A stretch of DNA of 64,000 nucleotides, from contig CM060732.1 in NCBI GenBank assembly GCA_030704615.1, positions 26,846,001 through 26,910,000 of the forward strand, written 5' to 3'. The DNA comes from Takakia lepidozioides (Eukaryota > Plantae > Bryophyta). Below, one piece after another: positions 1-64,000 of this stretch. Position 1 is the stretch's first letter. The number at the start of each line of letters is the position of its first letter. Below the pieces are notes generated by a model. The model searched no databases. It saw only the letters and a program-made list of their open reading frames with translations, and was not told where the DNA came from. The translations under genes and the position numbers were made by a program.

Positions 1-610
1 CTCCGCAACTTCTCTGTCCTCACCCCTTGGTAGTTCCCTCTCAACTCTTCGAAGAACTCCACAACAGGATTGAAGGCAGGCACGGGTGCTAGTGCTGGTG
101 CGGTAGTGGCTTGGGTGGACATTGTAGCTACTGTACCACCAGTCCCACTGCTACTTGCTGAAGCTGCCGGTGCAACGGCAGGTGTAGCCACTGTTCTCGT
201 GGCTCTAGTGCCTCTAGTGATGGAGACATAGTCGGGTGACCAGTACATCCTCCACTCCTCGATCTCAACCTCATGCCCCCGCCTAAACTCATGGTAATCA
301 TCCATAGGCGGCCCCTCAAGGTGCTGAAACAGCCCCTTCCATGCCATGAAAGGCGTAAATAGTTGTGGATTGCGCATTTGCTGCAATCACACCAACTATC
401 AAACTCTTGGATAAAATCATCCAACTCGATGGTGCCCACCGCCCCAGAGTACCTTCGTGGCCCCTTGGTAGCTCCATACATCTCCTCCATTGTGTCCCAC
501 AACAATGTCAAAGAAACAACTTGCACCACCGGTATGAGTCCTCCTGATTCACAATCCGAATCAGAACCTTCCGTAGAAGACACAGGAGGTGAAGGTGGCC
601 TAAACCGCAC
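1..610 (-). pseudogene. Ty3/Gypsy gag N-terminal region, frameshifted, running off the left edge
   Basis: MEEMYGATKGPRRYSGAVGTIELDDFIQEFDSWCD, then after a frameshift near 390 QQMRNPQLFTPFMAWKGLFQHLEGPPMDDYHEF...NPVVEFFEELRGNYQG. This is a retrotransposon-gag-like pattern. Confidence 0.65.
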
Positions 611-1364
611 ACCTCATCTCGTGTACCCACTAGTATCGCTAGTGCTCGAACCGGCACTGTCCCCAGCAACTAGTGGCACCTCCGTGTTGACACTCAACCG
701 GTCATGAACATGTCCCTAACCCCCTCTCCACAAGGTAACCGGGTAGAGAACCCGTTGCGGCTTATGGTTTGGAATACTTAGTTCCTAACATAGCCTACAC
801 CTGTACCTGCATCCACCGCAAGCACTCCTATGGTTGGCTGGTCATCACCTCCAACCTCACCACAGGAGAAACAATGATGGTCTGGCTGGTCATCACCCCA
901 GCCTCACCATCGACAGCATGCTCTAGGACTGGCCGGTGATCAAATCCGGACCAATCACCTATAAAAACAAGCGCCCACACAAAACTAGCATGGCGCACAG
1001 TCAAGCATGCAGGTATGGAGGGGATCCAAACACAAGAAATCAGAACGACAACTCCCCCACACCAAAAACAACTCCACGGTGTTGCTCCTGCAAGGACACC
1101 CCAGCCCAAACCCGGACTGACTCTTGCCTCCACCTACGGAAAGGTCTTGGCCTAATGAGAGGGTGGAAACTACGAGGAAGAGAAACTAAAGCAATGCCTA
1201 ACCCCAGCATGCCCTCATCCCAACACTCTTCCTCTCCTCTCTTCCCTCACTTGCATGACCATGGGAATATCATGAAGATACTCCTCAAACCGCCCTCCAC
1301 GAGCTTCAGTTTCGGCCTTCAAGACCACATGCCAGTCCTTAGGCAGTCCACCAGTGCCTCCACG

Positions 1365-1855
1365 AGTCAGCACAGGCCGTCCACAGGTAAACACGGGCCA
1401 CCACAGACCAGCACAGGCCCACACAGCTCACTGGTCACAGCCGTCACAGTCCCACAGGCCACTGGGCACAGCCTGTCACAGCCCGTCACAGCCCCACAGG
1501 CCACAGGGCACAGCCCGCCACAGCCTGTCACAGCCCCGCACAGCCCGTCACAGCTCGCCACAGCCTGTCACAGCCCGTCACAGCCCCACAGGCCACTGGG
1601 CACAGCCTGTCACAGCCCCTCACAGCCCCTCACAACTCGCCACAACCCCTCACAGCCCCAAAGGCCTCAGGCACGGCCTGACACAGCCCCTCACAGCCCC
1701 ACAGGCCACTGGGCACAGCCTGTCACAGCCCTGCACAACCCGTCACAGCTCGCCACAGCCCCTCACAGCCCAAAGGCCTCAGGCACGGCCTGTCACAGCC
1801 CCTCACAGCCCATCACAGCCCCAAAAGGCCACCGGCACAGCCCGTCACAGCCCCA
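1365..1855. repeat. Tandem array of 10-11-bp (T)CACAGCC-core units with higher-order repeats
   Basis: Directly visible gtcacagccc/ccacaggcca/ggcacagcct units. Confidence 0.95.
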
Positions 1856-3389
1856 TCCATGGCCGCTCTGGCAGTTTAGCCATTTCTCCAAGGGGTTTAG
1901 CCACGCCAAGCTAGGGTTTGTGTCTCTTGGACTCTAGGCTTCTTTCCACCGAGCTATGGTGGCTGTGAGGAAATCAGCAAGGTATTCTTGCTATTTCAGC
2001 TCCCACACACCACCATAGTAGCCCTAAGCCATGAGGTGGTTGCCACAAACCAAGCCTTCTTTCTCACTTAGCCTCCCCAAACACGCCACTAAACTCAATG
2101 GCAAACAACCAAGCCCTGCTGGTCCCCAGCCCTTGTGAGCACTCATTCAAGCACTCTCCTTGGCCATAGCATCTATCTTAGAGCCTATTCCAGCCCCCTA
2201 CACCTGCTGCTTCAAGAGTTGCGCTCCCTTCAAGCTTGAAGTTGAAACCCCAACTCACATAGGCCCTACAAGTGCTTTTCTTTCACTCCAAGTGGAAACC
2301 AGCCCTAGACCTTCTGTTCTAGCTCTCTAAAGCTTGAAAACAAGAGCCTCAATGGGCTGAAGGCATGCTCCACACATGCCCCACCCTCACCATAAGAGAA
2401 TCAGCTCCTTTACTTCATTTCTTGCACCCACAAACTTGAAAATACAAGCTTCAGCAAGCTGATAGCATGCTCCACATGCCCTACAGGGAAACCAACCCCT
2501 TTCTTCCTTTCTTGCACTCCCATACCTGAAAGTGCAAGCCTTCACCAGGCTGATAGCATGCTCCACACATGCATTGCCCTCACATAAGGGAAGTCAGCCC
2601 TTCCCTCTTCCTTGTTTGCCCTCCAAGCTTGAAGATGGAAGCTTCAATGAGCTGAATACATGCTCCACACATGCAACCTCTTCACACAAGAGATATCAGC
2701 CCCCTATCTTGGCTCCTTGGCTCCTTGATGCTCTCTAAGACAAGATTAAGCACTCCATAGCCTTTGCCAAGCTCCTGAAACCCTAAGGCTTACATTTCCA
2801 GCCACAAGACACTTCTCTTGTGGTGCAAGAGCTGTTCTTCCAAGCTCTGAAACCCTAGGTGCACATTCCATGGCCTTGCCGCACCTCTTAGCTCCTGTTC
2901 CAGCCCTGCTCTTGCCATGACAAGAGCCCTCTCAATGCTGAAGCTCGAGATTGAAACCCAATCTCACCATACTCCACAAAGTGCACTGATTTGCCCCAAG
3001 CCAAATCAGCCCTTTCGCTTGGTCTTGCAATCCTTCACACAATGAAAGCTCGCATTCCCAAGTCCAGTTCTCAGCTTTGCCACCAAAGCCACTATAACCT
3101 GCTCTTGACTGGTCCTCTTCCCAATCGTGCTTGCTCATGCATGTACACAGTCTGAAACCATCAAGGTGCTCTGGAATTACCTGCAGCATGGTGCTTTCAT
3201 CTCTGAAGCTGAAGATCGAATGCCAAGGTCTACCACCTCGTAACCCACATCGCCTCCGCTTCTAACAACCAAGAGCTCCACGGTGCTCCTTGCATAACAA
3301 CTTGGTTTCTCTCATTCTCAAGCAAAAACCACAAGTGCTACAACTAACTCGTATCTGGCACTCACAGATACGAGCTCATCTTTCTTGAG

Positions 3390-3724
3390 TGATAAAGAAG
3401 AAGAATACAAGCACGAGCTCACAAATCTGAAGCATAAACTCATGCATATATAACCTCATCACTCAAATACAAGTCAAGCCAAGTGCACCCCACGCCATGG
3501 GGAATCCACACTATGGCGCCATAGCTAGGCGCGGTGAGGCTCAACTCGAGAAAGATGAGCCTTCCGCGCTTGCCGTGAAGATAACCACTCCAGGGCCTAA
3601 ATCTGCCTTGACCCCTGGATTGACACTTGGGCCAATCCCAAATGTCAATATGTAAAAGCTAGCTATTTCCTAGCTAGTTTCACACTAGTGGTAAAATAAC
3701 TTGACACAGTCAAGGGCTCCATCA
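3390..3724 (-). repeat. Putative 5' LTR (~335 bp, TGA...TCA on minus strand)
   Basis: Minus strand starts TGATGGAGCCC at 3724, has a TATATA box near 3450, and ends ...TTTATCA at 3390. The partner LTR is outside the window. Confidence 0.45.
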
Positions 3725-3799
3725 TATACCGTCTATTGCCACCTTTTCATCCTTGAGTCTAGTGAGTGCTATATATTCAGTCCTATCATTTTCTTCATT

Positions 3800-4600
3800 T
3801 TTATTTTTTCTTTTTTCTTTTTTTTAACAGAACAGGGACGGAGGCCCTGGAAATTTATTAAAGGATGGATGAAGGTACAATGAAGTGGAAAAAATAACCA
3901 CCCTGGGGCCGTGAAGGCTTACTGGGGGTACCACCCCGTGACCGTAATTCCGAGAGACCAAGAGAAGGAAAGAGAAATGTCTGAATGAGAGGCCATGACA
4001 GAGCAAGAAGCACCACAAAGCCCAGGTAAAGCAAATGCGTGGTGATGGGCTGCGAGCTGGAAACAAAAGCTAGAGCAGAAGCTGAAAGTAGGTAGCAAGA
4101 GGCCAACCAACAATCAGAACTGCCAAGTCAAAGAGCAGACGAGGCTAAAAGCTGAAAATAACCTACCTACAGCCAGCACAACATATAACAACAGTGCCTG
4201 AAAACAATAGAGCCTTGAAACGATAGAACCCAATAACGTCCTAGCAGAGCTGTGAGCACTAAAGCTTAACACTAAAACTTAAGGTGAGCCCTGGATTTAG
4301 AATCCCTACCGCGCTTGTGCCTCCAATTGAAGTCAGACTCCTCCCCATCAACCGGAGATTCCCATTGGGGTGAGAAGGTGTATTTCCAACGCATTGTTGT
4401 GTTGGACAGTCTAGTGTCGAGGAGGCCATTCTTGCACCAGGAGATATCAAACCTCTTGAGAAGCTTTGCCCTGCGCTGTTCTGAAGCTCGGGGAAGAGCT
4501 GCACACAAAGCCAGCTACGCTTTCCTCCCCTCAGTTCTCAGGTCTATATATACATTAAACAGAATGGACCTGAGAATATTAGTCTATGTGTTAGTGTAGT
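3800..4600 (-). mobile_element. 5'-truncated LINE 3' end with A-rich tail
   Basis: T-rich tract at 3788-3825 is a minus-strand A-rich tail, preceded by AATAAA...GGCCTCCGTCC (same motif as the LINE tail at ~35508). ORF2-like C-terminus ALCAALPRASEQRRAKLLKRFDISWCKNGL. Confidence 0.6.
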
Positions 4601-4601
4601 A

Positions 4602-4975
4602 CAGTCGACCCTCCATATATCTGACCTCCATAAGCGTTAAAAAACTATATGTGTTAGCATAATTCTTACTCTCTACTCGGGTGAACTAAGCAAGCGTTAA
4701 GTGTTTAACTGTTAACAACCGGTTACTCCCCTCTTTGTATAATGACCATGTGTATGTGTTAAAGTGCTCTTCATTCACTCAAGTTAAGTCTGTGATCAAC
4801 TCAAGTGGACATATATAAATGAGCTTAATAATAGAGACTCCAGTGGACAAACATTAAGTGAAAGCAGAAAACTTGAAACATTGCATCATTTCTTGCAGCA
4901 GAGGTCGATGGATGTTATGCACTTGGTAGACAAGTTAGAGAAATTTGCAAAGAGTGTACATAGAGATGTTGAGAC
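4602..4975 (+). mobile_element. Tc1/mariner-pogo-like non-autonomous element, left part
   Basis: TA|CAGTCGACCCTCCATAT terminus at 4600-4618. A matching terminus TA|TAATCGGCCCTCCATAT (14/17) lies at 36784-36802. Interrupted by a hAT-like element. Confidence 0.6.
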
Positions 4976-5318
4976 CAGTGTTGGGCGGGTATATATGTTG
5001 ACATATATACCCGGACGGGTAATAATCAGGGTATCATACTATTGAGACCCGCCACCCAAATTTTTGGTGGACCCTGCTTGAGTTAGAACCGGAGAGGGCC
5101 ATCTCGCCAGTTACCCGGCCCAAGCGGGGGCCAACTTGGCTTACTATATGGAACCGGACTTTAACCTTGAAAATCAGCCGAGTAGTAACTTTTAGACAAG
5201 ACCTTGAGATTTTATTACAACCTAACTGCATTCATGGGTAGTAATTATGCAGCGCCACATGGGTTCCGCATTTAAGAGGACGGTTAGTCAAAGGCTTTTG
5301 GAAGGAAAACCCCCCTCA
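4976..5318 (+). mobile_element. hAT-like MITE, left part (cut by the inversion breakpoint)
   Basis: Terminus CAGTGTTGGGCGGGTAT preceded by the 8-mer GTTGAGAC (4968-4975). The identical terminus at 37051 is preceded by GTCTCAAC, its reverse complement. Confidence 0.8.
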
Positions 5319-7160
5319 GGATGCTCTTGAATGAATTGAGGGGCATCTGGCCGATATTCTGGATCTTGAATAGTGTGTGAAGAAGGTTCGTTGTCACATG
5401 GGCAGTTTCAGTTCTCCTGTCACATACAGTGGTGTGTCATCAGTGAGTGCTAAAAGCAAACAGACAGTGAAGGAAAAAATGCGGACAATAACAGGTGAAG
5501 AAGACACTTACTTGTTAACGTCATGCATTGCCGTCAACAGTGTTGTGATGTTTCCCTTGGGATCCAGCACCATTGAGGCCACAGAGTAGTGCCACTCCTC
5601 CTCGGTGCTATGATATCTCTCGATCATGTTCCTCCAGGCAAGCAATCGGTGGTTGCCATCCCACACATGAAACATCTTGCCAGAGAAAGGCTGGGTGACG
5701 AGCCTCTTGCAAATGATAGATTCGAACTCATCGTTTATCTGTCACCAGATAGGATCCCAGCCTCCAACATTGGACTCGTCCACCAACACCTCTCTGCCAG
5801 AGGAGTCTGCCAAGGACACGTAAAAAACAGATTGACCCTCTATGTACCCATGGCAAAAATCCTGTTCCAACTTTTGAATGTCGTTCGTCAAAACTGGTCG
5901 AACGAAGGGCATGGAGATCAAACGGCATAGGGGTATCATTATTTTTCCCCCAGGGATGCCCATGGCCTTGATGACTTGGGCAGAATTCACTTTGGAGAAG
6001 GAAAGCAGATCTTTCGCTCTGTCTTCGTATGGCCTGCCATCGTCCTCCTCCTCAACAACCACTAGTTCCTGCTCAATGACTTCGTCCTCTACCTGAGCAG
6101 CACCTTTCCTTTTCTTCGTCTGCACTCAAAACGAAAGGTTACGAATGTAAAAGACTTGTGAGAAAATGCGTGCTTCAACGCACGCAATTTTCCACCCTCT
6201 GAAAGGTACTCATTTCTTTTCCTACTTCATACCCAAAGTCAATCTACTCTCTTCCATAAAAGTATGCAGCAGACATTTAATCTAATCTCCCTGAATAGGC
6301 AGAAAGGTGAGTGTGAGAGAACCTCCAGAAACTGCGTGCGTTGACGCACGCAATTTCTGGGGGTTCTCTCACACTGACTTTTCTGCCTATTCAGGGATTT
6401 TGTCTTTGTTAACACAACACAACTGAGAGAAGGCCATACAGAGAACCTCCAGAAAAATGAGTGCGTCAACGCACGCAGTTTCTGGCGATTCTCTCGCACT
6501 CACTTTTTTGCCTATTCAGGGCTTTTTTGTCTCTGTTAACTCAGCACAGCTAAGAGAAGGTCATAGAGAGAACATTCAGAAATTGCGTGCATTGACGCAC
6601 TTATTTTCTTGAGGTTCTCTGAATGGCCTTCTCTCGGCTGTCGAACTCTAATCTCAGCTGTCCCTCCTCCTATGCAGTACATGGAAAGTGAGAAGTGGGT
6701 CATACCCGGGTTTGGTTGTTATGCATTGCTTGCATCCCTGTGGTCTTACTCTGAACGATCAAGCAAAAAAAAGCAGAATAGAGGGCAAGAAAATTGCGTG
6801 CGCCAACGCACGCAATTTTCATGCCCTCTATTCTTGACAGAAGATGGCAAGTAAGTGAATCATCTGAGGTCCTTTTGCCGAAGAACTCCCAGATGCCTTT
6901 GATGTGGCAACAACGGCAGCCTTCTTAACCTTCGGCGTCGCCTCCTCCTCCATGACGTTCTTACCCTTCGGCGTGGATTCCTTCGCAAGAGCGTCCGCCT
7001 CGTCTGTGTCCATAGCGTCTGTGTCGTCCTCTGATGCAGTCTCGTCCCCAACTTCATCACGAGTTGGCGGCTGGTCCTCCACCGCCATGTGTTCGGTTTC
7101 CAGGGTTGCGCTCTCCTCTGCGATCTCCTTCTGTGTCATGTTGAGCTTTTGGCCTTTCAT
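5315..7160 (-). pseudogene. 5' half (exons 1-3) of the transposon cargo gene, with a ParB/Srx-like N-terminal domain
   Basis: Exon 1 ~7160-6864 (acidic, low complexity; donor apparently mutated). Exon 2 6119-5512: IMIPLCRLISMPFVRPVLTNDIQKLEQDF...MFHVWDGNHRLLAW (DGNHR at 5646-5660; TGA at 5742). Exon 3 5416-5315: RTETAHVTTNLLHTLFKIQNIGQMPLNSFKSIL. Intron 2 is GT-AG and in phase. Confidence 0.75.
6163..6834. repeat. Cluster of five palindromes with core TGCGTGCG-N4-CGCACGCA in intron 1, partly within ~128-bp tandem units
   Basis: Copies at 6163-6191, 6288-6397 (53-bp stem, 4 mismatches), 6449-6486, 6578-6610 and 6775-6834 (28-bp stem, 1 mismatch). Confidence 0.9.
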
Positions 7161-7917
7161 TCTCTCTCTTGCCTTCTTCCTATCTCGCGCTAAAGTAAAA
7201 AAGAATGACTGTCTTCTATGCCTTCCACTCTCTCGCGCGAAACTCTGTCTCCTGCTACTCTCCAGCTTGAAAAACTATGATCTACTGGAATGAGAGACGT
7301 CGTGCGATGAGTAGCAGCGGGGCATCGCTCTCGGCGGTTATGCATGTATTCACTGCATATGTGTCCCCCTCCTAACGGCACACTCGTCCATTCTGCGGTG
7401 GCCACCGTCTTTCATTATGGAGGTATGGCCATCGCATGGATTTGATTCGGATGGATGACTAATTTCAGTAGATTTTTTGGATTCTCCCGGATGAACATCT
7501 TCCATTCGTTCGACGGCGATTCCTCTTAAACCCTGTACTCAATGCATGTCGGGTACCACGTGGCTGAACACATTGGGGTGGCATGGGATGTCGGTCTCTG
7601 CCGTCATTTCACATGTGACTGTAAAGGCACATAATTGCTTAACAACTGTTTTATGAACTGTTTTGACAACTATTTCTGAAAGGCTCTTTAACGGTATGTC
7701 AGCTTTAAAAACAGGTCTTGGCTGACCCTTCCAGAACGGTTTGGGACATACATGACATGTTGTCCTTTGCCGACCTCGTAGTAAAGGTGACGGACTTTTG
7801 GGTTTCGGTCTGAAATGCAAAGCATGAGAAATGTAATCCCCACTATCATTTGTAATAAGAATCTGCACAGAAGTTGTGGCTTCCGCACTTCTGCGAGGGA
7901 ATTTCTCTTGCAGCAAC

Positions 7918-9609
7918 ATGGCTTCCTCTAAAGCGGAGTTTTACTCTGTGGAGAAACCAGTACCTTTCTCGAAGGAGACCGATGACAATGGTTTTGCAAT
8001 TGCGGAGGAACATCTCCTAGCAACGCGTTTTGAGTTCCAGTATGGTACTGTGTGGCTGGAAAGAGAGGTTTACGGTGACGATGAGAAGTTGAAGAAGTAT
8101 GCTTTCCAGAAACCGGATGAAAACGCACTTATGAGTCAGTGGAGAGTTCCTCCAGGAAGATACAGAGTCCTTGGAGCTCCTCGACGGCAGTCGATTGGTT
8201 CGTATGTGACGCCGCGAACTGCTGCTTCTGTTGTTCAAGACAAGAGGAATGTGGTCGTGAAGACGGAGCCCACAACTTCCAGACTAATTGTTGAGCTCTC
8301 CGACTCCTCGGAGGAGGACGTCCCGAAAATTCCTTTTCTTGCTCCTTCTCCGGTGGTCGTGGTGCCGGAATTGAAGGACCTGTGTAGTGTCATTCCTAAA
8401 CTGAAGTCAATGGGAGGAATGCCCGGTTTCAAGAGTGAATTGCGGGGGATTGACTGGGACACTGTCCCTGTTGAGCGTGTGCAGTACCTTCCAGAATCTT
8501 TTGATGGGGATGTCGTCTTCGAGCTGCCTGCACCTGGGCGGGGTGGACCCGTTTTGAGCCTCATGCATGGAATGGACAAGAGACACGATGGACACCCATG
8601 GTGCAGAACGAAGACATCCAATATTCAAAATGATGACAAGCTCGTGTTCAGAAGAGCGGTGTGCAATGGGCACCTGAGGTGAATTTGAGTTGCAGACCCC
8701 TGCGGTCAGAGGTTCAGAACGAGAGCAAGTGGGAGGGTGTCACCAAGAATCCTTTCAAGCCCGGTGAAGCACCTCCAAGCTCCAACACTTTTGTTTGCAA
8801 GTTCTGCAAACGAGCATCTTCCTATGTGGCAGTGTGTGGAGCAAGAATGTACTATGTGGTGCACCGTTTTCCAACCTTGACTAGAGCCGGTGTGCATTTT
8901 GGGTTCCACAACCATCCAATGTCGAAGGGGAATTACAGGGAAAGCGTTGAAACAGTATCCAGGTTGATAAGACAAGAGTATGAGAGCAATCCAACAGCCA
9001 CCACCTCCACAATTGTTCTTGGAGCAAGCAAGACTTTCCTGGAAACCCATATTCTTAGTGAAGGAGATTATGTGGGCATGAAACTCGACGGGTCAGCCTT
9101 GGACAATGTTATGGATCACTTCTCTACCTTGAGCTCACCGAACATTAAAAACCAGGTGAATGCATTGAGGATGGGCTCTGCTAACAGAGGGTACGTTGAT
9201 AACATTTTCGAGTTGAAGCGACGGAGCAGGTATGACTACATTCAAGAGAGTGTGTTCCCAGGTCAAGGGTCGAATAAAGTGTACGTTTTCAAAATGTCCA
9301 CAGCCGGGGAGGGCAGTGGAGTCAGTCTTGTGAAGCGCATGCAGAAGGGTGGCGATCTTCGGAACTGTTTCCTTATGTTTGATCACGTCAAACGAGTGAA
9401 AGACTAGACTACAATGGCGTGTCATGTTTACGATCCTTTCTACCAGCGAGTCATGACAATTGCAGTGTGTGACATGCAATCAGAGGATGCGATTTGCAGC
9501 AGCTAATGTGGAGAAGTCTCATTCGCGTTATGGACTCCCAAGGTGTCCCATGTCCAAATTTTGCCGGATCTATGGCAGACAGTGCTCAAGCAAACTTCAA
9601 TGTTATTCG
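7918..9609 (+). pseudogene. Mutator-like (MULE) DDE transposase with a GCM/WRKY-type Zn domain, disrupted and truncated by a Gypsy insertion
   Basis: DGHPWCRTKTSN...RRAVCNGHLR / VCKFCK...CGARMYYV...GFHNHP (GCM-like). Then LMFDHVKRVKD*TTMACHVYD...IAVCDMQSED and, after a frameshift, QLMWRSL...PNFAGSMADSAQANFNVIRV (first two catalytic-Asp regions of a MULE domain). Stops at TGTTAGAGG (9610). Confidence 0.75.
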
Positions 9610-10210
9610 TGTTAGAGGACTGTCTGGGACTTAGGCACTTGTATGGGTTCTGTGGGGTCTGGGACTTAGACACTTTTATGGGTTCCAAGGGGTACCCTTA
9701 TTTTTTACATAGACTAGTCACAGCCCACACAGCCCGCACAGCCAATCACAGCCCGACACAGCTCGACACAGCCCGACACAGTCGCACAGCCAGTCACAGC
9801 CCGTCACAGTTTCACACAGTCAGTCACAGCTTGACACAGTTGTCACGACCATAGGGAATGGATAGCAGGACAGGGAACAACTGCGGGGAACAACATCTGC
9901 GAATGGAACATGTTAGTTCACGGATGACGGATAGTGAGGGAAACGGTTAGAACAACGGGTAGGAAGATAAAGCCAGTAGCGGGGACTGGAAAGGGATCAC
10001 TGTTTGGGGAATCTTGGGGGGACATCACAGAGGACGGACGGAGGGAGATGGGGAGAGAAGAGGAATGATGATGATACTACAGAGAGGAGGAGGAGACAAT
10101 TGCGACTTAGTTAGTAGAAGCTGTAGAATTACATAGAAAGGTAGATTAGAGAAACTGTGGCATCAACATGTATCTGATTATCATTAATATGATTCTTATC
10201 CAATACAAAC
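9610..10210 (+). repeat. Putative 5' LTR (3' boundary uncertain) containing a CACAGCC array at 9716-9850
   Basis: Starts TGTTAG; candidate ends ...AACA at 10168 or 10210. No canonical TGG-type PBS recognised. Confidence 0.5.
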
Positions 10211-10371
10211 ACCTTGTGTAGAGAGACTTGAGTGAAGCTGTGTATGAATGGAATCAGAGGGTCAAAGGAGCAATTTGACGCTTAAATGTACTTGGTAAAG
10301 AAGAACTGAGAATATGAAAGTAAGAAGGAATATAAATTGGAAACCCAACCATGATTCACTAGCTGCAGGTC

Positions 10372-11037
10372 ATGACTGATTGTTCTACGCGGGCTGAGTG
10401 CTTAGAGATATCCAACTCTTCTATCTTGGAATTTCCCCCTCGGATAGCGAAGGGATGGGTGAGTAAAAGTCGCGTGACATTTGGCGACCATACTGGGGAA
10501 CTGGGTAAAGAACAACCAGATGTGATAGGCATCTGGTGGGATCATGGCGGTTGGAGAATTAAAGAATTTGATGTGAATCAAATTCCCTGTGGAACAAAGA
10601 ATGAAAGATTGTCTAAACAATTCTTTCAGAGGTTCTTGGAATTGCCAGACGGTTGTAAAGAAAATATTCTTAAGAGAGTGCATGATGCTGACCCGGAATG
10701 GGGTCTGGAGAGAGGAGTGATAAAGATTTATCAGGTGGCCTGTAGAGGAAGAGCACGTTGGTTACCAACACTGGTTTATGTGATAGCCCTGCTATCCATT
10801 AAGCGAGTAGAGTTTGACAGCTGGGAGGAAAGAAAGGTGAATGTTTATACTCATATGCATGAGGAACTTGTACTGGTAAAGAACTGGATTCCAAATGATA
10901 TCTTGTGGATCAAACTCACACCAAGAACAACTTTTCAGACTTGTTTACCATATGGGTATATGGTAACGGAGACTTCTAGTATATCCAGAGGAACATTGAA
11001 GCTTGAGAGAAACCCACGCATATACGAGATACTATAG
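10372..11037 (+). CDS. Unknown 221-aa ORF upstream of gag (retrotransposon ORF0)
   Basis: Uninterrupted ATG-initiated ORF between LTR and gag, with globular-like composition and no recognised motif. Confidence 0.55.
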   Translation: MTDCSTRAECLEISNSSILEFPPRIAKGWVSKSRVTFGDHTGELGKEQPDVIGIWWDHGGWRIKEFDVNQIPCGTKNERLSKQFFQRFLELPDGCKENILKRVHDADPEWGLERGVIKIYQVACRGRARWLPTLVYVIALLSIKRVEFDSWEERKVNVYTHMHEELVLVKNWIPNDILWIKLTPRTTFQTCLPYGYMVTETSSISRGTLKLERNPRIYEIL

Positions 11038-11086
11038 AAGGGAGTTTTGGACATTGCCACATTAAAAGAAATGAAGGACATGGGAC

Positions 11087-13343
11087 ATGAGTGATGAAAG
11101 AGAAGCTAGACTCCAGAGATATTCAGCAAAAAGAGAAAGTTATTTGAAAGCTAATTATCCATACCTTTGGGAGAGAGGAATAGACATTGGGGAATCATCT
11201 GGACCTCTCACACCATTGAGATCAGGGAGTACATCACCCATGCCAGAAGAGTTAGAGTTGGATACTACACCTTCCTTTTCTTTGCAAGAAAGATTAAGGG
11301 ATTTGGCAGGGGAAGAAGATCAAACACGAGGTGAAAGATCTGAGGTGCATCCCTGGATAAAAGATTTAACAGAAATCTTTGATAAGAGTTGGCATGGAAC
11401 ACCAAGAGCAGGAACTCCAGTTTCTGAAACTGAAGAGGAGGTGGCAGAGCCAACGGAGAGTTCAAACTCTCCAACACTATTACAAAACAGTTACATGAGT
11501 GAAGAAGAAGAAGCCGAAGGGCAGAACTTGGAAGATGAAAACAGAGAGAAGAAATTGGAAGATGAGGAGTATGAAGAAGTAGACCCAGCAACTGAGGTTG
11601 AGACTACAACTAGGACATCCCAACCCGTTGGACCTGGATCAAGTGGAGCACTTGGATCACAGGCCAACGAAGGTGTCGGCTCAGAGGGATCAGGCGGAAG
11701 ACCTGGATCTGGCTCTGGGGGGACAGGGAGTGTGGAAAGTAGTGCAACTGAGGCTGGGAATACTGTGAATATAGTAAGGCCAGGAGCAGGAAGTGCTCAG
11801 GGGCCAGTACTTGGTGGAAGAACCACCACAACTACTAGAGGTCCTCGAGGACCAGTATCAACCAAAGGGCCAACACCTGCAGGAGGGCAGGGGGTAGGGC
11901 CACAGATGGCGTTACAACCAACACGGGCAAAACCACCTTTTCCAATATATTCAGGAAAAGGGGATCCTGATGTACACATTAGCCAATACAAGCACATGTG
12001 TATAGTGAACAATGAGAATGGCGATGATGCCAAGATGAGACTGTTTCCGTGTTCACTTATAAAGAAAGCCAGTGAATGGTATGCAAGATTCCCTGATAAT
12101 CATTTCCTAACCTGGAATGGCTTGAGTATAGCGATCCGAAATAGGTTCAGGACCAGTAAAACTGAGGATGAAGTGTATGGAAGTTTACAACAGTTGAAGC
12201 AAAAGAAGCATGAAACTGTTGAAGAGTATATGGAGAAGATAGAGCTGATGATGAAAAAGCTGGCAGCTGTACCAGCACCAGGGCTACAGAAGGCTTGGTT
12301 TGTGAATGGACTAAGACCAGAGCTGCAAAAGAAAGTGGACATGTTACCCCACAATACAGTGGAGGAGGCATTTGAAACAGCAAACAGAATTGAGCAATTG
12401 GGAATGCTCAGGAGAGAGAAAAGAGATGAAGAAGACTCAGAGGATGAGTCAGATGAGGAAGAAGAATTGGAATAGAAGAGGAAGAGTAAAAAGAAGGAAA
12501 AGTTGAAGAGAGAAAATTATGAGAAAAGATTAGAAGAAATCTTGAAAAAATATGTGTAAAGGCCACACCACCACTGAATGCCACATGAAGGAGAAACACT
12601 GCACTATCTGTAAAATGGATAACCATTCTACTGAGAATTGTTACTACAACAGAAGGATAGCAGCAAGAGAACCTAGACAAGTAAGGGTGCATCAAGTGCA
12701 GCCCCAGCCAAGAAGAAACAATGATCAGGACTACTATGGTAGGCCCGGTGGTTATAACAATGGCATGGAAAGGAGAGGTAATCCAAGAGGGAATTACCAA
12801 GGAAATCCCAGAGGCAACTATCAGGGTAATTATAGGGGAAATTACCAGCCAGGGAATCAGGATTACAGAAATAATCCCAGAACAAACCAAGGGCGAGGAC
12901 CTAATGGAGAAGAACTGTGTTACTATTGTAATCAGGCAGGACATCGCAAGGCGGCTTGTCCATTCTGGATCAGACATCAAAATGAGATGAGAGCTCCTGT
13001 GAATGAGGGGCCAGTAGTGGCAGCCCACATGGTTAGGCCATGTGTTGTACCAGAAGTAAGTACAATGATAGTAACCAGAAGCAAAGCCAAATTAATACCT
13101 CCAGTGGAAGAGGAAGTGGATGATAATGAAGATGGCAGTGATGTGCCTAAAGATGATGAGGCTTGGGGAGATGAGAAAGAACTGCATAAAGAAGTGGCGG
13201 ATACCATAAGGGAAATGCAGAAGAGTACTGATATTCCTATGGCAGATTCCTCAGACTCTGAAAAGAAGAAGAAGTCAGTGAGGAAGAAGGAAAGAAGGAA
13301 GCTGCAGAAGTGCAGGGTAGGGAAGGGACTTTGGCTGAAGTGA
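11087..13343 (+). pseudogene. Gag (retrotrans_gag core plus CCHC zinc knuckles), broken by stop/frameshifts near 12475-12550
   Basis: FPIYSGKGDPDVHI...LFPCSLIKKASEWY...LKQKKHETVEEY...FVNGLRPEL; CTICKMDNHSTENC and CYYCNQAGHRKAAC knuckles. Confidence 0.9.
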
Positions 13344-16300
13344 TATGCCAGTCCAAAGTGGAAATTACCATTGGACAGCTATTGGCTGTGGCACCTTATT
13401 GTAGACACAGGCTGTACCAAGCAATCAATAGGATTGTCCATGTGACAGAGAATACAGGCCTGAACAACAAGGTGACCAGTTATAATGTGAAGCCAGAAGG
13501 GCAAGAAGCGGTCATGGACTTTGATGATTCTATGCCAGTAATCCAATTGAGAATTGGAAGCACAGAGATAACTGATGTTCTGATAGATGGAGGCTCTGGA
13601 GTGAATATCATGACAGACCAATTGAGACAGAAGCTTGGTCTAAATAACATGAAACCAGCCCCATTTACAGTAACAATGGCAGATCAAAGGAGTGTTCAGC
13701 CATTGGGATTGATAAGAGGAGTTAGGATACAGATTCAAAAGATGATCTTTAAGATCACAGTAACTGTACTAAAAATGGATGAAGTCATGGAAGCTTATTC
13801 CTTATTGCTGGGTCGACCATGGCTGAAACAGGCCAGGGTATCCCATGACTGGAATTCACAGTTACTAACTGTGCAGGATGGGTTGCACAAGATACAAATC
13901 ACCACTCAGAAATCTAAAAGACTATCGGCTACAAGAAGACCAAGAGGAGTCAGAGAGTATGATTGGAAAGAAGGACTGGATGAGGAGCAGGAAGCTACTT
14001 TGTTCGCTGTACACCCAGAGTGGGAGCAGGTTGCAGAGATGCAATTGGAAGGCCTCAGTTATTTTAAAAATATCTGTTGTGGAGTAGTGACAGCAACACC
14101 AATGGAGGGGGAACCGAGCAGTTACCCACCACATTTCTATGAAGAAAAAGAGGGAGAGATGGAAATCCTAGAGGAACCAGCCACTATAAGTTTACAGGAT
14201 GAAGTAGTGACTGGTTGTACAATCACAGCTGATGAGCAAGTGAGAGAAGTAAATGTGGGAACTGAGGAGAAACCAAGCATGGTGAAGGTAGAGGCGGATT
14301 TGGAGCCAGAATTCTTTGAGGAAGCTAAGAGTCTGTTCATCAAATACAGAGATGTATTTGCTTGGAGCTATGAGGATCTGAAAGGGATACCACCTGAGAT
14401 CTGTCAACATAAAATTGAACTGGAACCAGGTTCAGTACCAATCAAACAAGCAAGATACAGAATGAATCCCAACTATGCACAGAAGGTTGGAGAAGAGATC
14501 AAAAAGTTGGCGGAGGCTAAGTTTATATACCCGATAGAGTATACGACTTGGTTGTCACCCATTGTGATAGTTCCTAAGAAGAATGGGAAACTAAGAGTTT
14601 GTGTGAACTACAAGAAGCTGAATGCTTGTACGAAGAAAGATCCTTTCCCTTTACCATTCACAGAAGCAGTATTGGACACTGTGGCAGGCCATGAGATGTA
14701 CTCATTCATGGATGGCTTCAGTGGATATAATCTAGTGCAAGTGGCAGAAGAAGACCAAGGAAAAAGAGCTTTCATCACAGACTGGGGTGCTTATGCATAC
14801 AAAGTCATGCCTTTTGGACTTTGTAATGCACCAGCAACTTTTCAGAGAGTGATAAGTGAATCCTTTCAGGAGTATCTGGATGACTTCATGCAGGTGTTCT
14901 TGGATGATTTCAGTGTGTACAGCTCTAAAAGTGAGCACTTGCATAAATTAGAGTTATGTTTGGCCAGATGTAGGATGAGAGGTCTGGGCCTGAATCCAGA
15001 GAAGTGTACTTTCTGTGTGAACTCTGGGGTGCTGTTGGGACACATTGTGTGCAAGAAGGGACTTCTTGTGGATCCCAGAAAGATAGAGGCCATTAAAGCC
15101 TCTCCACCCCCAGTAAATGCTAAGAGTCTAAGGAGATTCCTGGGACAAACCAGCTATTACGGAAGATTTGTCAGACGGTATGCACAGATAGCAGCACCAT
15201 TGAGCAAACTTCTGAAGAAAGATGCAGTGTTTGCATGGACACCTGAATGTCAACAGGCTTTTGAGGAACTTACATTGTCAGTAACAACTACACCTGTGCT
15301 GATTAATCCTCGCTGGCAGGAAATATTTCATGTTCACTGTGATGCTTCAGGAGAAGCACTGGGAGCAGTGTTAGCCCAAAATGTTACAGGAAGGATAGAT
15401 TCACCTGTGTACTATGCTAGCCGATTGATGAACAATGCTGAAAGAAATTATAGCACAACAGAAAGAGAAGCATTGGCAATGATCTATGCAGTGAAGAAAT
15501 TCAGGCATTACCTGTTGGGCAAGAAGTTTATGTTCTATGTGGATCACCAGACTCTGATATACCTGGTAAACAAACCTCTGATAAGCGGAAGAATAGCAAG
15601 ATGGTTGATAATCTTGCACGAGTTTGAGTTCGAGGTTGTTTACAAGCCTGGGAGGCTGCATCTTGTGGCGGATCACTTGTCACGGTTATCAACAGGAGAA
15701 CCAGCCATGGGAGTAGATGATCAATTACCAGATGCGAGTCTATTTGCAGTGGAGGTGCAGGGAAGTGCAGATGACTGGTTAGATTGGCAGTGGCCAATTA
15801 GATACTACCTTGCTCATGGTCAGTGCCCACCAAGTTATGGAAAGGAGCTAAGAAAGAGAATTGCTATCAAGGCTCTACCTTACACTATGGTAGGGAGCAG
15901 AATGTATAAGCTAGGACCAGATGGAGTGATGAAGCGATGCTTATACCACCATGAAGTTAATAAAGTTTTGGAGGAAGTTCATAAAGGAGTGGCAGGAGGT
16001 CATTTTGGAGAAGAGACTACCAGTAGGAAGATACTACTTGCCGGTTACTGGTGGCCTACTTTGTTCAAGGATGTACACGAGTATTGTAAAACTTGTGATG
16101 AGTATCAGAGGCTAGGACCATTGCAAAGATTTGGAAAGATGGCTTTGCATCCTACAATGCCTACTGAACCATTTCAGAAATGGGGACTGGATTTTGTTGG
16201 ACCAATAAACCCACCAGCCAAGAATACACATAACAAGTATATAATCACGGCCACTGATTATACTACGAAGTGGGTGGAAGCTACAGCTCTGAGGGACAAC

Positions 16301-17191
16301 ACAGCTAAGTCCACAGCCAGGTTCCTGTATGAGAACATACTTACAAGATTTGGCTGTCCCCTGGAATTTATCAGTGACCAAGGAAGTCACTTCATCAATG
16401 AGACTATAGAACTTTTGACTAAGGAGTTCATGATTGTGCATAAGAAGAGCACAATCTATTACCCACAAGGTAATGGACAGGCAGAGGCTACCAACAAAAT
16501 ACTATGTACTATCTTGGCTAAGATAGTCAATGTGAACAGAACAGATTGGGATACAAAGTTGTTGACAACTTTGTGGTCATACAAGACTTCATATAAAGTC
16601 ACCACTAAGTATACACCATTCCAATTAGTTTATGGTATGGAAGCTTTACTTCCAGTGGAGTTTTTGTTACCTACCATGAGAACTGAATGGGGAAGAAGAA
16701 TGGAATTGGAAGATTCAATTAAGGTCAGGAAACATGAATTATACCATGTGGAAGACGTACGAGCTGATGCAGTTGACAACATGACCGGAATTCAGAGGAA
16801 AAGGAAGGATCAGTTTGATGAAGGGAAGTTGAAGACTTTTAAAACATGAGATTTGGTTTTGTGGTTACAAAAGAAGGGAAAGATTAAAGCTTCTAAGCTT
16901 AAATTGCCATGGAAGGGACCTTATGTCATACAAAAGATGTATGATAACAACACGGCCATGTTACAAACCATTAACAAAGAGATGCTGGGGAGAGTCAATG
17001 CCAACAAGTTGAAAGGATACAGTGGTATCCATGACAAACCATTGAGGCACGATTTGCATATAGAAACACAGGAACAGTCAGGGGCTACCCCAGTAATACC
17101 AACGGAACACGAAGTACTTGTTGTAACACCAATTGTGTATGGTCTGAGCAAAGAACACAGGTGTTTGAACATCTATCACAGTCCAACATAG
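13310..17191 (+). pseudogene. Pol: aspartic protease, RT, RNase H, integrase (stop at 16847 before the GPY motif)
   Basis: VLIDGGSG; MPFGLCNAPATFQR and FLDD; HCDASG...ERNYSTTEREALA; H-H-C zinc region, WGLDFVGP, SDQGSHF, GQAEATNK; WKGPY. Confidence 0.95.
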
Positions 17192-17390
17192 GATCACACA
17201 GCCTATCACAGCCCAACACAGGGTCACACAGCCTATCACAGCCCAACACAGGGTCACACAGCCTATCACAGCTCAACACAGGGTCTCACAGCCTATCACA
17301 GCCAGCACAGTGTCACACAGTCGCACACAGCCTAACACAGTGTGACACAGCCTGTCACAGTCTAACACAGCCTACCAGAATTACACAGTC
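17174..17390. repeat. CACAGCC-core tandem array with a 30-bp higher-order unit (ctatcacagcccaacacagggtcacacagc x~4)
   Basis: Directly visible between the integrase end and the 3' ORF. Confidence 0.9.
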
Positions 17391-17868
17391 CATAAGAACA
17401 GTGACAGGTGGACGCAGGATAACTTCAGGGAAATGGCCGGCGGAAGAAAGGACGGAAACCAGTTTAGAAATGGACACGTGGAAGTCAGGGCGCGACACAC
17501 AGCTGAGAAGGAAGTGCAAGAACAGGTGTCATCAAGAAAGAGGACAAGAGTGGCCGTCAAAGTACCTACTTAGCACGTCAATTCGGATGAATGGCGGGCC
17601 CATTAATGAATACGGAAAAACGGTAACGGAACAAACGGCAAGTACAAAAAAGCAAAATTCTTGTCACATGTGTTATCCTAGTGGACAGTCCAGCAGGGAA
17701 AGTCCACTAAAGAAAATTAAATCTAAAATCCAGTCACAGCGGTTACAGCCAATCATAAGCCAGAAGCAGGATCAAGAAATTGGAGGGATTTTAAGCGCAA
17801 AAGTCGGCGTCGTTCCAAGTAACGGGCGTCTCGACGGGACAGACCATCAATGCTATAGCTTTGAAGCT

Positions 17869-18813
17869 ATGGAGGAACTAACAGACTATACGCTCGCAAT
17901 ATTACTTACGCAGTGGCATAGGGACGGAAGAACAGAGCGTATCTTCTCTCTTAATCGTTGCTTGCAAGCCCCACAGGCTTACAAGAAATTACCCATAGCA
18001 TTTTGTAACAACCATACGTTTATGCTTTGTGCCCTGCAGGCATTTCTTCAATTGTTACAGCCAAAACCTTTCTGTGGGTCTACAATGAAGAGAGTGAGAG
18101 GAATGGAAGAAATCAGGGTGAAGAGCACCACAATCCTGCAGAAACAAACGATTGCTACTCCACAGGCGGTACAGTTACTGAAGGAGCTGCGATTAGAAGG
18201 ATTGCAAAGCAAAGATTGGACATTGCACCATAGGCAGTACATGTTACAATTCTTGCAGAACTTTGAGCCTATGACAGGAGCAACAACGGTGAAGGAAGTT
18301 GAATTAGAAGTTACTCCCCTATACCTACAGCAATTGTTTGAATTGCCATCAGGTCAGGTGCATGTGGAGGAGCACAGGGCAAGACTGCAAATAGGGGACT
18401 TATTCCAAGAAGGGAGTTTCTTTAAAACTCAGGGTTATGCTTGTACCAAGGCCGTGTACCCAGGGCTAAGGGAGGTAGGCCAGATACTGAACGTTGTGTT
18501 TGCCATGAAACAGAACCAACAGTACTTGAGCAGATCCTTCACAGAGGAAATACTCAAAGCCCTGAGAGGAGAAGAGGTAGCATGGGCGGATATAATGTAC
18601 AACGGACTGGTAGAGGAGATGAAGAGATTACAAGGCACTGCCGCAAAGTCTCCTATCATAGTGTCTGGGCTAATCATTGCACAAATTATTCTAGACTCGT
18701 GCATACTTGATGCGAGAGAAAGGAAGGAGATGAGAGTGTTTGAGACAGCAACCACTGCCATAGAAGAGCAAGGTTCTTCACAGGGTGAAGGGGGATTGGC
18801 ATCAACAGCCTAA
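17869..18813 (+). CDS. Extra sense ORF downstream of pol, resembling plant retrotransposon accessory proteins (Transposase_32/PMD-like)
   Basis: MLQFLQNFEP...TTVKEVELEVTPLYLQQLFELPSG and LRGEEVAWADIMYNGL resemble the 'VREFYAN...VRG..I..TP..I...L.LP' and 'G..INWA' patterns. The frame continues, broken, to ~19110. Confidence 0.55.
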   Translation: MEELTDYTLAILLTQWHRDGRTERIFSLNRCLQAPQAYKKLPIAFCNNHTFMLCALQAFLQLLQPKPFCGSTMKRVRGMEEIRVKSTTILQKQTIATPQAVQLLKELRLEGLQSKDWTLHHRQYMLQFLQNFEPMTGATTVKEVELEVTPLYLQQLFELPSGQVHVEEHRARLQIGDLFQEGSFFKTQGYACTKAVYPGLREVGQILNVVFAMKQNQQYLSRSFTEEILKALRGEEVAWADIMYNGLVEEMKRLQGTAAKSPIIVSGLIIAQIILDSCILDARERKEMRVFETATTAIEEQGSSQGEGGLASTA

Positions 18814-19109
18814 GAGGCAGAGGAAAGGGATCACATTAGAAGCATAACCATTGGCTACGAGACAGACAGAGGAAGAAGTTACTCATACTCTTGTGCAAGA
18901 GGGGGCACAGCAGCACAGAGAAATGTGGGTACAGACAACGCAACCTGTGGAGAGAGACAGGAGGCTTCAGTATCACAGCCATCATAGCCAGATGATCGGC
19001 TTGTCACAGAGTTACCACAAATTGTCCATGCAGTTCCACCACAAATAATTGATTTGGAGAAAGAAGGGTTAGATATCCCCACTACAGAACAGGTGGTGGC
19101 AGAAATTGA

Positions 19110-21030
19110 AAAGGGGGACCTTCATCAAAGCTGGAATTGTGCCAAATGTCAATCTGAACACTGCCCTGGCAGCTTTGGAAAAGGGGAAAGAGGTCCATGG
19201 CGTCATCTTCAGAGCTGGAATTGTATCAGATGTCATTATGAACAATACCCTAGTGAACATGTTTGCAAAATGTGGGTGCATCTAGGATGCAAAGGGAGTG
19301 TTTGACACTATGGCTGAACGAGATGTGGTGTCGTGGAGTGCGATGCTTGCAGGGTATGCACGGCAGGGATGTGGGATGGAGGCTTTGGAGAGCTATGAGC
19401 AGATGATGGGGGAAGCACATCATGTTTGTGTGCATTTGCAATGTGCGTGCAAGCCTGGCAGCCCTGGAGAAGGGCAAGAGGTGCATAGGGATATCATCAA
19501 AGCTGGAATTGTGCCAAATGTCAATCGAACACTGATGGCGACATCTTCAGAGCTGGAATTGTACCAAATGTCATTCTGAACCATACCGTGGTGGACATGT
19601 TTGCAAAATGTGGGTGCAAAGGGATCTAGGATCTAGGATGCAAAGGGAGTGTTCGACACTATGGCTGAACGAGATGTGGTGACGTGGAGTGCGATGCTTG
19701 CAAGGTATGCACGGCAGGGACGTGGGATGGATGCTTTGGAGAGCTATGAGCAAAGGATGGGGGAAACACATCATGTTTGTGTGCATTTGCAATGTGCGTG
19801 CAAGCTTGGCAGCCCTGGAGAAGGGCAAGAGGTGCATGGGGATATCATCAAAGCTGGAATTGTGCCAAATGTCAATTTGAACACTGCCCTAGCAGCTTTG
19901 GAAAAGGGGAAAGAGGTCCATGGCGACATCTTTAGAGTTGGAATTGTACCCTGGTGAACATGTTTGCAAAATGTGGGTGCATCTAGGATGCAAAGGGAGC
20001 GTTCGACACTATGGCTGAAAAGAGATGTGGTGTCGTGGAGTGCAATGCTTGCAGGGTATGCACGGCAGGGACGTGGGATGGAGGCTTTGGAGAGCTATGA
20101 GCAAATGATGGGGGAAGCACATCATGTTTGTGTGCATTCGCAATGCTTGTGCAAGCCTGACAGCCGACCTGGAGAAGGGCAAGAGGTGCATGGGGATATC
20201 ATCAAAGCTGGAATTGTGCCAAATGTCAATTTGAACACTGCCTTGGCAGCTTAGGGGAAAGAGGTGCATGGCGACATCTTCAGAGTTATTATTGTACTAG
20301 ATGTCATTATGAACAAAACCCTGGTGAACATGTTTGCAAAATGTGGGTGCATCTAGGATGCAAAGGGAGTGTTCGACACTATGGCTGAATGACATGTGGT
20401 GTCGTGGAGTGCGATGCTCGCATGGTATGCACGGCAGGGACGTGGGATGGAGGCTTTGGAGAGCTATGAGCAAATGATGGGGGAAGCACATCATGTTTGT
20501 GTGCATTTGCAATGCTTGTGCAAGCCTGGCAGGCGGCCTGGAGAAGGGCAAAGAGGTGCATGGGGATATCATCAAAGCTGGAATGTACCAAATGTGAATC
20601 TGAACACTGCCCTGGCAGCTCTGGAAAAGGGGAAAGAGGTCCATGGCGACATCTTCAGAGCTGGAATTGTACCAAATGTCAGTCTGAACCATACCCTGGT
20701 GGACATGTATGCAAAATGAAGGGCAAGAGGTGCATGGGGATATCATCAAAGCTGGAATTGTGCCAAATGTCAATCTAAACACTGCCCTGGCAGCTTAGGG
20801 GAAAGAGGTCCATGGTGACATCTTCAGAGTTGGAATTGTACCAGATGTCATCCTGAACAAAACCCTGGTGAACATGTTTGCAAAATGTGGGTGCATCTAG
20901 GATGCAAAGGGAGTGTTCGATACTATGGCTGAACGAGATGTGGTGTCGTGGAGTGCGATGCTTGCATGGTATGCACGGCAGGGACGTGGGATGGAGGCTT
21001 TGGAGAGCTATGAGCAAATGATGGGGGAAG
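19110..21030 (+). pseudogene. Tandemly amplified PLS-class PPR pseudogene array (~5 units of ~350 bp)
   Basis: Repeated VFDTMAERDVVSWSAMLAGYARQG.GMEALESYEQM / LAALEKGKEVHGDIIKAGIVPNV.LN.ALV.MYAKCG starting at ~19298, 19649, 20001, 20369 and 20913, with many frameshifts. Confidence 0.9.
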
Positions 21031-21063
21031 GGGGGGCACCTTCTTCAATAGCACAATGGCTAC

Positions 21064-21290
21064 GAGTGGGTAGATGGTCAACTGGAAATAGCAATGGCAG
21101 CAACGCAATTGATAGAACAAGGCCCACTGCTAATGAAGGTACCTTCTTCAACATATTTCACCCTGAATTCCCCTGCTATCAGAGTTGTCCCTAAGTACCC
21201 AAAAACAGGTAACAGATATGAGAAGAAGCTGTGGGATGAATACTTTTCTGACCGCAGTAACGGGTGGGACAACCGAGGCAAAAAGGTGAA
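21064..21290 (+). pseudogene. PPR-associated module ending in half of an OSB-type PDF motif (copy 1)
   Basis: KLWDEYFSDRSNGWDNRGKK at 21226-21285; homologous to 22283-22600 and 59350-59525. Confidence 0.6.
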
Positions 21291-21329
21291 TGCCTGTCAG
21301 ATTACAGAGTGTAGCAGATGCAATTGACC

Positions 21330-21640
21330 ATAGGAACTAGTGTGATAAGTTGAGTTGGGTGCAATTGCACTCTCCCTTTCCTCTCTGCTTCTGTTTGCTA
21401 TTCAAAGGTAGGATTCCTGCCCTTAGTTTAAATTTCAGTCTGGTGCCGAGAGTGGGTAGACCCTTGAGGTCATCCATGATGTCCTCCCCCATGTCACAGA
21501 CTGGAAACAAGTCCAGGGAAGTTTTCTGCCTAACTTCATTTTCATCAGACAATTTTCTGGAAACGGACATGGCTTTGGACACTACAGCCTCTAAGTCAGT
21601 AGGGTTGGGGCATTTGCTAGAACAATTCTAAAAGGTGTTT
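21330..21640 (-). mobile_element. Non-LTR retrotransposon ORF2 C-terminal fragment
   Basis: KTSLDLF...LGTRLKFKLRAGILPLN...CNC resembles the post-RT zinc-finger region of LINE ORF2. Confidence 0.55.
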
Positions 21641-21644
21641 GTCA

Positions 21645-22255
21645 GATTACCAGATGTCATTCTGAACACTGCCCCTGCCCTGGTGGACATGTATGCCAAA
21701 TGTGGGTGCATCGAGGATGCCAAGGGAGTGTTCAACACTATGGCTGAACGAGATGTGGTGTCGTGGAGTGCGATGCTTGCGGGGTATGCACAGCAGGGGT
21801 GCGGGATGGAGGCTCCAACCTATGAGCAAATGATGGGGGAAGGGGTGAAGCCCGCCGACATAAGGTTTGTGTGTGTTTGCAGTGTGTCTGGCAGCCCTGG
21901 AAAAGGGCAAAGAGATCCCTAGTGACATGATCAAATCTGCAATTGTTCCAGATGTCATCCTAAACACTGCTCTAGTGGCCATGTATGCCAAATATGGTAG
22001 CATTGGGGATGCCAAGGGAGTGTTCAACACTATGGCTGAATGAGATGTGGTGTTGTGGAATGTGATGTTTGCAGGGTGTGCAGAGCAGGGGCGCTGTATG
22101 GGGCTTTGGAGACCTGAAAGCAAATGATGGGGGAAGGGGTGAAGTTCGACCACATCATGTTTGTGTGCGTTTGCAGTGCATGTGCAAGCCTGGCAGCCCT
22201 GGAAAAGGGCATCGGAGGTGCATGGTTGCATCACCAAAGCTGGAAATGTACCAGA
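21645..22255 (+). pseudogene. PLS-class PPR pseudogene (two S-P-L sets, retaining the GVK linker)
   Basis: ALVDMYAKCGCIEDAKGVFNTMAERDVVSWSAMLAGYAQQG...MMGEGVKP; MMGEGVKFDHIMFVCVCSACASLAALEKG. Confidence 0.9.
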
Positions 22256-22282
22256 TGGATCAATAACTACAAGAAACCTGCA

Positions 22283-22600
22283 TGGGTAGATGGTGACTGG
22301 TCAACTAGAAGCCGTAGTAGCAGCGGCACAATGATAAACTCAGGCACTGGTAATGAAAGCACCTTCTTCAACACATTTCACCCTGTTTTTCCCTCTTATC
22401 AGAATCGGCCCTAAATTTTCATGTTGAATTCTGCAAGTGAGCTGGTTGAGTGAACCTTTGATAGTTTGGAGCGACTTTGACATGGTACTGCCAATGTGAC
22501 AACAGGGAAGTATCCAAAAACAGATAACAACTGAGACGAGAAGTTGTGGAATGAATACTTTTCTGACCCCAGTCAATGGTGGGACAACCGAGGTAAAAAC
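22283..22600 (+). pseudogene. PPR-associated module with OSB-type PDF motif (copy 2)
   Basis: EKLWNEYFSDPSQWWDNRGK at ~22538-22597 matches the N-terminal half of the PDF motif (LWxxFFxxPxxWWDNR). Confidence 0.7.
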
Positions 22601-22699
22601 TTCATGAACTTAAGGCATGAGCAGCTGATTGTTTCATTTGCTTTGAGCCTGGTTCCGGAGATTTATCTCCAAACCTGCAATCTGCTTTTGTGATGAGTT

Positions 22700-25600
22700 T
22701 ACAATCTAGAAAGATGAATGGCTTACGAATTGGACTATGTATGGCTTGACCCATGGATTAAATTTCAAAGGGTTAGAACATGTGTTAGGGTTTTAATACT
22801 GAATGGATGTGGGACATTGCTAGGGCGCCAGAGCATGACATTCCATGCATTCACGCCATTGGATGCCAAACTTTTTTTGGCACGTTGGACCAAGGTTTGT
22901 ATGCGTTCACGAACTGCCGACCTTGCTCGTTGCTCGGTTGACCTTATTTTCCATAATTGCTAACTTTGTGGGGTGGAGGGGCTTGTGTTAGGCTGCAACT
23001 GGAGGCACCTCTCCATGCAGCAGTTTTCGTACTAGAGGTGAGCATGCATGCACTTGTTGGCTATCAGTTCTGTACAATGTGGCCATTTACATGTTGGGTA
23101 CTTCAAACTATTAGTAGATGCATTGCTAAATGTAACTGCTAAGGGGTGTTGGGCGTGATGTTTGCAGGCTGAGAAAGCCACTCTTGATATTGCCACCAAC
23201 AGTGCACCAACTACGGCGCATTCAAAGGCAACCCCCAAATATCAACCCCCTGCCAGAGTGGCAGATATTCTTATGCTACCAAAAGTACTCTGCACTTTGA
23301 GTGATTGCTTATACTGGACGGTCCTCATTATCTAGTTTTCAATGTACATGTAAGTCTTCATGGGTTGATTAATGTGGGTTTTATGGTGGGTGTTGTGTGC
23401 AGTTTAAGTTGAAGGACAAAATCAGCCTGTATGATCCTCATTTACCACGACACAGGGCTGCTAGTGGAATTGTCACTGGTGTGCCTGGCAAAGACGCATA
23501 TCACTGCCGTGTTATACCTGAAGGATTGTGGTGGGTTGAGGTGAATGATATCTATTGCTGAATGTGGCGTTTGGCCGCAGGTCCTTCAGTGCTGCGTCTG
23601 CATAAAGTGGCTGCCACTTATATAGGTGGGGTTGTGTATAGTTGGCCATGTGTTCATAGTAATTTTTTGTTTGTGTAGCATTTGGGGGGTAAGGTGGTGT
23701 GTGTAGGGTAGGGGAGGTGGTCAAGCATCGAGGGAACCAGTGCTGGGGCTGTGTGCTGGGGGTAGTTGTTATAGTTAGTTATTCCTTAATTTTTTTTTTC
23801 TTAGGTCCGTGAATGTATCTAGTCTGTTTTATGGGGAGAAAGCTTTGGCATTGAAGTAGCCAGCATGTATAGTGATAGGAAGACCTTGGAGCAATTGGTG
23901 TTATTACATCATGATGCAGTAGTAGACAAGTAAAATTCATCAGGTGATCAGCAGGCTGGTTGTTGTGGAGCCACCCAGTGAGGGAGTGTCGTCTGAATGT
24001 GAGACAGTGGTCGTAATTGGCTGGAGAGATAGTCCTTCCAAATTGCTTGTTAGCATACTTCAGTGAGGGGATAGGTAGTTGGTATATTGTGTGATCAATT
24101 TGCAGCGCACAGTTTTGATTTCCGAGTTGTAGTGTGGGTATAGGAGTTAGGGACAGAACATGGTGTAGTGGTCGTGTTTTCAACCTAGGTATGGCGTTGG
24201 TGGCCACTTTTTTATTTTTGTAGATGGGTGATAAGCAGTAAGGTAGTGTAGTCAATGATAGTGAGCCCGGGTGCATAGATTGGCTTATGGAGCAGCAACT
24301 AGTACAATTTAATCCATTAGTGTGATGAGTTGCTGGGGTGAGGACAACTTGGATGCAGGTATAGGGCTTCAGGCACTGAGATACAAATTTAGAAGTGATT
24401 CTGTAACGACTTTTTGTGTGGAGGCTCCTGTATTCTTTAATATGAAGAGGTTTGTGTTGTCTAGAAGTATTTTTGCTTCTTAGAGGGGGGCTTTGTGAAT
24501 GAGGCCTTATTATGTCAAGGCAGTTGGGTTGTGGGCCACGGTAAGTGGTTTTTTTTCTGATAAATAATGAACTGTGTGCATAGGTGTGATTCTGAAGAGG
24601 TATTGCTTGCTTGCAAGATTGCAGATTGCAAGGATGTAAGATTGCTACTGGCATCAATGTCTCTATAATATAGGGGGTTACATAGTGCTTGTAACTGATA
24701 GCGAAGAGTTGGTTCCTTATTTTGGTGCCTACCAAGAGTAAGATCGTTAACATGGATAATGTTGCATACTCTAAACTTCCATTTTACGGGTTGCCTCTAT
24801 GTGCTGGATGGTAGTCCAGGCGTAGATAGCTGGTGACTGGTAGCTATAGATCTGAAGTGGTAGCCTTGGTGGATGCTTTCATGAGATTGAGGAGAATTGT
24901 TTTTTTCCTGCAAGGGGAGTAAATATGTGATATTGTGATGAGTGCTGATATCGATTGGGGTTAGTATGTCATCAACGGTAACATAGTGCAGATTCAAGAC
25001 AAAGACAAACAAGAGGCATTGCACTATAGATCTGAAGTGGCAGCCTTGGTGGGTGCTTTCATGAGATTGAGGGGAATTTTTTCGGTTCTGCAAGGGGGAA
25101 TAATATGTACTATTGTAATGTAATGGGTGCTGATATCGATTGGGGTTAGTACAAGAAGACAACATAAGATACAATAACTTTGAAGCGAGTTGCTAGAGAG
25201 GGAGAAGAGCAACTTAGCAGAGTAAGTGGGTGAGTGTTGCGTAAGCATACAATAAGCGGTAGGAATGTGAAAGAGGTTACTGATTGCGTAACTTACCAAG
25301 GGTTGCTTGTCAGTGAGGCGTAATATTGGGTTTGGTGAGTATGACACAGCTAGCCACAAGATCCTTCGGGCGGGGTCAGATCTCAATCTCCCCTTGTTGT
25401 TCTTTGGGCTCCAGCTGAGAGGGATATCCCTGGCGATATATCGTTGAGGGTAGGCGAGGCCTGTACTATAGCCACCTGGGTCCCAGCAGTCCTGTGCTGG
25501 TTGAGTTCGCACGCTCCAGGAGTTTGTGGTAAGTTCAGGTAGAACCATGTCTTTGCCTTCGCAGCTCAGCAGATAAGGACCATATATGCTGGTCAGTCTG

Positions 25601-27070
25601 GTTATTTGGGGATTTCCATTCATGCAGATGTGTGGCTTGTAGAAGATCGTGTGAGCCCATAGTGTAAGTGGCTGCCACGACCATGTGCCAGTGTGTGGTG
25701 CCCATAATCCAGTAGTCCACATGTGTCAGGTCTGATCCCCATTCACGGACCACGACAGCGCCAATAGGAAGACCATCAAGCCAAGTGTTGGCTCTGTACC
25801 TATATACTCGTTCTTCTTCGAACTTAATCGCTGGGTAGATGACCAAGTCACCTTCTGTTGCTTGGGCTTGTGCTGCAGGGATGCCGGAGAGCATTTGATG
25901 GTATCCAATGTCGAGCAATCCTCCATGTCCAAACCGCATGAACTGTAGCAGGGTGGCTCATTGTCCATGGATGAATTCGTCCAACCATAGCTTGTTAATT
26001 CTGTGGTGCTAGCTAGCGTGCGTAGTGGCTCCATCATGGTCTTCGAAGCAGATGTCTAGATAGTCCAAGCTCCCGCCATAGCAGGGGCTCTCCTCTAAGC
26101 AACTTTCTCTTGATTTCTGTGGGGGGTAATTTGTAGTTGAAACATTGGTCAACAATTGCTGTGACTCTGCTGAGGGCTGATGTAGGTGGGTACCATCACC
26201 ATTCAAGTGTCTGAGATCTGGCCTTGGAGGTTAGTTTGTTGAATAGTCTGTTAGTTGCCAAGTCGGCCAGTACTTCAAACCTATCTAGCTAGACGCTGTC
26301 TTCTGCTGAGAACTCAGAGATTCCAATCCATTGTGCTTGATTTACTATCGTTGGTTGCCCTGAGTCGACAATATGATGAAGTATGCTCTCCTCGTCTTCT
26401 AGCACTTGGTCTTGGAAAGGATATAGTCCTAGTGGGTAGTTAGGAATTGTATCAGAAGATTGGGGACCAGTCTCGGACCAGTATTTGATGATGGTGCGTG
26501 TCGTGCACAGAATGCGTTAAAAACTCTTTCTTCCTCAGTTGAGTAGCTTGCTGGGTATTCCTTGCTTGTATTATTGTCTTCAGATCCACTGTGAAGTGAG
26601 TCTTGTTCTTGGTTGTTGTGATGTGCTGTTGGAATTGCAAGCGCTGCACCTATGCCATCTGGGTGTATGAAGACTCTGGTTGTGTTAGCGTTCCTGCCAT
26701 ATGGATGTTGTGCGTTGTTTCGTATTGTAGCTGATAGTGGCGCGTTGATATGCAAATTTCGTGCAAAGTTGCTGCTGACCCGTTTGTGTATGACCCCGGG
26801 GTGTGAAGCGAGACAAAGATAGCCGAATGCTAGTTATGATAGATCCGTGTTTCTGTATGAGAACAAAAGTGTAAGATAGAAGAGTAAAGTAGCATTATTT
26901 AGAGGACCTAAAGTTAGCATATAGTTGGGGATGTAGCAGAGATATGCTGACTGGGGAATTACGGCTAAGTCATAAGAGAATTTTAGGTCAGCAGCAGGAG
27001 CTCAGCTTCCACCGCCCCCGACCCCCTTCATTCCCCTAAAACCCTAGAAACTCCGAGAATATATATATAG
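22700..27070 (-). mobile_element. Unclassified degenerate repeat-like region with minus-strand ORF remnants
   Basis: Strong strand skew (G/T-rich on plus), broken ORFs at 25024-26206, and a ~125-bp direct duplication (24844-24967 vs 25025-25150). No diagnostic motif. Confidence 0.3.
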
Positions 27071-28814
27071 ATCTCATAGATCAGATAGACCAGGTAGACA
27101 GACCAGGTAGTTTTATCGTGTTGGCGTAGCTGTATTCTATAAACGCACCACTCCTTTACACCTGCTAATATTTTTTAGTCTCGTTTTGAAAACATATAAC
27201 TTCTATCACCGAGGTTTTAAAAACATAAAACTCCCATGACCGTCAGTTGTGCTCACGCCGTGCTTACGTGAGCATGCAAACGATACCAACCCCCATGGAT
27301 CTACAAGAGGTCAAAATATGTGATGTCAGCCTCTAGTAGGAACCGCCGGACATGAAGAGCTGAGATAACCGCCATTGTTTGAGAACAGGTTCTTTTGTAA
27401 TTTTTTTTGTGTTTGATCTGATCCAAAACTAGTGGCCCAAAGAGGCAGGTATTTAACCTTTTTATCTGACATTTAGAGCCAAAGGTTATAATCCAGATAG
27501 TAACATGTTATTTGGTTCACTCATAGAGACAAGTATAAATCTCCGGTTATTCATGCGAGATCATCAACAAGCCAAGTTTTCTATGGAAGAAATAAACCTA
27601 CCCAAATTCAAAAATGTAATATACTAAAAATGCTTTAAAATGAAACGAAGAGAGGATGACCTACCAACCAGAGCTCCCATCCAAGTAACAACATCCACCC
27701 TACACACCCCTATTGCGATCCACTTCAAAATATACTCAACCGCCCAGAGGCCATCTAGACATAAACTCCTTTTGGTCATAACCAGTGTTGGTCTGGTATC
27801 TTGAATTGGAAATACCAGAAGGGTCCTAGTATGCACTGCTGAATTTTTTTAAGGCAGGTAGGTTTTCCAATAATGCAGCCCTTGAGTTTTTCAAGTATGA
27901 ATCTGGTATGCATAGAGTGGTTTAAAGAAAAAAATCAATCCAGATATGAGCAATGGTATCTGAATGTTAATAACCTAGAAATAAGATGTCGGATATGGTA
28001 TTAAAAAAGTAATAAAATAAAAATGGTACTAGTATTCAAATTCAAAAAAGAAAGAAAAAAGAATTCAAATTCAATATTGAAATGGCCATCTGAACAGTTC
28101 AAATGGCCATTTGAATATTCAAGAAAACCACAAGGGAAACGTGCTCATCTCATAGGATACCAACCCCCATATTAACATGATACCCGAACAGACCTGCAGC
28201 GACGAGTCGAGCTCTAGTAGGGGCTGGGGAAGGAGAACCATAACCGGCATGTGAGGGTTTGGGGGACAGCCAGGGAACTCGATAACCTTATGGTAGGGTA
28301 CTACAAATGTTTACGGGAACAGAGAACAATAGGTTAGGTTAGGAGAGACCCGGGTTGATACTCGGCGAAACCCAGATATCAGACCAACAGTGGTCATAAC
28401 CGCATAGGCTTAACCATTATATTTGTTATCAACTGGCAGGATATTAAAAACAAGAAAGCTCTAAAATCCCGGAACGGACGGATCTCAACACTAAGTTAAA
28501 GTTAAACAATCGTAACCGGCTGATATGGAAAAATCAAATATCCATGCAACACTGGCCATGATATGGATGTGAACTTTGCCATTATTTTAGTAATGTGACA
28601 TTTTTTAAATGGTTTTATTGTTAATAATTTTTTTTTCAATAATTTATATAATTTAGGAAGTTATCTCCTTAAAACAAATATATGTTCCCAATGAGTTTCA
28701 TAGGACCAACCCATGCCATAAGGTTAAGGACCACTCGCCAAGTTGATGCGTAGTCCTTGGCTACCTTGAAAGGGCAGACAAAGGTTTACCACCAACTTTG
28801 TATGGGTAATCTAA

Positions 28815-28945
28815 GCCCATCATGTAGGTAATGGGCACACACCACGTTGGATGTGGTTGTGGGTTCAAACCACGGGCTGGTGTGTCTTGAGATGTCCACC
28901 TTTCAGCTGGAAGGCAGTAGCCCTTGTGGTGAAGAGACACCATAA
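28815..28945 (+). mobile_element. tRNA-derived SINE, degenerate copy
   Basis: B box GGTTCAAACC at 28862-28871; alignable by eye to 52255-52390 (ggtaatggg...ggatgtggttgt.ggttcaaacc...ctggaaggc.gtagc...agacacc). Confidence 0.6.
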
Positions 28946-30699
28946 TTTACGCTCCTTTTTGGAGGTGTGTATATATATAATTAAAAAAAACAAAGTAGAA
29001 TAAAGTTATTGAAAATGAGATATAGCATTTAAGTTGTTTTTTTGTTTTTTTCCAACAGGCGTTCGCCATTTAGCTTAGCTTATTAGAGAGGAAAAAATTA
29101 AACCCCTTTGATGCTATAAGGCAAAGAACACATCCATTGGATGAGGGACGAGCCCATACCCCCTTAATGGCGAAAACTTGTTGTTTTTTATTTGAAAAGG
29201 GAAACACAAGGGAGCGACAGCTCACAAATCAGGCCCCTTAACCCCTAATGGACGAGGCGACCCGTTTCGGGTCGCGTCAAGGTGGGCTACATAATTCATC
29301 CACGATGTAACTTCGTCCTATGACATCAGATGAAAAAAAATTCTGAACGAAAGTTGTGCGCCTTGATGTTATGCACCCGCCTATCTTTATGGCACCCAAA
29401 AAATAAAAAATCCCTGCCGTCAGTGATTTTTTTAATGTGCAGGGGTACCCAAAATTGGGTGGTTCACGGCCCTCCAGCACCTTTGACCGAGTGACGTGGC
29501 AGGCGAAGGGGTGAGGGGGCGATCAAAAGCCGGCGATGGGTTTAGGCATGGGGCTGCATGTCCGCCCGTGCGGACACACCCACGCACCCGAGATAATGAT
29601 GATGACGGGCCCGGCAGGTGGCGGGAGCGGCTGGGTATCTTCTCGGGCACATTCTCCAACCTTCCTTGCACCTTGCTTACGGGCATTTCTCTCGATTGTC
29701 GCTGCTTTATGTTTTTGCTGCGCTTGTTTTTGCTATCGTCGCATGCAGGTGATTTGCAGGGGGGTTTGTATGTGTGCTCATTATGAGCGTAGCTCGAGCT
29801 GCACAGCCACACATTTTCCATGCAGAAAACCAGCGGGAGCTGTTCCGTTTTGCGAGATATGGCCTTGGAACTTGATCTTCCTGCATTTTGTGCATTGACG
29901 ATGCTGTTAGGGTTCAATTTGGAGGCGTTGCTGCTTGTACTATCTGCCGTCGCAGATGCTAATGCGCGCTGATTTTGTGTGTGTTCATGTGTGCTGCATT
30001 TCTGTATCTTCATCTCGCCTGTTTTCTACATAGGCTTGCATTCATTGGGGTGAGTTGGGGTGATCTGTGTGGGGGTTAGGGAATGGATGGCACCTAAACG
30101 CAAAGCCTTGGATGCAGGTGAGCCACCACCAACTGGATGTTCTGAACTTGGCAGGCAGTCAGTATGAAGCCTATCGAGAAAATTATCAGACGAACAAGGT
30201 AGCCACAACCCCCATGTCAAGCTTCTTACAGTTTGTCAGGTCAAAATTGGAAATATTGGCACCAAGTATGAAGGAAAAAGGGTCACATTCTGTGCACGGA
30301 CTTGCCTAGTAAATATATTAGTAGGGACACGATTCAGAAATTGGAAGCCACAGGGAATCAGATAACAGAGCTCTTGAGGCTCGTGACTGATGCCACCTTG
30401 ACGGATGCAGAGGTCCAGCTTTGGTTTGATTTGTAAGGTAGGTAACTGTATTCTTCTGATGTTTTTAGATAGGGTTTTTAGGTACCCTCAACTCACCTGA
30501 AGCTTGGAGTCCAAGTCCTTCTGAAAAGAAGGTTGTCCATGTATTGTTGGCATCAGACCCAGACTTCAAGGGGAATTGTTTTGGTTACTGACCTCCGCAT
30601 AATACTTGAAGTTCAACCCAAATGGTTCTTTCCTGGTGATTTTCTGTACTCTCTTGCAATGTATGTAGCTATCAGGATTAGATGCTTGGATAGGTCAGG

Positions 30700-31184
30700 T
30701 TAACTACAAGGAAGAGAGGGGTAGAGATTGCTGGTATGCACATATGCTACAGCGATAGAGGATTGAGCAAGCAGAGTAAAGATAGGAAACAGGAAGGACT
30801 GGGAGACTAGGGGATGGAAGACCAAAACTGGCAAATCAACTCATAATAAGAACAGTAATGGTACAGAGGGACATTACTGAGAAATGAGAAACGCAAGAGA
30901 AATGACAGACAAGCAGAGAGACCAAGAGCCAGATTGACAAGTGGATGTGCACTTGTGGATTGTTAAAAAAGCATACAATAGTTAAGATTTGTAGTGCTGT
31001 GTTGGATTGGACAGACATGGAACCTCAAAGTCCCACATTGGATGATCTATTCAAGAAGACTCGAACAAAATCGCATATTTATTATCTCCCTGTTACTGAA
31101 CATGACATCGCAGAGAAGCTTTTGGCTAGGAGCCAGACACCCTTGGTGAAGCCGGCTCTCAAGGTTTTAGTAGTGGATGTTTAG
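30700..31184 (+). pseudogene. ACINUS: Fragment of an ACINUS-like gene (C-terminal RSB motif)
   Basis: PTLDDLFKKTRTKSHIYYLPVTEHDIAEKL at ~31033-31122 matches the Acinus RNPS1-SAP18-binding motif LDDLFRKTK..P.IY[WY]LPL. Upstream sequence is broken. Confidence 0.65.
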
Positions 31185-31899
31185 TTGGAATCTCAGAGAG
31201 CATTCCACATCAGCTCATTAGGATGTTTGCATGTAAGTTGTAGCTTCATCCTTGCATCAATCTATGTTGTCTTCTGGATTAGAGAAATATCATCATAGGA
31301 GATGTGAATAAGATTGCCTCTTAGTTGGATCGGAAGATAGACATTCGGAAGAGAGTTAGTCTGTTGCTTGGAGTGAGCCCTTACTGGCAGGGCGGTAACC
31401 AGGGAAGCTCGATTCCATTTTCAGAATGTAAGACAGTCTCTTTGCCAGATGTTGACCTCACTAATGGAGCCTGGGCTGCACCCCAAAGATCTGCCAGTTC
31501 AGCAGCGTTGCTTGTAGGTGATGCTGCCATCACCTGTGACAACGTAGGGAATTTTGTTCTTCTTCGGGCTGTGTACAGAAGCTTCGAGAACGGCTGTGAA
31601 ATGAGGAACAAGCTGCTGGTTTGTGTTGGTGGCAATCTCCTAATGACACGGTGAAATCACTTGAAAATTTTACAGTAGGTTCCTGAAGTAGGGAGGATTA
31701 CTTTCATACGGTTCATCCCCCTGGATGTTTGCCAAATGTCAGATATGCCCTCAGACATGAGGGCATGTTCAGTTTTGGCATGGGCCCACCAAAAACGGGC
31801 TCGTCCATTAGGGGTTAAGGGATAGTTAGTAAAACCAATGTGAACTAAATGTGTTGATATAATTGAAGGGAAAAGGAATTGAATGGAGTGTGGGATTCT

Positions 31900-34800
31900 G
31901 ACAGTCTCGGGCATCACCACTGTCATCTCGGTGGTCCTCTCAATCAATTGTCACAATTGCCATCGTGATGGCCATGTGAAAGCAGACTGCCCCGATTTGC
32001 CAGGGAAAGCGGCGGAACCTTTCAACCCTCCATTCTTCTCTGTGGAAAATCGAGCAACTCCTCACTTCTTTGGTAAGAAAGAGGATGGATTCCTAACCGT
32101 TTCACGGATTCCTTAACAGGATCCCCATCGGTAAGCCCCTTGAAGGTTTATTTGTTGCCTGTCAAGTCGCCGGTCTCTGCTTTTCCCCCTCACCCCCTGC
32201 GGTTTTTGAGCTGGGTGGGGACAACATGGCTAAATATTGTTTATCGCAGCTGCAGTCTTTCTCAAATATCTCTCTCTCCGATATCTCTCTCGCGCCCGAT
32301 GCAGTGCCACCAAATGCGTACGCTTTGGTCAGTATCAAGATCACTCCTATCATAGTTGGGTTCCCTGACAATAACCCAGCCATTCTAGTGTCTGGTCTGA
32401 ACACTTCCACAGCTCCTGGATCTCTGATCTGGATATGAGTAAGATCCTACCATCGCATGAGCTCAACATGGTGATCTCTAAGGTGAATGAAATCTTCTCA
32501 ACCTTGCTTACTAATTTTGCTCTATCTTATGAGACGGCAATGATCTTCTTTGGAGCCTTCCCAGGGGCGGGTAGCTCCTCTACCTTCCCTCATTCTGTTC
32601 AAGTGCTCCCTATTATGTAACTATCTGATGTGCAATTGCGAGATACAGAATTAGGTAAGTTTCCGAAAGTTGTTGATTGCTATGTTGAAGGCCAAAGGCC
32701 GGTTTGTTGCTGAGAAATATATCAATCTTCCGGCCGCTGACTTGCTTGGGACCAAGGAAAACGAAGCTGGATGCAACCTAACCCTGCGATCTTGGCAGTC
32801 CCTGCATACCTGGATCTCATCAAGAAGGCATGGGTGAATGCTGGTGCTGGTTTCACCTCTCCGACGGTTCATTTTAGAAGCTTGAATCTGTTCGAAAGCT
32901 GTGTCAAGCATTAGCAAGATATCATGCCCACGGCAGAAATTTGAGAGAGAAGGCCCTCCTCAAATGCCTGGCCCCATGCCAGAAGGTTTCTGAATCAGGA
33001 TGGGCTTACTCCCAGACGTGGGGCTCCTATCAGCTGACAAAAAGAAATCTGGCTGAACTTATGCATGCAAAATGAGGAGAAAAGCTGGAATCAATTGGTC
33101 TCTACGTGGGGAGAAAATGTCCCGCTACTTTTTTCTGAAAGCAAAGCAGTGAAGGGCTGCTACAACTATTGCTTCCTTTTCCGATGAGCATGGTTCGTCA
33201 ATCTCCAACCCCAAGCAAATGGCTTCTCTGGCAGCCTCACACTTTGCTGGATTATTCAGCTCTAGGGCTTCAATATCCCCCCTAGATTCTGAGGCACGCT
33301 CTAGAGTGCTTGACACCTTCCAGACGGTAGTTACTGAAGCTGTGATTGAGAAGCTTTCAGCTCCCTTTTCCTCCAACGAACTGTCAGAAGCCTTGGCAAG
33401 CCTTGCGTCCTTTAAATCCCCAGGCCTCGATGGTTTACCGGTGGAGCTGTTCAAGCTATCTGGGCTGAGTGTGATGCAGATTTTGTGGCTTTCACTGACG
33501 ATATTATGATGAAAGGTATAATGCCTTCTCAAATATCCCAAGGCGTCGTTACCCTCATTCACAAGAAAGGTGATAGGGAGATAGTGAGTCTCTAAACAAT
33601 TATAGGCCGATTATAACACTTCTGAATTTTGTCTACAAAATCATTGCTAAATGCTTGGCTTTGAGGCTTCAACCTCTCCTCCACAAGTTGATTAATAGGC
33701 CGGAGCAAACAGGGTTCGAATGATTCTATACAATATCTTGCTGGTGAATGAAGCCCTCAACTCTGCCTTTGAGGAAACCAGCCTTTGGCTCTCCTCATGT
33801 TGGATTTCGTGAAAGCATTTGATAACATTGAATGGAGTTACCTTCTGGGGGAAATTGAGAGATGTGGCATTCAAGGAAGCTTCCTTATATGGATTAGTAT
33901 CCTTTTGCAATCAGCTTCCAGTAAGGTTGTGGTGAAACTAAACTGGGAGAAATCAAAAGCCATTAAATCCAGGTTGAGTGACCCTTCAACAACAGCTCAT
34001 TGCCTGCTATGAGGTGAAAATCTGGGCCTCTCTTGGTTACAAGACGGTCAATCACACGTTCTCTTGGGCCATTTAGTTGGTCATGATCTGACAGAGTCTC
34101 AAATGTCTGAGGTCTTGATCACCAGATTGAAAGAAGGGCTGGCTTACTGGTCTTCAATTCACCTTTCAATTGCCGGCAGGGCATTGGTTGCTAACCGAGT
34201 CTTATTAGCATCGTGTTGGTTCTCCTCTTCTGTTTGGGCCCCTGGTGCTGCGATCGTTAAGAGGATAAAGGCACTGACCTGTAATTTCATTTGGGGTGCT
34301 TCCACCCCAGGTCAATCCAGACGAGCACTTGTTGGCTGGAAGCAACTCACTCAAAAAAAGCATAACGGAGGGGTATTATAGACCCTCATTCTCAAATTTG
34401 TGCCTTGCTAGCCAAATGGATCCCTAAGTTTTTACACACTCTCTATCTCCCTCTAGTCTCATTGTTCGCCATCACTTACTGCGTGCTCGCCCTGCATCAT
34501 CCGAGCTCTGGCCCCCATCTTTGAGATGGACTGTTCAGGGGGGTTCCAGCAATTCACACGCTCTTTCTGGATCAAATGCCTGGAAGACTATATGGCAAGC
34601 TTGGTTCTCTCTTCGAGAACAGCTCTACCAGACTATGCCAAAATCTGTGGAGGAAGCTTTAAGACAGCCTTTGTTTGGCAATTATAATAGAGACTCTGAG
34701 CTGTTAGTTAAATGCTCGCCAAGATGGGCATTCTGGGAAGCTGCTGGTATCTCTAATTTTTTCCATCTCTGGGAGGAGGGAGCCCTTATCTCCCCCAAGG

Positions 34801-35560
34801 TTGCGGAGTGTTTCATCTCGCCGAGACGAGTCAGGGTAGGATGGGAGACGGTAACAACTGACCTCCCTATCACATGGGTCTCCCTATCCTCCTTACTGGT
34901 CAACAGAAGAATGCTCCCTGCCTGGTGTGGCCTTCATACGGGTACAACCAAATCTGCATTCTTTGCCATGTCACGGGCAGGCTCCATGCCTCAGGGGTGA
35001 AGTTTTCAGGTTTTCCCTTCTGGCATTCTACACTCTCCCTGCCTAACTACGGTCTTGGAGACCACCTGCTTTGCTATCCGGATTTTTTGTATGGCCACTG
35101 GGGCTGTTAACCCCTCAGCTGCTGATGGCTATCATACTAATCCTTTCTTCATGTGGTTTCTGCAAGCTCCCCTAGCCTTGCTACAATTCAGCCCCGGAGA
35201 ATGGTTTTGGAGAGATAGGGCCCATTCCCCCTTCTTTGCCTACACAGTGAAGCTTGGTTACTCTTTACTAAATCCAATAGTCACACTGGATCAAAGTGGA
35301 ATAACAAACGGTCACATTTGTCGGGTTATCCTACAACATGGAAAGGAATCTGGAAAGATTTCTGGAGGAAGGACCGAGCGGCAAAAAGTTCTCTCCCCTT
35401 GGTTACGAAGCGTTGCCTTCCTCCATCAGCCGTATGGTACTTAAGTAGAGGTTATTTTTTCCTCTTGTAATCCCTGGACTTCGTCCATTAATATATAAAG
35501 TTATGGAGGCCTCCGTCCTTCTTTTGTAAAAAAGAAAAAAGAAAAAAAAGAAAAAAAAGA
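31900..35560 (+). mobile_element. Degenerate L1-type LINE with internal deletions and a poly(A) tail
   Basis: ORF1 knuckle CHNCHRDGHVKADC (~31948). RT motifs KSPGLDGLPVE, YRPI, LDFVKAFDNIEW jump directly to LNWEKS (YADD region deleted). Then LSIAGRALVANRVL...KKHNGG. A-rich tail at 35528-35560. Confidence 0.9.
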
Positions 35561-35566
35561 ATTGAA

Positions 35567-36138
35567 TCAATATATGAAGCGAGACGTTTGTTTTGTTTTG
35601 TTTTGTTTTGTTTGTAGCGTTGTTGAGATCTCCCAAACCGCGGGGCTCCAGCCCCGGTGCTTGGTGCCGTTGGAAAGCCCTTGAGGAGGAGGGGTGCACC
35701 GGCTTGGTCTCATGATTTTTGGACCCGCGGTGTGGGAGATGTGGAATTCTGAGTACTTTTGGTCGCTGAAAATTCGAGAAAAATAGCAAAGTGGGCTCTC
35801 TTGGAGCAGTGATTGGCCCTGCATGTGGGAGATTTGGAATTTCAAGTACTTTTGGTCGCTGGAAATTCACAAAAAATAGCCAAAATGGCAAAGTGGGCAT
35901 TCCTGGACAATGGTTGGAGCCTCGACGGGAGAGATATCAAGGGAAAGGTGTCCGTTCAAATCTGGTCGTAGGCTCTGTGGAAAAAAACTTACTTAGATGA
36001 CAGTGGCTACTTGGGCCAACGGCAAAGGCTACCCCAAAGGTTGCATTTGGGCATAGGAGACACACTTTGATACATAGGGGATTGCACTTGGACTTAGATG
36101 ACACTGGACACTTGGGCCAACGGCACAAGCTACCCTAG
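35567..36138 (+). mobile_element. Non-autonomous Helitron
   Basis: A|TC 5' end at 35567, imperfect GC hairpin tgggccaacggcaca near the 3' end, CTAG|T 3' end at 36135-36139, no TSD. A second 3'-like motif lies at ~36010-36035. Confidence 0.75.
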
Positions 36139-36785
36139 TATAATGAAATTCAAAGGGATTTTTTCCCCTGCAATAATTCAAAGAAAGCTTTAACGGGCTT
36201 CCTCCCCTTTCTCAAAAAGAAAAAGAAAAACGGATAGTAATGAGAAATGAAAATGATTCAGCATTTCTCATTACTATCCCTTTTTCTTTTTGGGGTTGTT
36301 TGTGCTCATTCCCTATGGGCAAGATAACATTATGATCCAACTCTATAAGACTCCCTAAATAACCTCATCAAAAAAGGTATCTTGGTACAATGGATGCTAT
36401 TTATGCGTATCTATTTTTTCGAGATATCCTTTTTGAAAATATTAGACCTACTATAGTCGGTCATCCATAATGGGATGACCGGTTAGAGCCGGTCATCCAA
36501 GTGTGTGGCCGAAGCGTTATAAATATGTAGGATTCAAAATACACATATACGCCGAAAATTCATTATGACCCAACCTTGTATACACACACTTTAGGTTAGA
36601 TATTAATGGCGTTTCATCTTGCATCATCCATGTCCAATGGCGATTGATAATGATACATGCTTGTTTTCATCCAACTTAAAAGCCATCATCCTTAAACATT
36701 AATCATCATGTTTAATGTGTGTAGAACATGTTTAATGCGTCCAAGACCAATTAAACGAAGCCCAGGCCTACTAACTCTCACTATA

Positions 36786-37042
36786 TAATCGGCCCTCCAT
36801 ATGGGAGTAAGAAAAACTATAACACTTAAAGGATTGTAACACTTTAACAGATACAAATTTAGGATCAATGAAAAATAACATTTATAAAGTTCACTCTTAC
36901 ATGGGGAGCCCTAAAAAAAGTTTACGTTAATAGAACCACAAGAAGGGAAAAGAACTACGAGAAGGGAAAAATCGCCATCACGGCTGATGATCTACAGGTA
37001 GTGAAGGTTGGAAGAAAGATTCTATACATGTCTGATGTGAAT
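36786..37042 (-). mobile_element. Right part of the pogo-like element begun at 4602 (inverted)
   Basis: Terminus at 36786-36802 is in direct orientation to 4602-4618. The rejoined junction can read MLRHSHQTCIESFF, like a pogo C-terminal QxxIxxFF motif. Confidence 0.55.
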
Positions 37043-37050
37043 GTCTCAAC

Positions 37051-37410
37051 CAGTGTTGGGCGGGTATGACAATTTGGGCATATTGAAGGGTCCGGGTAAG
37101 GCATCTGTGCTTAAAACGGTGTGGAGGTGGTTATATATAATGTAGGGGTTTGGAAATTGTGGCGGTTAGAGGTTATCAATAGAGGGGTCCCCAAAAAAAA
37201 TTTCTCTGGTTATCAATATGCCATTATCCAAGTGGAACACCGCCGGGTCCATACAACGGTTATCAATATAAACTGATTTTCAGTTATGATACATTAAGAT
37301 TTTGAAAGAAAGAAAAAAACAAAGGGAAAAAAATGAAATATGAAGAATCACAATAAAGTAATAATAACAATAATAATAAGTGGACCAGATTTGGTTCCAA
37401 AAAAATAAAT

Positions 37411-37484
<74 letters not shown>

Positions 37485-37492
37485 ATTGCTTA
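37051..37492 (-). mobile_element. Right part of the hAT-like MITE begun at 4976 (inverted)
   Basis: CAGTGTTGGGCGGGTAT at 37051, with the reverse-complemented 8-bp TSD at 37043-37050. Confidence 0.8.
37415..37482. repeat. (TA)34 microsatellite
   Basis: Perfect TA run ending 10 bp before the right inversion breakpoint. Confidence 0.98.
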
Positions 37493-40138
37493 TGAGCTTT
37501 GAAGGTTTTGAGTCATTCAAGAAATGTTTGACATCGAAAACGTCAGATACCTGGTACAAGCTGATGAGGGAAGCATTCATGGAGTACATGTACACTGTAT
37601 GTATTCCATCGCTCTGGCCTTCCATTGTCTGTTGGGATATTGTCAATAACAAGTGATCTCATTCCGGATTACGTTTTGCAGCAAGAAATAGCTGAAGCTG
37701 GAGAGAGAGAGGAAAAGCGGAGTACTATTTGAAAACCCCGGAGGGTCTGAGGACGTCCAAGGGAGTGGCGGAAGCCATGAAGTTTACGATGAATGAGATA
37801 CGGAAGAAGCTCATGAGCGCTTTCGTGAAACAGTTGAGAATAGCTGACCCTGATTTTGGTCCCGAGTTTCTTAACCAGGTGAGGATCCACTGGAACAATA
37901 ACACCAAACCGGAGATGACACAGGAAAAGCTTCACCGGCTGTCAACTGTAGCTGTGGAAGCTGACCAGAAAGTGAAATGGTTGGAGATTTGGAATTCCGA
38001 CCCAACTGTCAAGGATACATACTGCTTCCCTAGGGGTGAAAGAGATGAGAACACCGGGCACATCAAACCCTTCAGCGACCAAGTTCTTGATATATGGTTG
38101 CATAGAGCCACCTACTGGAGCCAGGTACTTTTCAGGACTTTCTGTGCTTGAAATTTTTGAGAATATCTTCCCATGAATGGACTCTAACCCATGCATATAT
38201 ATACCTGCAGATTGAAGCTCGTGCAAACAAAGTGCTGGAGAAACAGCTTTATGACTACAAAATTACCATGACCGTGGCCGAGGACACTCTGGAGGATTAC
38301 TTGAGGCAGTGGAAGGCCACAACTTGGAGCAACTGCTTCTTCAGAGAGTTTTCCCGAGATGGAGGAATCTCCCGAACAAATGATTTTGAGTAGCAGTACG
38401 GGGCGGAGGGAGCCATGAAGAGGGTCCTATACAGGTTCGTTAATTTTGTCTTATGTTTGAAAACATTCTTTGGCAATCAGTAGACAGGCAGTTTGTGGCC
38501 ATAAAAAACTGCGTGCGCCAACGCACGCAATTTCAGAGGGCCACAAACTCAGATGTGCTCTCTCCTCCATCATGGATTTCAATGTTCCGTTGGCAGTTTT
38601 GAATGGAATATCTGTCTGCCGAAAAGGGGATAACTTTCTGCATATGGAACCTTTGTTTTCTCCTGTTCTTGCATATGGTACTTGTGAGTGTATTTCGGTT
38701 GCCTCATGCTCAAGGATTTGTGCACCCCAAACTATGTGCGTCGACGCACGCATTTTGGGAGGGCCGCACTATATGTTTTTTTGCCTTCAATGTCTAAAAG
38801 TGCACCTCTTTTGTTTTGTAGGTATATCAAGAATGTGCTCATTCCAGGAAAAAACCTCAGTAAGTACCCTGCCTTTATCGACTTGTGGTCTGACCCCTCT
38901 AACAGTCAGACCATGTACATGGCAACCATCCTTAGAGACTACGGGAGATATCACCTGAAAGACTTCTGCTGGTATCTCGACATTCCGAAATCAGATTGCC
39001 CCTGGTATGAGTTGCAGACACGAAACCAGAACGACAATGCGGAGTCTTTGGCCCCTCTTACTGACAAGGAATTGCATGAGAGGAATCTGCGAAACCTCGC
39101 TGAGAAGGAACCCGCAGCCAACAAAACTCCTGCGAGAGGGAAGGGAAATGGAAAGGGTACAAAGGACAAAGGGAAGGAGAAGGCCACCCAAGGGGAGACT
39201 GCGGGGGGTGAGGTAGCGCAGACCCCAATTGCAAACAAGGAACGAAAACGTAAGGGGAGGATTGAGCCATACGACGTAGTGGAGCACCCATCCAGAATCC
39301 AGCGAGAATGTAAATGCGAGATTGTTAATGATTCAATCCTTGCCATGATGGAAAGCAGAAAATCTGGTTACACTGGAGAACCCTCTCAAACTTGGGGCAA
39401 GCTGTGTGCATTCCTTGACTCGGTAAGCCAATTCCCACTGTTTGTCTCCTTTACTGTTTTCCCTTTTGGATAGTTATTTAATTTTTTCCGTCTGTTTGTT
39501 TTCAGGTTTCGAAAGGGCAGTGTTGGGTCAATGGTTCTCTGAAACCATGTTGTGTCGACATGGTGATTGTGGACATTCCGGATGGGTTGCCAGTACCGGA
39601 CATCCTACCCACAGGCACTTGCCCAACATGAAATGCATTTGATGAGAGGTACTGGCGGTGGGTCTTTTCATTTTGCAATTTTTTTTTATCGGATGCAGGG
39701 GTTCTTATAATGATCCAATTGGTCAATACGAAATGTCGCCGGGAGCAGGAAGGTATAGTGCATGTGGAAATCAACGAAGGGGACAACAAAGTCTTGGACG
39801 ACGATTTTGCATGTGAGTAAGTTGTTTTTCTGTAAGCATCCGATTTCTCCCGCGAAAATGGCCCCCCCTTTCCCATTAATGGTGGCTAATGCAATTGTGG
39901 TTCTTTTGGTGGCAGGATATTAGAAGCTATTCCTTTGGTCGACGTCTCTGTTATTTACAGTGACTTCTGGTGCAGCCCTCCACGTTCATACATCCTACCC
40001 GACTACGCGGAGGCCATTGCTCGTCAACAGAGTTTCATGTTATCTCCCCCATGTGCTCGAAAGCACAACAGGCACCTCGGAGCTCGGGTTTACGTCGATG
40101 ATACTGCACAAATTTCAAGGGATAATTCTAGTGACTGA
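37493..40138 (+). pseudogene. 3' half (exon 3 remainder to exon 8) of the transposon cargo gene; C-terminal N6/N4 DNA-methyltransferase-like region
   Basis: Exons ~37493-37596, 37682-38124, 38211-38434, 38822-39422, 39506-~39812 and 39917-40138, with GT-AG introns. CEIVNDSILAMM...LKPCCVDMVIVDIPDG...(W>stop)NAFDERYWRWVFSFCNFFLSDAGVLIM. Frameshift at ~37710; stops at 38391 and 39629. Confidence 0.7.
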
Positions 40139-40369
40139 AATGCAAATTTCATCATTTTGGGGGATCTCCAGATGTTCACAGTTTTAGACATTTTGTGTCC
40201 CTCCATAACTTTGTAATAAAAATTGTGCATGTTCGTTGTAATGTCGTTAAAAGATGGTTTCTCATTTTCGTGCCGTGTATGCATTTACAACAGTGGCTTC
40301 TATGCACTTTATACAGTGGATAGTTATATCCTAGCTTGTAGGCTTTGATTGTAATGAACAGCAAATGGT

Positions 40370-40685
40370 TGGTCATGGGTCAAACAAGAAGACAAGACAC
40401 CTAGGGGATGATGTATGTATTGACTCTCGGGTCCAACGCAAGTTCAAAGGCAGCCTCCTCATGCCTAACATTGGTTATGGGTCAAACAAGAATAGAAGGC
40501 ACCTAGGGACTCTCGGGTTCAATGCAAGTTCAAGGGCAACATCCTGATGCGTAACGTTGGTTATGGTTCAAACAAAAAGACAGTGCACCTAGTGGATGGT
40601 GTATGGACTCTCAATTTCGGCGCAAGTTCAAAGGCGGGATCCTCATGCCTAACATTGGTTATGGGTCAAACAAGAAGACAAGGCA
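40370..40685. repeat. Four ~85-100-bp tandem units (ttggttatgggtcaaacaagaagacaag...) in the transposon 3' region
   Basis: Unit starts at ~40370, 40471, 40557 and 40655. Confidence 0.85.
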
Positions 40686-41559
40686 GACGTTTTGTCAATT
40701 TCTGTTACACAATGTTGTAAAGACCCGGAATTCCTCCTCATGCACAAATGAGAGCCAAATCATTTTGAATGTTGTTGTATAATGGTCCTGATGAAAAACC
40801 ACGAAAGTTGCAATACTCTCGTAACATACAGGTGCACATTTCTACCTCATTGGCAGGGGCCGCAATAAGCATTGGAGTCCAAACCATGTTTAGCGTGGTC
40901 AGGTGGTGCGTTGCAGGAAGTATAGTGCTGAAATGGCTCGCAATGTGTCGACACTGAAGAGGACAGCTAAAGAAGAGCGTGCTGCACACCAGAATGTTGC
41001 AGCAAGCACTCGGACAAAGTCGCAGCATGAAAGATCCTCTCACATCTGCTGTGTTGTCTTACTCTACGTTACTGTCATCTGTCTACATTTCCCCAAATGC
41101 CAGACATTCATTAAATCTTATCAAGTGCTTCAGGACGGATTTTAGGCACAATTTCTAATGTTTGTGCAAACGACATTGATCGTTATGCTTGGTTTTCATA
41201 AATGTTAGAATGACATCCTCGCTCAACATTCATCCACTCTATCATCCATTCACGGTATTTCATCCACATTTGTCCACAACTATTCATCCCCATTCATCCA
41301 TATTAGCAGTGTCCCATCCACATTGGCTCTGCTTCATCCTCATAAACTCATCCACAACCATTCTACGCTGATGACAACAACGTAAAATACCACATTAGCA
41401 TGGCATTAAATCATCTGAGGACCATTGTAGACTGATGACCTGGACATTAATACATCCACAACCATTTCAGTCTCTACAAACACTATCATTTTGCAACATT
41501 CACCAACAAACCCTAAACTCTCTTCTGCACCTCGCCTCGTCGCCCACACATGGTTCCCT

Positions 41560-41781
41560 ATCTGCCAAATGCGCAATCCGCGGCTATAGGCCCCCATTTG
41601 CCTGTTCGGTCCGCGGTTATAGGGCCATGCCTATGAAAATGACGTGGCATGACGTGATGTGGCGTCGGGCACGCTGGCGAGGTCGGCTGACGTGGTGTCA
41701 GACCCGTCAGCCAACGTGGCAATAACTGATGGCGTGGCGTGAGCCCGCCTAGGCTCACGCGCTCACTTGGAAGCATCCCCC
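41560..41781. mobile_element. Putative terminal inverted repeat of the Mutator-like element
   Basis: GC-rich, ACGTGG-rich segment ending GGAAGCATCCCCC (G-run terminus on minus), abutting an interrupted Copia RT. CATCCA subterminal repeats at 41210-41460. Confidence 0.55.
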
Positions 41782-43058
41782 ATATTATCATTATAGGGTC
41801 GATAAAGAGAGCATCCAGAACCTCAAGAAGAATATGATGAGCGCGCTCAAAATGACTGACCTTGGAGATGCTAGACTCTATCTAGGAGTTGAACTGAAAT
41901 ACAATAAGCATGGAATCTACTTCCATCAAAGGAAGTATATCGAGAAATTACTCGAGAGATTCGGCGTGACCAATTGCAACCCATCAAGCGTTCCCATGAA
42001 TCCCAAAATCAAGCTGCAGAAAGACTCTGAAACACCAGTTGTGGATCGGAGAACCTACCAAAGACTAGTTGGAGGACTTCTTTACGCAACAATTAGTAGA
42101 TGGGGCAACAATTAGTAGATGGGACATCCAGTTTGCGGTGGATGCGTATCTAGGTACATAAACAACCCTCAGTTGGGACACATGATTGTAGCGAAGAAAA
42201 TCCTGAGATATCTCGAAGAAAATCCTGAGATATCTGAAAGGAACGCTGGATTTCGGAATATTTTATCCTATAGACGATACATGGGAGGGTTAGTTACATT
42301 TGCCGATGCAGACTGGGTTGGAGACTTGGACTCTCGCAAATCCACATCAGGAATTCTGTACAAACTCGGATCTACACCAATTGCGTGATCAAGCAAGTTA
42401 CAACCTACTCTCGCGTTGTCTTCAACAAAAGCTGAATATTGCGTCCTATCTTAAGCGGCAAGAAACATCACATATTACCGCCAACTCTTAAAGGAATTAC
42501 AATTCGAGAGTGAGGGACCGACCCCAATACTGTGCGATAACATGAGCAACATCAGACTTGTTCATAATCCGGCCATGCACAACCGGACCAAACACATCAA
42601 ACTCGATCATCGCTATATTCGCGAAAAACATCAAAATGGCAACGTAGATGTCAGTTACATTCCAACCAATTTGCAACAGGCTGACTTTTTAACAAAACCA
42701 TTGGGGTTTTCACAATTTATCAGCAATCGAGAGGAAGCTGGCCTTTGAAAGGTACCAGCATAGACACACAAGCTGCTCGTGAAACATGGATTGCTCGAAC
42801 TATTCATTCTGTCCGCTCGTGTGCAGATTGAGGGAGGGTGTTGGCAAAATACATCTGCACCCTAGCGTCCTAACATCTCGTCCATTCTTAGAACCTGATC
42901 AGTCTCAGTAACACGCGTATATTTATCTTATTATACGCGGTCACAATACTATTGATAGATGGTTAGCAAAGTAGGTTGCTCCCTTATCTTCTCACTTGAG
43001 CTGATCCATGTATATAATCTGTGTTTTTGATTAAGTAAACTCACTCTTTAGAGCAACA
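41782..43058 (+). mobile_element. Ty1/Copia 3' end: RT-RNase H remnant, PPT and 3' LTR (42839-43058)
   Basis: MTDLGDARLYLGVE, YQRLVGGLLY, FADADWVGDLDSRKSTSG, HNRTKHIKLDHRYIRE, QADFLTKPL. PPT GAGGGAGGG, then TGTTG...CAACA (220 bp). Confidence 0.9.
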
Positions 43059-43330
43059 AATAGTGAATAGACCGACGCGCCAACCTTGCCTATGAAGTAG
43101 AAATGGGGCATGTTTTTCTTGCTTCGATGAGATGGCTTGTTCAAAGGAACAATCATGGCAAAACGTATATTCGATTAGGTGTACTCTCAGTTTGGTAGGA
43201 GAGAAGATGAAGAGAGGGCATCCTAGACAAGCAAGATGTGGCATAGGCATGTCACACATGTGCAAGGAGGAGGTCAGGTGGGGAGGAACATAGAAACACG
43301 GGAGTAGGTAGTAAGGCCCACTTAATACAA
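43059..43330 (-). mobile_element. Fragment of a non-LTR retrotransposon restriction-like endonuclease domain
   Basis: PPDLLL (one frame) then VHLIEYTFCHD...K..K..P.....GW.V, a PD-(D/E)xK-like RLE tail. The Copia appears inserted into it. Confidence 0.45.
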
Positions 43331-44835
43331 CTGACTACATCAATGCACAAGCTATAAGCAACCAAATGTTGGTTACATCAATCCACAAGTTATTATGAGC
43401 ACCACCCAAGTAGTATCAGGCACTAAATCAATCACAGGTTGTTATTAGCTGCCATGTTATTTTGATGGTCTAAAAACCTTTATGGTTTAAAAGCTTTACA
43501 ACTTCTTTTCAATTCTATGGTATTTGCGATTCAATACTTTGGTGGAGGTGAGTGTATGTAAGAGGTCTTGCCCATTGCGTAATGATCGATATGTCAATTC
43601 CTTTTCCCTCGGGGAGGCGAAAGTAAACTTGGTTATAAACATTGGTGATAATTCCTTGATTAGAGGAATTTATCATGTCCCGTTATAGACTTATGATAGC
43701 GGACGTTCAACACAATTTGTGTGAGTTGCAAAAAACAATTTGTTGGTTGTTGATGGGACACGCACGAAGATAGTCAAGTTCTATTATGCGACATAATTGT
43801 GTAGGTTTCTACTTTTTGATGACAAATTTGGTGTAATTTTGGTGACAATTTGTTTATGCTATTTTGGTGATGACAACTTTTGTGAAATTTGGTGTCAAGT
43901 AGTACATTTAGATTTAAATTTTATTATGTTGTAGATATGTTAGTTAAAAATTTCACATTTCGTTTGTAAAATCAAATTATATTGCAAAATATAAATATAC
44001 AATATTTTACCATTTAATTCCTGACTAGTGTGGCCTATGCCTTGGAGCACATAGTGTACTGTTTTTTTTATTAAAAAAATTTGAATAGGGGACAGTGACC
44101 CTGGATGTAGTCTTGTGGGAGTGCATGCTCGCCTTGCTCCCAAAAGTTGTCGCTCTGTGTCTGACTCTTCAATGCATGCATTGGGAAGACTGAGGGAATC
44201 GATCTCACATATCGGAGCTGAGATGAAGTGAAAGTAAAGAATGAATGCCTACTTAAAAAAGAACCAAACAATGACCATAATTAAACACCAATTAAACACC
44301 AGAATTTCCATCCAAGTTTGTTCAGAAAAGACAACCACGTGACTCACCTACCTAGCTCAAATTTGCAAGGATGATCCCCAAAACCAACTCCTGTATAGGT
44401 AAGCTGGTCCTTCACTCTTCTTCCATCTAAAATTAGCAAGTTCTCCCATAAGGACCTCCTAATTCTTGGGTCCTAGTGGGCATCATAGCCTCACCAGTCT
44501 CATTGGCTTATATCTGGTTGTGCCGGAAAACTTCGCAAAACTTTGTTTGTTCGTCCTTTCACCCCTTTGACAACTTGAGAGAGCTTACCTAGCATCGATG
44601 AATTTGGGGTTCTACAGTCATGCTATCATTTCGTGCTTCCCTTGAAGTCAGACACCCCACATCTCATTCGAAGGTCATTGAGGCCTTGCTCCACCTTATG
44701 GTGTTGCCGGCACACTTCTGAGAGCGATTTTGCATATCCAGATGTACTTGAGGCCTTTGCCAGAGTACGTATTTGACAGTTGAATCCTGCTTAGAGACCT
44801 AAATGACGTATAGAAGATACATGACAGGAGGCTTG

Positions 44836-47800
44836 TCACCGCTGGACTAGTTCAATGGCCGGAAACGCAACACCTGATGATTTGGAGTTCTGACTGGATT
44901 TCACAATTCTACTGGCTTCATCAATGAGCCGAGCTTGCACTTGCATGGCAAACTGTAGAGCTGATGGAGGCACAGGAACCTCCAGAGCACCATCCAGAAA
45001 CTGCACCACTTTGCCCATGCCAGGCCTCAGGGAAACATCCTCTTGCACACACCACAGGGCCACCTGCATTGGGAGTTGCCAATCAGTCAAAGATTGCATA
45101 TGGAACATCTTATACATATGTCCGTTTTTGGAGATGAGAGAGACAAAAGTTGAACAGCTTCAATAACAATGATGACTTAGGTGCCATATGAAACATAAAC
45201 AGGTCAGGAGAACCCAAAGAAGGAAGGAAGGCGCGGAGTTAGATCAGGTTGACCAGTTGAATACAACAGCCGACAAACAAGCTCCTCATTGGGTAGTACA
45301 GGTTTTACAGCTCCGGTGCCAAAGAAGGGGAAACAATCATGCATTCAATCTGTATTCAAGTCACTGACTTTTAAAAATCAGTGGACATTGCAACCAAAGC
45401 TGGAACCTCCATTGTACAGAAAGAGTTGTACTTTACAGAATTTGCCAAATGGAAGTCCTCCACACTTGAGGGAGGTCAAATATGAGAATTCTTACCTGCA
45501 CACATCGCCATGCCTGAGCCTTGTCGAACTGTCCACACAGCCGCACATCGATCATATCAAGCATGTTTCCAGCTTGAAACCTGGAAAATGCCAATGCTGG
45601 AAGAAAGGCTTCATCCCGACTTGCTGTCAAATCTAAGTTTCTGCGTCCAGCAACAATTTCCAATAAAACAATGCCGTAGCTGTAGACATCGCTCTTCTCT
45701 GTGATGGCAGCATCTGGTTTCAAGCATTCTGGCGAAGTATATCCAGACATGGGTCTATTCTCCCGGTCCAGCAGGCTGGAAAGCCCGTAGTCAGAAACCT
45801 GGATAGGCAAATTCTTCATCAAGCTCTACTACAATTGACTGGCCTCGAAGTCCTCCTTTGAGCATCAAAATTATTGAAGGCAAGGCTAAGCCAGCACATG
45901 CTCAAGGGAACTTTTGAATCCATGATCTTACTTCTAGATGGGTAGGCTTACCTTGGCAGCAAACTGCAGGTCAAGGAGTATTGCTGCAGCAGTGAAATGA
46001 CCATGCAAAACATGGTCCTGGCACTGCTCCTGCAAGAAGGCCAGACCACGAGCACATCCAAGCACAATCCCAAATCGCGTGGCCCAGTCCAGCAGTGACT
46101 CACTTTGGAAGAGGTACTTGTTCAGGGATCCTTTAGGCAGAAACTCATAGACAAGTAAGCGGTGGTTGCCTTCACAACAAAACCCACACAGCTCTACAAG
46201 ATTCTGATGATGGATGCTTCCAATTTTGGCAACACAGGCCCGGAATTCTCCTTTAGTTTGCCTGCCACTCACCAGCCTCTTTACAGCAATCCATGTGTTT
46301 CCAGGCAGCATACCCTCGTAGACCACACCATAGTTGCCAGCTCCCAATGTCTTTTGGAAGCTGTCTGTTGCAATCTGTGCCAGATTGAGATGAGCAAGTT
46401 AGTTCATGACTTGTGATAAGTGACATCTCAATCCTTGTACAGTCAAGCTCCCTAAAACTGGAGATCTTCAGTTGAGCCAGCCATAGGCAATATCAAAGTG
46501 ACTGTGTACATTTCCAATTTAGACAACTTGTGGAGCTGTCATACTATCATATAAGTAAGCCAAGAACAAACTCCATTTCGCCTCTGGAATTCAGCCTCCA
46601 AAGAGATTTTTCAAGTGAACATTACCCATGCCCTCTCCCTTGATCCATGTTGTTCTCTACTGCACTCATGTGCATGAAATGCAAGCCTTAAATCTTCACA
46701 GAAATAAACAAGCACACGCTATTTCTTCCTCGCGGAATTTCAAATTGAGCAATATCTGAGGACCTACAAGAGAAAAACGACAGAACCTGCATGTCCTGAA
46801 AAGAAAAGCGGGGTGGGAGGCCTGGCAAGTCTAGAAAAGCCTCCTCCTCAGACTCTGCATCCCGTGTTTGCTTCCTGCTATACAAGTAGAAACCCAGGAA
46901 GCTGCCAACTATACCAAGTCCAAGAAAAGCTGCCACAACGCCCACAGCTGTTGTAACCACTGGTTCTCGGTGCAGGTTGGGCAGAGTAGCTGGGTTGCTT
47001 GGATCAGAACCATTCTGAACCTTGAGAAATGCGACTCTGCACATAAGACGAGCACACATCAGGAAGGGACTCGCTGAGACACACTCCTGAGTTCCATTCA
47101 GTCTTATAAAGGAAGAAGCACTAATGCTCACAAAATACTGAACCTTGATTACTGAGATGGGCCAGGGTTACTGGAAGCTAGTGGAGGTTACTCAGACTAG
47201 TGGAGTAGAGGAGGGATGTGCGTGTGGGTTCTATCTGTTCCAGTTTGGGGGTTTCCGCTTATTCTGCCCCAATACCTCATAAAGGATCTGTCTATTTCTG
47301 TCTCAACCATGGCTGAGTTTGTCAGTGCCCACTTGTGCAACGAGCCCCAAGGTTGTTTTCTTGAGATGTAGAGGTTGTGTTACTTGCATCTACATATGTG
47401 ATAGTGGGAGAAGTCCACAGGACAGTCATTCATGGATACACTGGCTTATGTTGGGAAAGTTCTAGCCCATGGAAACAGGGAACTGGTGCATTCAGAATTT
47501 GTGTACTGGTCTACTCATGTTCTTGACATTGGCTGGGCCCAAATCGTTAGTCGCTCAGTAAGTGAAAGGTGAAATGTGCCCTCTATCTTAAGCTGATCTG
47601 GATTCGAATGAAGTATATTACCCTCCATGGGGGAGGTAATATGGTGCGCCCAGAATAATTCACATCCGTGGAGTTACCCAAGCTTGGTAGGCACCTCACC
47701 ATTTTCTTAGAGGAAATATCCGTTAAGACGCACAATCGACAATGCTTTTCTTTAGGCCCCCTTCAATCTGAATGCATGATTTGACCCCTTCTCTAAGGTC

Positions 47801-50135
47801 GATTGGAAGAGTCTGTACGTAAGTCTCAGTGAGAAGATGAAGTACCCTCAGGGAAATCCATTGACAAAGAAAATGGTTCACAGTATAAACATACCTGTTA
47901 GTATTTGTGGCATATTTTAGAGAGCGAAGCTCCAGGGCTTGGTAGCAAGCACCTGTATCGTTATCATAGAAGGAAGCCACACATGTGCAATTGTCCAAGC
48001 AAGCACTTTGGCAGCTATCGACAGAGGACAGATTAGCCCAGGGAAGCCCAAACTGATATGCATAATAATCGACCGCATCCACTTGGACCAAATGGTGGTT
48101 GCCCTTGGCACCATTGTTTTCACACTCCGCTAAGGGGCCGCCCGGAGGATAGCAGCCCTCTGACAAGTCTGAGGTATTCACTGGAGTGAAGGCATCAGCT
48201 CCAACCCCCGGACAACTGCACTGACCATTGGTTGAACACAGACCATAGGCTCCGCACACATTGGGTAACAAGCAAGTCGTTCCTTCGAGGGGAGCAAAAT
48301 CCAGGACCCATGACTGGGCCTGCCAGTAGTATACTCGCAGACTTCCATTGGCTTCCAGCTTCAAGCGCCGGGGCCCTAGTTGGGGGTAGTTGATGAACTG
48401 TATATAGTCCAAATGCCCAGCCACCCCTGCTTCATACATTGCTAGGTAGCCTAGTGGTTCCACTCTAGCATAGATTGGGGAACCTGCGTTTGCAATTGGG
48501 CAAGAAGTAAATGATTTGTGGTATGAAGTCAAAGCCACATTTGTACTTGCACAGGCTGATTCTAATTAACCCCGCTCTCATATTAAGTCCATGCCAGTCA
48601 CAAGAACACAAGAAAGATCTCTCACTCCTCTTCATAAAAAATTAGTGCCTTCTACTGCGCATGCCTGTTCCAACACTGGCTCCCACCCACAGCAATAGGG
48701 GCTCATTAGGACAAAGTCCCAACAGGCCATCACATCTTCCTCTTGGTGTAAAATCCTTTCAGTTAACCCAGAACCTACTTTCTTCTGAAGACATCATACT
48801 CACACCCCCATAGGAGGATCAGTGTGGATTGCTTCAACAGACCGGATTAGCATCAAGAGCTTGATCCTGAACAGAAACCCCCTAAGCCAATTTCCAGGAC
48901 AAATAATACAATCATGCGTAAAATAATGCAGGCAAGGGGGCAGACTATCAACTCTAGTACCACATCCCAATGAAGTTGTAAACAGGCACCTTCATGTTGG
49001 ATTTGTGCCTGCTCTTGATTTGCAACTCTCTTCCAGTATATCTCAGGCTGAGGGAAGCTTGCAAATAGTGCAATCCCATCAGCTTGCATTGCCATGGAGT
49101 AGGTGCCCTCCAACGTACTGGAATTGGACACAGCAGCCACTAGCTTCATTGATGAGGTGAAGTTCTGCCCTGTGAGAAGGGTATCTGTCGGGTAGTCAAA
49201 ACTCTGCCACACCTGCAATCGTAAGAAACACACAAGCACACCCACCAACCAAAGTTAATATCAATGGAATACTTATACCCTTAGCATGCGAAATAACCAT
49301 CTGCAAGATATCCTTAGTACTCCTGAGACTACCGGAGAAGGGAGTCTAGTGACAGTTGAGGCAAATAGCCACTGGTTCCAATTTCAGCAAGTAAGGAACA
49401 CAGCTCAATAAGCCACAAAACTGGACTTGCACCACCTGCATGAGCCATAGGCATTTCCTGATGGGAGATGGGAGCTAAAAGCATAAGGAGAGACTTCACC
49501 CGCAAAGTTCTATATCATCAGCACCATAAAACCACACTCTGTCCGCCAAAAAAAATCAGGCTACAGTCAGTTAACTCCCAGAAGACTAGGTTTGCAGGAA
49601 CACGATACAAGACCGTTTCATTGTTGCTGTTGAGGAGCAGGAGGTTTCCTGAAGACTGCAACTGCATCTTTGTCACACCCTGCACACTGGTATTGCTTGC
49701 CCACACATTGCTTCCATCGGCACTCCGCAGGACAAGGTTCCCATCCGTCTCTAGGCCAACAAGGGAATTCTCTGTGACTGGAGAGTACCTGTTGGCAGTC
49801 CAGACGGTCTCAATGGAGACCTCCGAAGTGTTCAATCCTTGCACACTCACAATAGAGAAATAATAGGCATTGTTGCTCATTTTAACAAAGGCAGCAGCAA
49901 ATGAGCCATCTGGAGACGACAAAAAAACTCGTGTTGTGGTGGAAATGCTGGCTGTTGTCTCGTTGTTGTATGAGATGAACCCACTGCCTACAAGGTCAGG
50001 GATGGAAGCCTCAACTGAGGGTGAGTCTGAAATCCAGCTGTACATAGAGAGCAGGCCCCAGAAAAGATACCCGTTTAGTGGTCGTGTGGCTCGCTCATGC
50101 CTGCCTCTGCTTTCACCGTGACTGGAAATCCACAT
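44836..50135 (-). CDS. G-type lectin S-receptor-like (SD2-type) receptor pseudokinase, 7 exons, ~869 aa
   Basis: Exons 50135-49614, 49212-48990, 48555-47895, 47036-46787, 46374-45952, 45798-45496 and 45063-44836, all GT-AG and in phase (2610 nt). B-lectin ([24 protein letters not shown]), EGF-like [36 protein letters not shown], kinase. Confidence 0.92.
47535..47705 (+). mobile_element. Possible tRNA-derived SINE in an RLK intron
   Basis: A-box-like tcgctcagtaag, B-box-like ggattcgaatg, followed by the imperfect hairpin atattaccctccatgggggaggtaatat. Confidence 0.3.
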
Positions 50136-52254
50136 CTTACAGCCTTTCTTCTAAAGCCTTAATTAGAATAAACTTTCTATATCACACGGAATTTTGTGGC
50201 GACACAGATTCAAAAGAGCGTAACTGTCGCTACCGTCCAGAAAACGACTACAGCTGCCATCAGTGCACATTAACGCTTCAGGCCAAGTCAAGCAAATATT
50301 AGTGAAGCTATGATTCCTTTCACACTGATAAGCCTTCCGAGATCATCTCAATGCTTGCAACATATGGCGGATGTGCCAAGCTGACCAACTCTTCCAGTCA
50401 CATACACCACTTCTCACGTCACCTGCGCTTGAAAATGCTACTACCAGCCCTCCCTTCGATACAGCCCCTGACCACGGAGGAGAATATGCAGGTTGCCACG
50501 GTTCATCGACATTTTCTGTCTTGAAAATGCATCGTGCCTGCAGAGACGAGTAGGCAGATATGGATGGTGATTACCGCAACCTTTAAACAAACAGCTGCTG
50601 AATCAGGATGCAAAGCTACTGGTACCAGACCCCCCCAGATGCCTTCTGTAACTGGCTTGAGAATCACGAAATTGACAACTTAGACCGCTATACAAGGCTG
50701 TCATCATGGGTGCCAACAATTCTCGCATTGTCCTCCTCAGGCACAGAAGTCTCCTGTGAGAGTTGTCTAAATTTTGACCACGTTGCAATAGTATCTCAAC
50801 TTGACTAGACATGCGTCAACCCATCAAACCAAGATTGGACCGACCATATCTAAGATTCCCATCGACTTTTGCAGAGCGAAAGTAGTACAAGCATCCGTCG
50901 AGCTGAAACGATTTTTAGAGACTAAATTGATACAAAATGTTGGGCTTGATCACCAACGCACAATTGTAGGATAAGTGTACTGGTCTAAAATCTGAGGGGC
51001 ATGGATGTCGGACTGTCCGCGCAAGCTCAAATGCTTTTACTAGCGTCCTCATGCAGGGTCGACATTATTGAGCTACACAGGCCCGCCAATGCGTTTTTGC
51101 TGGGTATGTGCGTCAACGGGTGACAGACTCATACTGTCATGTGCCACAACCGGGTCATGTGCAATGGGGAGCAGATGGGATGACACAAGGAGAGAGAGAC
51201 CAAGGAGTCCTTGCCTGATCAAAGATGTCAGAATTAGACGATGATTGACGAACACAACTTGTCTTTCCTAAGCTGCTCCTTTCTATTTTCATGATTCAGC
51301 TGTATCTTTCGACCTTGGCTGCGCGATGCACGTAACACAGCTCCGAACTCGTGCATTCGGCTAGAGTCGAGGCTTCTGCAGTGTCCAAGCCGGAGTGATC
51401 TCCGAGACCACAAACGATGCTTTCTGAGAGCTGCACCATGAATTCACTGGTCCAATAGTCGCACTCTGAAAACTACAGTACCTATACCAAGTGCTGAAGC
51501 TTTGAACAGGTTACATCTACTCCAGAATACCACTGTGAAGGCACCTGTTTCCTCTCTCACACACACAAGCTCACACGGCCCCCTCCAGAACGCGAGCTCC
51601 CAACAACTTCCCTCTCTTCTCCCTCCTCACCCTCGCCAGACGAGCTGCCTGCTCGATTGAGCAACCATAATTAAATATCGTTGCCGTAGCTCTGCACTAG
51701 CTCCCAGAAAAGCATTCTAGCTGCACCGGCCTGGGCGGCTGCCAAACTCCCATTGGGGTCACCGGACACCGCGTAGATCCGGTCACGGTGCTAGGGCTAC
51801 GCAGGCGAGTGCAGTAAAGAGCTGGTCCTCCGCCGCCCTGTTTGTGCGCAGCAATCATCGTCCCCCAACTCGCATGCTCCACGCCGGCGTCGCTGCACAT
51901 CAACACCGCGCTTGCATCCCTCCGTAACTTAACCGCGTTGACGGTCGCAGCATGCCCGATTTGATGGCCGCTACCTGGGGGGCCAGGACCGACGAGATCT
52001 GTCCATTTCGCATTCCGCATTCTGGATGTTGTTCGTTGGTTATGGGCGAGGATGGATCTGGATGGCAGGAGCGACCAATCAGAGAAGACTCAACGTCAAC
52101 GTGAACAGGTACGGTTGACGCACCGGCTACGCCGGTGCTGGTACTAAGTCAACTCCGGAGTTCCAGGGAGACCGGTTGAGCAGGTCAGGTTAGCCGGTGG
52201 CGGACATTCGATTTCACGGGTCTCCGTCCTTGAGTTGAGAGCGATGTTGGGCAC

Positions 52255-52390
52255 GTGAATAGAATGTAGCCCAGTGGTAATGGGTACATACCATCTCGGA
52301 TGTGGTTGTAGGTTCAAACCCCCGACTGGTGTCACAAAGGTGTTCCTCCTTCCTGCTGGAAGGCTGTAGCGGTCAAAAGACACCATAAGT
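52255..52390 (+). mobile_element. tRNA-derived SINE
   Basis: A box TAGCCCAGTGG (52267-52277), B box GGTTCAAACC (52311-52320), and a second copy at 28815-28945. Does not fold as a complete tRNA. Confidence 0.7.
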
Positions 52391-53123
52391 TAAGGAGGCG
52401 TCATATATTGCTATTATGCCGGCCTGTCGACAATTTTTGTTGCCAGATTTACGAAGGGTGAGGCAGCTTGTTTTTACCCTCCCCAACCTTGGGACCCAGA
52501 ACCGGGGACTTAGAGATAAGCAAAGCTTAATTTGATTAAAAGGGCTTCTAATAATAAATAATAAATAATAAATCGGCTGGACACACGTGTGCTGGGCCAG
52601 CACACTTGCGTTGAGGTCGTAGCAGCTGTGGTTGTTCCACTGCAGGCCCCATGGCAAAACCTGAGAGATGAGCGATTTCATCCGGCTGTGCCCCTGGCAG
52701 ACGGATCTTGGCTTCAATCTTTTACAATGTAAATGATTTATTTTTTAAATAAAACGGGGAGGAAGGCGTGTGACGTGGTGGCCCCGGCTGGCTGGAGCAC
52801 CAGGAAGGTGGCTCGAGACCTCATGCTCCCCACCTTTAGGACCATGTTCCCAAACTCTTTCCAATTTTGCTCCCCTATTCTGCTCCCGGGTCCCTGCTCC
52901 CCATAGTAGGACAAGGGAGCGAGGAGAGGAGCACGGACCAGGAACACGGGAGCAAGCTACATTCCATAGGGCGAGGAGGGGAGCGCGAACAGGGAGCGAG
53001 GACAAGGGACAAGGATAGGGGAGGGGGACTGGGTTCAAGGAGGGGACAGAGGAGCGGATCTTGAGCGAGGATCTTGACTTCGAATTATTTTGCAGATGAA
53101 AAAATTAATTAATTAGTCGCATA

Positions 53124-53277
53124 TGCAACCAATCAGTCAATGTACTGTGACCGCAATAAATTGAACCTCAAACCTCATCAGTGTTGTGATGCTCAAAACG
53201 TGCAACCAATCACTCAATGTACTGTGACCGCAATAAATTGAACCTCAAACCTCATCAGTGTTGTGATGCTCAAAACG
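53124..53277. repeat. 77-bp tandem duplication (2 copies, 1 mismatch)
   Basis: tgcaaccaatca(g/c)tcaatgtactgtgaccg...gctcaaaacg at 53124 and 53201. Confidence 0.95.
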
Positions 53278-53399
53278 CGACGGAGGTTAGATTCTCCTTT
53301 CCTCTAACGTAACGCCAGTATCTAGGGATGAAAGCTCGTAGGGCAGGCAACACAGAGAGGAGAGGATCTAATTGCAGAGGACGTAGTGAGTGGTCCTAC

Positions 53400-54899
53400 T
53401 GTAGCACACCAACGCATAGAACACACACACATGATTTGTTCATCAGTCCATCACCTCAACATCGTCTCTACAGAACACCTTGTACACCACAAATGAACAC
53501 AATGAAAAATACCGTCCGACTTCTGTTTTCCAGAGCCCTTTTATTCATCTGCCACATCATTTCCAAGTCAGCACTACTTGTCGAGACGCTAATGGATGCA
53601 GGCTAAGCCGGTTTCAGCAAGACTGAGCGCCAGAGTTAACAGTACACAACATTGAAGTGTATGCTAACGGTATAGCTACAGTATGGTGTCAGAGTAGCTG
53701 CTAACAGCTCTCTACATTACATCCTCTGATACTTGAAAACACATCTGTCAAGGAGAAAAATGGGAGCAGGAAAAAGTGGGCCATCACATATGTGATGCCA
53801 CCCCCGGATTTGAAAATCTGAACTCCTGTGAAGAACAACTAGAGACATCCAGATCCAAATATGATCATGTAGAAGAACACCTTGGATGATCAAGGTGAGT
53901 TGCAGGAGAGTACCAGTTCGTGCCTAAGAAACCAAGCATATAAGCAAGACAGGGGCTGAGTGAAGTGTAAAAACTTGTCAAGAAAGGGGGTCTGTTCTGG
54001 TGGGAGCTGCAAGTTGCCCCACCTCCAGGCCTGAATTGGGAGGAAAAAACCTGTTGTGCAGGAAAAACCCCAATTCTTACATCAATGGCCAGTTAATAAA
54101 AGCAACACAAAGCTAAAGAGCAACTGCTGTGATGCAAATGATGGAAAAGCCAGATGAAGAACAGGGATCCTACTCAAGACAAGGTAGTAACTATCTAGAG
54201 CTAGCCAAAAGAAACTAATGCAAATCTGCCTCCTAGAAATGAAATCAGAAAGTAAGCTACTGGAGATGAAGCCACATCTTGTATATCTGCAAAACCGCTC
54301 TTGGATCACTGTCTAGCTTTCTTCATGGGAGACATCTCCACTGTTCTGCCTTCCACATTCACACATGTTAGATCAAATTGAAGCCTGGGATGCAAGAGGT
54401 CAGCAATAGGCACATCTGCAGGGATTTCCTTGACGGGCGGATGCTGAGGCAATAAGCGTGCCCTGTTACCAGCAGTCATCTCGTAAATCAGATAGGGCCC
54501 CTCTATGCGAGTCTTACCCTTGGACTCTATTGCACCATGCTGCATTTTGACACATACAGTCTGACCAGCAACAAAAGTAGAAGAATAAACCACCTGTCTG
54601 TTATACTGCTTGGTTTGAGCAAGCTGAGCCTGAGATATATTATACTTAGCCTCATCTATGATCCTAGAGTGATTTTCTAGCAAATTAGTAACGAACTGGT
54701 CCCAGTCTTCAGGTTCAGCAATTACTGGATTGAGAGGAGTGTGATGAATAGGAGAGACACAAGAGCGACCATAGAGAAGTTCAAAGGGGGTACGGCGGGT
54801 ACTGGCATGCACAGCAGTCCTATAAGAAAAAATGAGAGGGGGAAGAAGCACGTCCCATTCCTGAGTGAGCCCTCCACACTTCTCCAGCATGAGACACAT
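53400..54899 (-). mobile_element. Ty3/Gypsy 3' end: integrase C-terminus, 3' UTR and putative 3' LTR (53400-53721)
   Basis: EWDVLLPPLIFSYRTAVHASTRRTPFELLYGR...EGPYLI; TGTA...TACA-bounded segment at 53400-53721. Confidence 0.75.
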
Positions 54900-57560
54900 G
54901 GTTCGATTGAAGCAGAGAGTTGGTCGAACTGAAAGCCCAGCTCAAGGATCTAATGGCAAAGGGGTACATCCGGCCGAGTAAGTCACCTTACGGAGCCCCG
55001 GTACTATTCGCAGATAAGAAGGATGAGGCGCTGCGGATGTGTGTCGATTACAGGGCTTTGGATAAGGTGACTATAAGAAACCGGTACCCTTTGCCAATGA
55101 TCGACGACCTCTTCGATCGGTTCGCAGGAGCAAAGTATTTCAGCCGGATCGATTTACGTTCGGGTTACCACCAGATCCGGATAGCGGAAGGAGATGAGGA
55201 AAAGACAGCATGCATGACAAGGTATGACTCATACGAATTTTTGGTGATGCCTTTTGGGCTCACCAACGCGCCAGCAACCTTTAGCACCCTAATGAACTGC
55301 CTCTTTCAGGAATGGTTGGATGACTTTGTGATCGTGTATATCGATGACATCTTGGTGTACTCGAAAACGAAGGAAGAGCACTTGGAGCACCTCAAAAGGG
55401 TGTTCCAGAAATTGCGGGAAGGGAAGCTGTATGCCAAAGCTTCAAAGTGCGAATTCGGGGTCACGAAGGTGGAGTTCCTAGGGCATGTGATTACGCAGGA
55501 TCGGATCAAAATGGATGACAGAAATGTGAGGGCGATCTTGGACTGGGAACCTCCGACTTCGGTCCCGGAAGTGCGATCATTCCTAGGACTCGCCTCTTAT
55601 TACCGAAAGTATGTGAGAAATTTTGCCAAGATCGCGGGGCCGCTGTCAGACCTTCTGTGTAAGTCCAAGGTATGGGTATGAAACACCTTTTGTGGCCAAG
55701 CTTTTGCCGAGTTGAAGCAGCGGATGTCGGAAGCTCCAGTCTTGAAAATCCCGGAGTTCGACCATCCATTTGAGATTCACAGATGCATCGGACTTTGCAA
55801 TCGGGGGTGTGCTCATGCAGGATGGACGTCCAGTAGCTTACGAAAGTAAGAAACTGAATGAAGTGGAGCGACGGTGGCTTACACACGAGAAAGAAATGAA
55901 TGCGGTGGTGCATTGCCTTGAGCATTGGCGCCACTATGTTGATTCCAACCCGGTGAAGGTGTTCACGGACAATGTCACGGTGAAGTATTTTGCTACACAA
56001 CCTAAGTTGTCCCAAAAACAACTTAGGTGGCAAGACACTGTGGCAGTGTTCAACGTGGATATCCAGTACAAACCGGGACGGGACAATGTGGTGGCCGATG
56101 CCTTAAGTAGAAAGCAGCAGCTCATGTTGGTGTAGAGGGATGAGACGACGCTCCAAAAGAAGATCTAGAAGGCTTACCGGAAGGATGAAATGGCGAAGTC
56201 CGTGATGCGGGACTTGAGGTTGGGGGCTAAATCGCAGTTCCACTTGCACAATGGACTGCTTCGGTACAAGCAAAAGCGTCTCTACGTACCGAAGGAAGGG
56301 ATCAGAGATAGTCTCTTGAGAGAATGCCACGATGGCCCGCTTGCGGGCCATGGTGGAGCCAAGCGCACCACGGCACTATTGAAGAAAGAATATTTCTGGC
56401 CCAAACTGAGGGAGGAGGCCGAGTATGTCAAGACATGCACCACATGCCAACAAAACCGGAGCGAGTACAAAAAGCAAGCGGGGTTGTTACAACCTTTGCC
56501 GATTCCAGAGGGGTCTTGGGAAAGTGTCTCGATGGATTTCATGACTGCTTTGCCGCTGCAAAAGGATTCGATGCAATCATGGTGGTGGTGGATAGGTTCA
56601 GTAAAATGGGTCATTTCATCCCTACCAAGGAGACGACGATGGCGCAGGAGACGGGGCGACTTTACTTTGCCCACATCTTCAAGCATCATGGACTCCCGAA
56701 GGATATTGTCTCGGACCGCGATCCAAAGTTTACAAGTAAATTTTGGAGGGCACTTTGGAAAAAAATGGGGACGAGGCTCAAGATGAGCACGACCTTCCGA
56801 CCTACAACGGTCGGCCAAAAGGAAAGAGTGAACTCCGTGGTGAAGCAGATCTTGCGGAATTATGTGTCAACAGACCAGTCGGACTGGGTGGAGCACTTGG
56901 ATGCAGCAGAGTTCTGTTATAATAACACAAAACACTCCGCAACGGGAGTTTCCCTTTCGTATTGGTATATAGAAAAGTACCTCTAATGCCGACAAGTTGG
57001 GCCGCCCAGGACGATGAGGAACCGGCAGTAGCAGCGGTGTTGGAAGAACGCGAGCGTTTGTTGGAGCTCGCAAAGTACAACATTGCCAAAGCTAGGAAAC
57101 GGTATGAACGGCAGGCGAATCAGAAGCGGAGGGATGTTAAGCTTGAGGTAGGCACAGAGGTCTAGTTGAACATCAAGAATTTTTGATTACCTCCGGAAGT
57201 GAGTCCAAAGTTCGTACCTCCGTATGCGGGGCCCTTTCACATCCGGAAGGTTATGAATGAGGATGTGTATGAATTGGAGCTGCCGGCAAACAGCAAGGTG
57301 CATCCGGTATTCCACGTTTCTTTTTTGAAGCCTTACTTCAAAGATGAAGCGCGTCCGAATCGGCATCAAGCGTTGCGTCCGCCACATGTGCTGTTGGATC
57401 ATGAAAATGAATCTGAGTACGAGGTGGAGGTAGTGCTTAAGTCGAGGAGGTTCAAGAATCGAGAAATGGAGTATCTTGTGAAATGGAAGGGTTATCATCA
57501 AGTGGAGGCAACTTGGGTGCATGCCTCAGAAATGGGAAACGCATCCGAGGCGGTTGCAGT
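54900..57560 (+). mobile_element. Chromovirus (Ty3/Gypsy) pol remnant: RT, RNase H, integrase, chromodomain; both ends truncated
   Basis: [18 protein letters not shown]-like motif, YIDD (55337), TDASDFAIG, HDGPLAGHGG, SDRDPKF, YAGPF, YEVEVVL...YLVKWKGY...ATW. Confidence 0.93.
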
Positions 57561-57569
57561 ATGCGGGTA

Positions 57570-58780
57570 TTGTTCAGAATGACATCTGGAAATGTTCCAG
57601 CTTTGATGATGTCACCATGGACCTCTTTGCCCTTTTCCAGAGCTGCATGCAGCCTCCCACACGCATTATAAACACAAAGAAATGTGATGTGGTTTGGCTT
57701 CAGCCCTTTCTCGCATTATTTGCTCATACGTCTCCAAAGCATCAATCCCACACCCATATTGTTGTGCTTACCCTGCAATCATGGTACTTCAGAAACACCA
57801 CATCTTGTTCAGCTAGCCATGTTGTCGAACACTCCCTTTGCATCCTTACTGCACCTACATTTGGCATAAATGTTTCAGAACGACATCTGGTACAATTGCA
57901 GCTTTGACGATGTCACCATGATGGACCTTTGTGCCCTTTCCCAGAGCTGCCAGGCTCGAACTGGGCATACATGTCCACCAAGGCACAGTTCAAATGACAT
58001 CTGGTACAATTCCAGCTTTGACATTGACACTATGGACCTCTGCTCCATTTTCTAGGGCTTCTAGGCTCACATTTGGCATAGATGTCCACCAGAGCAGAGT
58101 TCAGAATGACATCTGGTACATTTCAGCTTTGACAATAGACCCGTGTGTCCATTCCACAGCTGTCACACTCACATTTGGCATACATGTCACCAAGGCAGTG
58201 TTCAAAATCAGATTTGGTGTACAGTTCCAGCTTTGACAATCACCATGGACCTCTACGCCTTTTTCCAGGGCTGCCACCTGCTCGCATTTGGCATACATTA
58301 CACCAGGGCTGTGTTTTGAATCACTTATGGTACGTTGCAGCTAATTTGACGATGTCACCATGGCCTCTGCTCTCTTTTCCAGGGCTGTTAGGCTCACATT
58401 TGGCATACATGTCCACGAGGGCACTGCTCAGAATCACATCTGGAAGAATTCCAGCTTTGACGATGTCACCATGGACCACTTTGCCCAGTTCTAGGGCTGC
58501 CAGGCTCACATTTGGCATACATGTGCTGCATGGCAGTGCTCAGAATGACATCTAGTACAATTCCAGCTTTGATGATGTCGTGCCATGGAACTTTGCACCC
58601 TTTTTCAGAGCTAGCATGCTCGCATTTGGCATACATGTCCACCAGGACAGTGCTCAGAATGATACCTGGTACAATTCCAGCTTTGAAGATGCCACCATGG
58701 AAGTCTTTGCCCTTTTCCAGCCTGCTGCCATGCTCGCACATGCTTTGCCCCCACAAACCAACATGATGTGGTCAGGTTGA
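57570..58780 (-). pseudogene. PLS-PPR-derived tandem array of ~110-bp L/S chimeric units
   Basis: LAALELGKVVHGDIVKAGILPDVILSSALVDMYAKCE units; the landmark catttggcata recurs at ~57858, 58070, 58172, 58286, 58397, 58509 and 58623. Confidence 0.85.
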
Positions 58781-58840
58781 AGTACACCTCTCCCCGTACC
58801 TGATAATCAGGTGGATCAGGCCCTTCAGATCCCTATAATC

Positions 58841-58919
58841 AGGCCCTTCAGATCATCCTCAAGGTCCACCTGTACCAGATACCGCACATAGAGGACCTTG
58901 AGGATGATCTGAAGGGCCT
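58841..58919. repeat. Perfect 27-bp inverted repeat with a 25-nt loop
   Basis: aggcccttcagatcatcctcaaggtcc (58841-58867) / ggaccttgaggatgatctgaagggcct (58893-58919). Confidence 0.95.
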
Positions 58920-59349
58920 ACCTACCCTTGACACCAGACCTGAAATTTAAACTCATGATCAAGTTGGGGAGTCTATCTTTGCACAAAACCAGATGTAGAG
59001 AGGTAAAGGAGATAGTAAATGTCCGACATGCCAACGGCCTGAAGACGATATCCGTTCTCCGATACAATACCTGGGGTATTCTCATCAGAGAGCCACCCTT
59101 GATGTAAGTACTCTGAACACACCCTTGTAGAAGAACTGGATGTCGTTGTTAGCCAATTCATGCTTTTCCTTCATTGCTACCTCAAAGAATGCTACCTGCA
59201 TCAAAAGTGATGGCTTGAATAAGCAGACTGGAGAGGGGCATGGCAGGTACAAGACTCAGGACTTGGTAATAACAATTCAAGACCAATATGTGATAGTGAT
59301 TGATGAATACATGTCCTTGACCCATTTGTCAAGGGTAAGATGATACCCT

Positions 59350-59525
59350 TGAACTTCTCCTCGTCTTGTTGGCTACTTCTCTATTGCTACATTGGCAGTA
59401 ACATGTCAAAATTACTCCACACCATCACAACTCCACCCAACGAGCTTACTTGTCAATATGAAAATCTAGGGGCGACTGTGATAAGATGGAAAAATCGGCT
59501 GAAATGTGTTGAAGAAGAAGGTGCC
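59350..59525 (-). repeat. Third copy of the PPR-associated module (lacks the WWDNR end)
   Basis: Reverse complement aligns to 22361-22520 (cttcttcaacacatttca...ttgacatg.tactgccaatgt). Confidence 0.65.
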
Positions 59526-59799
59526 CTCACCATACTGTCCTTGACCTTGTGCCATGAAAGCATACATGTTTTTGCAACAATGGAGGATTCTTGACCAGCC
59601 CTAAACCCAAAAGGACCTCTTGCATGTGCTACTTATGTTTGTAGTCAGGTGATCTCGGATTGGGCTGTGAGGAGAACCACCATGGTGCAGCTGAGCAACC
59701 ATAGGTTTGAACTCAGCTTCCTAAGACCAAGCTGACCTTCCCAGTACCTTGTAAAGACCAGGAGAAATACCAAATCATGATACTAGCAGGAAGAACGCA

Positions 59800-60550
59800 C
59801 ATTGACAGACTTCTACATTATGAAAGCCACACCTTGCGACTGCGCATGTCCCACCTTTGAGAAGGATCTTCCGAAAACTCGTGCCAGCTCTGCGTCATGC
59901 TCCACGACACCACATTTTGTTAAGCCGCTCCCTTTGCATGCTCGATGGCTCCACATTTGGCGTACATATCCACGAGGGTACTATTTAGAATTATGACAAA
60001 CTTCTTCTCAAGGTACATTAAGAAAGCCACACCTTGCGACTGCGACTGTCCCACCATCGACAATGATCTTTACAAGCTCGTGCCAGCTGTGCTTCATGCT
60101 CCACGACACCACATTTCGTTAAGCCATATTGTTGAACGCTCCCTTTGCATCCTCGATGGCTCCACATTTGGCATACATATCCACGAGGGTTCTGAATAAA
60201 CTTCTTCTCAACGTACATTAAGAAAGCCACACCTTGCGACTGCGACTGTCCACCATCGACAAGGATCTTTGCAAAGCTCGTGCCAGCTCTGCTTCATGCT
60301 CCACGACACCAGATTTTGTTAAGCCATATTGTTGAACGCTCCCTTTGCATCCTCTCGATGGCTCCACATTTGGCGTACAAACTTCTTCTCAACGTACATT
60401 AAGAAAGCCACACCTTGCGATTGCGATTGTCCACCATCGACAAGGATCTTTGCAAAGCTCGTGCCAGCTCTGCTTCATGCTCCACCACACCACATTTCGT
60501 TAAAGCCATATTGTTGAACGCTCCCTCGAGGCTCCTCATTTGGTATATCC
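59800..60550 (-). pseudogene. Four 180-200-bp tandem units of a PPR S-motif fragment fused to unrelated sequence
   Basis: gaaagccacaccttgcga recurs at ~59822, 60022, 60222 and 60403; minus translation MYAKCGAIEDAKGAFNNM..NVVSW. Confidence 0.75.
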
Positions 60551-60699
60551 AGGAGGTACTGTTCAAAATGACACTCCTTCCCGTATTCTTCCAAAGCCTC
60601 TAACCAGAGCATCCCCTCAATCACGGCTCTCGGAGCAGGAAGAAGAGTGATAGTGAGGGCGTTCTTGAAAAGTATCGAAGTCCCCGTGTAAATGAAATA

Positions 60700-62285
60700 G
60701 GTGGATGAAATCATCCAAATCCTTGCATGTAATGAAATCATCCAATTGATGAATGAAAATAATCAAATTTAATGAAATCATCCATCAATGGATTTTCATA
60801 AGAGTCATGCAAATGACCTTATCTTGGTCAAAGGGAGTTGACTACACCAATCTAAACAATTTAGAGTCATCTGCATTACTGTTTAGAGTCACGTGCGTGA
60901 CCCATGATCACCACTCTATTCCAGTCAAACGACGTTCACCGGGATAGAGGCATATACACGACCCTTTTTAGTCATTTTCAGTCATACCCATGACATTTTT
61001 GAATGATGATGACATTGAGTCATGGTTTGAGTCATGAAAACCATGACTTTCCAAAAAAACAAATCAGAAAAACCATGATTTGGCGTAGTGGAGGCTTTGA
61101 AAACTGGTTTCTAGAAGCGCAACTTTTATGCCATAAACTTGGGATGAGACCAAACAAGGCCACAAACGAGGATTGGTGGAATGAGCCATGGACAATTGAG
61201 AGACAAATGGAAGCCGAGCTATTCAAAAGCATGAAAGAGGAGGGTGATGATGTTGACGACATAGACTCTATTTGTCTTCCTCTTGATGTAGACACATATA
61301 TTCAAAATGAGGTCGTGGATGATGAATTGGTGTGCGGTCCTTCGAATTCAATGGATGATGTTTTGAGCCAACCTTTGGATGATCATGCGGAAGAGGTACT
61401 TGTTCAAAGTGAATTGACATACTCTGGATGCTATCATTGACGAGTTTGAAGAAGAGAAAGATTGTTCAAAGGCAGTGGCTCCATTCGTTGAAGTAGATGG
61501 GAAGACCATCTTCAAGAGCACTTTGGTTAGCTAACTCAATGGAAACCCTACTCTGTCCAAGGATAGATTGACATGAGTAAGAAGTGCATCGATGTTGTTT
61601 TGCCGAGAAAACAAACCAACTACCAGCAACAAAGCCACGAGCTTGGGATTAGGTTCGGATTGTGCTGTATTTTTTGTTGAGGAGGAGACTTCGGTCCTAA
61701 CTACAAACAGAAAAAGCAGACTAGGGAAAACCTGCAGAGGAGCAACCAAAGGCACTTGGTATTTAGGCAGGGTTCAAAAAATGCGGAGGAAAATCAATAA
61801 GCTGTTTGTAGAGTGTAGAGATTCTTTGATTTATTGGAGCGTCCTTCTCATATGCAGATTGGGTTAGCATGGTACCAAATGGTTCGAGGAGGGGTTTATA
61901 CGTACGATTTGACGGATAACATGATGGTTGATTTGGATTCCATTATCGTATTAGTATGTTTAAAGTACATTGTCAAGTCAAACACATATGAACTTGATGT
62001 AAATGACCGGAAAGTCTTTGACAATTTTATCAAAGACATTTTTTTATATTAATTTATTAGTTTTTAATTCTGTTTTAAATGAATAAATTTGATATAATAT
62101 AAAAACATACATATACATACAGAAGGGGGTACTTTGTAAAAATTGGAATTTCTTGTATATTTACAGGAGGGGGTTTTATAATCTTCAAAAAGTATGTACA
62201 GAGGGGGTATAAAATATCCAAGGACCCGGGGGTTTTTTTTATTAGGCGGTGAACGCACATAATAAGCACAATTTATAAAGAGTGC
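60700..62285 (+). mobile_element. DNA-transposon-like remnant (ORF tail plus subterminal short repeats), superfamily unassigned
   Basis: Short repeats (aatgaaatcatcc; agtcat/atgac) at 60700-61080, a broken ORF ...EVDGKTIFKSTLVS*LNGNPTLSKDRL...GTWYLGRVQKMRRK, then an AT-rich tail. Confidence 0.4.
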
Positions 62286-62290
62286 ACCCC

Positions 62291-63180
62291 CTAGGCCTCC
62301 TTCCTAGGGGCTTTACCACTGGTAGCCAGCTCCTTCATTTTGATTTTGACTTCTTTAACCATCTGATCATTGTTGTCAAACTCCTTCCGTTGTGCCCAGG
62401 TCTGAACAGAGGTGGGAAGACCTTGCCAAAAGAACATTTTGACCATCCTAGCTCTCTCTTCAGGGTTCTTGAAATTCTCTGTGACCCCTACTTTAATATC
62501 CAGGTAATATTGCCACAAAGGCTCACCCTCTTTGTACTTTCAATAGTAGAACTTCCCAAATGTTTCCAAGGGCAGCTCTTGTCCAAAACCTGATTCCATG
62601 AAGGGTACTTCTCTTCCACAAGGTCAGCATTCAGTAGGGTGCGGGCTTGCCCTTTCATGGCCAATTGAAAGGCATGTATCTTGAAATCTTCAGGAACCCC
62701 ATTAAGCAGAGTAGTGCTTTCAAACAATTTGAGAAACTCAACAAAGTCTTCTCCTACTTTGTACTCTGGGTAAGATTGAGCCTGTACGTTGGGTATTGAC
62801 TTCCGAGGGATAGGCACAGAGACAACTGCAGGTTTCAGGGTAGCTTCCCTTACCTCCATGGCAGCAGCCTGTTTCATGAGTATTTTCAAGAGAGAAGGAC
62901 ACTTGGACAACACATCCATAGCTTCACTCAAACTACAAATGTTAGCATTGCATGCAGCTACTTCAGGGTCAGCATTAAGTGTTCCTAAGCCATCAGTATC
63001 CACTACTTCTTCTATCAATGATGGAATATCACTATCAGATTCGGGGTTTTCTTTAGACGGGGGTTTGATGACACTAAAATTCAGTCTGGTAGGGATTTCC
63101 TTGTTTGCATTCGGATTATGCAGGGGAGAAACTACCAGAGAGATTCCATAACTGGGGCCTTCTTCAGGTGCTGGTACATT
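62291..63180 (-). pseudogene. Retrotransposon gag remnant
   Basis: YPEYKVGEDFVEFLKLFE...KIHAFQLAMKGQAR...PSWNQV; FFWQGLP. Confidence 0.6.
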
Positions 63181-63534
63181 ACATCTGAATAGCTTGGGCC
63201 CGTCAATGCCCTACCTACTGCCTCCATGCATAGTGTGTATGTATAGACATAGAGGCAATCTCAGTCATCGAGCGCTACTAGAGGACCAGGCATATTTATT
63301 TCAAAGCTTCGTGTTGAATTCCATGTTCATGATTTTCTAAATATATCCTCTCAAACACTCAATCTGATCAGTATCCAGAGAGTAGAGAGGAACGCCGCTG
63401 GTGGGCAGTGGGAAGGCCCCCCTTTTAATGGTGCTGCTCCTCCATTCACCCCCCCTGATGGTGATGATCAAGATTCCACACAGCAAGGGGATGTGGCGTC
63501 GTAGGCTGCAAACAAAAAAGGCTGGCTACAAATG

Positions 63535-63900
63535 AACATTTTGCAAGGCCTTTGCCACTGACGATGCGTCACCACAGATATGTGTTGGTGATGGTGGAGC
63601 ACTTCTCCAAGTGGATTGAGTTGGTTCCATTGCCTGACAAGGCTAGTGAGGGGGCTACGTATGCAATCCTGGATTGTGTGCTTAGCCGATTCGGTGCTCC
63701 AGCTGAGGTACTCACAGACCAAGGGAGAGAGTTCTTGGGGGAGTTAAGCCTTGATAGACCACCGTACCATTTCTCAGGATCATCCTGAGGCCGATGGCTT
63801 GGCAGAGAGAGTGGTACAGACGGTGAAGAGGGGTTTGCGCAAGTTTGGCTTGCAAAATGGACACCTAGGAGATTGGGAGCTTTAGGTACCTTGGTTAGAG
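63535..63900 (+). pseudogene. Ty3/Gypsy integrase core fragment
   Basis: YVLVMVEHFSKWIELVPL...RFGAPAEVLTDQGREF...HPEADGLAERVVQTVK. Confidence 0.88.
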
Positions 63901-64000
63901 ATCAACAAACTCCCTGATATTATCTCCCTCCTTAGCTTCCCTCTCATCACTTCCCCACTCCAGAAGCGAGGTACACACAGACATTGGTCGCAGGTAGCTT

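Follow-up and report, generated by a model that had tools for sequence, protein, structure and literature searches.

A hAT-type element in two separated halves

The window, that is, the whole stretch of 64,000 nt from a Takakia lepidozioides chromosome analysed here, holds at two distant places the parts of a single transposable element. The 17-bp terminus CAGTGTTGGGCGGGTAT is found at 4976-4992 and again at 37051-37067, both times on the plus strand, and allowing up to two mismatches it has three matches, against 0.01 expected by chance. The 8-mers that precede the two termini, GTTGAGAC (4968-4975) and GTCTCAAC (37043-37050), are exact reverse complements, which for a named pair would occur by chance with a probability of 1.5e-5. 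Both positions, as well as the inverted target-site duplication, had been put forward in an earlier sequence-only reading of this DNA, and both were recovered. When the interval 5319-37492 is flipped in silico, the left 343 bp (4976-5318, plus strand) and the right 442 bp (37051-37492, now inverted, minus strand) join into one 785-bp non-autonomous element of the hAT type, with inverted ends agreeing at 17 of 17 positions and a direct GTTGAGAC on each side; the 8-bp duplication around the inverted ends is present only after this flip. The two halves are complementary parts of the element, with differing internal sequence.

An intact sibling of 610 bp lies within the inverted segment (27783-28392, plus strand), with inverted ends of the same kind, the normal layout and a direct 8-bp GTCATAAC on both flanks, and it served as a positive control. 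Both duplications, GTTGAGAC and GTCATAAC, have T as their second and A as their seventh base, in agreement with the hAT target pattern nTnnnnAn (PMC10368747). The 17-bp inverted ends beginning with CAG and the 8-bp duplications are like those of Hermes-type non-autonomous hAT elements (PMC10368747), but no transposase or autonomous partner was identified here, and the window holds one sibling with related ends. Only the end regions of the sibling and the split element align, the interiors sharing 45% identity, which is the random level, and the sibling is therefore uninformative on the bases at the internal junction of the split element. A second copy of the 785-bp element was not found by blastn in the window and 42 moss-derived loci (350 kb), nor did a metagenome pattern scan for its restored middle, with 0-8 free bases so that either version of the junction would match, return anything.

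The hAT-type element appears to have inserted into a putative outer element with terminal inverted repeats (TIRs), of which the left arm would be 4602-4975 (plus strand) and the right arm 36786-37050 (now inverted, minus strand). Its end regions, 4615-4649 and 36783-36821, align in direct orientation with a best local score that only 1-2% of controls, shuffled or random, attain. Both candidate ends do show TA, which in such TA-rich surroundings is not diagnostic, and blastn against the window and the 42 moss-derived loci gave no second copy. Of the pogo-like termini proposed in the sequence-only reading, a weak similarity of directly oriented ends is retained, and the pogo label, for which no unambiguous TA duplication and no further copies were seen, is doubtful.

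The divided exon and its gene

At the same two points a coding exon is interrupted. Its reading frame is open on the minus strand from 5436 down to 5319, with similarity to homologues beginning at 5397, and resumes on the plus strand at 37493-37653, where 37493-37596 is the downstream part of the split exon. In the window as assembled the match to the homologue P0001 is divided between the minus strand at 5.3 kb (residues 1-32 at 5397-5290) and the plus strand at 37.5 kb, whereas P0001 aligns as one stretch over the restored junction. Two proteins from databases span this junction unbroken, as do 12 metagenome loci of moss origin (representing about five distinct sequences), so that the cut exon continuing in frame on the other strand, first noticed from its open frame, now has stronger support in the homologues aligned across the join. 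The exons were searched one by one. An ORF just right of the junction (37495-37653) gave no homologous protein candidate in a collection that apparently does not contain the ORFs of this genome. At this point the window carries three residues more than most homologues; two metagenome loci, L024 and L025, have an even longer loop there, starting ISFD, and the additional residues therefore look like an indel-prone loop and not like filler.

The remainder of the gene follows the same pattern. Its upstream coding pieces (5511-6125, minus strand) contain a VWDGNHR motif and an in-frame stop at 5742-5744, and in 23 metagenome loci homologous pieces precede the junction exon on its own strand, every copy of the motif-bearing piece there having stop codons. 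On the other side, the next conserved piece (37729-38148, plus strand, 140 aa) has 134 relatives in the representative library, the best with 52% identity, and remnants of the C-terminal part (39419-40093, plus strand) match residues 386-497 and 691-737 of the Ceratodon protein P0045. At the 23 metagenome loci the gene pieces stand in the order A-B-C-D, on one strand and within about 1.3 kb, whereas in the window they are divided between the two strands, with 32 kb in between.

Head to head with the broken gene lie two overlapping ORFs of a transposase-like partner gene (7876-9407, plus strand), which have no Pfam match and whose homologues in four loci (L021, L024, L025 and L039) are upstream of the gene on the opposite strand. 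The order of pieces conserved in the 23 loci and the head-to-head partner are both those of the second gene of bryophyte Mutator-like transposons, of which the broken gene is a decayed copy. The name ParB-like plus methyltransferase-like given to this second gene is based on motif resemblance. No Pfam family, those of ParB/Srx and DNA methyltransferase domains included, was detected up to an E-value of 1 for the window pieces, or of 0.01 for the proteins P0045, P0155 and P0028; comparison of the gene pieces and their Ceratodon relatives with solved structures gave no meaningful match, and Kelch matches of the same sequences were dismissed as noise. A comparison of the 40-47 kb region with the inverted segment revealed no matching Mutator ends. 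Fragments of transposons are frequent in the region.

The inversion and competing explanations

Two cut points in the chromosome delimit an inverted segment of 32,174 bp (5319-37492), and a single in-silico flip of it rebuilds the 785-bp element with its TIRs, the direct GTTGAGAC duplication and the continuous exon, just as the sequence-only reading, which had reconstructed an inversion of ~32.2 kb from broken elements, predicted for this check. The reciprocal junctions restore two continuous ancestral sequences, the exon to the codon and the element to its ends and duplication, its inner junction being a prediction; a few bases may have been gained or lost there, since no further copy of the element was found. 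Both the rearranged structure and the direction of the change, from the restored order to the present one, are thereby demonstrated, and a simple two-break chromosomal inversion, real and with the restored order ancestral, is very probably the correct account.

The sequence of events that we propose would begin with the insertion of the TIR element at about 4602, into which the 785-bp hAT-type element would then have entered, creating the 8-bp GTTGAGAC duplication. One of two breaks probably fell inside the hAT-type element, where a perfect (AT)34.5 tract of 69 bp (37414-37482) ends 10 bp away, and the other about 32 kb off in the exon of the decayed Mutator-like second gene, within the loop formed by a small, imperfect palindrome whose hairpin is modestly better than those of shuffles (z = -2.2). 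The segment would then have been put back in the opposite orientation through non-homologous end joining, with no residue lost at the exon. Within 500 bp on either side of the breakpoints inverted homology extends to 13 bp at most, the best match having one mismatch and lying off the breakpoints. The absence of long inverted repeats at the breakpoints excludes homologous recombination and makes joining of two broken ends the likely route. AT-rich repeats that form hairpins have been described as break sites, with both cut-and-paste and staggered modes of breakage (PMC7584159), and hairpin-forming DNA may have contributed to the breaks here.

An error of the assembler or scaffolder that flipped a 32-kb block would produce the same arrangement, and one junction does lie 10 bp from the AT dinucleotide tract, which is difficult to sequence. 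Nevertheless, the window contains no N, hence no scaffold gap, junction 1 lies in unique sequence, neither junction offers a repeat at which an assembler could switch, and both joins are reciprocal to the base with a common 4-bp overlap, all of which make such an artefact improbable. It could also be supposed, given the many transposon fragments nearby, that two independent, truncated and opposite copies of a composite element happen to lie beside two unrelated gene fragments. This very unlikely reading is effectively refuted by the exact complementarity of the 343-bp and 442-bp fragments with their different internal sequences, by the one 8-bp duplication that they share and by adjoining gene fragments that complement each other to the codon. 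Ectopic homologous recombination between inverted repeats and alternative transposition both produce inversions in plants, and either, the latter as aberrant hAT or Mutator transposition, might be invoked on that ground. Recombination would call for flanking inverted repeats of hundreds of bp, and none is present; alternative transposition is contradicted by breaks that are situated not at transposon ends but 343 bp into the element and within the exon, and by the lack of a new 8-bp or 9-bp duplication at the junctions. The repeat search and the junction sequences thus effectively refute both routes, to which we attach the least credence of all.

The junction 4-mer and the repair route

For the two-break inversion, the question that follows is how the ends were joined. 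Junction 1 reads CTCA (5315-5318) and junction 2 TGAG (37493-37496), and the breakpoints can be placed no more finely than these four bases: the ambiguity is exactly 4 bp, and among random pairs of breakpoints in this window 1.7% reach at least 4 bp. The inverted microhomology that the sequence-only reading placed here is thus present. On that reading the element already had its CTCA and the exon its TGAG before the event, and both were used in microhomology-mediated joining, an account favoured by the rarity of such ambiguity and by the exon's TGAG, which is ancestral according to both reading frame and homologues, the junction-spanning L codon and the following SFE matching. When two clean breaks on one chromatid are joined through microhomology, however, the 4-mer is lost at one or both junctions; annealing would keep it at one junction only. 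Here neither junction has lost its copy, and the 4-mer is retained at both as a 4-bp inverted duplicate. Pre-existing microhomology would accordingly require either that each site was cut with a cohesive 4-nt stagger or that two chromatids took part, and no other copy of the element in the window, the moss-derived loci or the metagenome scan was found to show CTCA within it. We regard this version of the inversion as doubtful. Of what had been claimed about repair, joining of two breaks without homologous recombination is retained, whereas the microhomology-mediated route is not established because both junctions keep the 4-mer, an atypical footprint.

A 4-mer kept twice could result from cohesive ends of 4 nt, from precise blunt joining in which the 4-bp ambiguity is a matter of chance, or from the filling-in of a 4-nt staggered break in the exon. 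As a rough estimate, the origin of the 4-mer lies, with close to an even chance, in a 4-nt staggered break that was filled in at the exon site; the joining of cohesive or annealed ends through a 4-mer that both sites already had is a plausible though less favoured source, and mere chance is rather unlikely. These origins predict different ancestors. Under fill-in the element never had CTCA, its ancestral form would run from AAAACCCCC directly into TAAGCAATCC (CCCCC, then TAAGC), and the restored junction predicted by the sequence-only reading would be 4 bp too long; if the microhomology pre-existed, intact copies of the element would read CCCCCCTCA followed by TAAGC. It is also conceivable, although scarcely likely, that an enzyme made the exchange, either by 4-nt staggered cuts at CTCA and TGAG in opposite orientation with the cohesive ends swapped without loss of a base, a swap for which type II topoisomerases offer a parallel in their old subunit-exchange model, or through a structure-specific nuclease that cut a hairpin loop at each site.

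The derived arrangement has the duplicate at each of its ends, a feature shared with staggered-break inversions, as is the setting of the breaks, of which one adjoins a long, AT-rich tract that is self-complementary and the other falls within a small palindrome. In the Drosophila cases, however, the duplicates measure tens of bp to kilobases; the present one, at 4 bp, could be distinguished from pre-existing microhomology only with the ancestral sequence. Inversions in the literature have likewise been polarised by means of interrupted transposons, for example the human HsInv0379, which arose by cut-and-paste end joining (PMC4591017). As in that case, there are two breaks, no flanking inverted repeats and a disrupted gene, and the ancestral order is read from transposon copies that end abruptly at the breakpoints (PMC4591017). 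The two differ in that HsInv0379 shows no microhomology, whereas a 4-bp inverted repeat is found at the junctions here, and in that the gene broken here was an already decayed transposon gene.

The rearrangement is an ordinary one of low novelty, and leaves knowledge of inversions unchanged. It provides a base-resolved natural example of an inversion, probably by end joining, in a bryophyte genome, with an ancestral state legible from the sequence alone, and, with both breaks at or beside hairpin-forming DNA, one more data point on the origin of plant inversions. A stop codon and a frameshift were present in the gene beforehand, so its breakage is not expected to have affected the plant. One assembly was analysed, and the inversion may be private to the sequenced line; it could be used as a marker, with PCR across the junctions to type accessions.

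The split hAT-type element and its intact relative

A scan of the window places exact copies of the 17-mer CAGTGTTGGGCGGGTAT at 4976 and 37051, both on the plus strand, and the 8-mers preceding them (GTTGAGAC and GTCTCAAC, respectively) are exact reverse complements, which bears out the two observations that the sequence-only reading had made there. Since the sequences following the two termini are unlike each other, we regard these as the two distinct ends of a single asymmetric element rather than one end present twice. When the segment 5319-37492 (32,174 bp) was turned back by script, a 785-bp element (343 + 442 bp) was restored, with inverted ends identical at 17/17 positions and a direct GTTGAGAC on either side, in agreement with the element of about 785 bp with TIRs and a direct TSD that had been predicted. 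No further copies of the split element were found in the window, in 42 metagenome loci (see below), or in the metagenome scan.

A relative of CAGTGTTGGGCGGGTAT with two mismatches is found at 27783 (0.01 such matches expected by chance), where an intact 610-bp hAT-type element lies inside the inverted segment (27783-28392) and serves as a positive control. Its ends are CAGTGTTGGTCTGGTAT and, at the far end, an inverted version with two mismatches, and it is flanked by the direct 8-bp duplication GTCATAAC (27775-27782 and 28393-28400). The end regions of this sibling and the split element align, whereas their interiors do not. With T in second place and A in seventh, each of the two duplications fits nTnnnnAn, the hAT target pattern reported for Hermes; the split element thus has 17-bp ends and an nTnnnnAn duplication in common with Hermes (PMC10368747). 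From the sibling layout, and from both duplications fitting this pattern, the normal layout of such elements here is therefore inverted ends with a direct 8-bp duplication. In the Takakia genome, the split element departs from this layout.

The split element had also been described as enclosed by a "pogo-like" element with ends in direct orientation. These ends are weaker evidence: the best alignment in direct orientation (4615-4649 with 36783-36821) has a score reached by 1-2% of controls, no second copy of this outer element was found, and the TA at its ends is embedded in sequence rich in TA. The putative outer element agrees with the inversion but contributes little.

The broken gene and its restored exon

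The broken gene starts on the minus strand with two coding pieces of 127 and 77 aa (6125 to 5511), parted by an in-frame stop at 5742-5744, the second of which has a VWDGNHR motif. The upstream part of the split exon has an open frame from 5436 to 5319 (-), which, once flipped, runs on unbroken into 37493-37653 (+), followed downstream by a conserved 140-aa piece (37729-38148) and by remnants to about 40.1 kb. Residues 1-252 of the homologous database protein P0001 (283 aa) align to the flipped sequence in one stretch, junction included, whereas in the unflipped window the match breaks up, with residues 1-32 at 5397-5290 (-) and residues 30-252 at 37510-38130 (+). The open frame and the homologues spanning the restored junction confirm the earlier proposal of a cargo-gene exon that is cut and continues in frame on the opposite strand. 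Besides the stop codon, there is a frame change relative to P0001 between about 37690 and 37730, and the window copy is decayed.

The exons were searched separately. The pieces gave no Pfam matches, ParB-like or methyltransferase-like domains received no support from Pfam or solved-structure searches of the pieces and their relatives, and a word search of the protein collection returned no close relatives of the junction ORF. Among 1.84 billion representatives, 134 are related to the 140-aa piece (best 52% identical), including two Ceratodon purpureus proteins.

When a small alignment was run against JGI metagenome contigs, 42 loci, evidently moss DNA, were recovered. The junction is crossed in one aligned stretch by 12 of them, about five distinct sequences, and in 23 a single strand carries the pieces as A, B, (C), D, all inside about 1.3 kb. 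Four loci have relatives of the window ORFs at 7876-9407 upstream of the gene on the opposite strand, a head-to-head layout identical to that of the window, where a 125-bp tandem unit (6289-6590, 2.2 copies, 68-nt inverted arms, 90% complementary) sits between the gene and its partner. In L011 (6313-6862), a related gene copy from another moss carries a small inversion that places the second half of the 140-aa piece on the opposite strand, immediately following the first, and this is seen in three contigs from three samples (L011, L013, and L015). The motif-bearing piece B contains stop codons in every metagenome copy (L001, L004, L011, L012, L017, L028, L034, L035, L038, L039, L041, and L042), many coinciding with W of relatives, as expected from the heavy G-to-A or C-to-T decay of silenced transposons.

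Over the ten residues to the right of the junction, most homologues are three residues shorter than the window. Because the junction-spanning L codon stays within L, I or V among homologues, and the loop of L024 and L025 is longer and starts with ISFD (LSFE in the window), we read the extra residues as probably an indel-prone loop rather than repair filler, leaving a small insertion during repair as a slight possibility.

Breakpoints and the origin of the inverted order

Reading the ancestral order from transposons that end abruptly at breakpoints is standard practice (PMC4591017). An assembly error would be an unlikely source of the inverted order: a scaffolding flip should leave gaps and the window has none (N count 0), an assembler switch requires repeats at the joins, which are absent, and an exactly reciprocal pair of joins, as observed here, is not a product of such errors. 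Homologous recombination is ruled out, since no inverted match longer than 13 bp was found within 500 bp of the breakpoints, and the 13-bp match lies away from them, and so is aberrant transposition, because the breaks fall inside the element and inside the exon, not at transposon ends. What is well supported is an end-joining inversion of a bryophyte genome at base resolution, a further case of a known type, and the sole point of interest beyond a routine inversion is a small question, the origin of 4 bp.

The two junctions share a 4-bp ambiguity, CTCA/TGAG; among random breakpoint pairs, 1.7% reach this length. If a single chromatid had suffered two clean breaks that were then annealed at a microhomology, the 4-mer would have been retained at one junction only. 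Here both junctions retain it, and the footprint therefore differs from that of usual microhomology-mediated joining. Thus, of the mechanism put forward in the sequence-only reading, the ambiguity and the dismissal of homologous recombination stand, but the usual footprint is absent. The explanations that remain are a break at the exon site with a 4-nt stagger that was then filled in, in which case the element never held CTCA (the isochromatid staggered-break model reviewed in PMC7584159); 4-nt cohesive ends at both break sites; and precise blunt joining with a chance 4-bp ambiguity. The reading frame and homologues show the TGAG of the exon to be ancestral, and the CTCA of the element may be so. 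A perfect (AT)34.5 tract lies 10 bp from one break, and the other, in the ancestral order, falls within an imperfect 13-bp hairpin (z = -2.2 vs shuffles), in its 7-nt loop; a Drosophila inversion has its breaks at AT-rich hairpin-forming repeats (PMC7584159).

Other features of the window

A Ty3/gypsy retrotransposon with gag, protease, reverse transcriptase, RNase H, and integrase domains is found inside the inverted segment (10372-18813, +), and a further 550-aa ORF at 17161-18810 has no Pfam match. Arrays of the 10-bp unit CACAGCCNNN occur at 1368-1819, 9719-9850, and 17173-17391, all on the same strand, two flanking the gypsy element and one outside the inverted segment. An ORF at 47723-48535 (-) weakly matches an S-locus glycoprotein domain (E 2.9e-5). 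Two PPR-type repeat arrays (motifs such as NTLVNMFAKCG), at 19100-22100 (+) and 57500-60500 (-), are 71-89% alike, and, although opposed in orientation, they would share one strand in the restored order.
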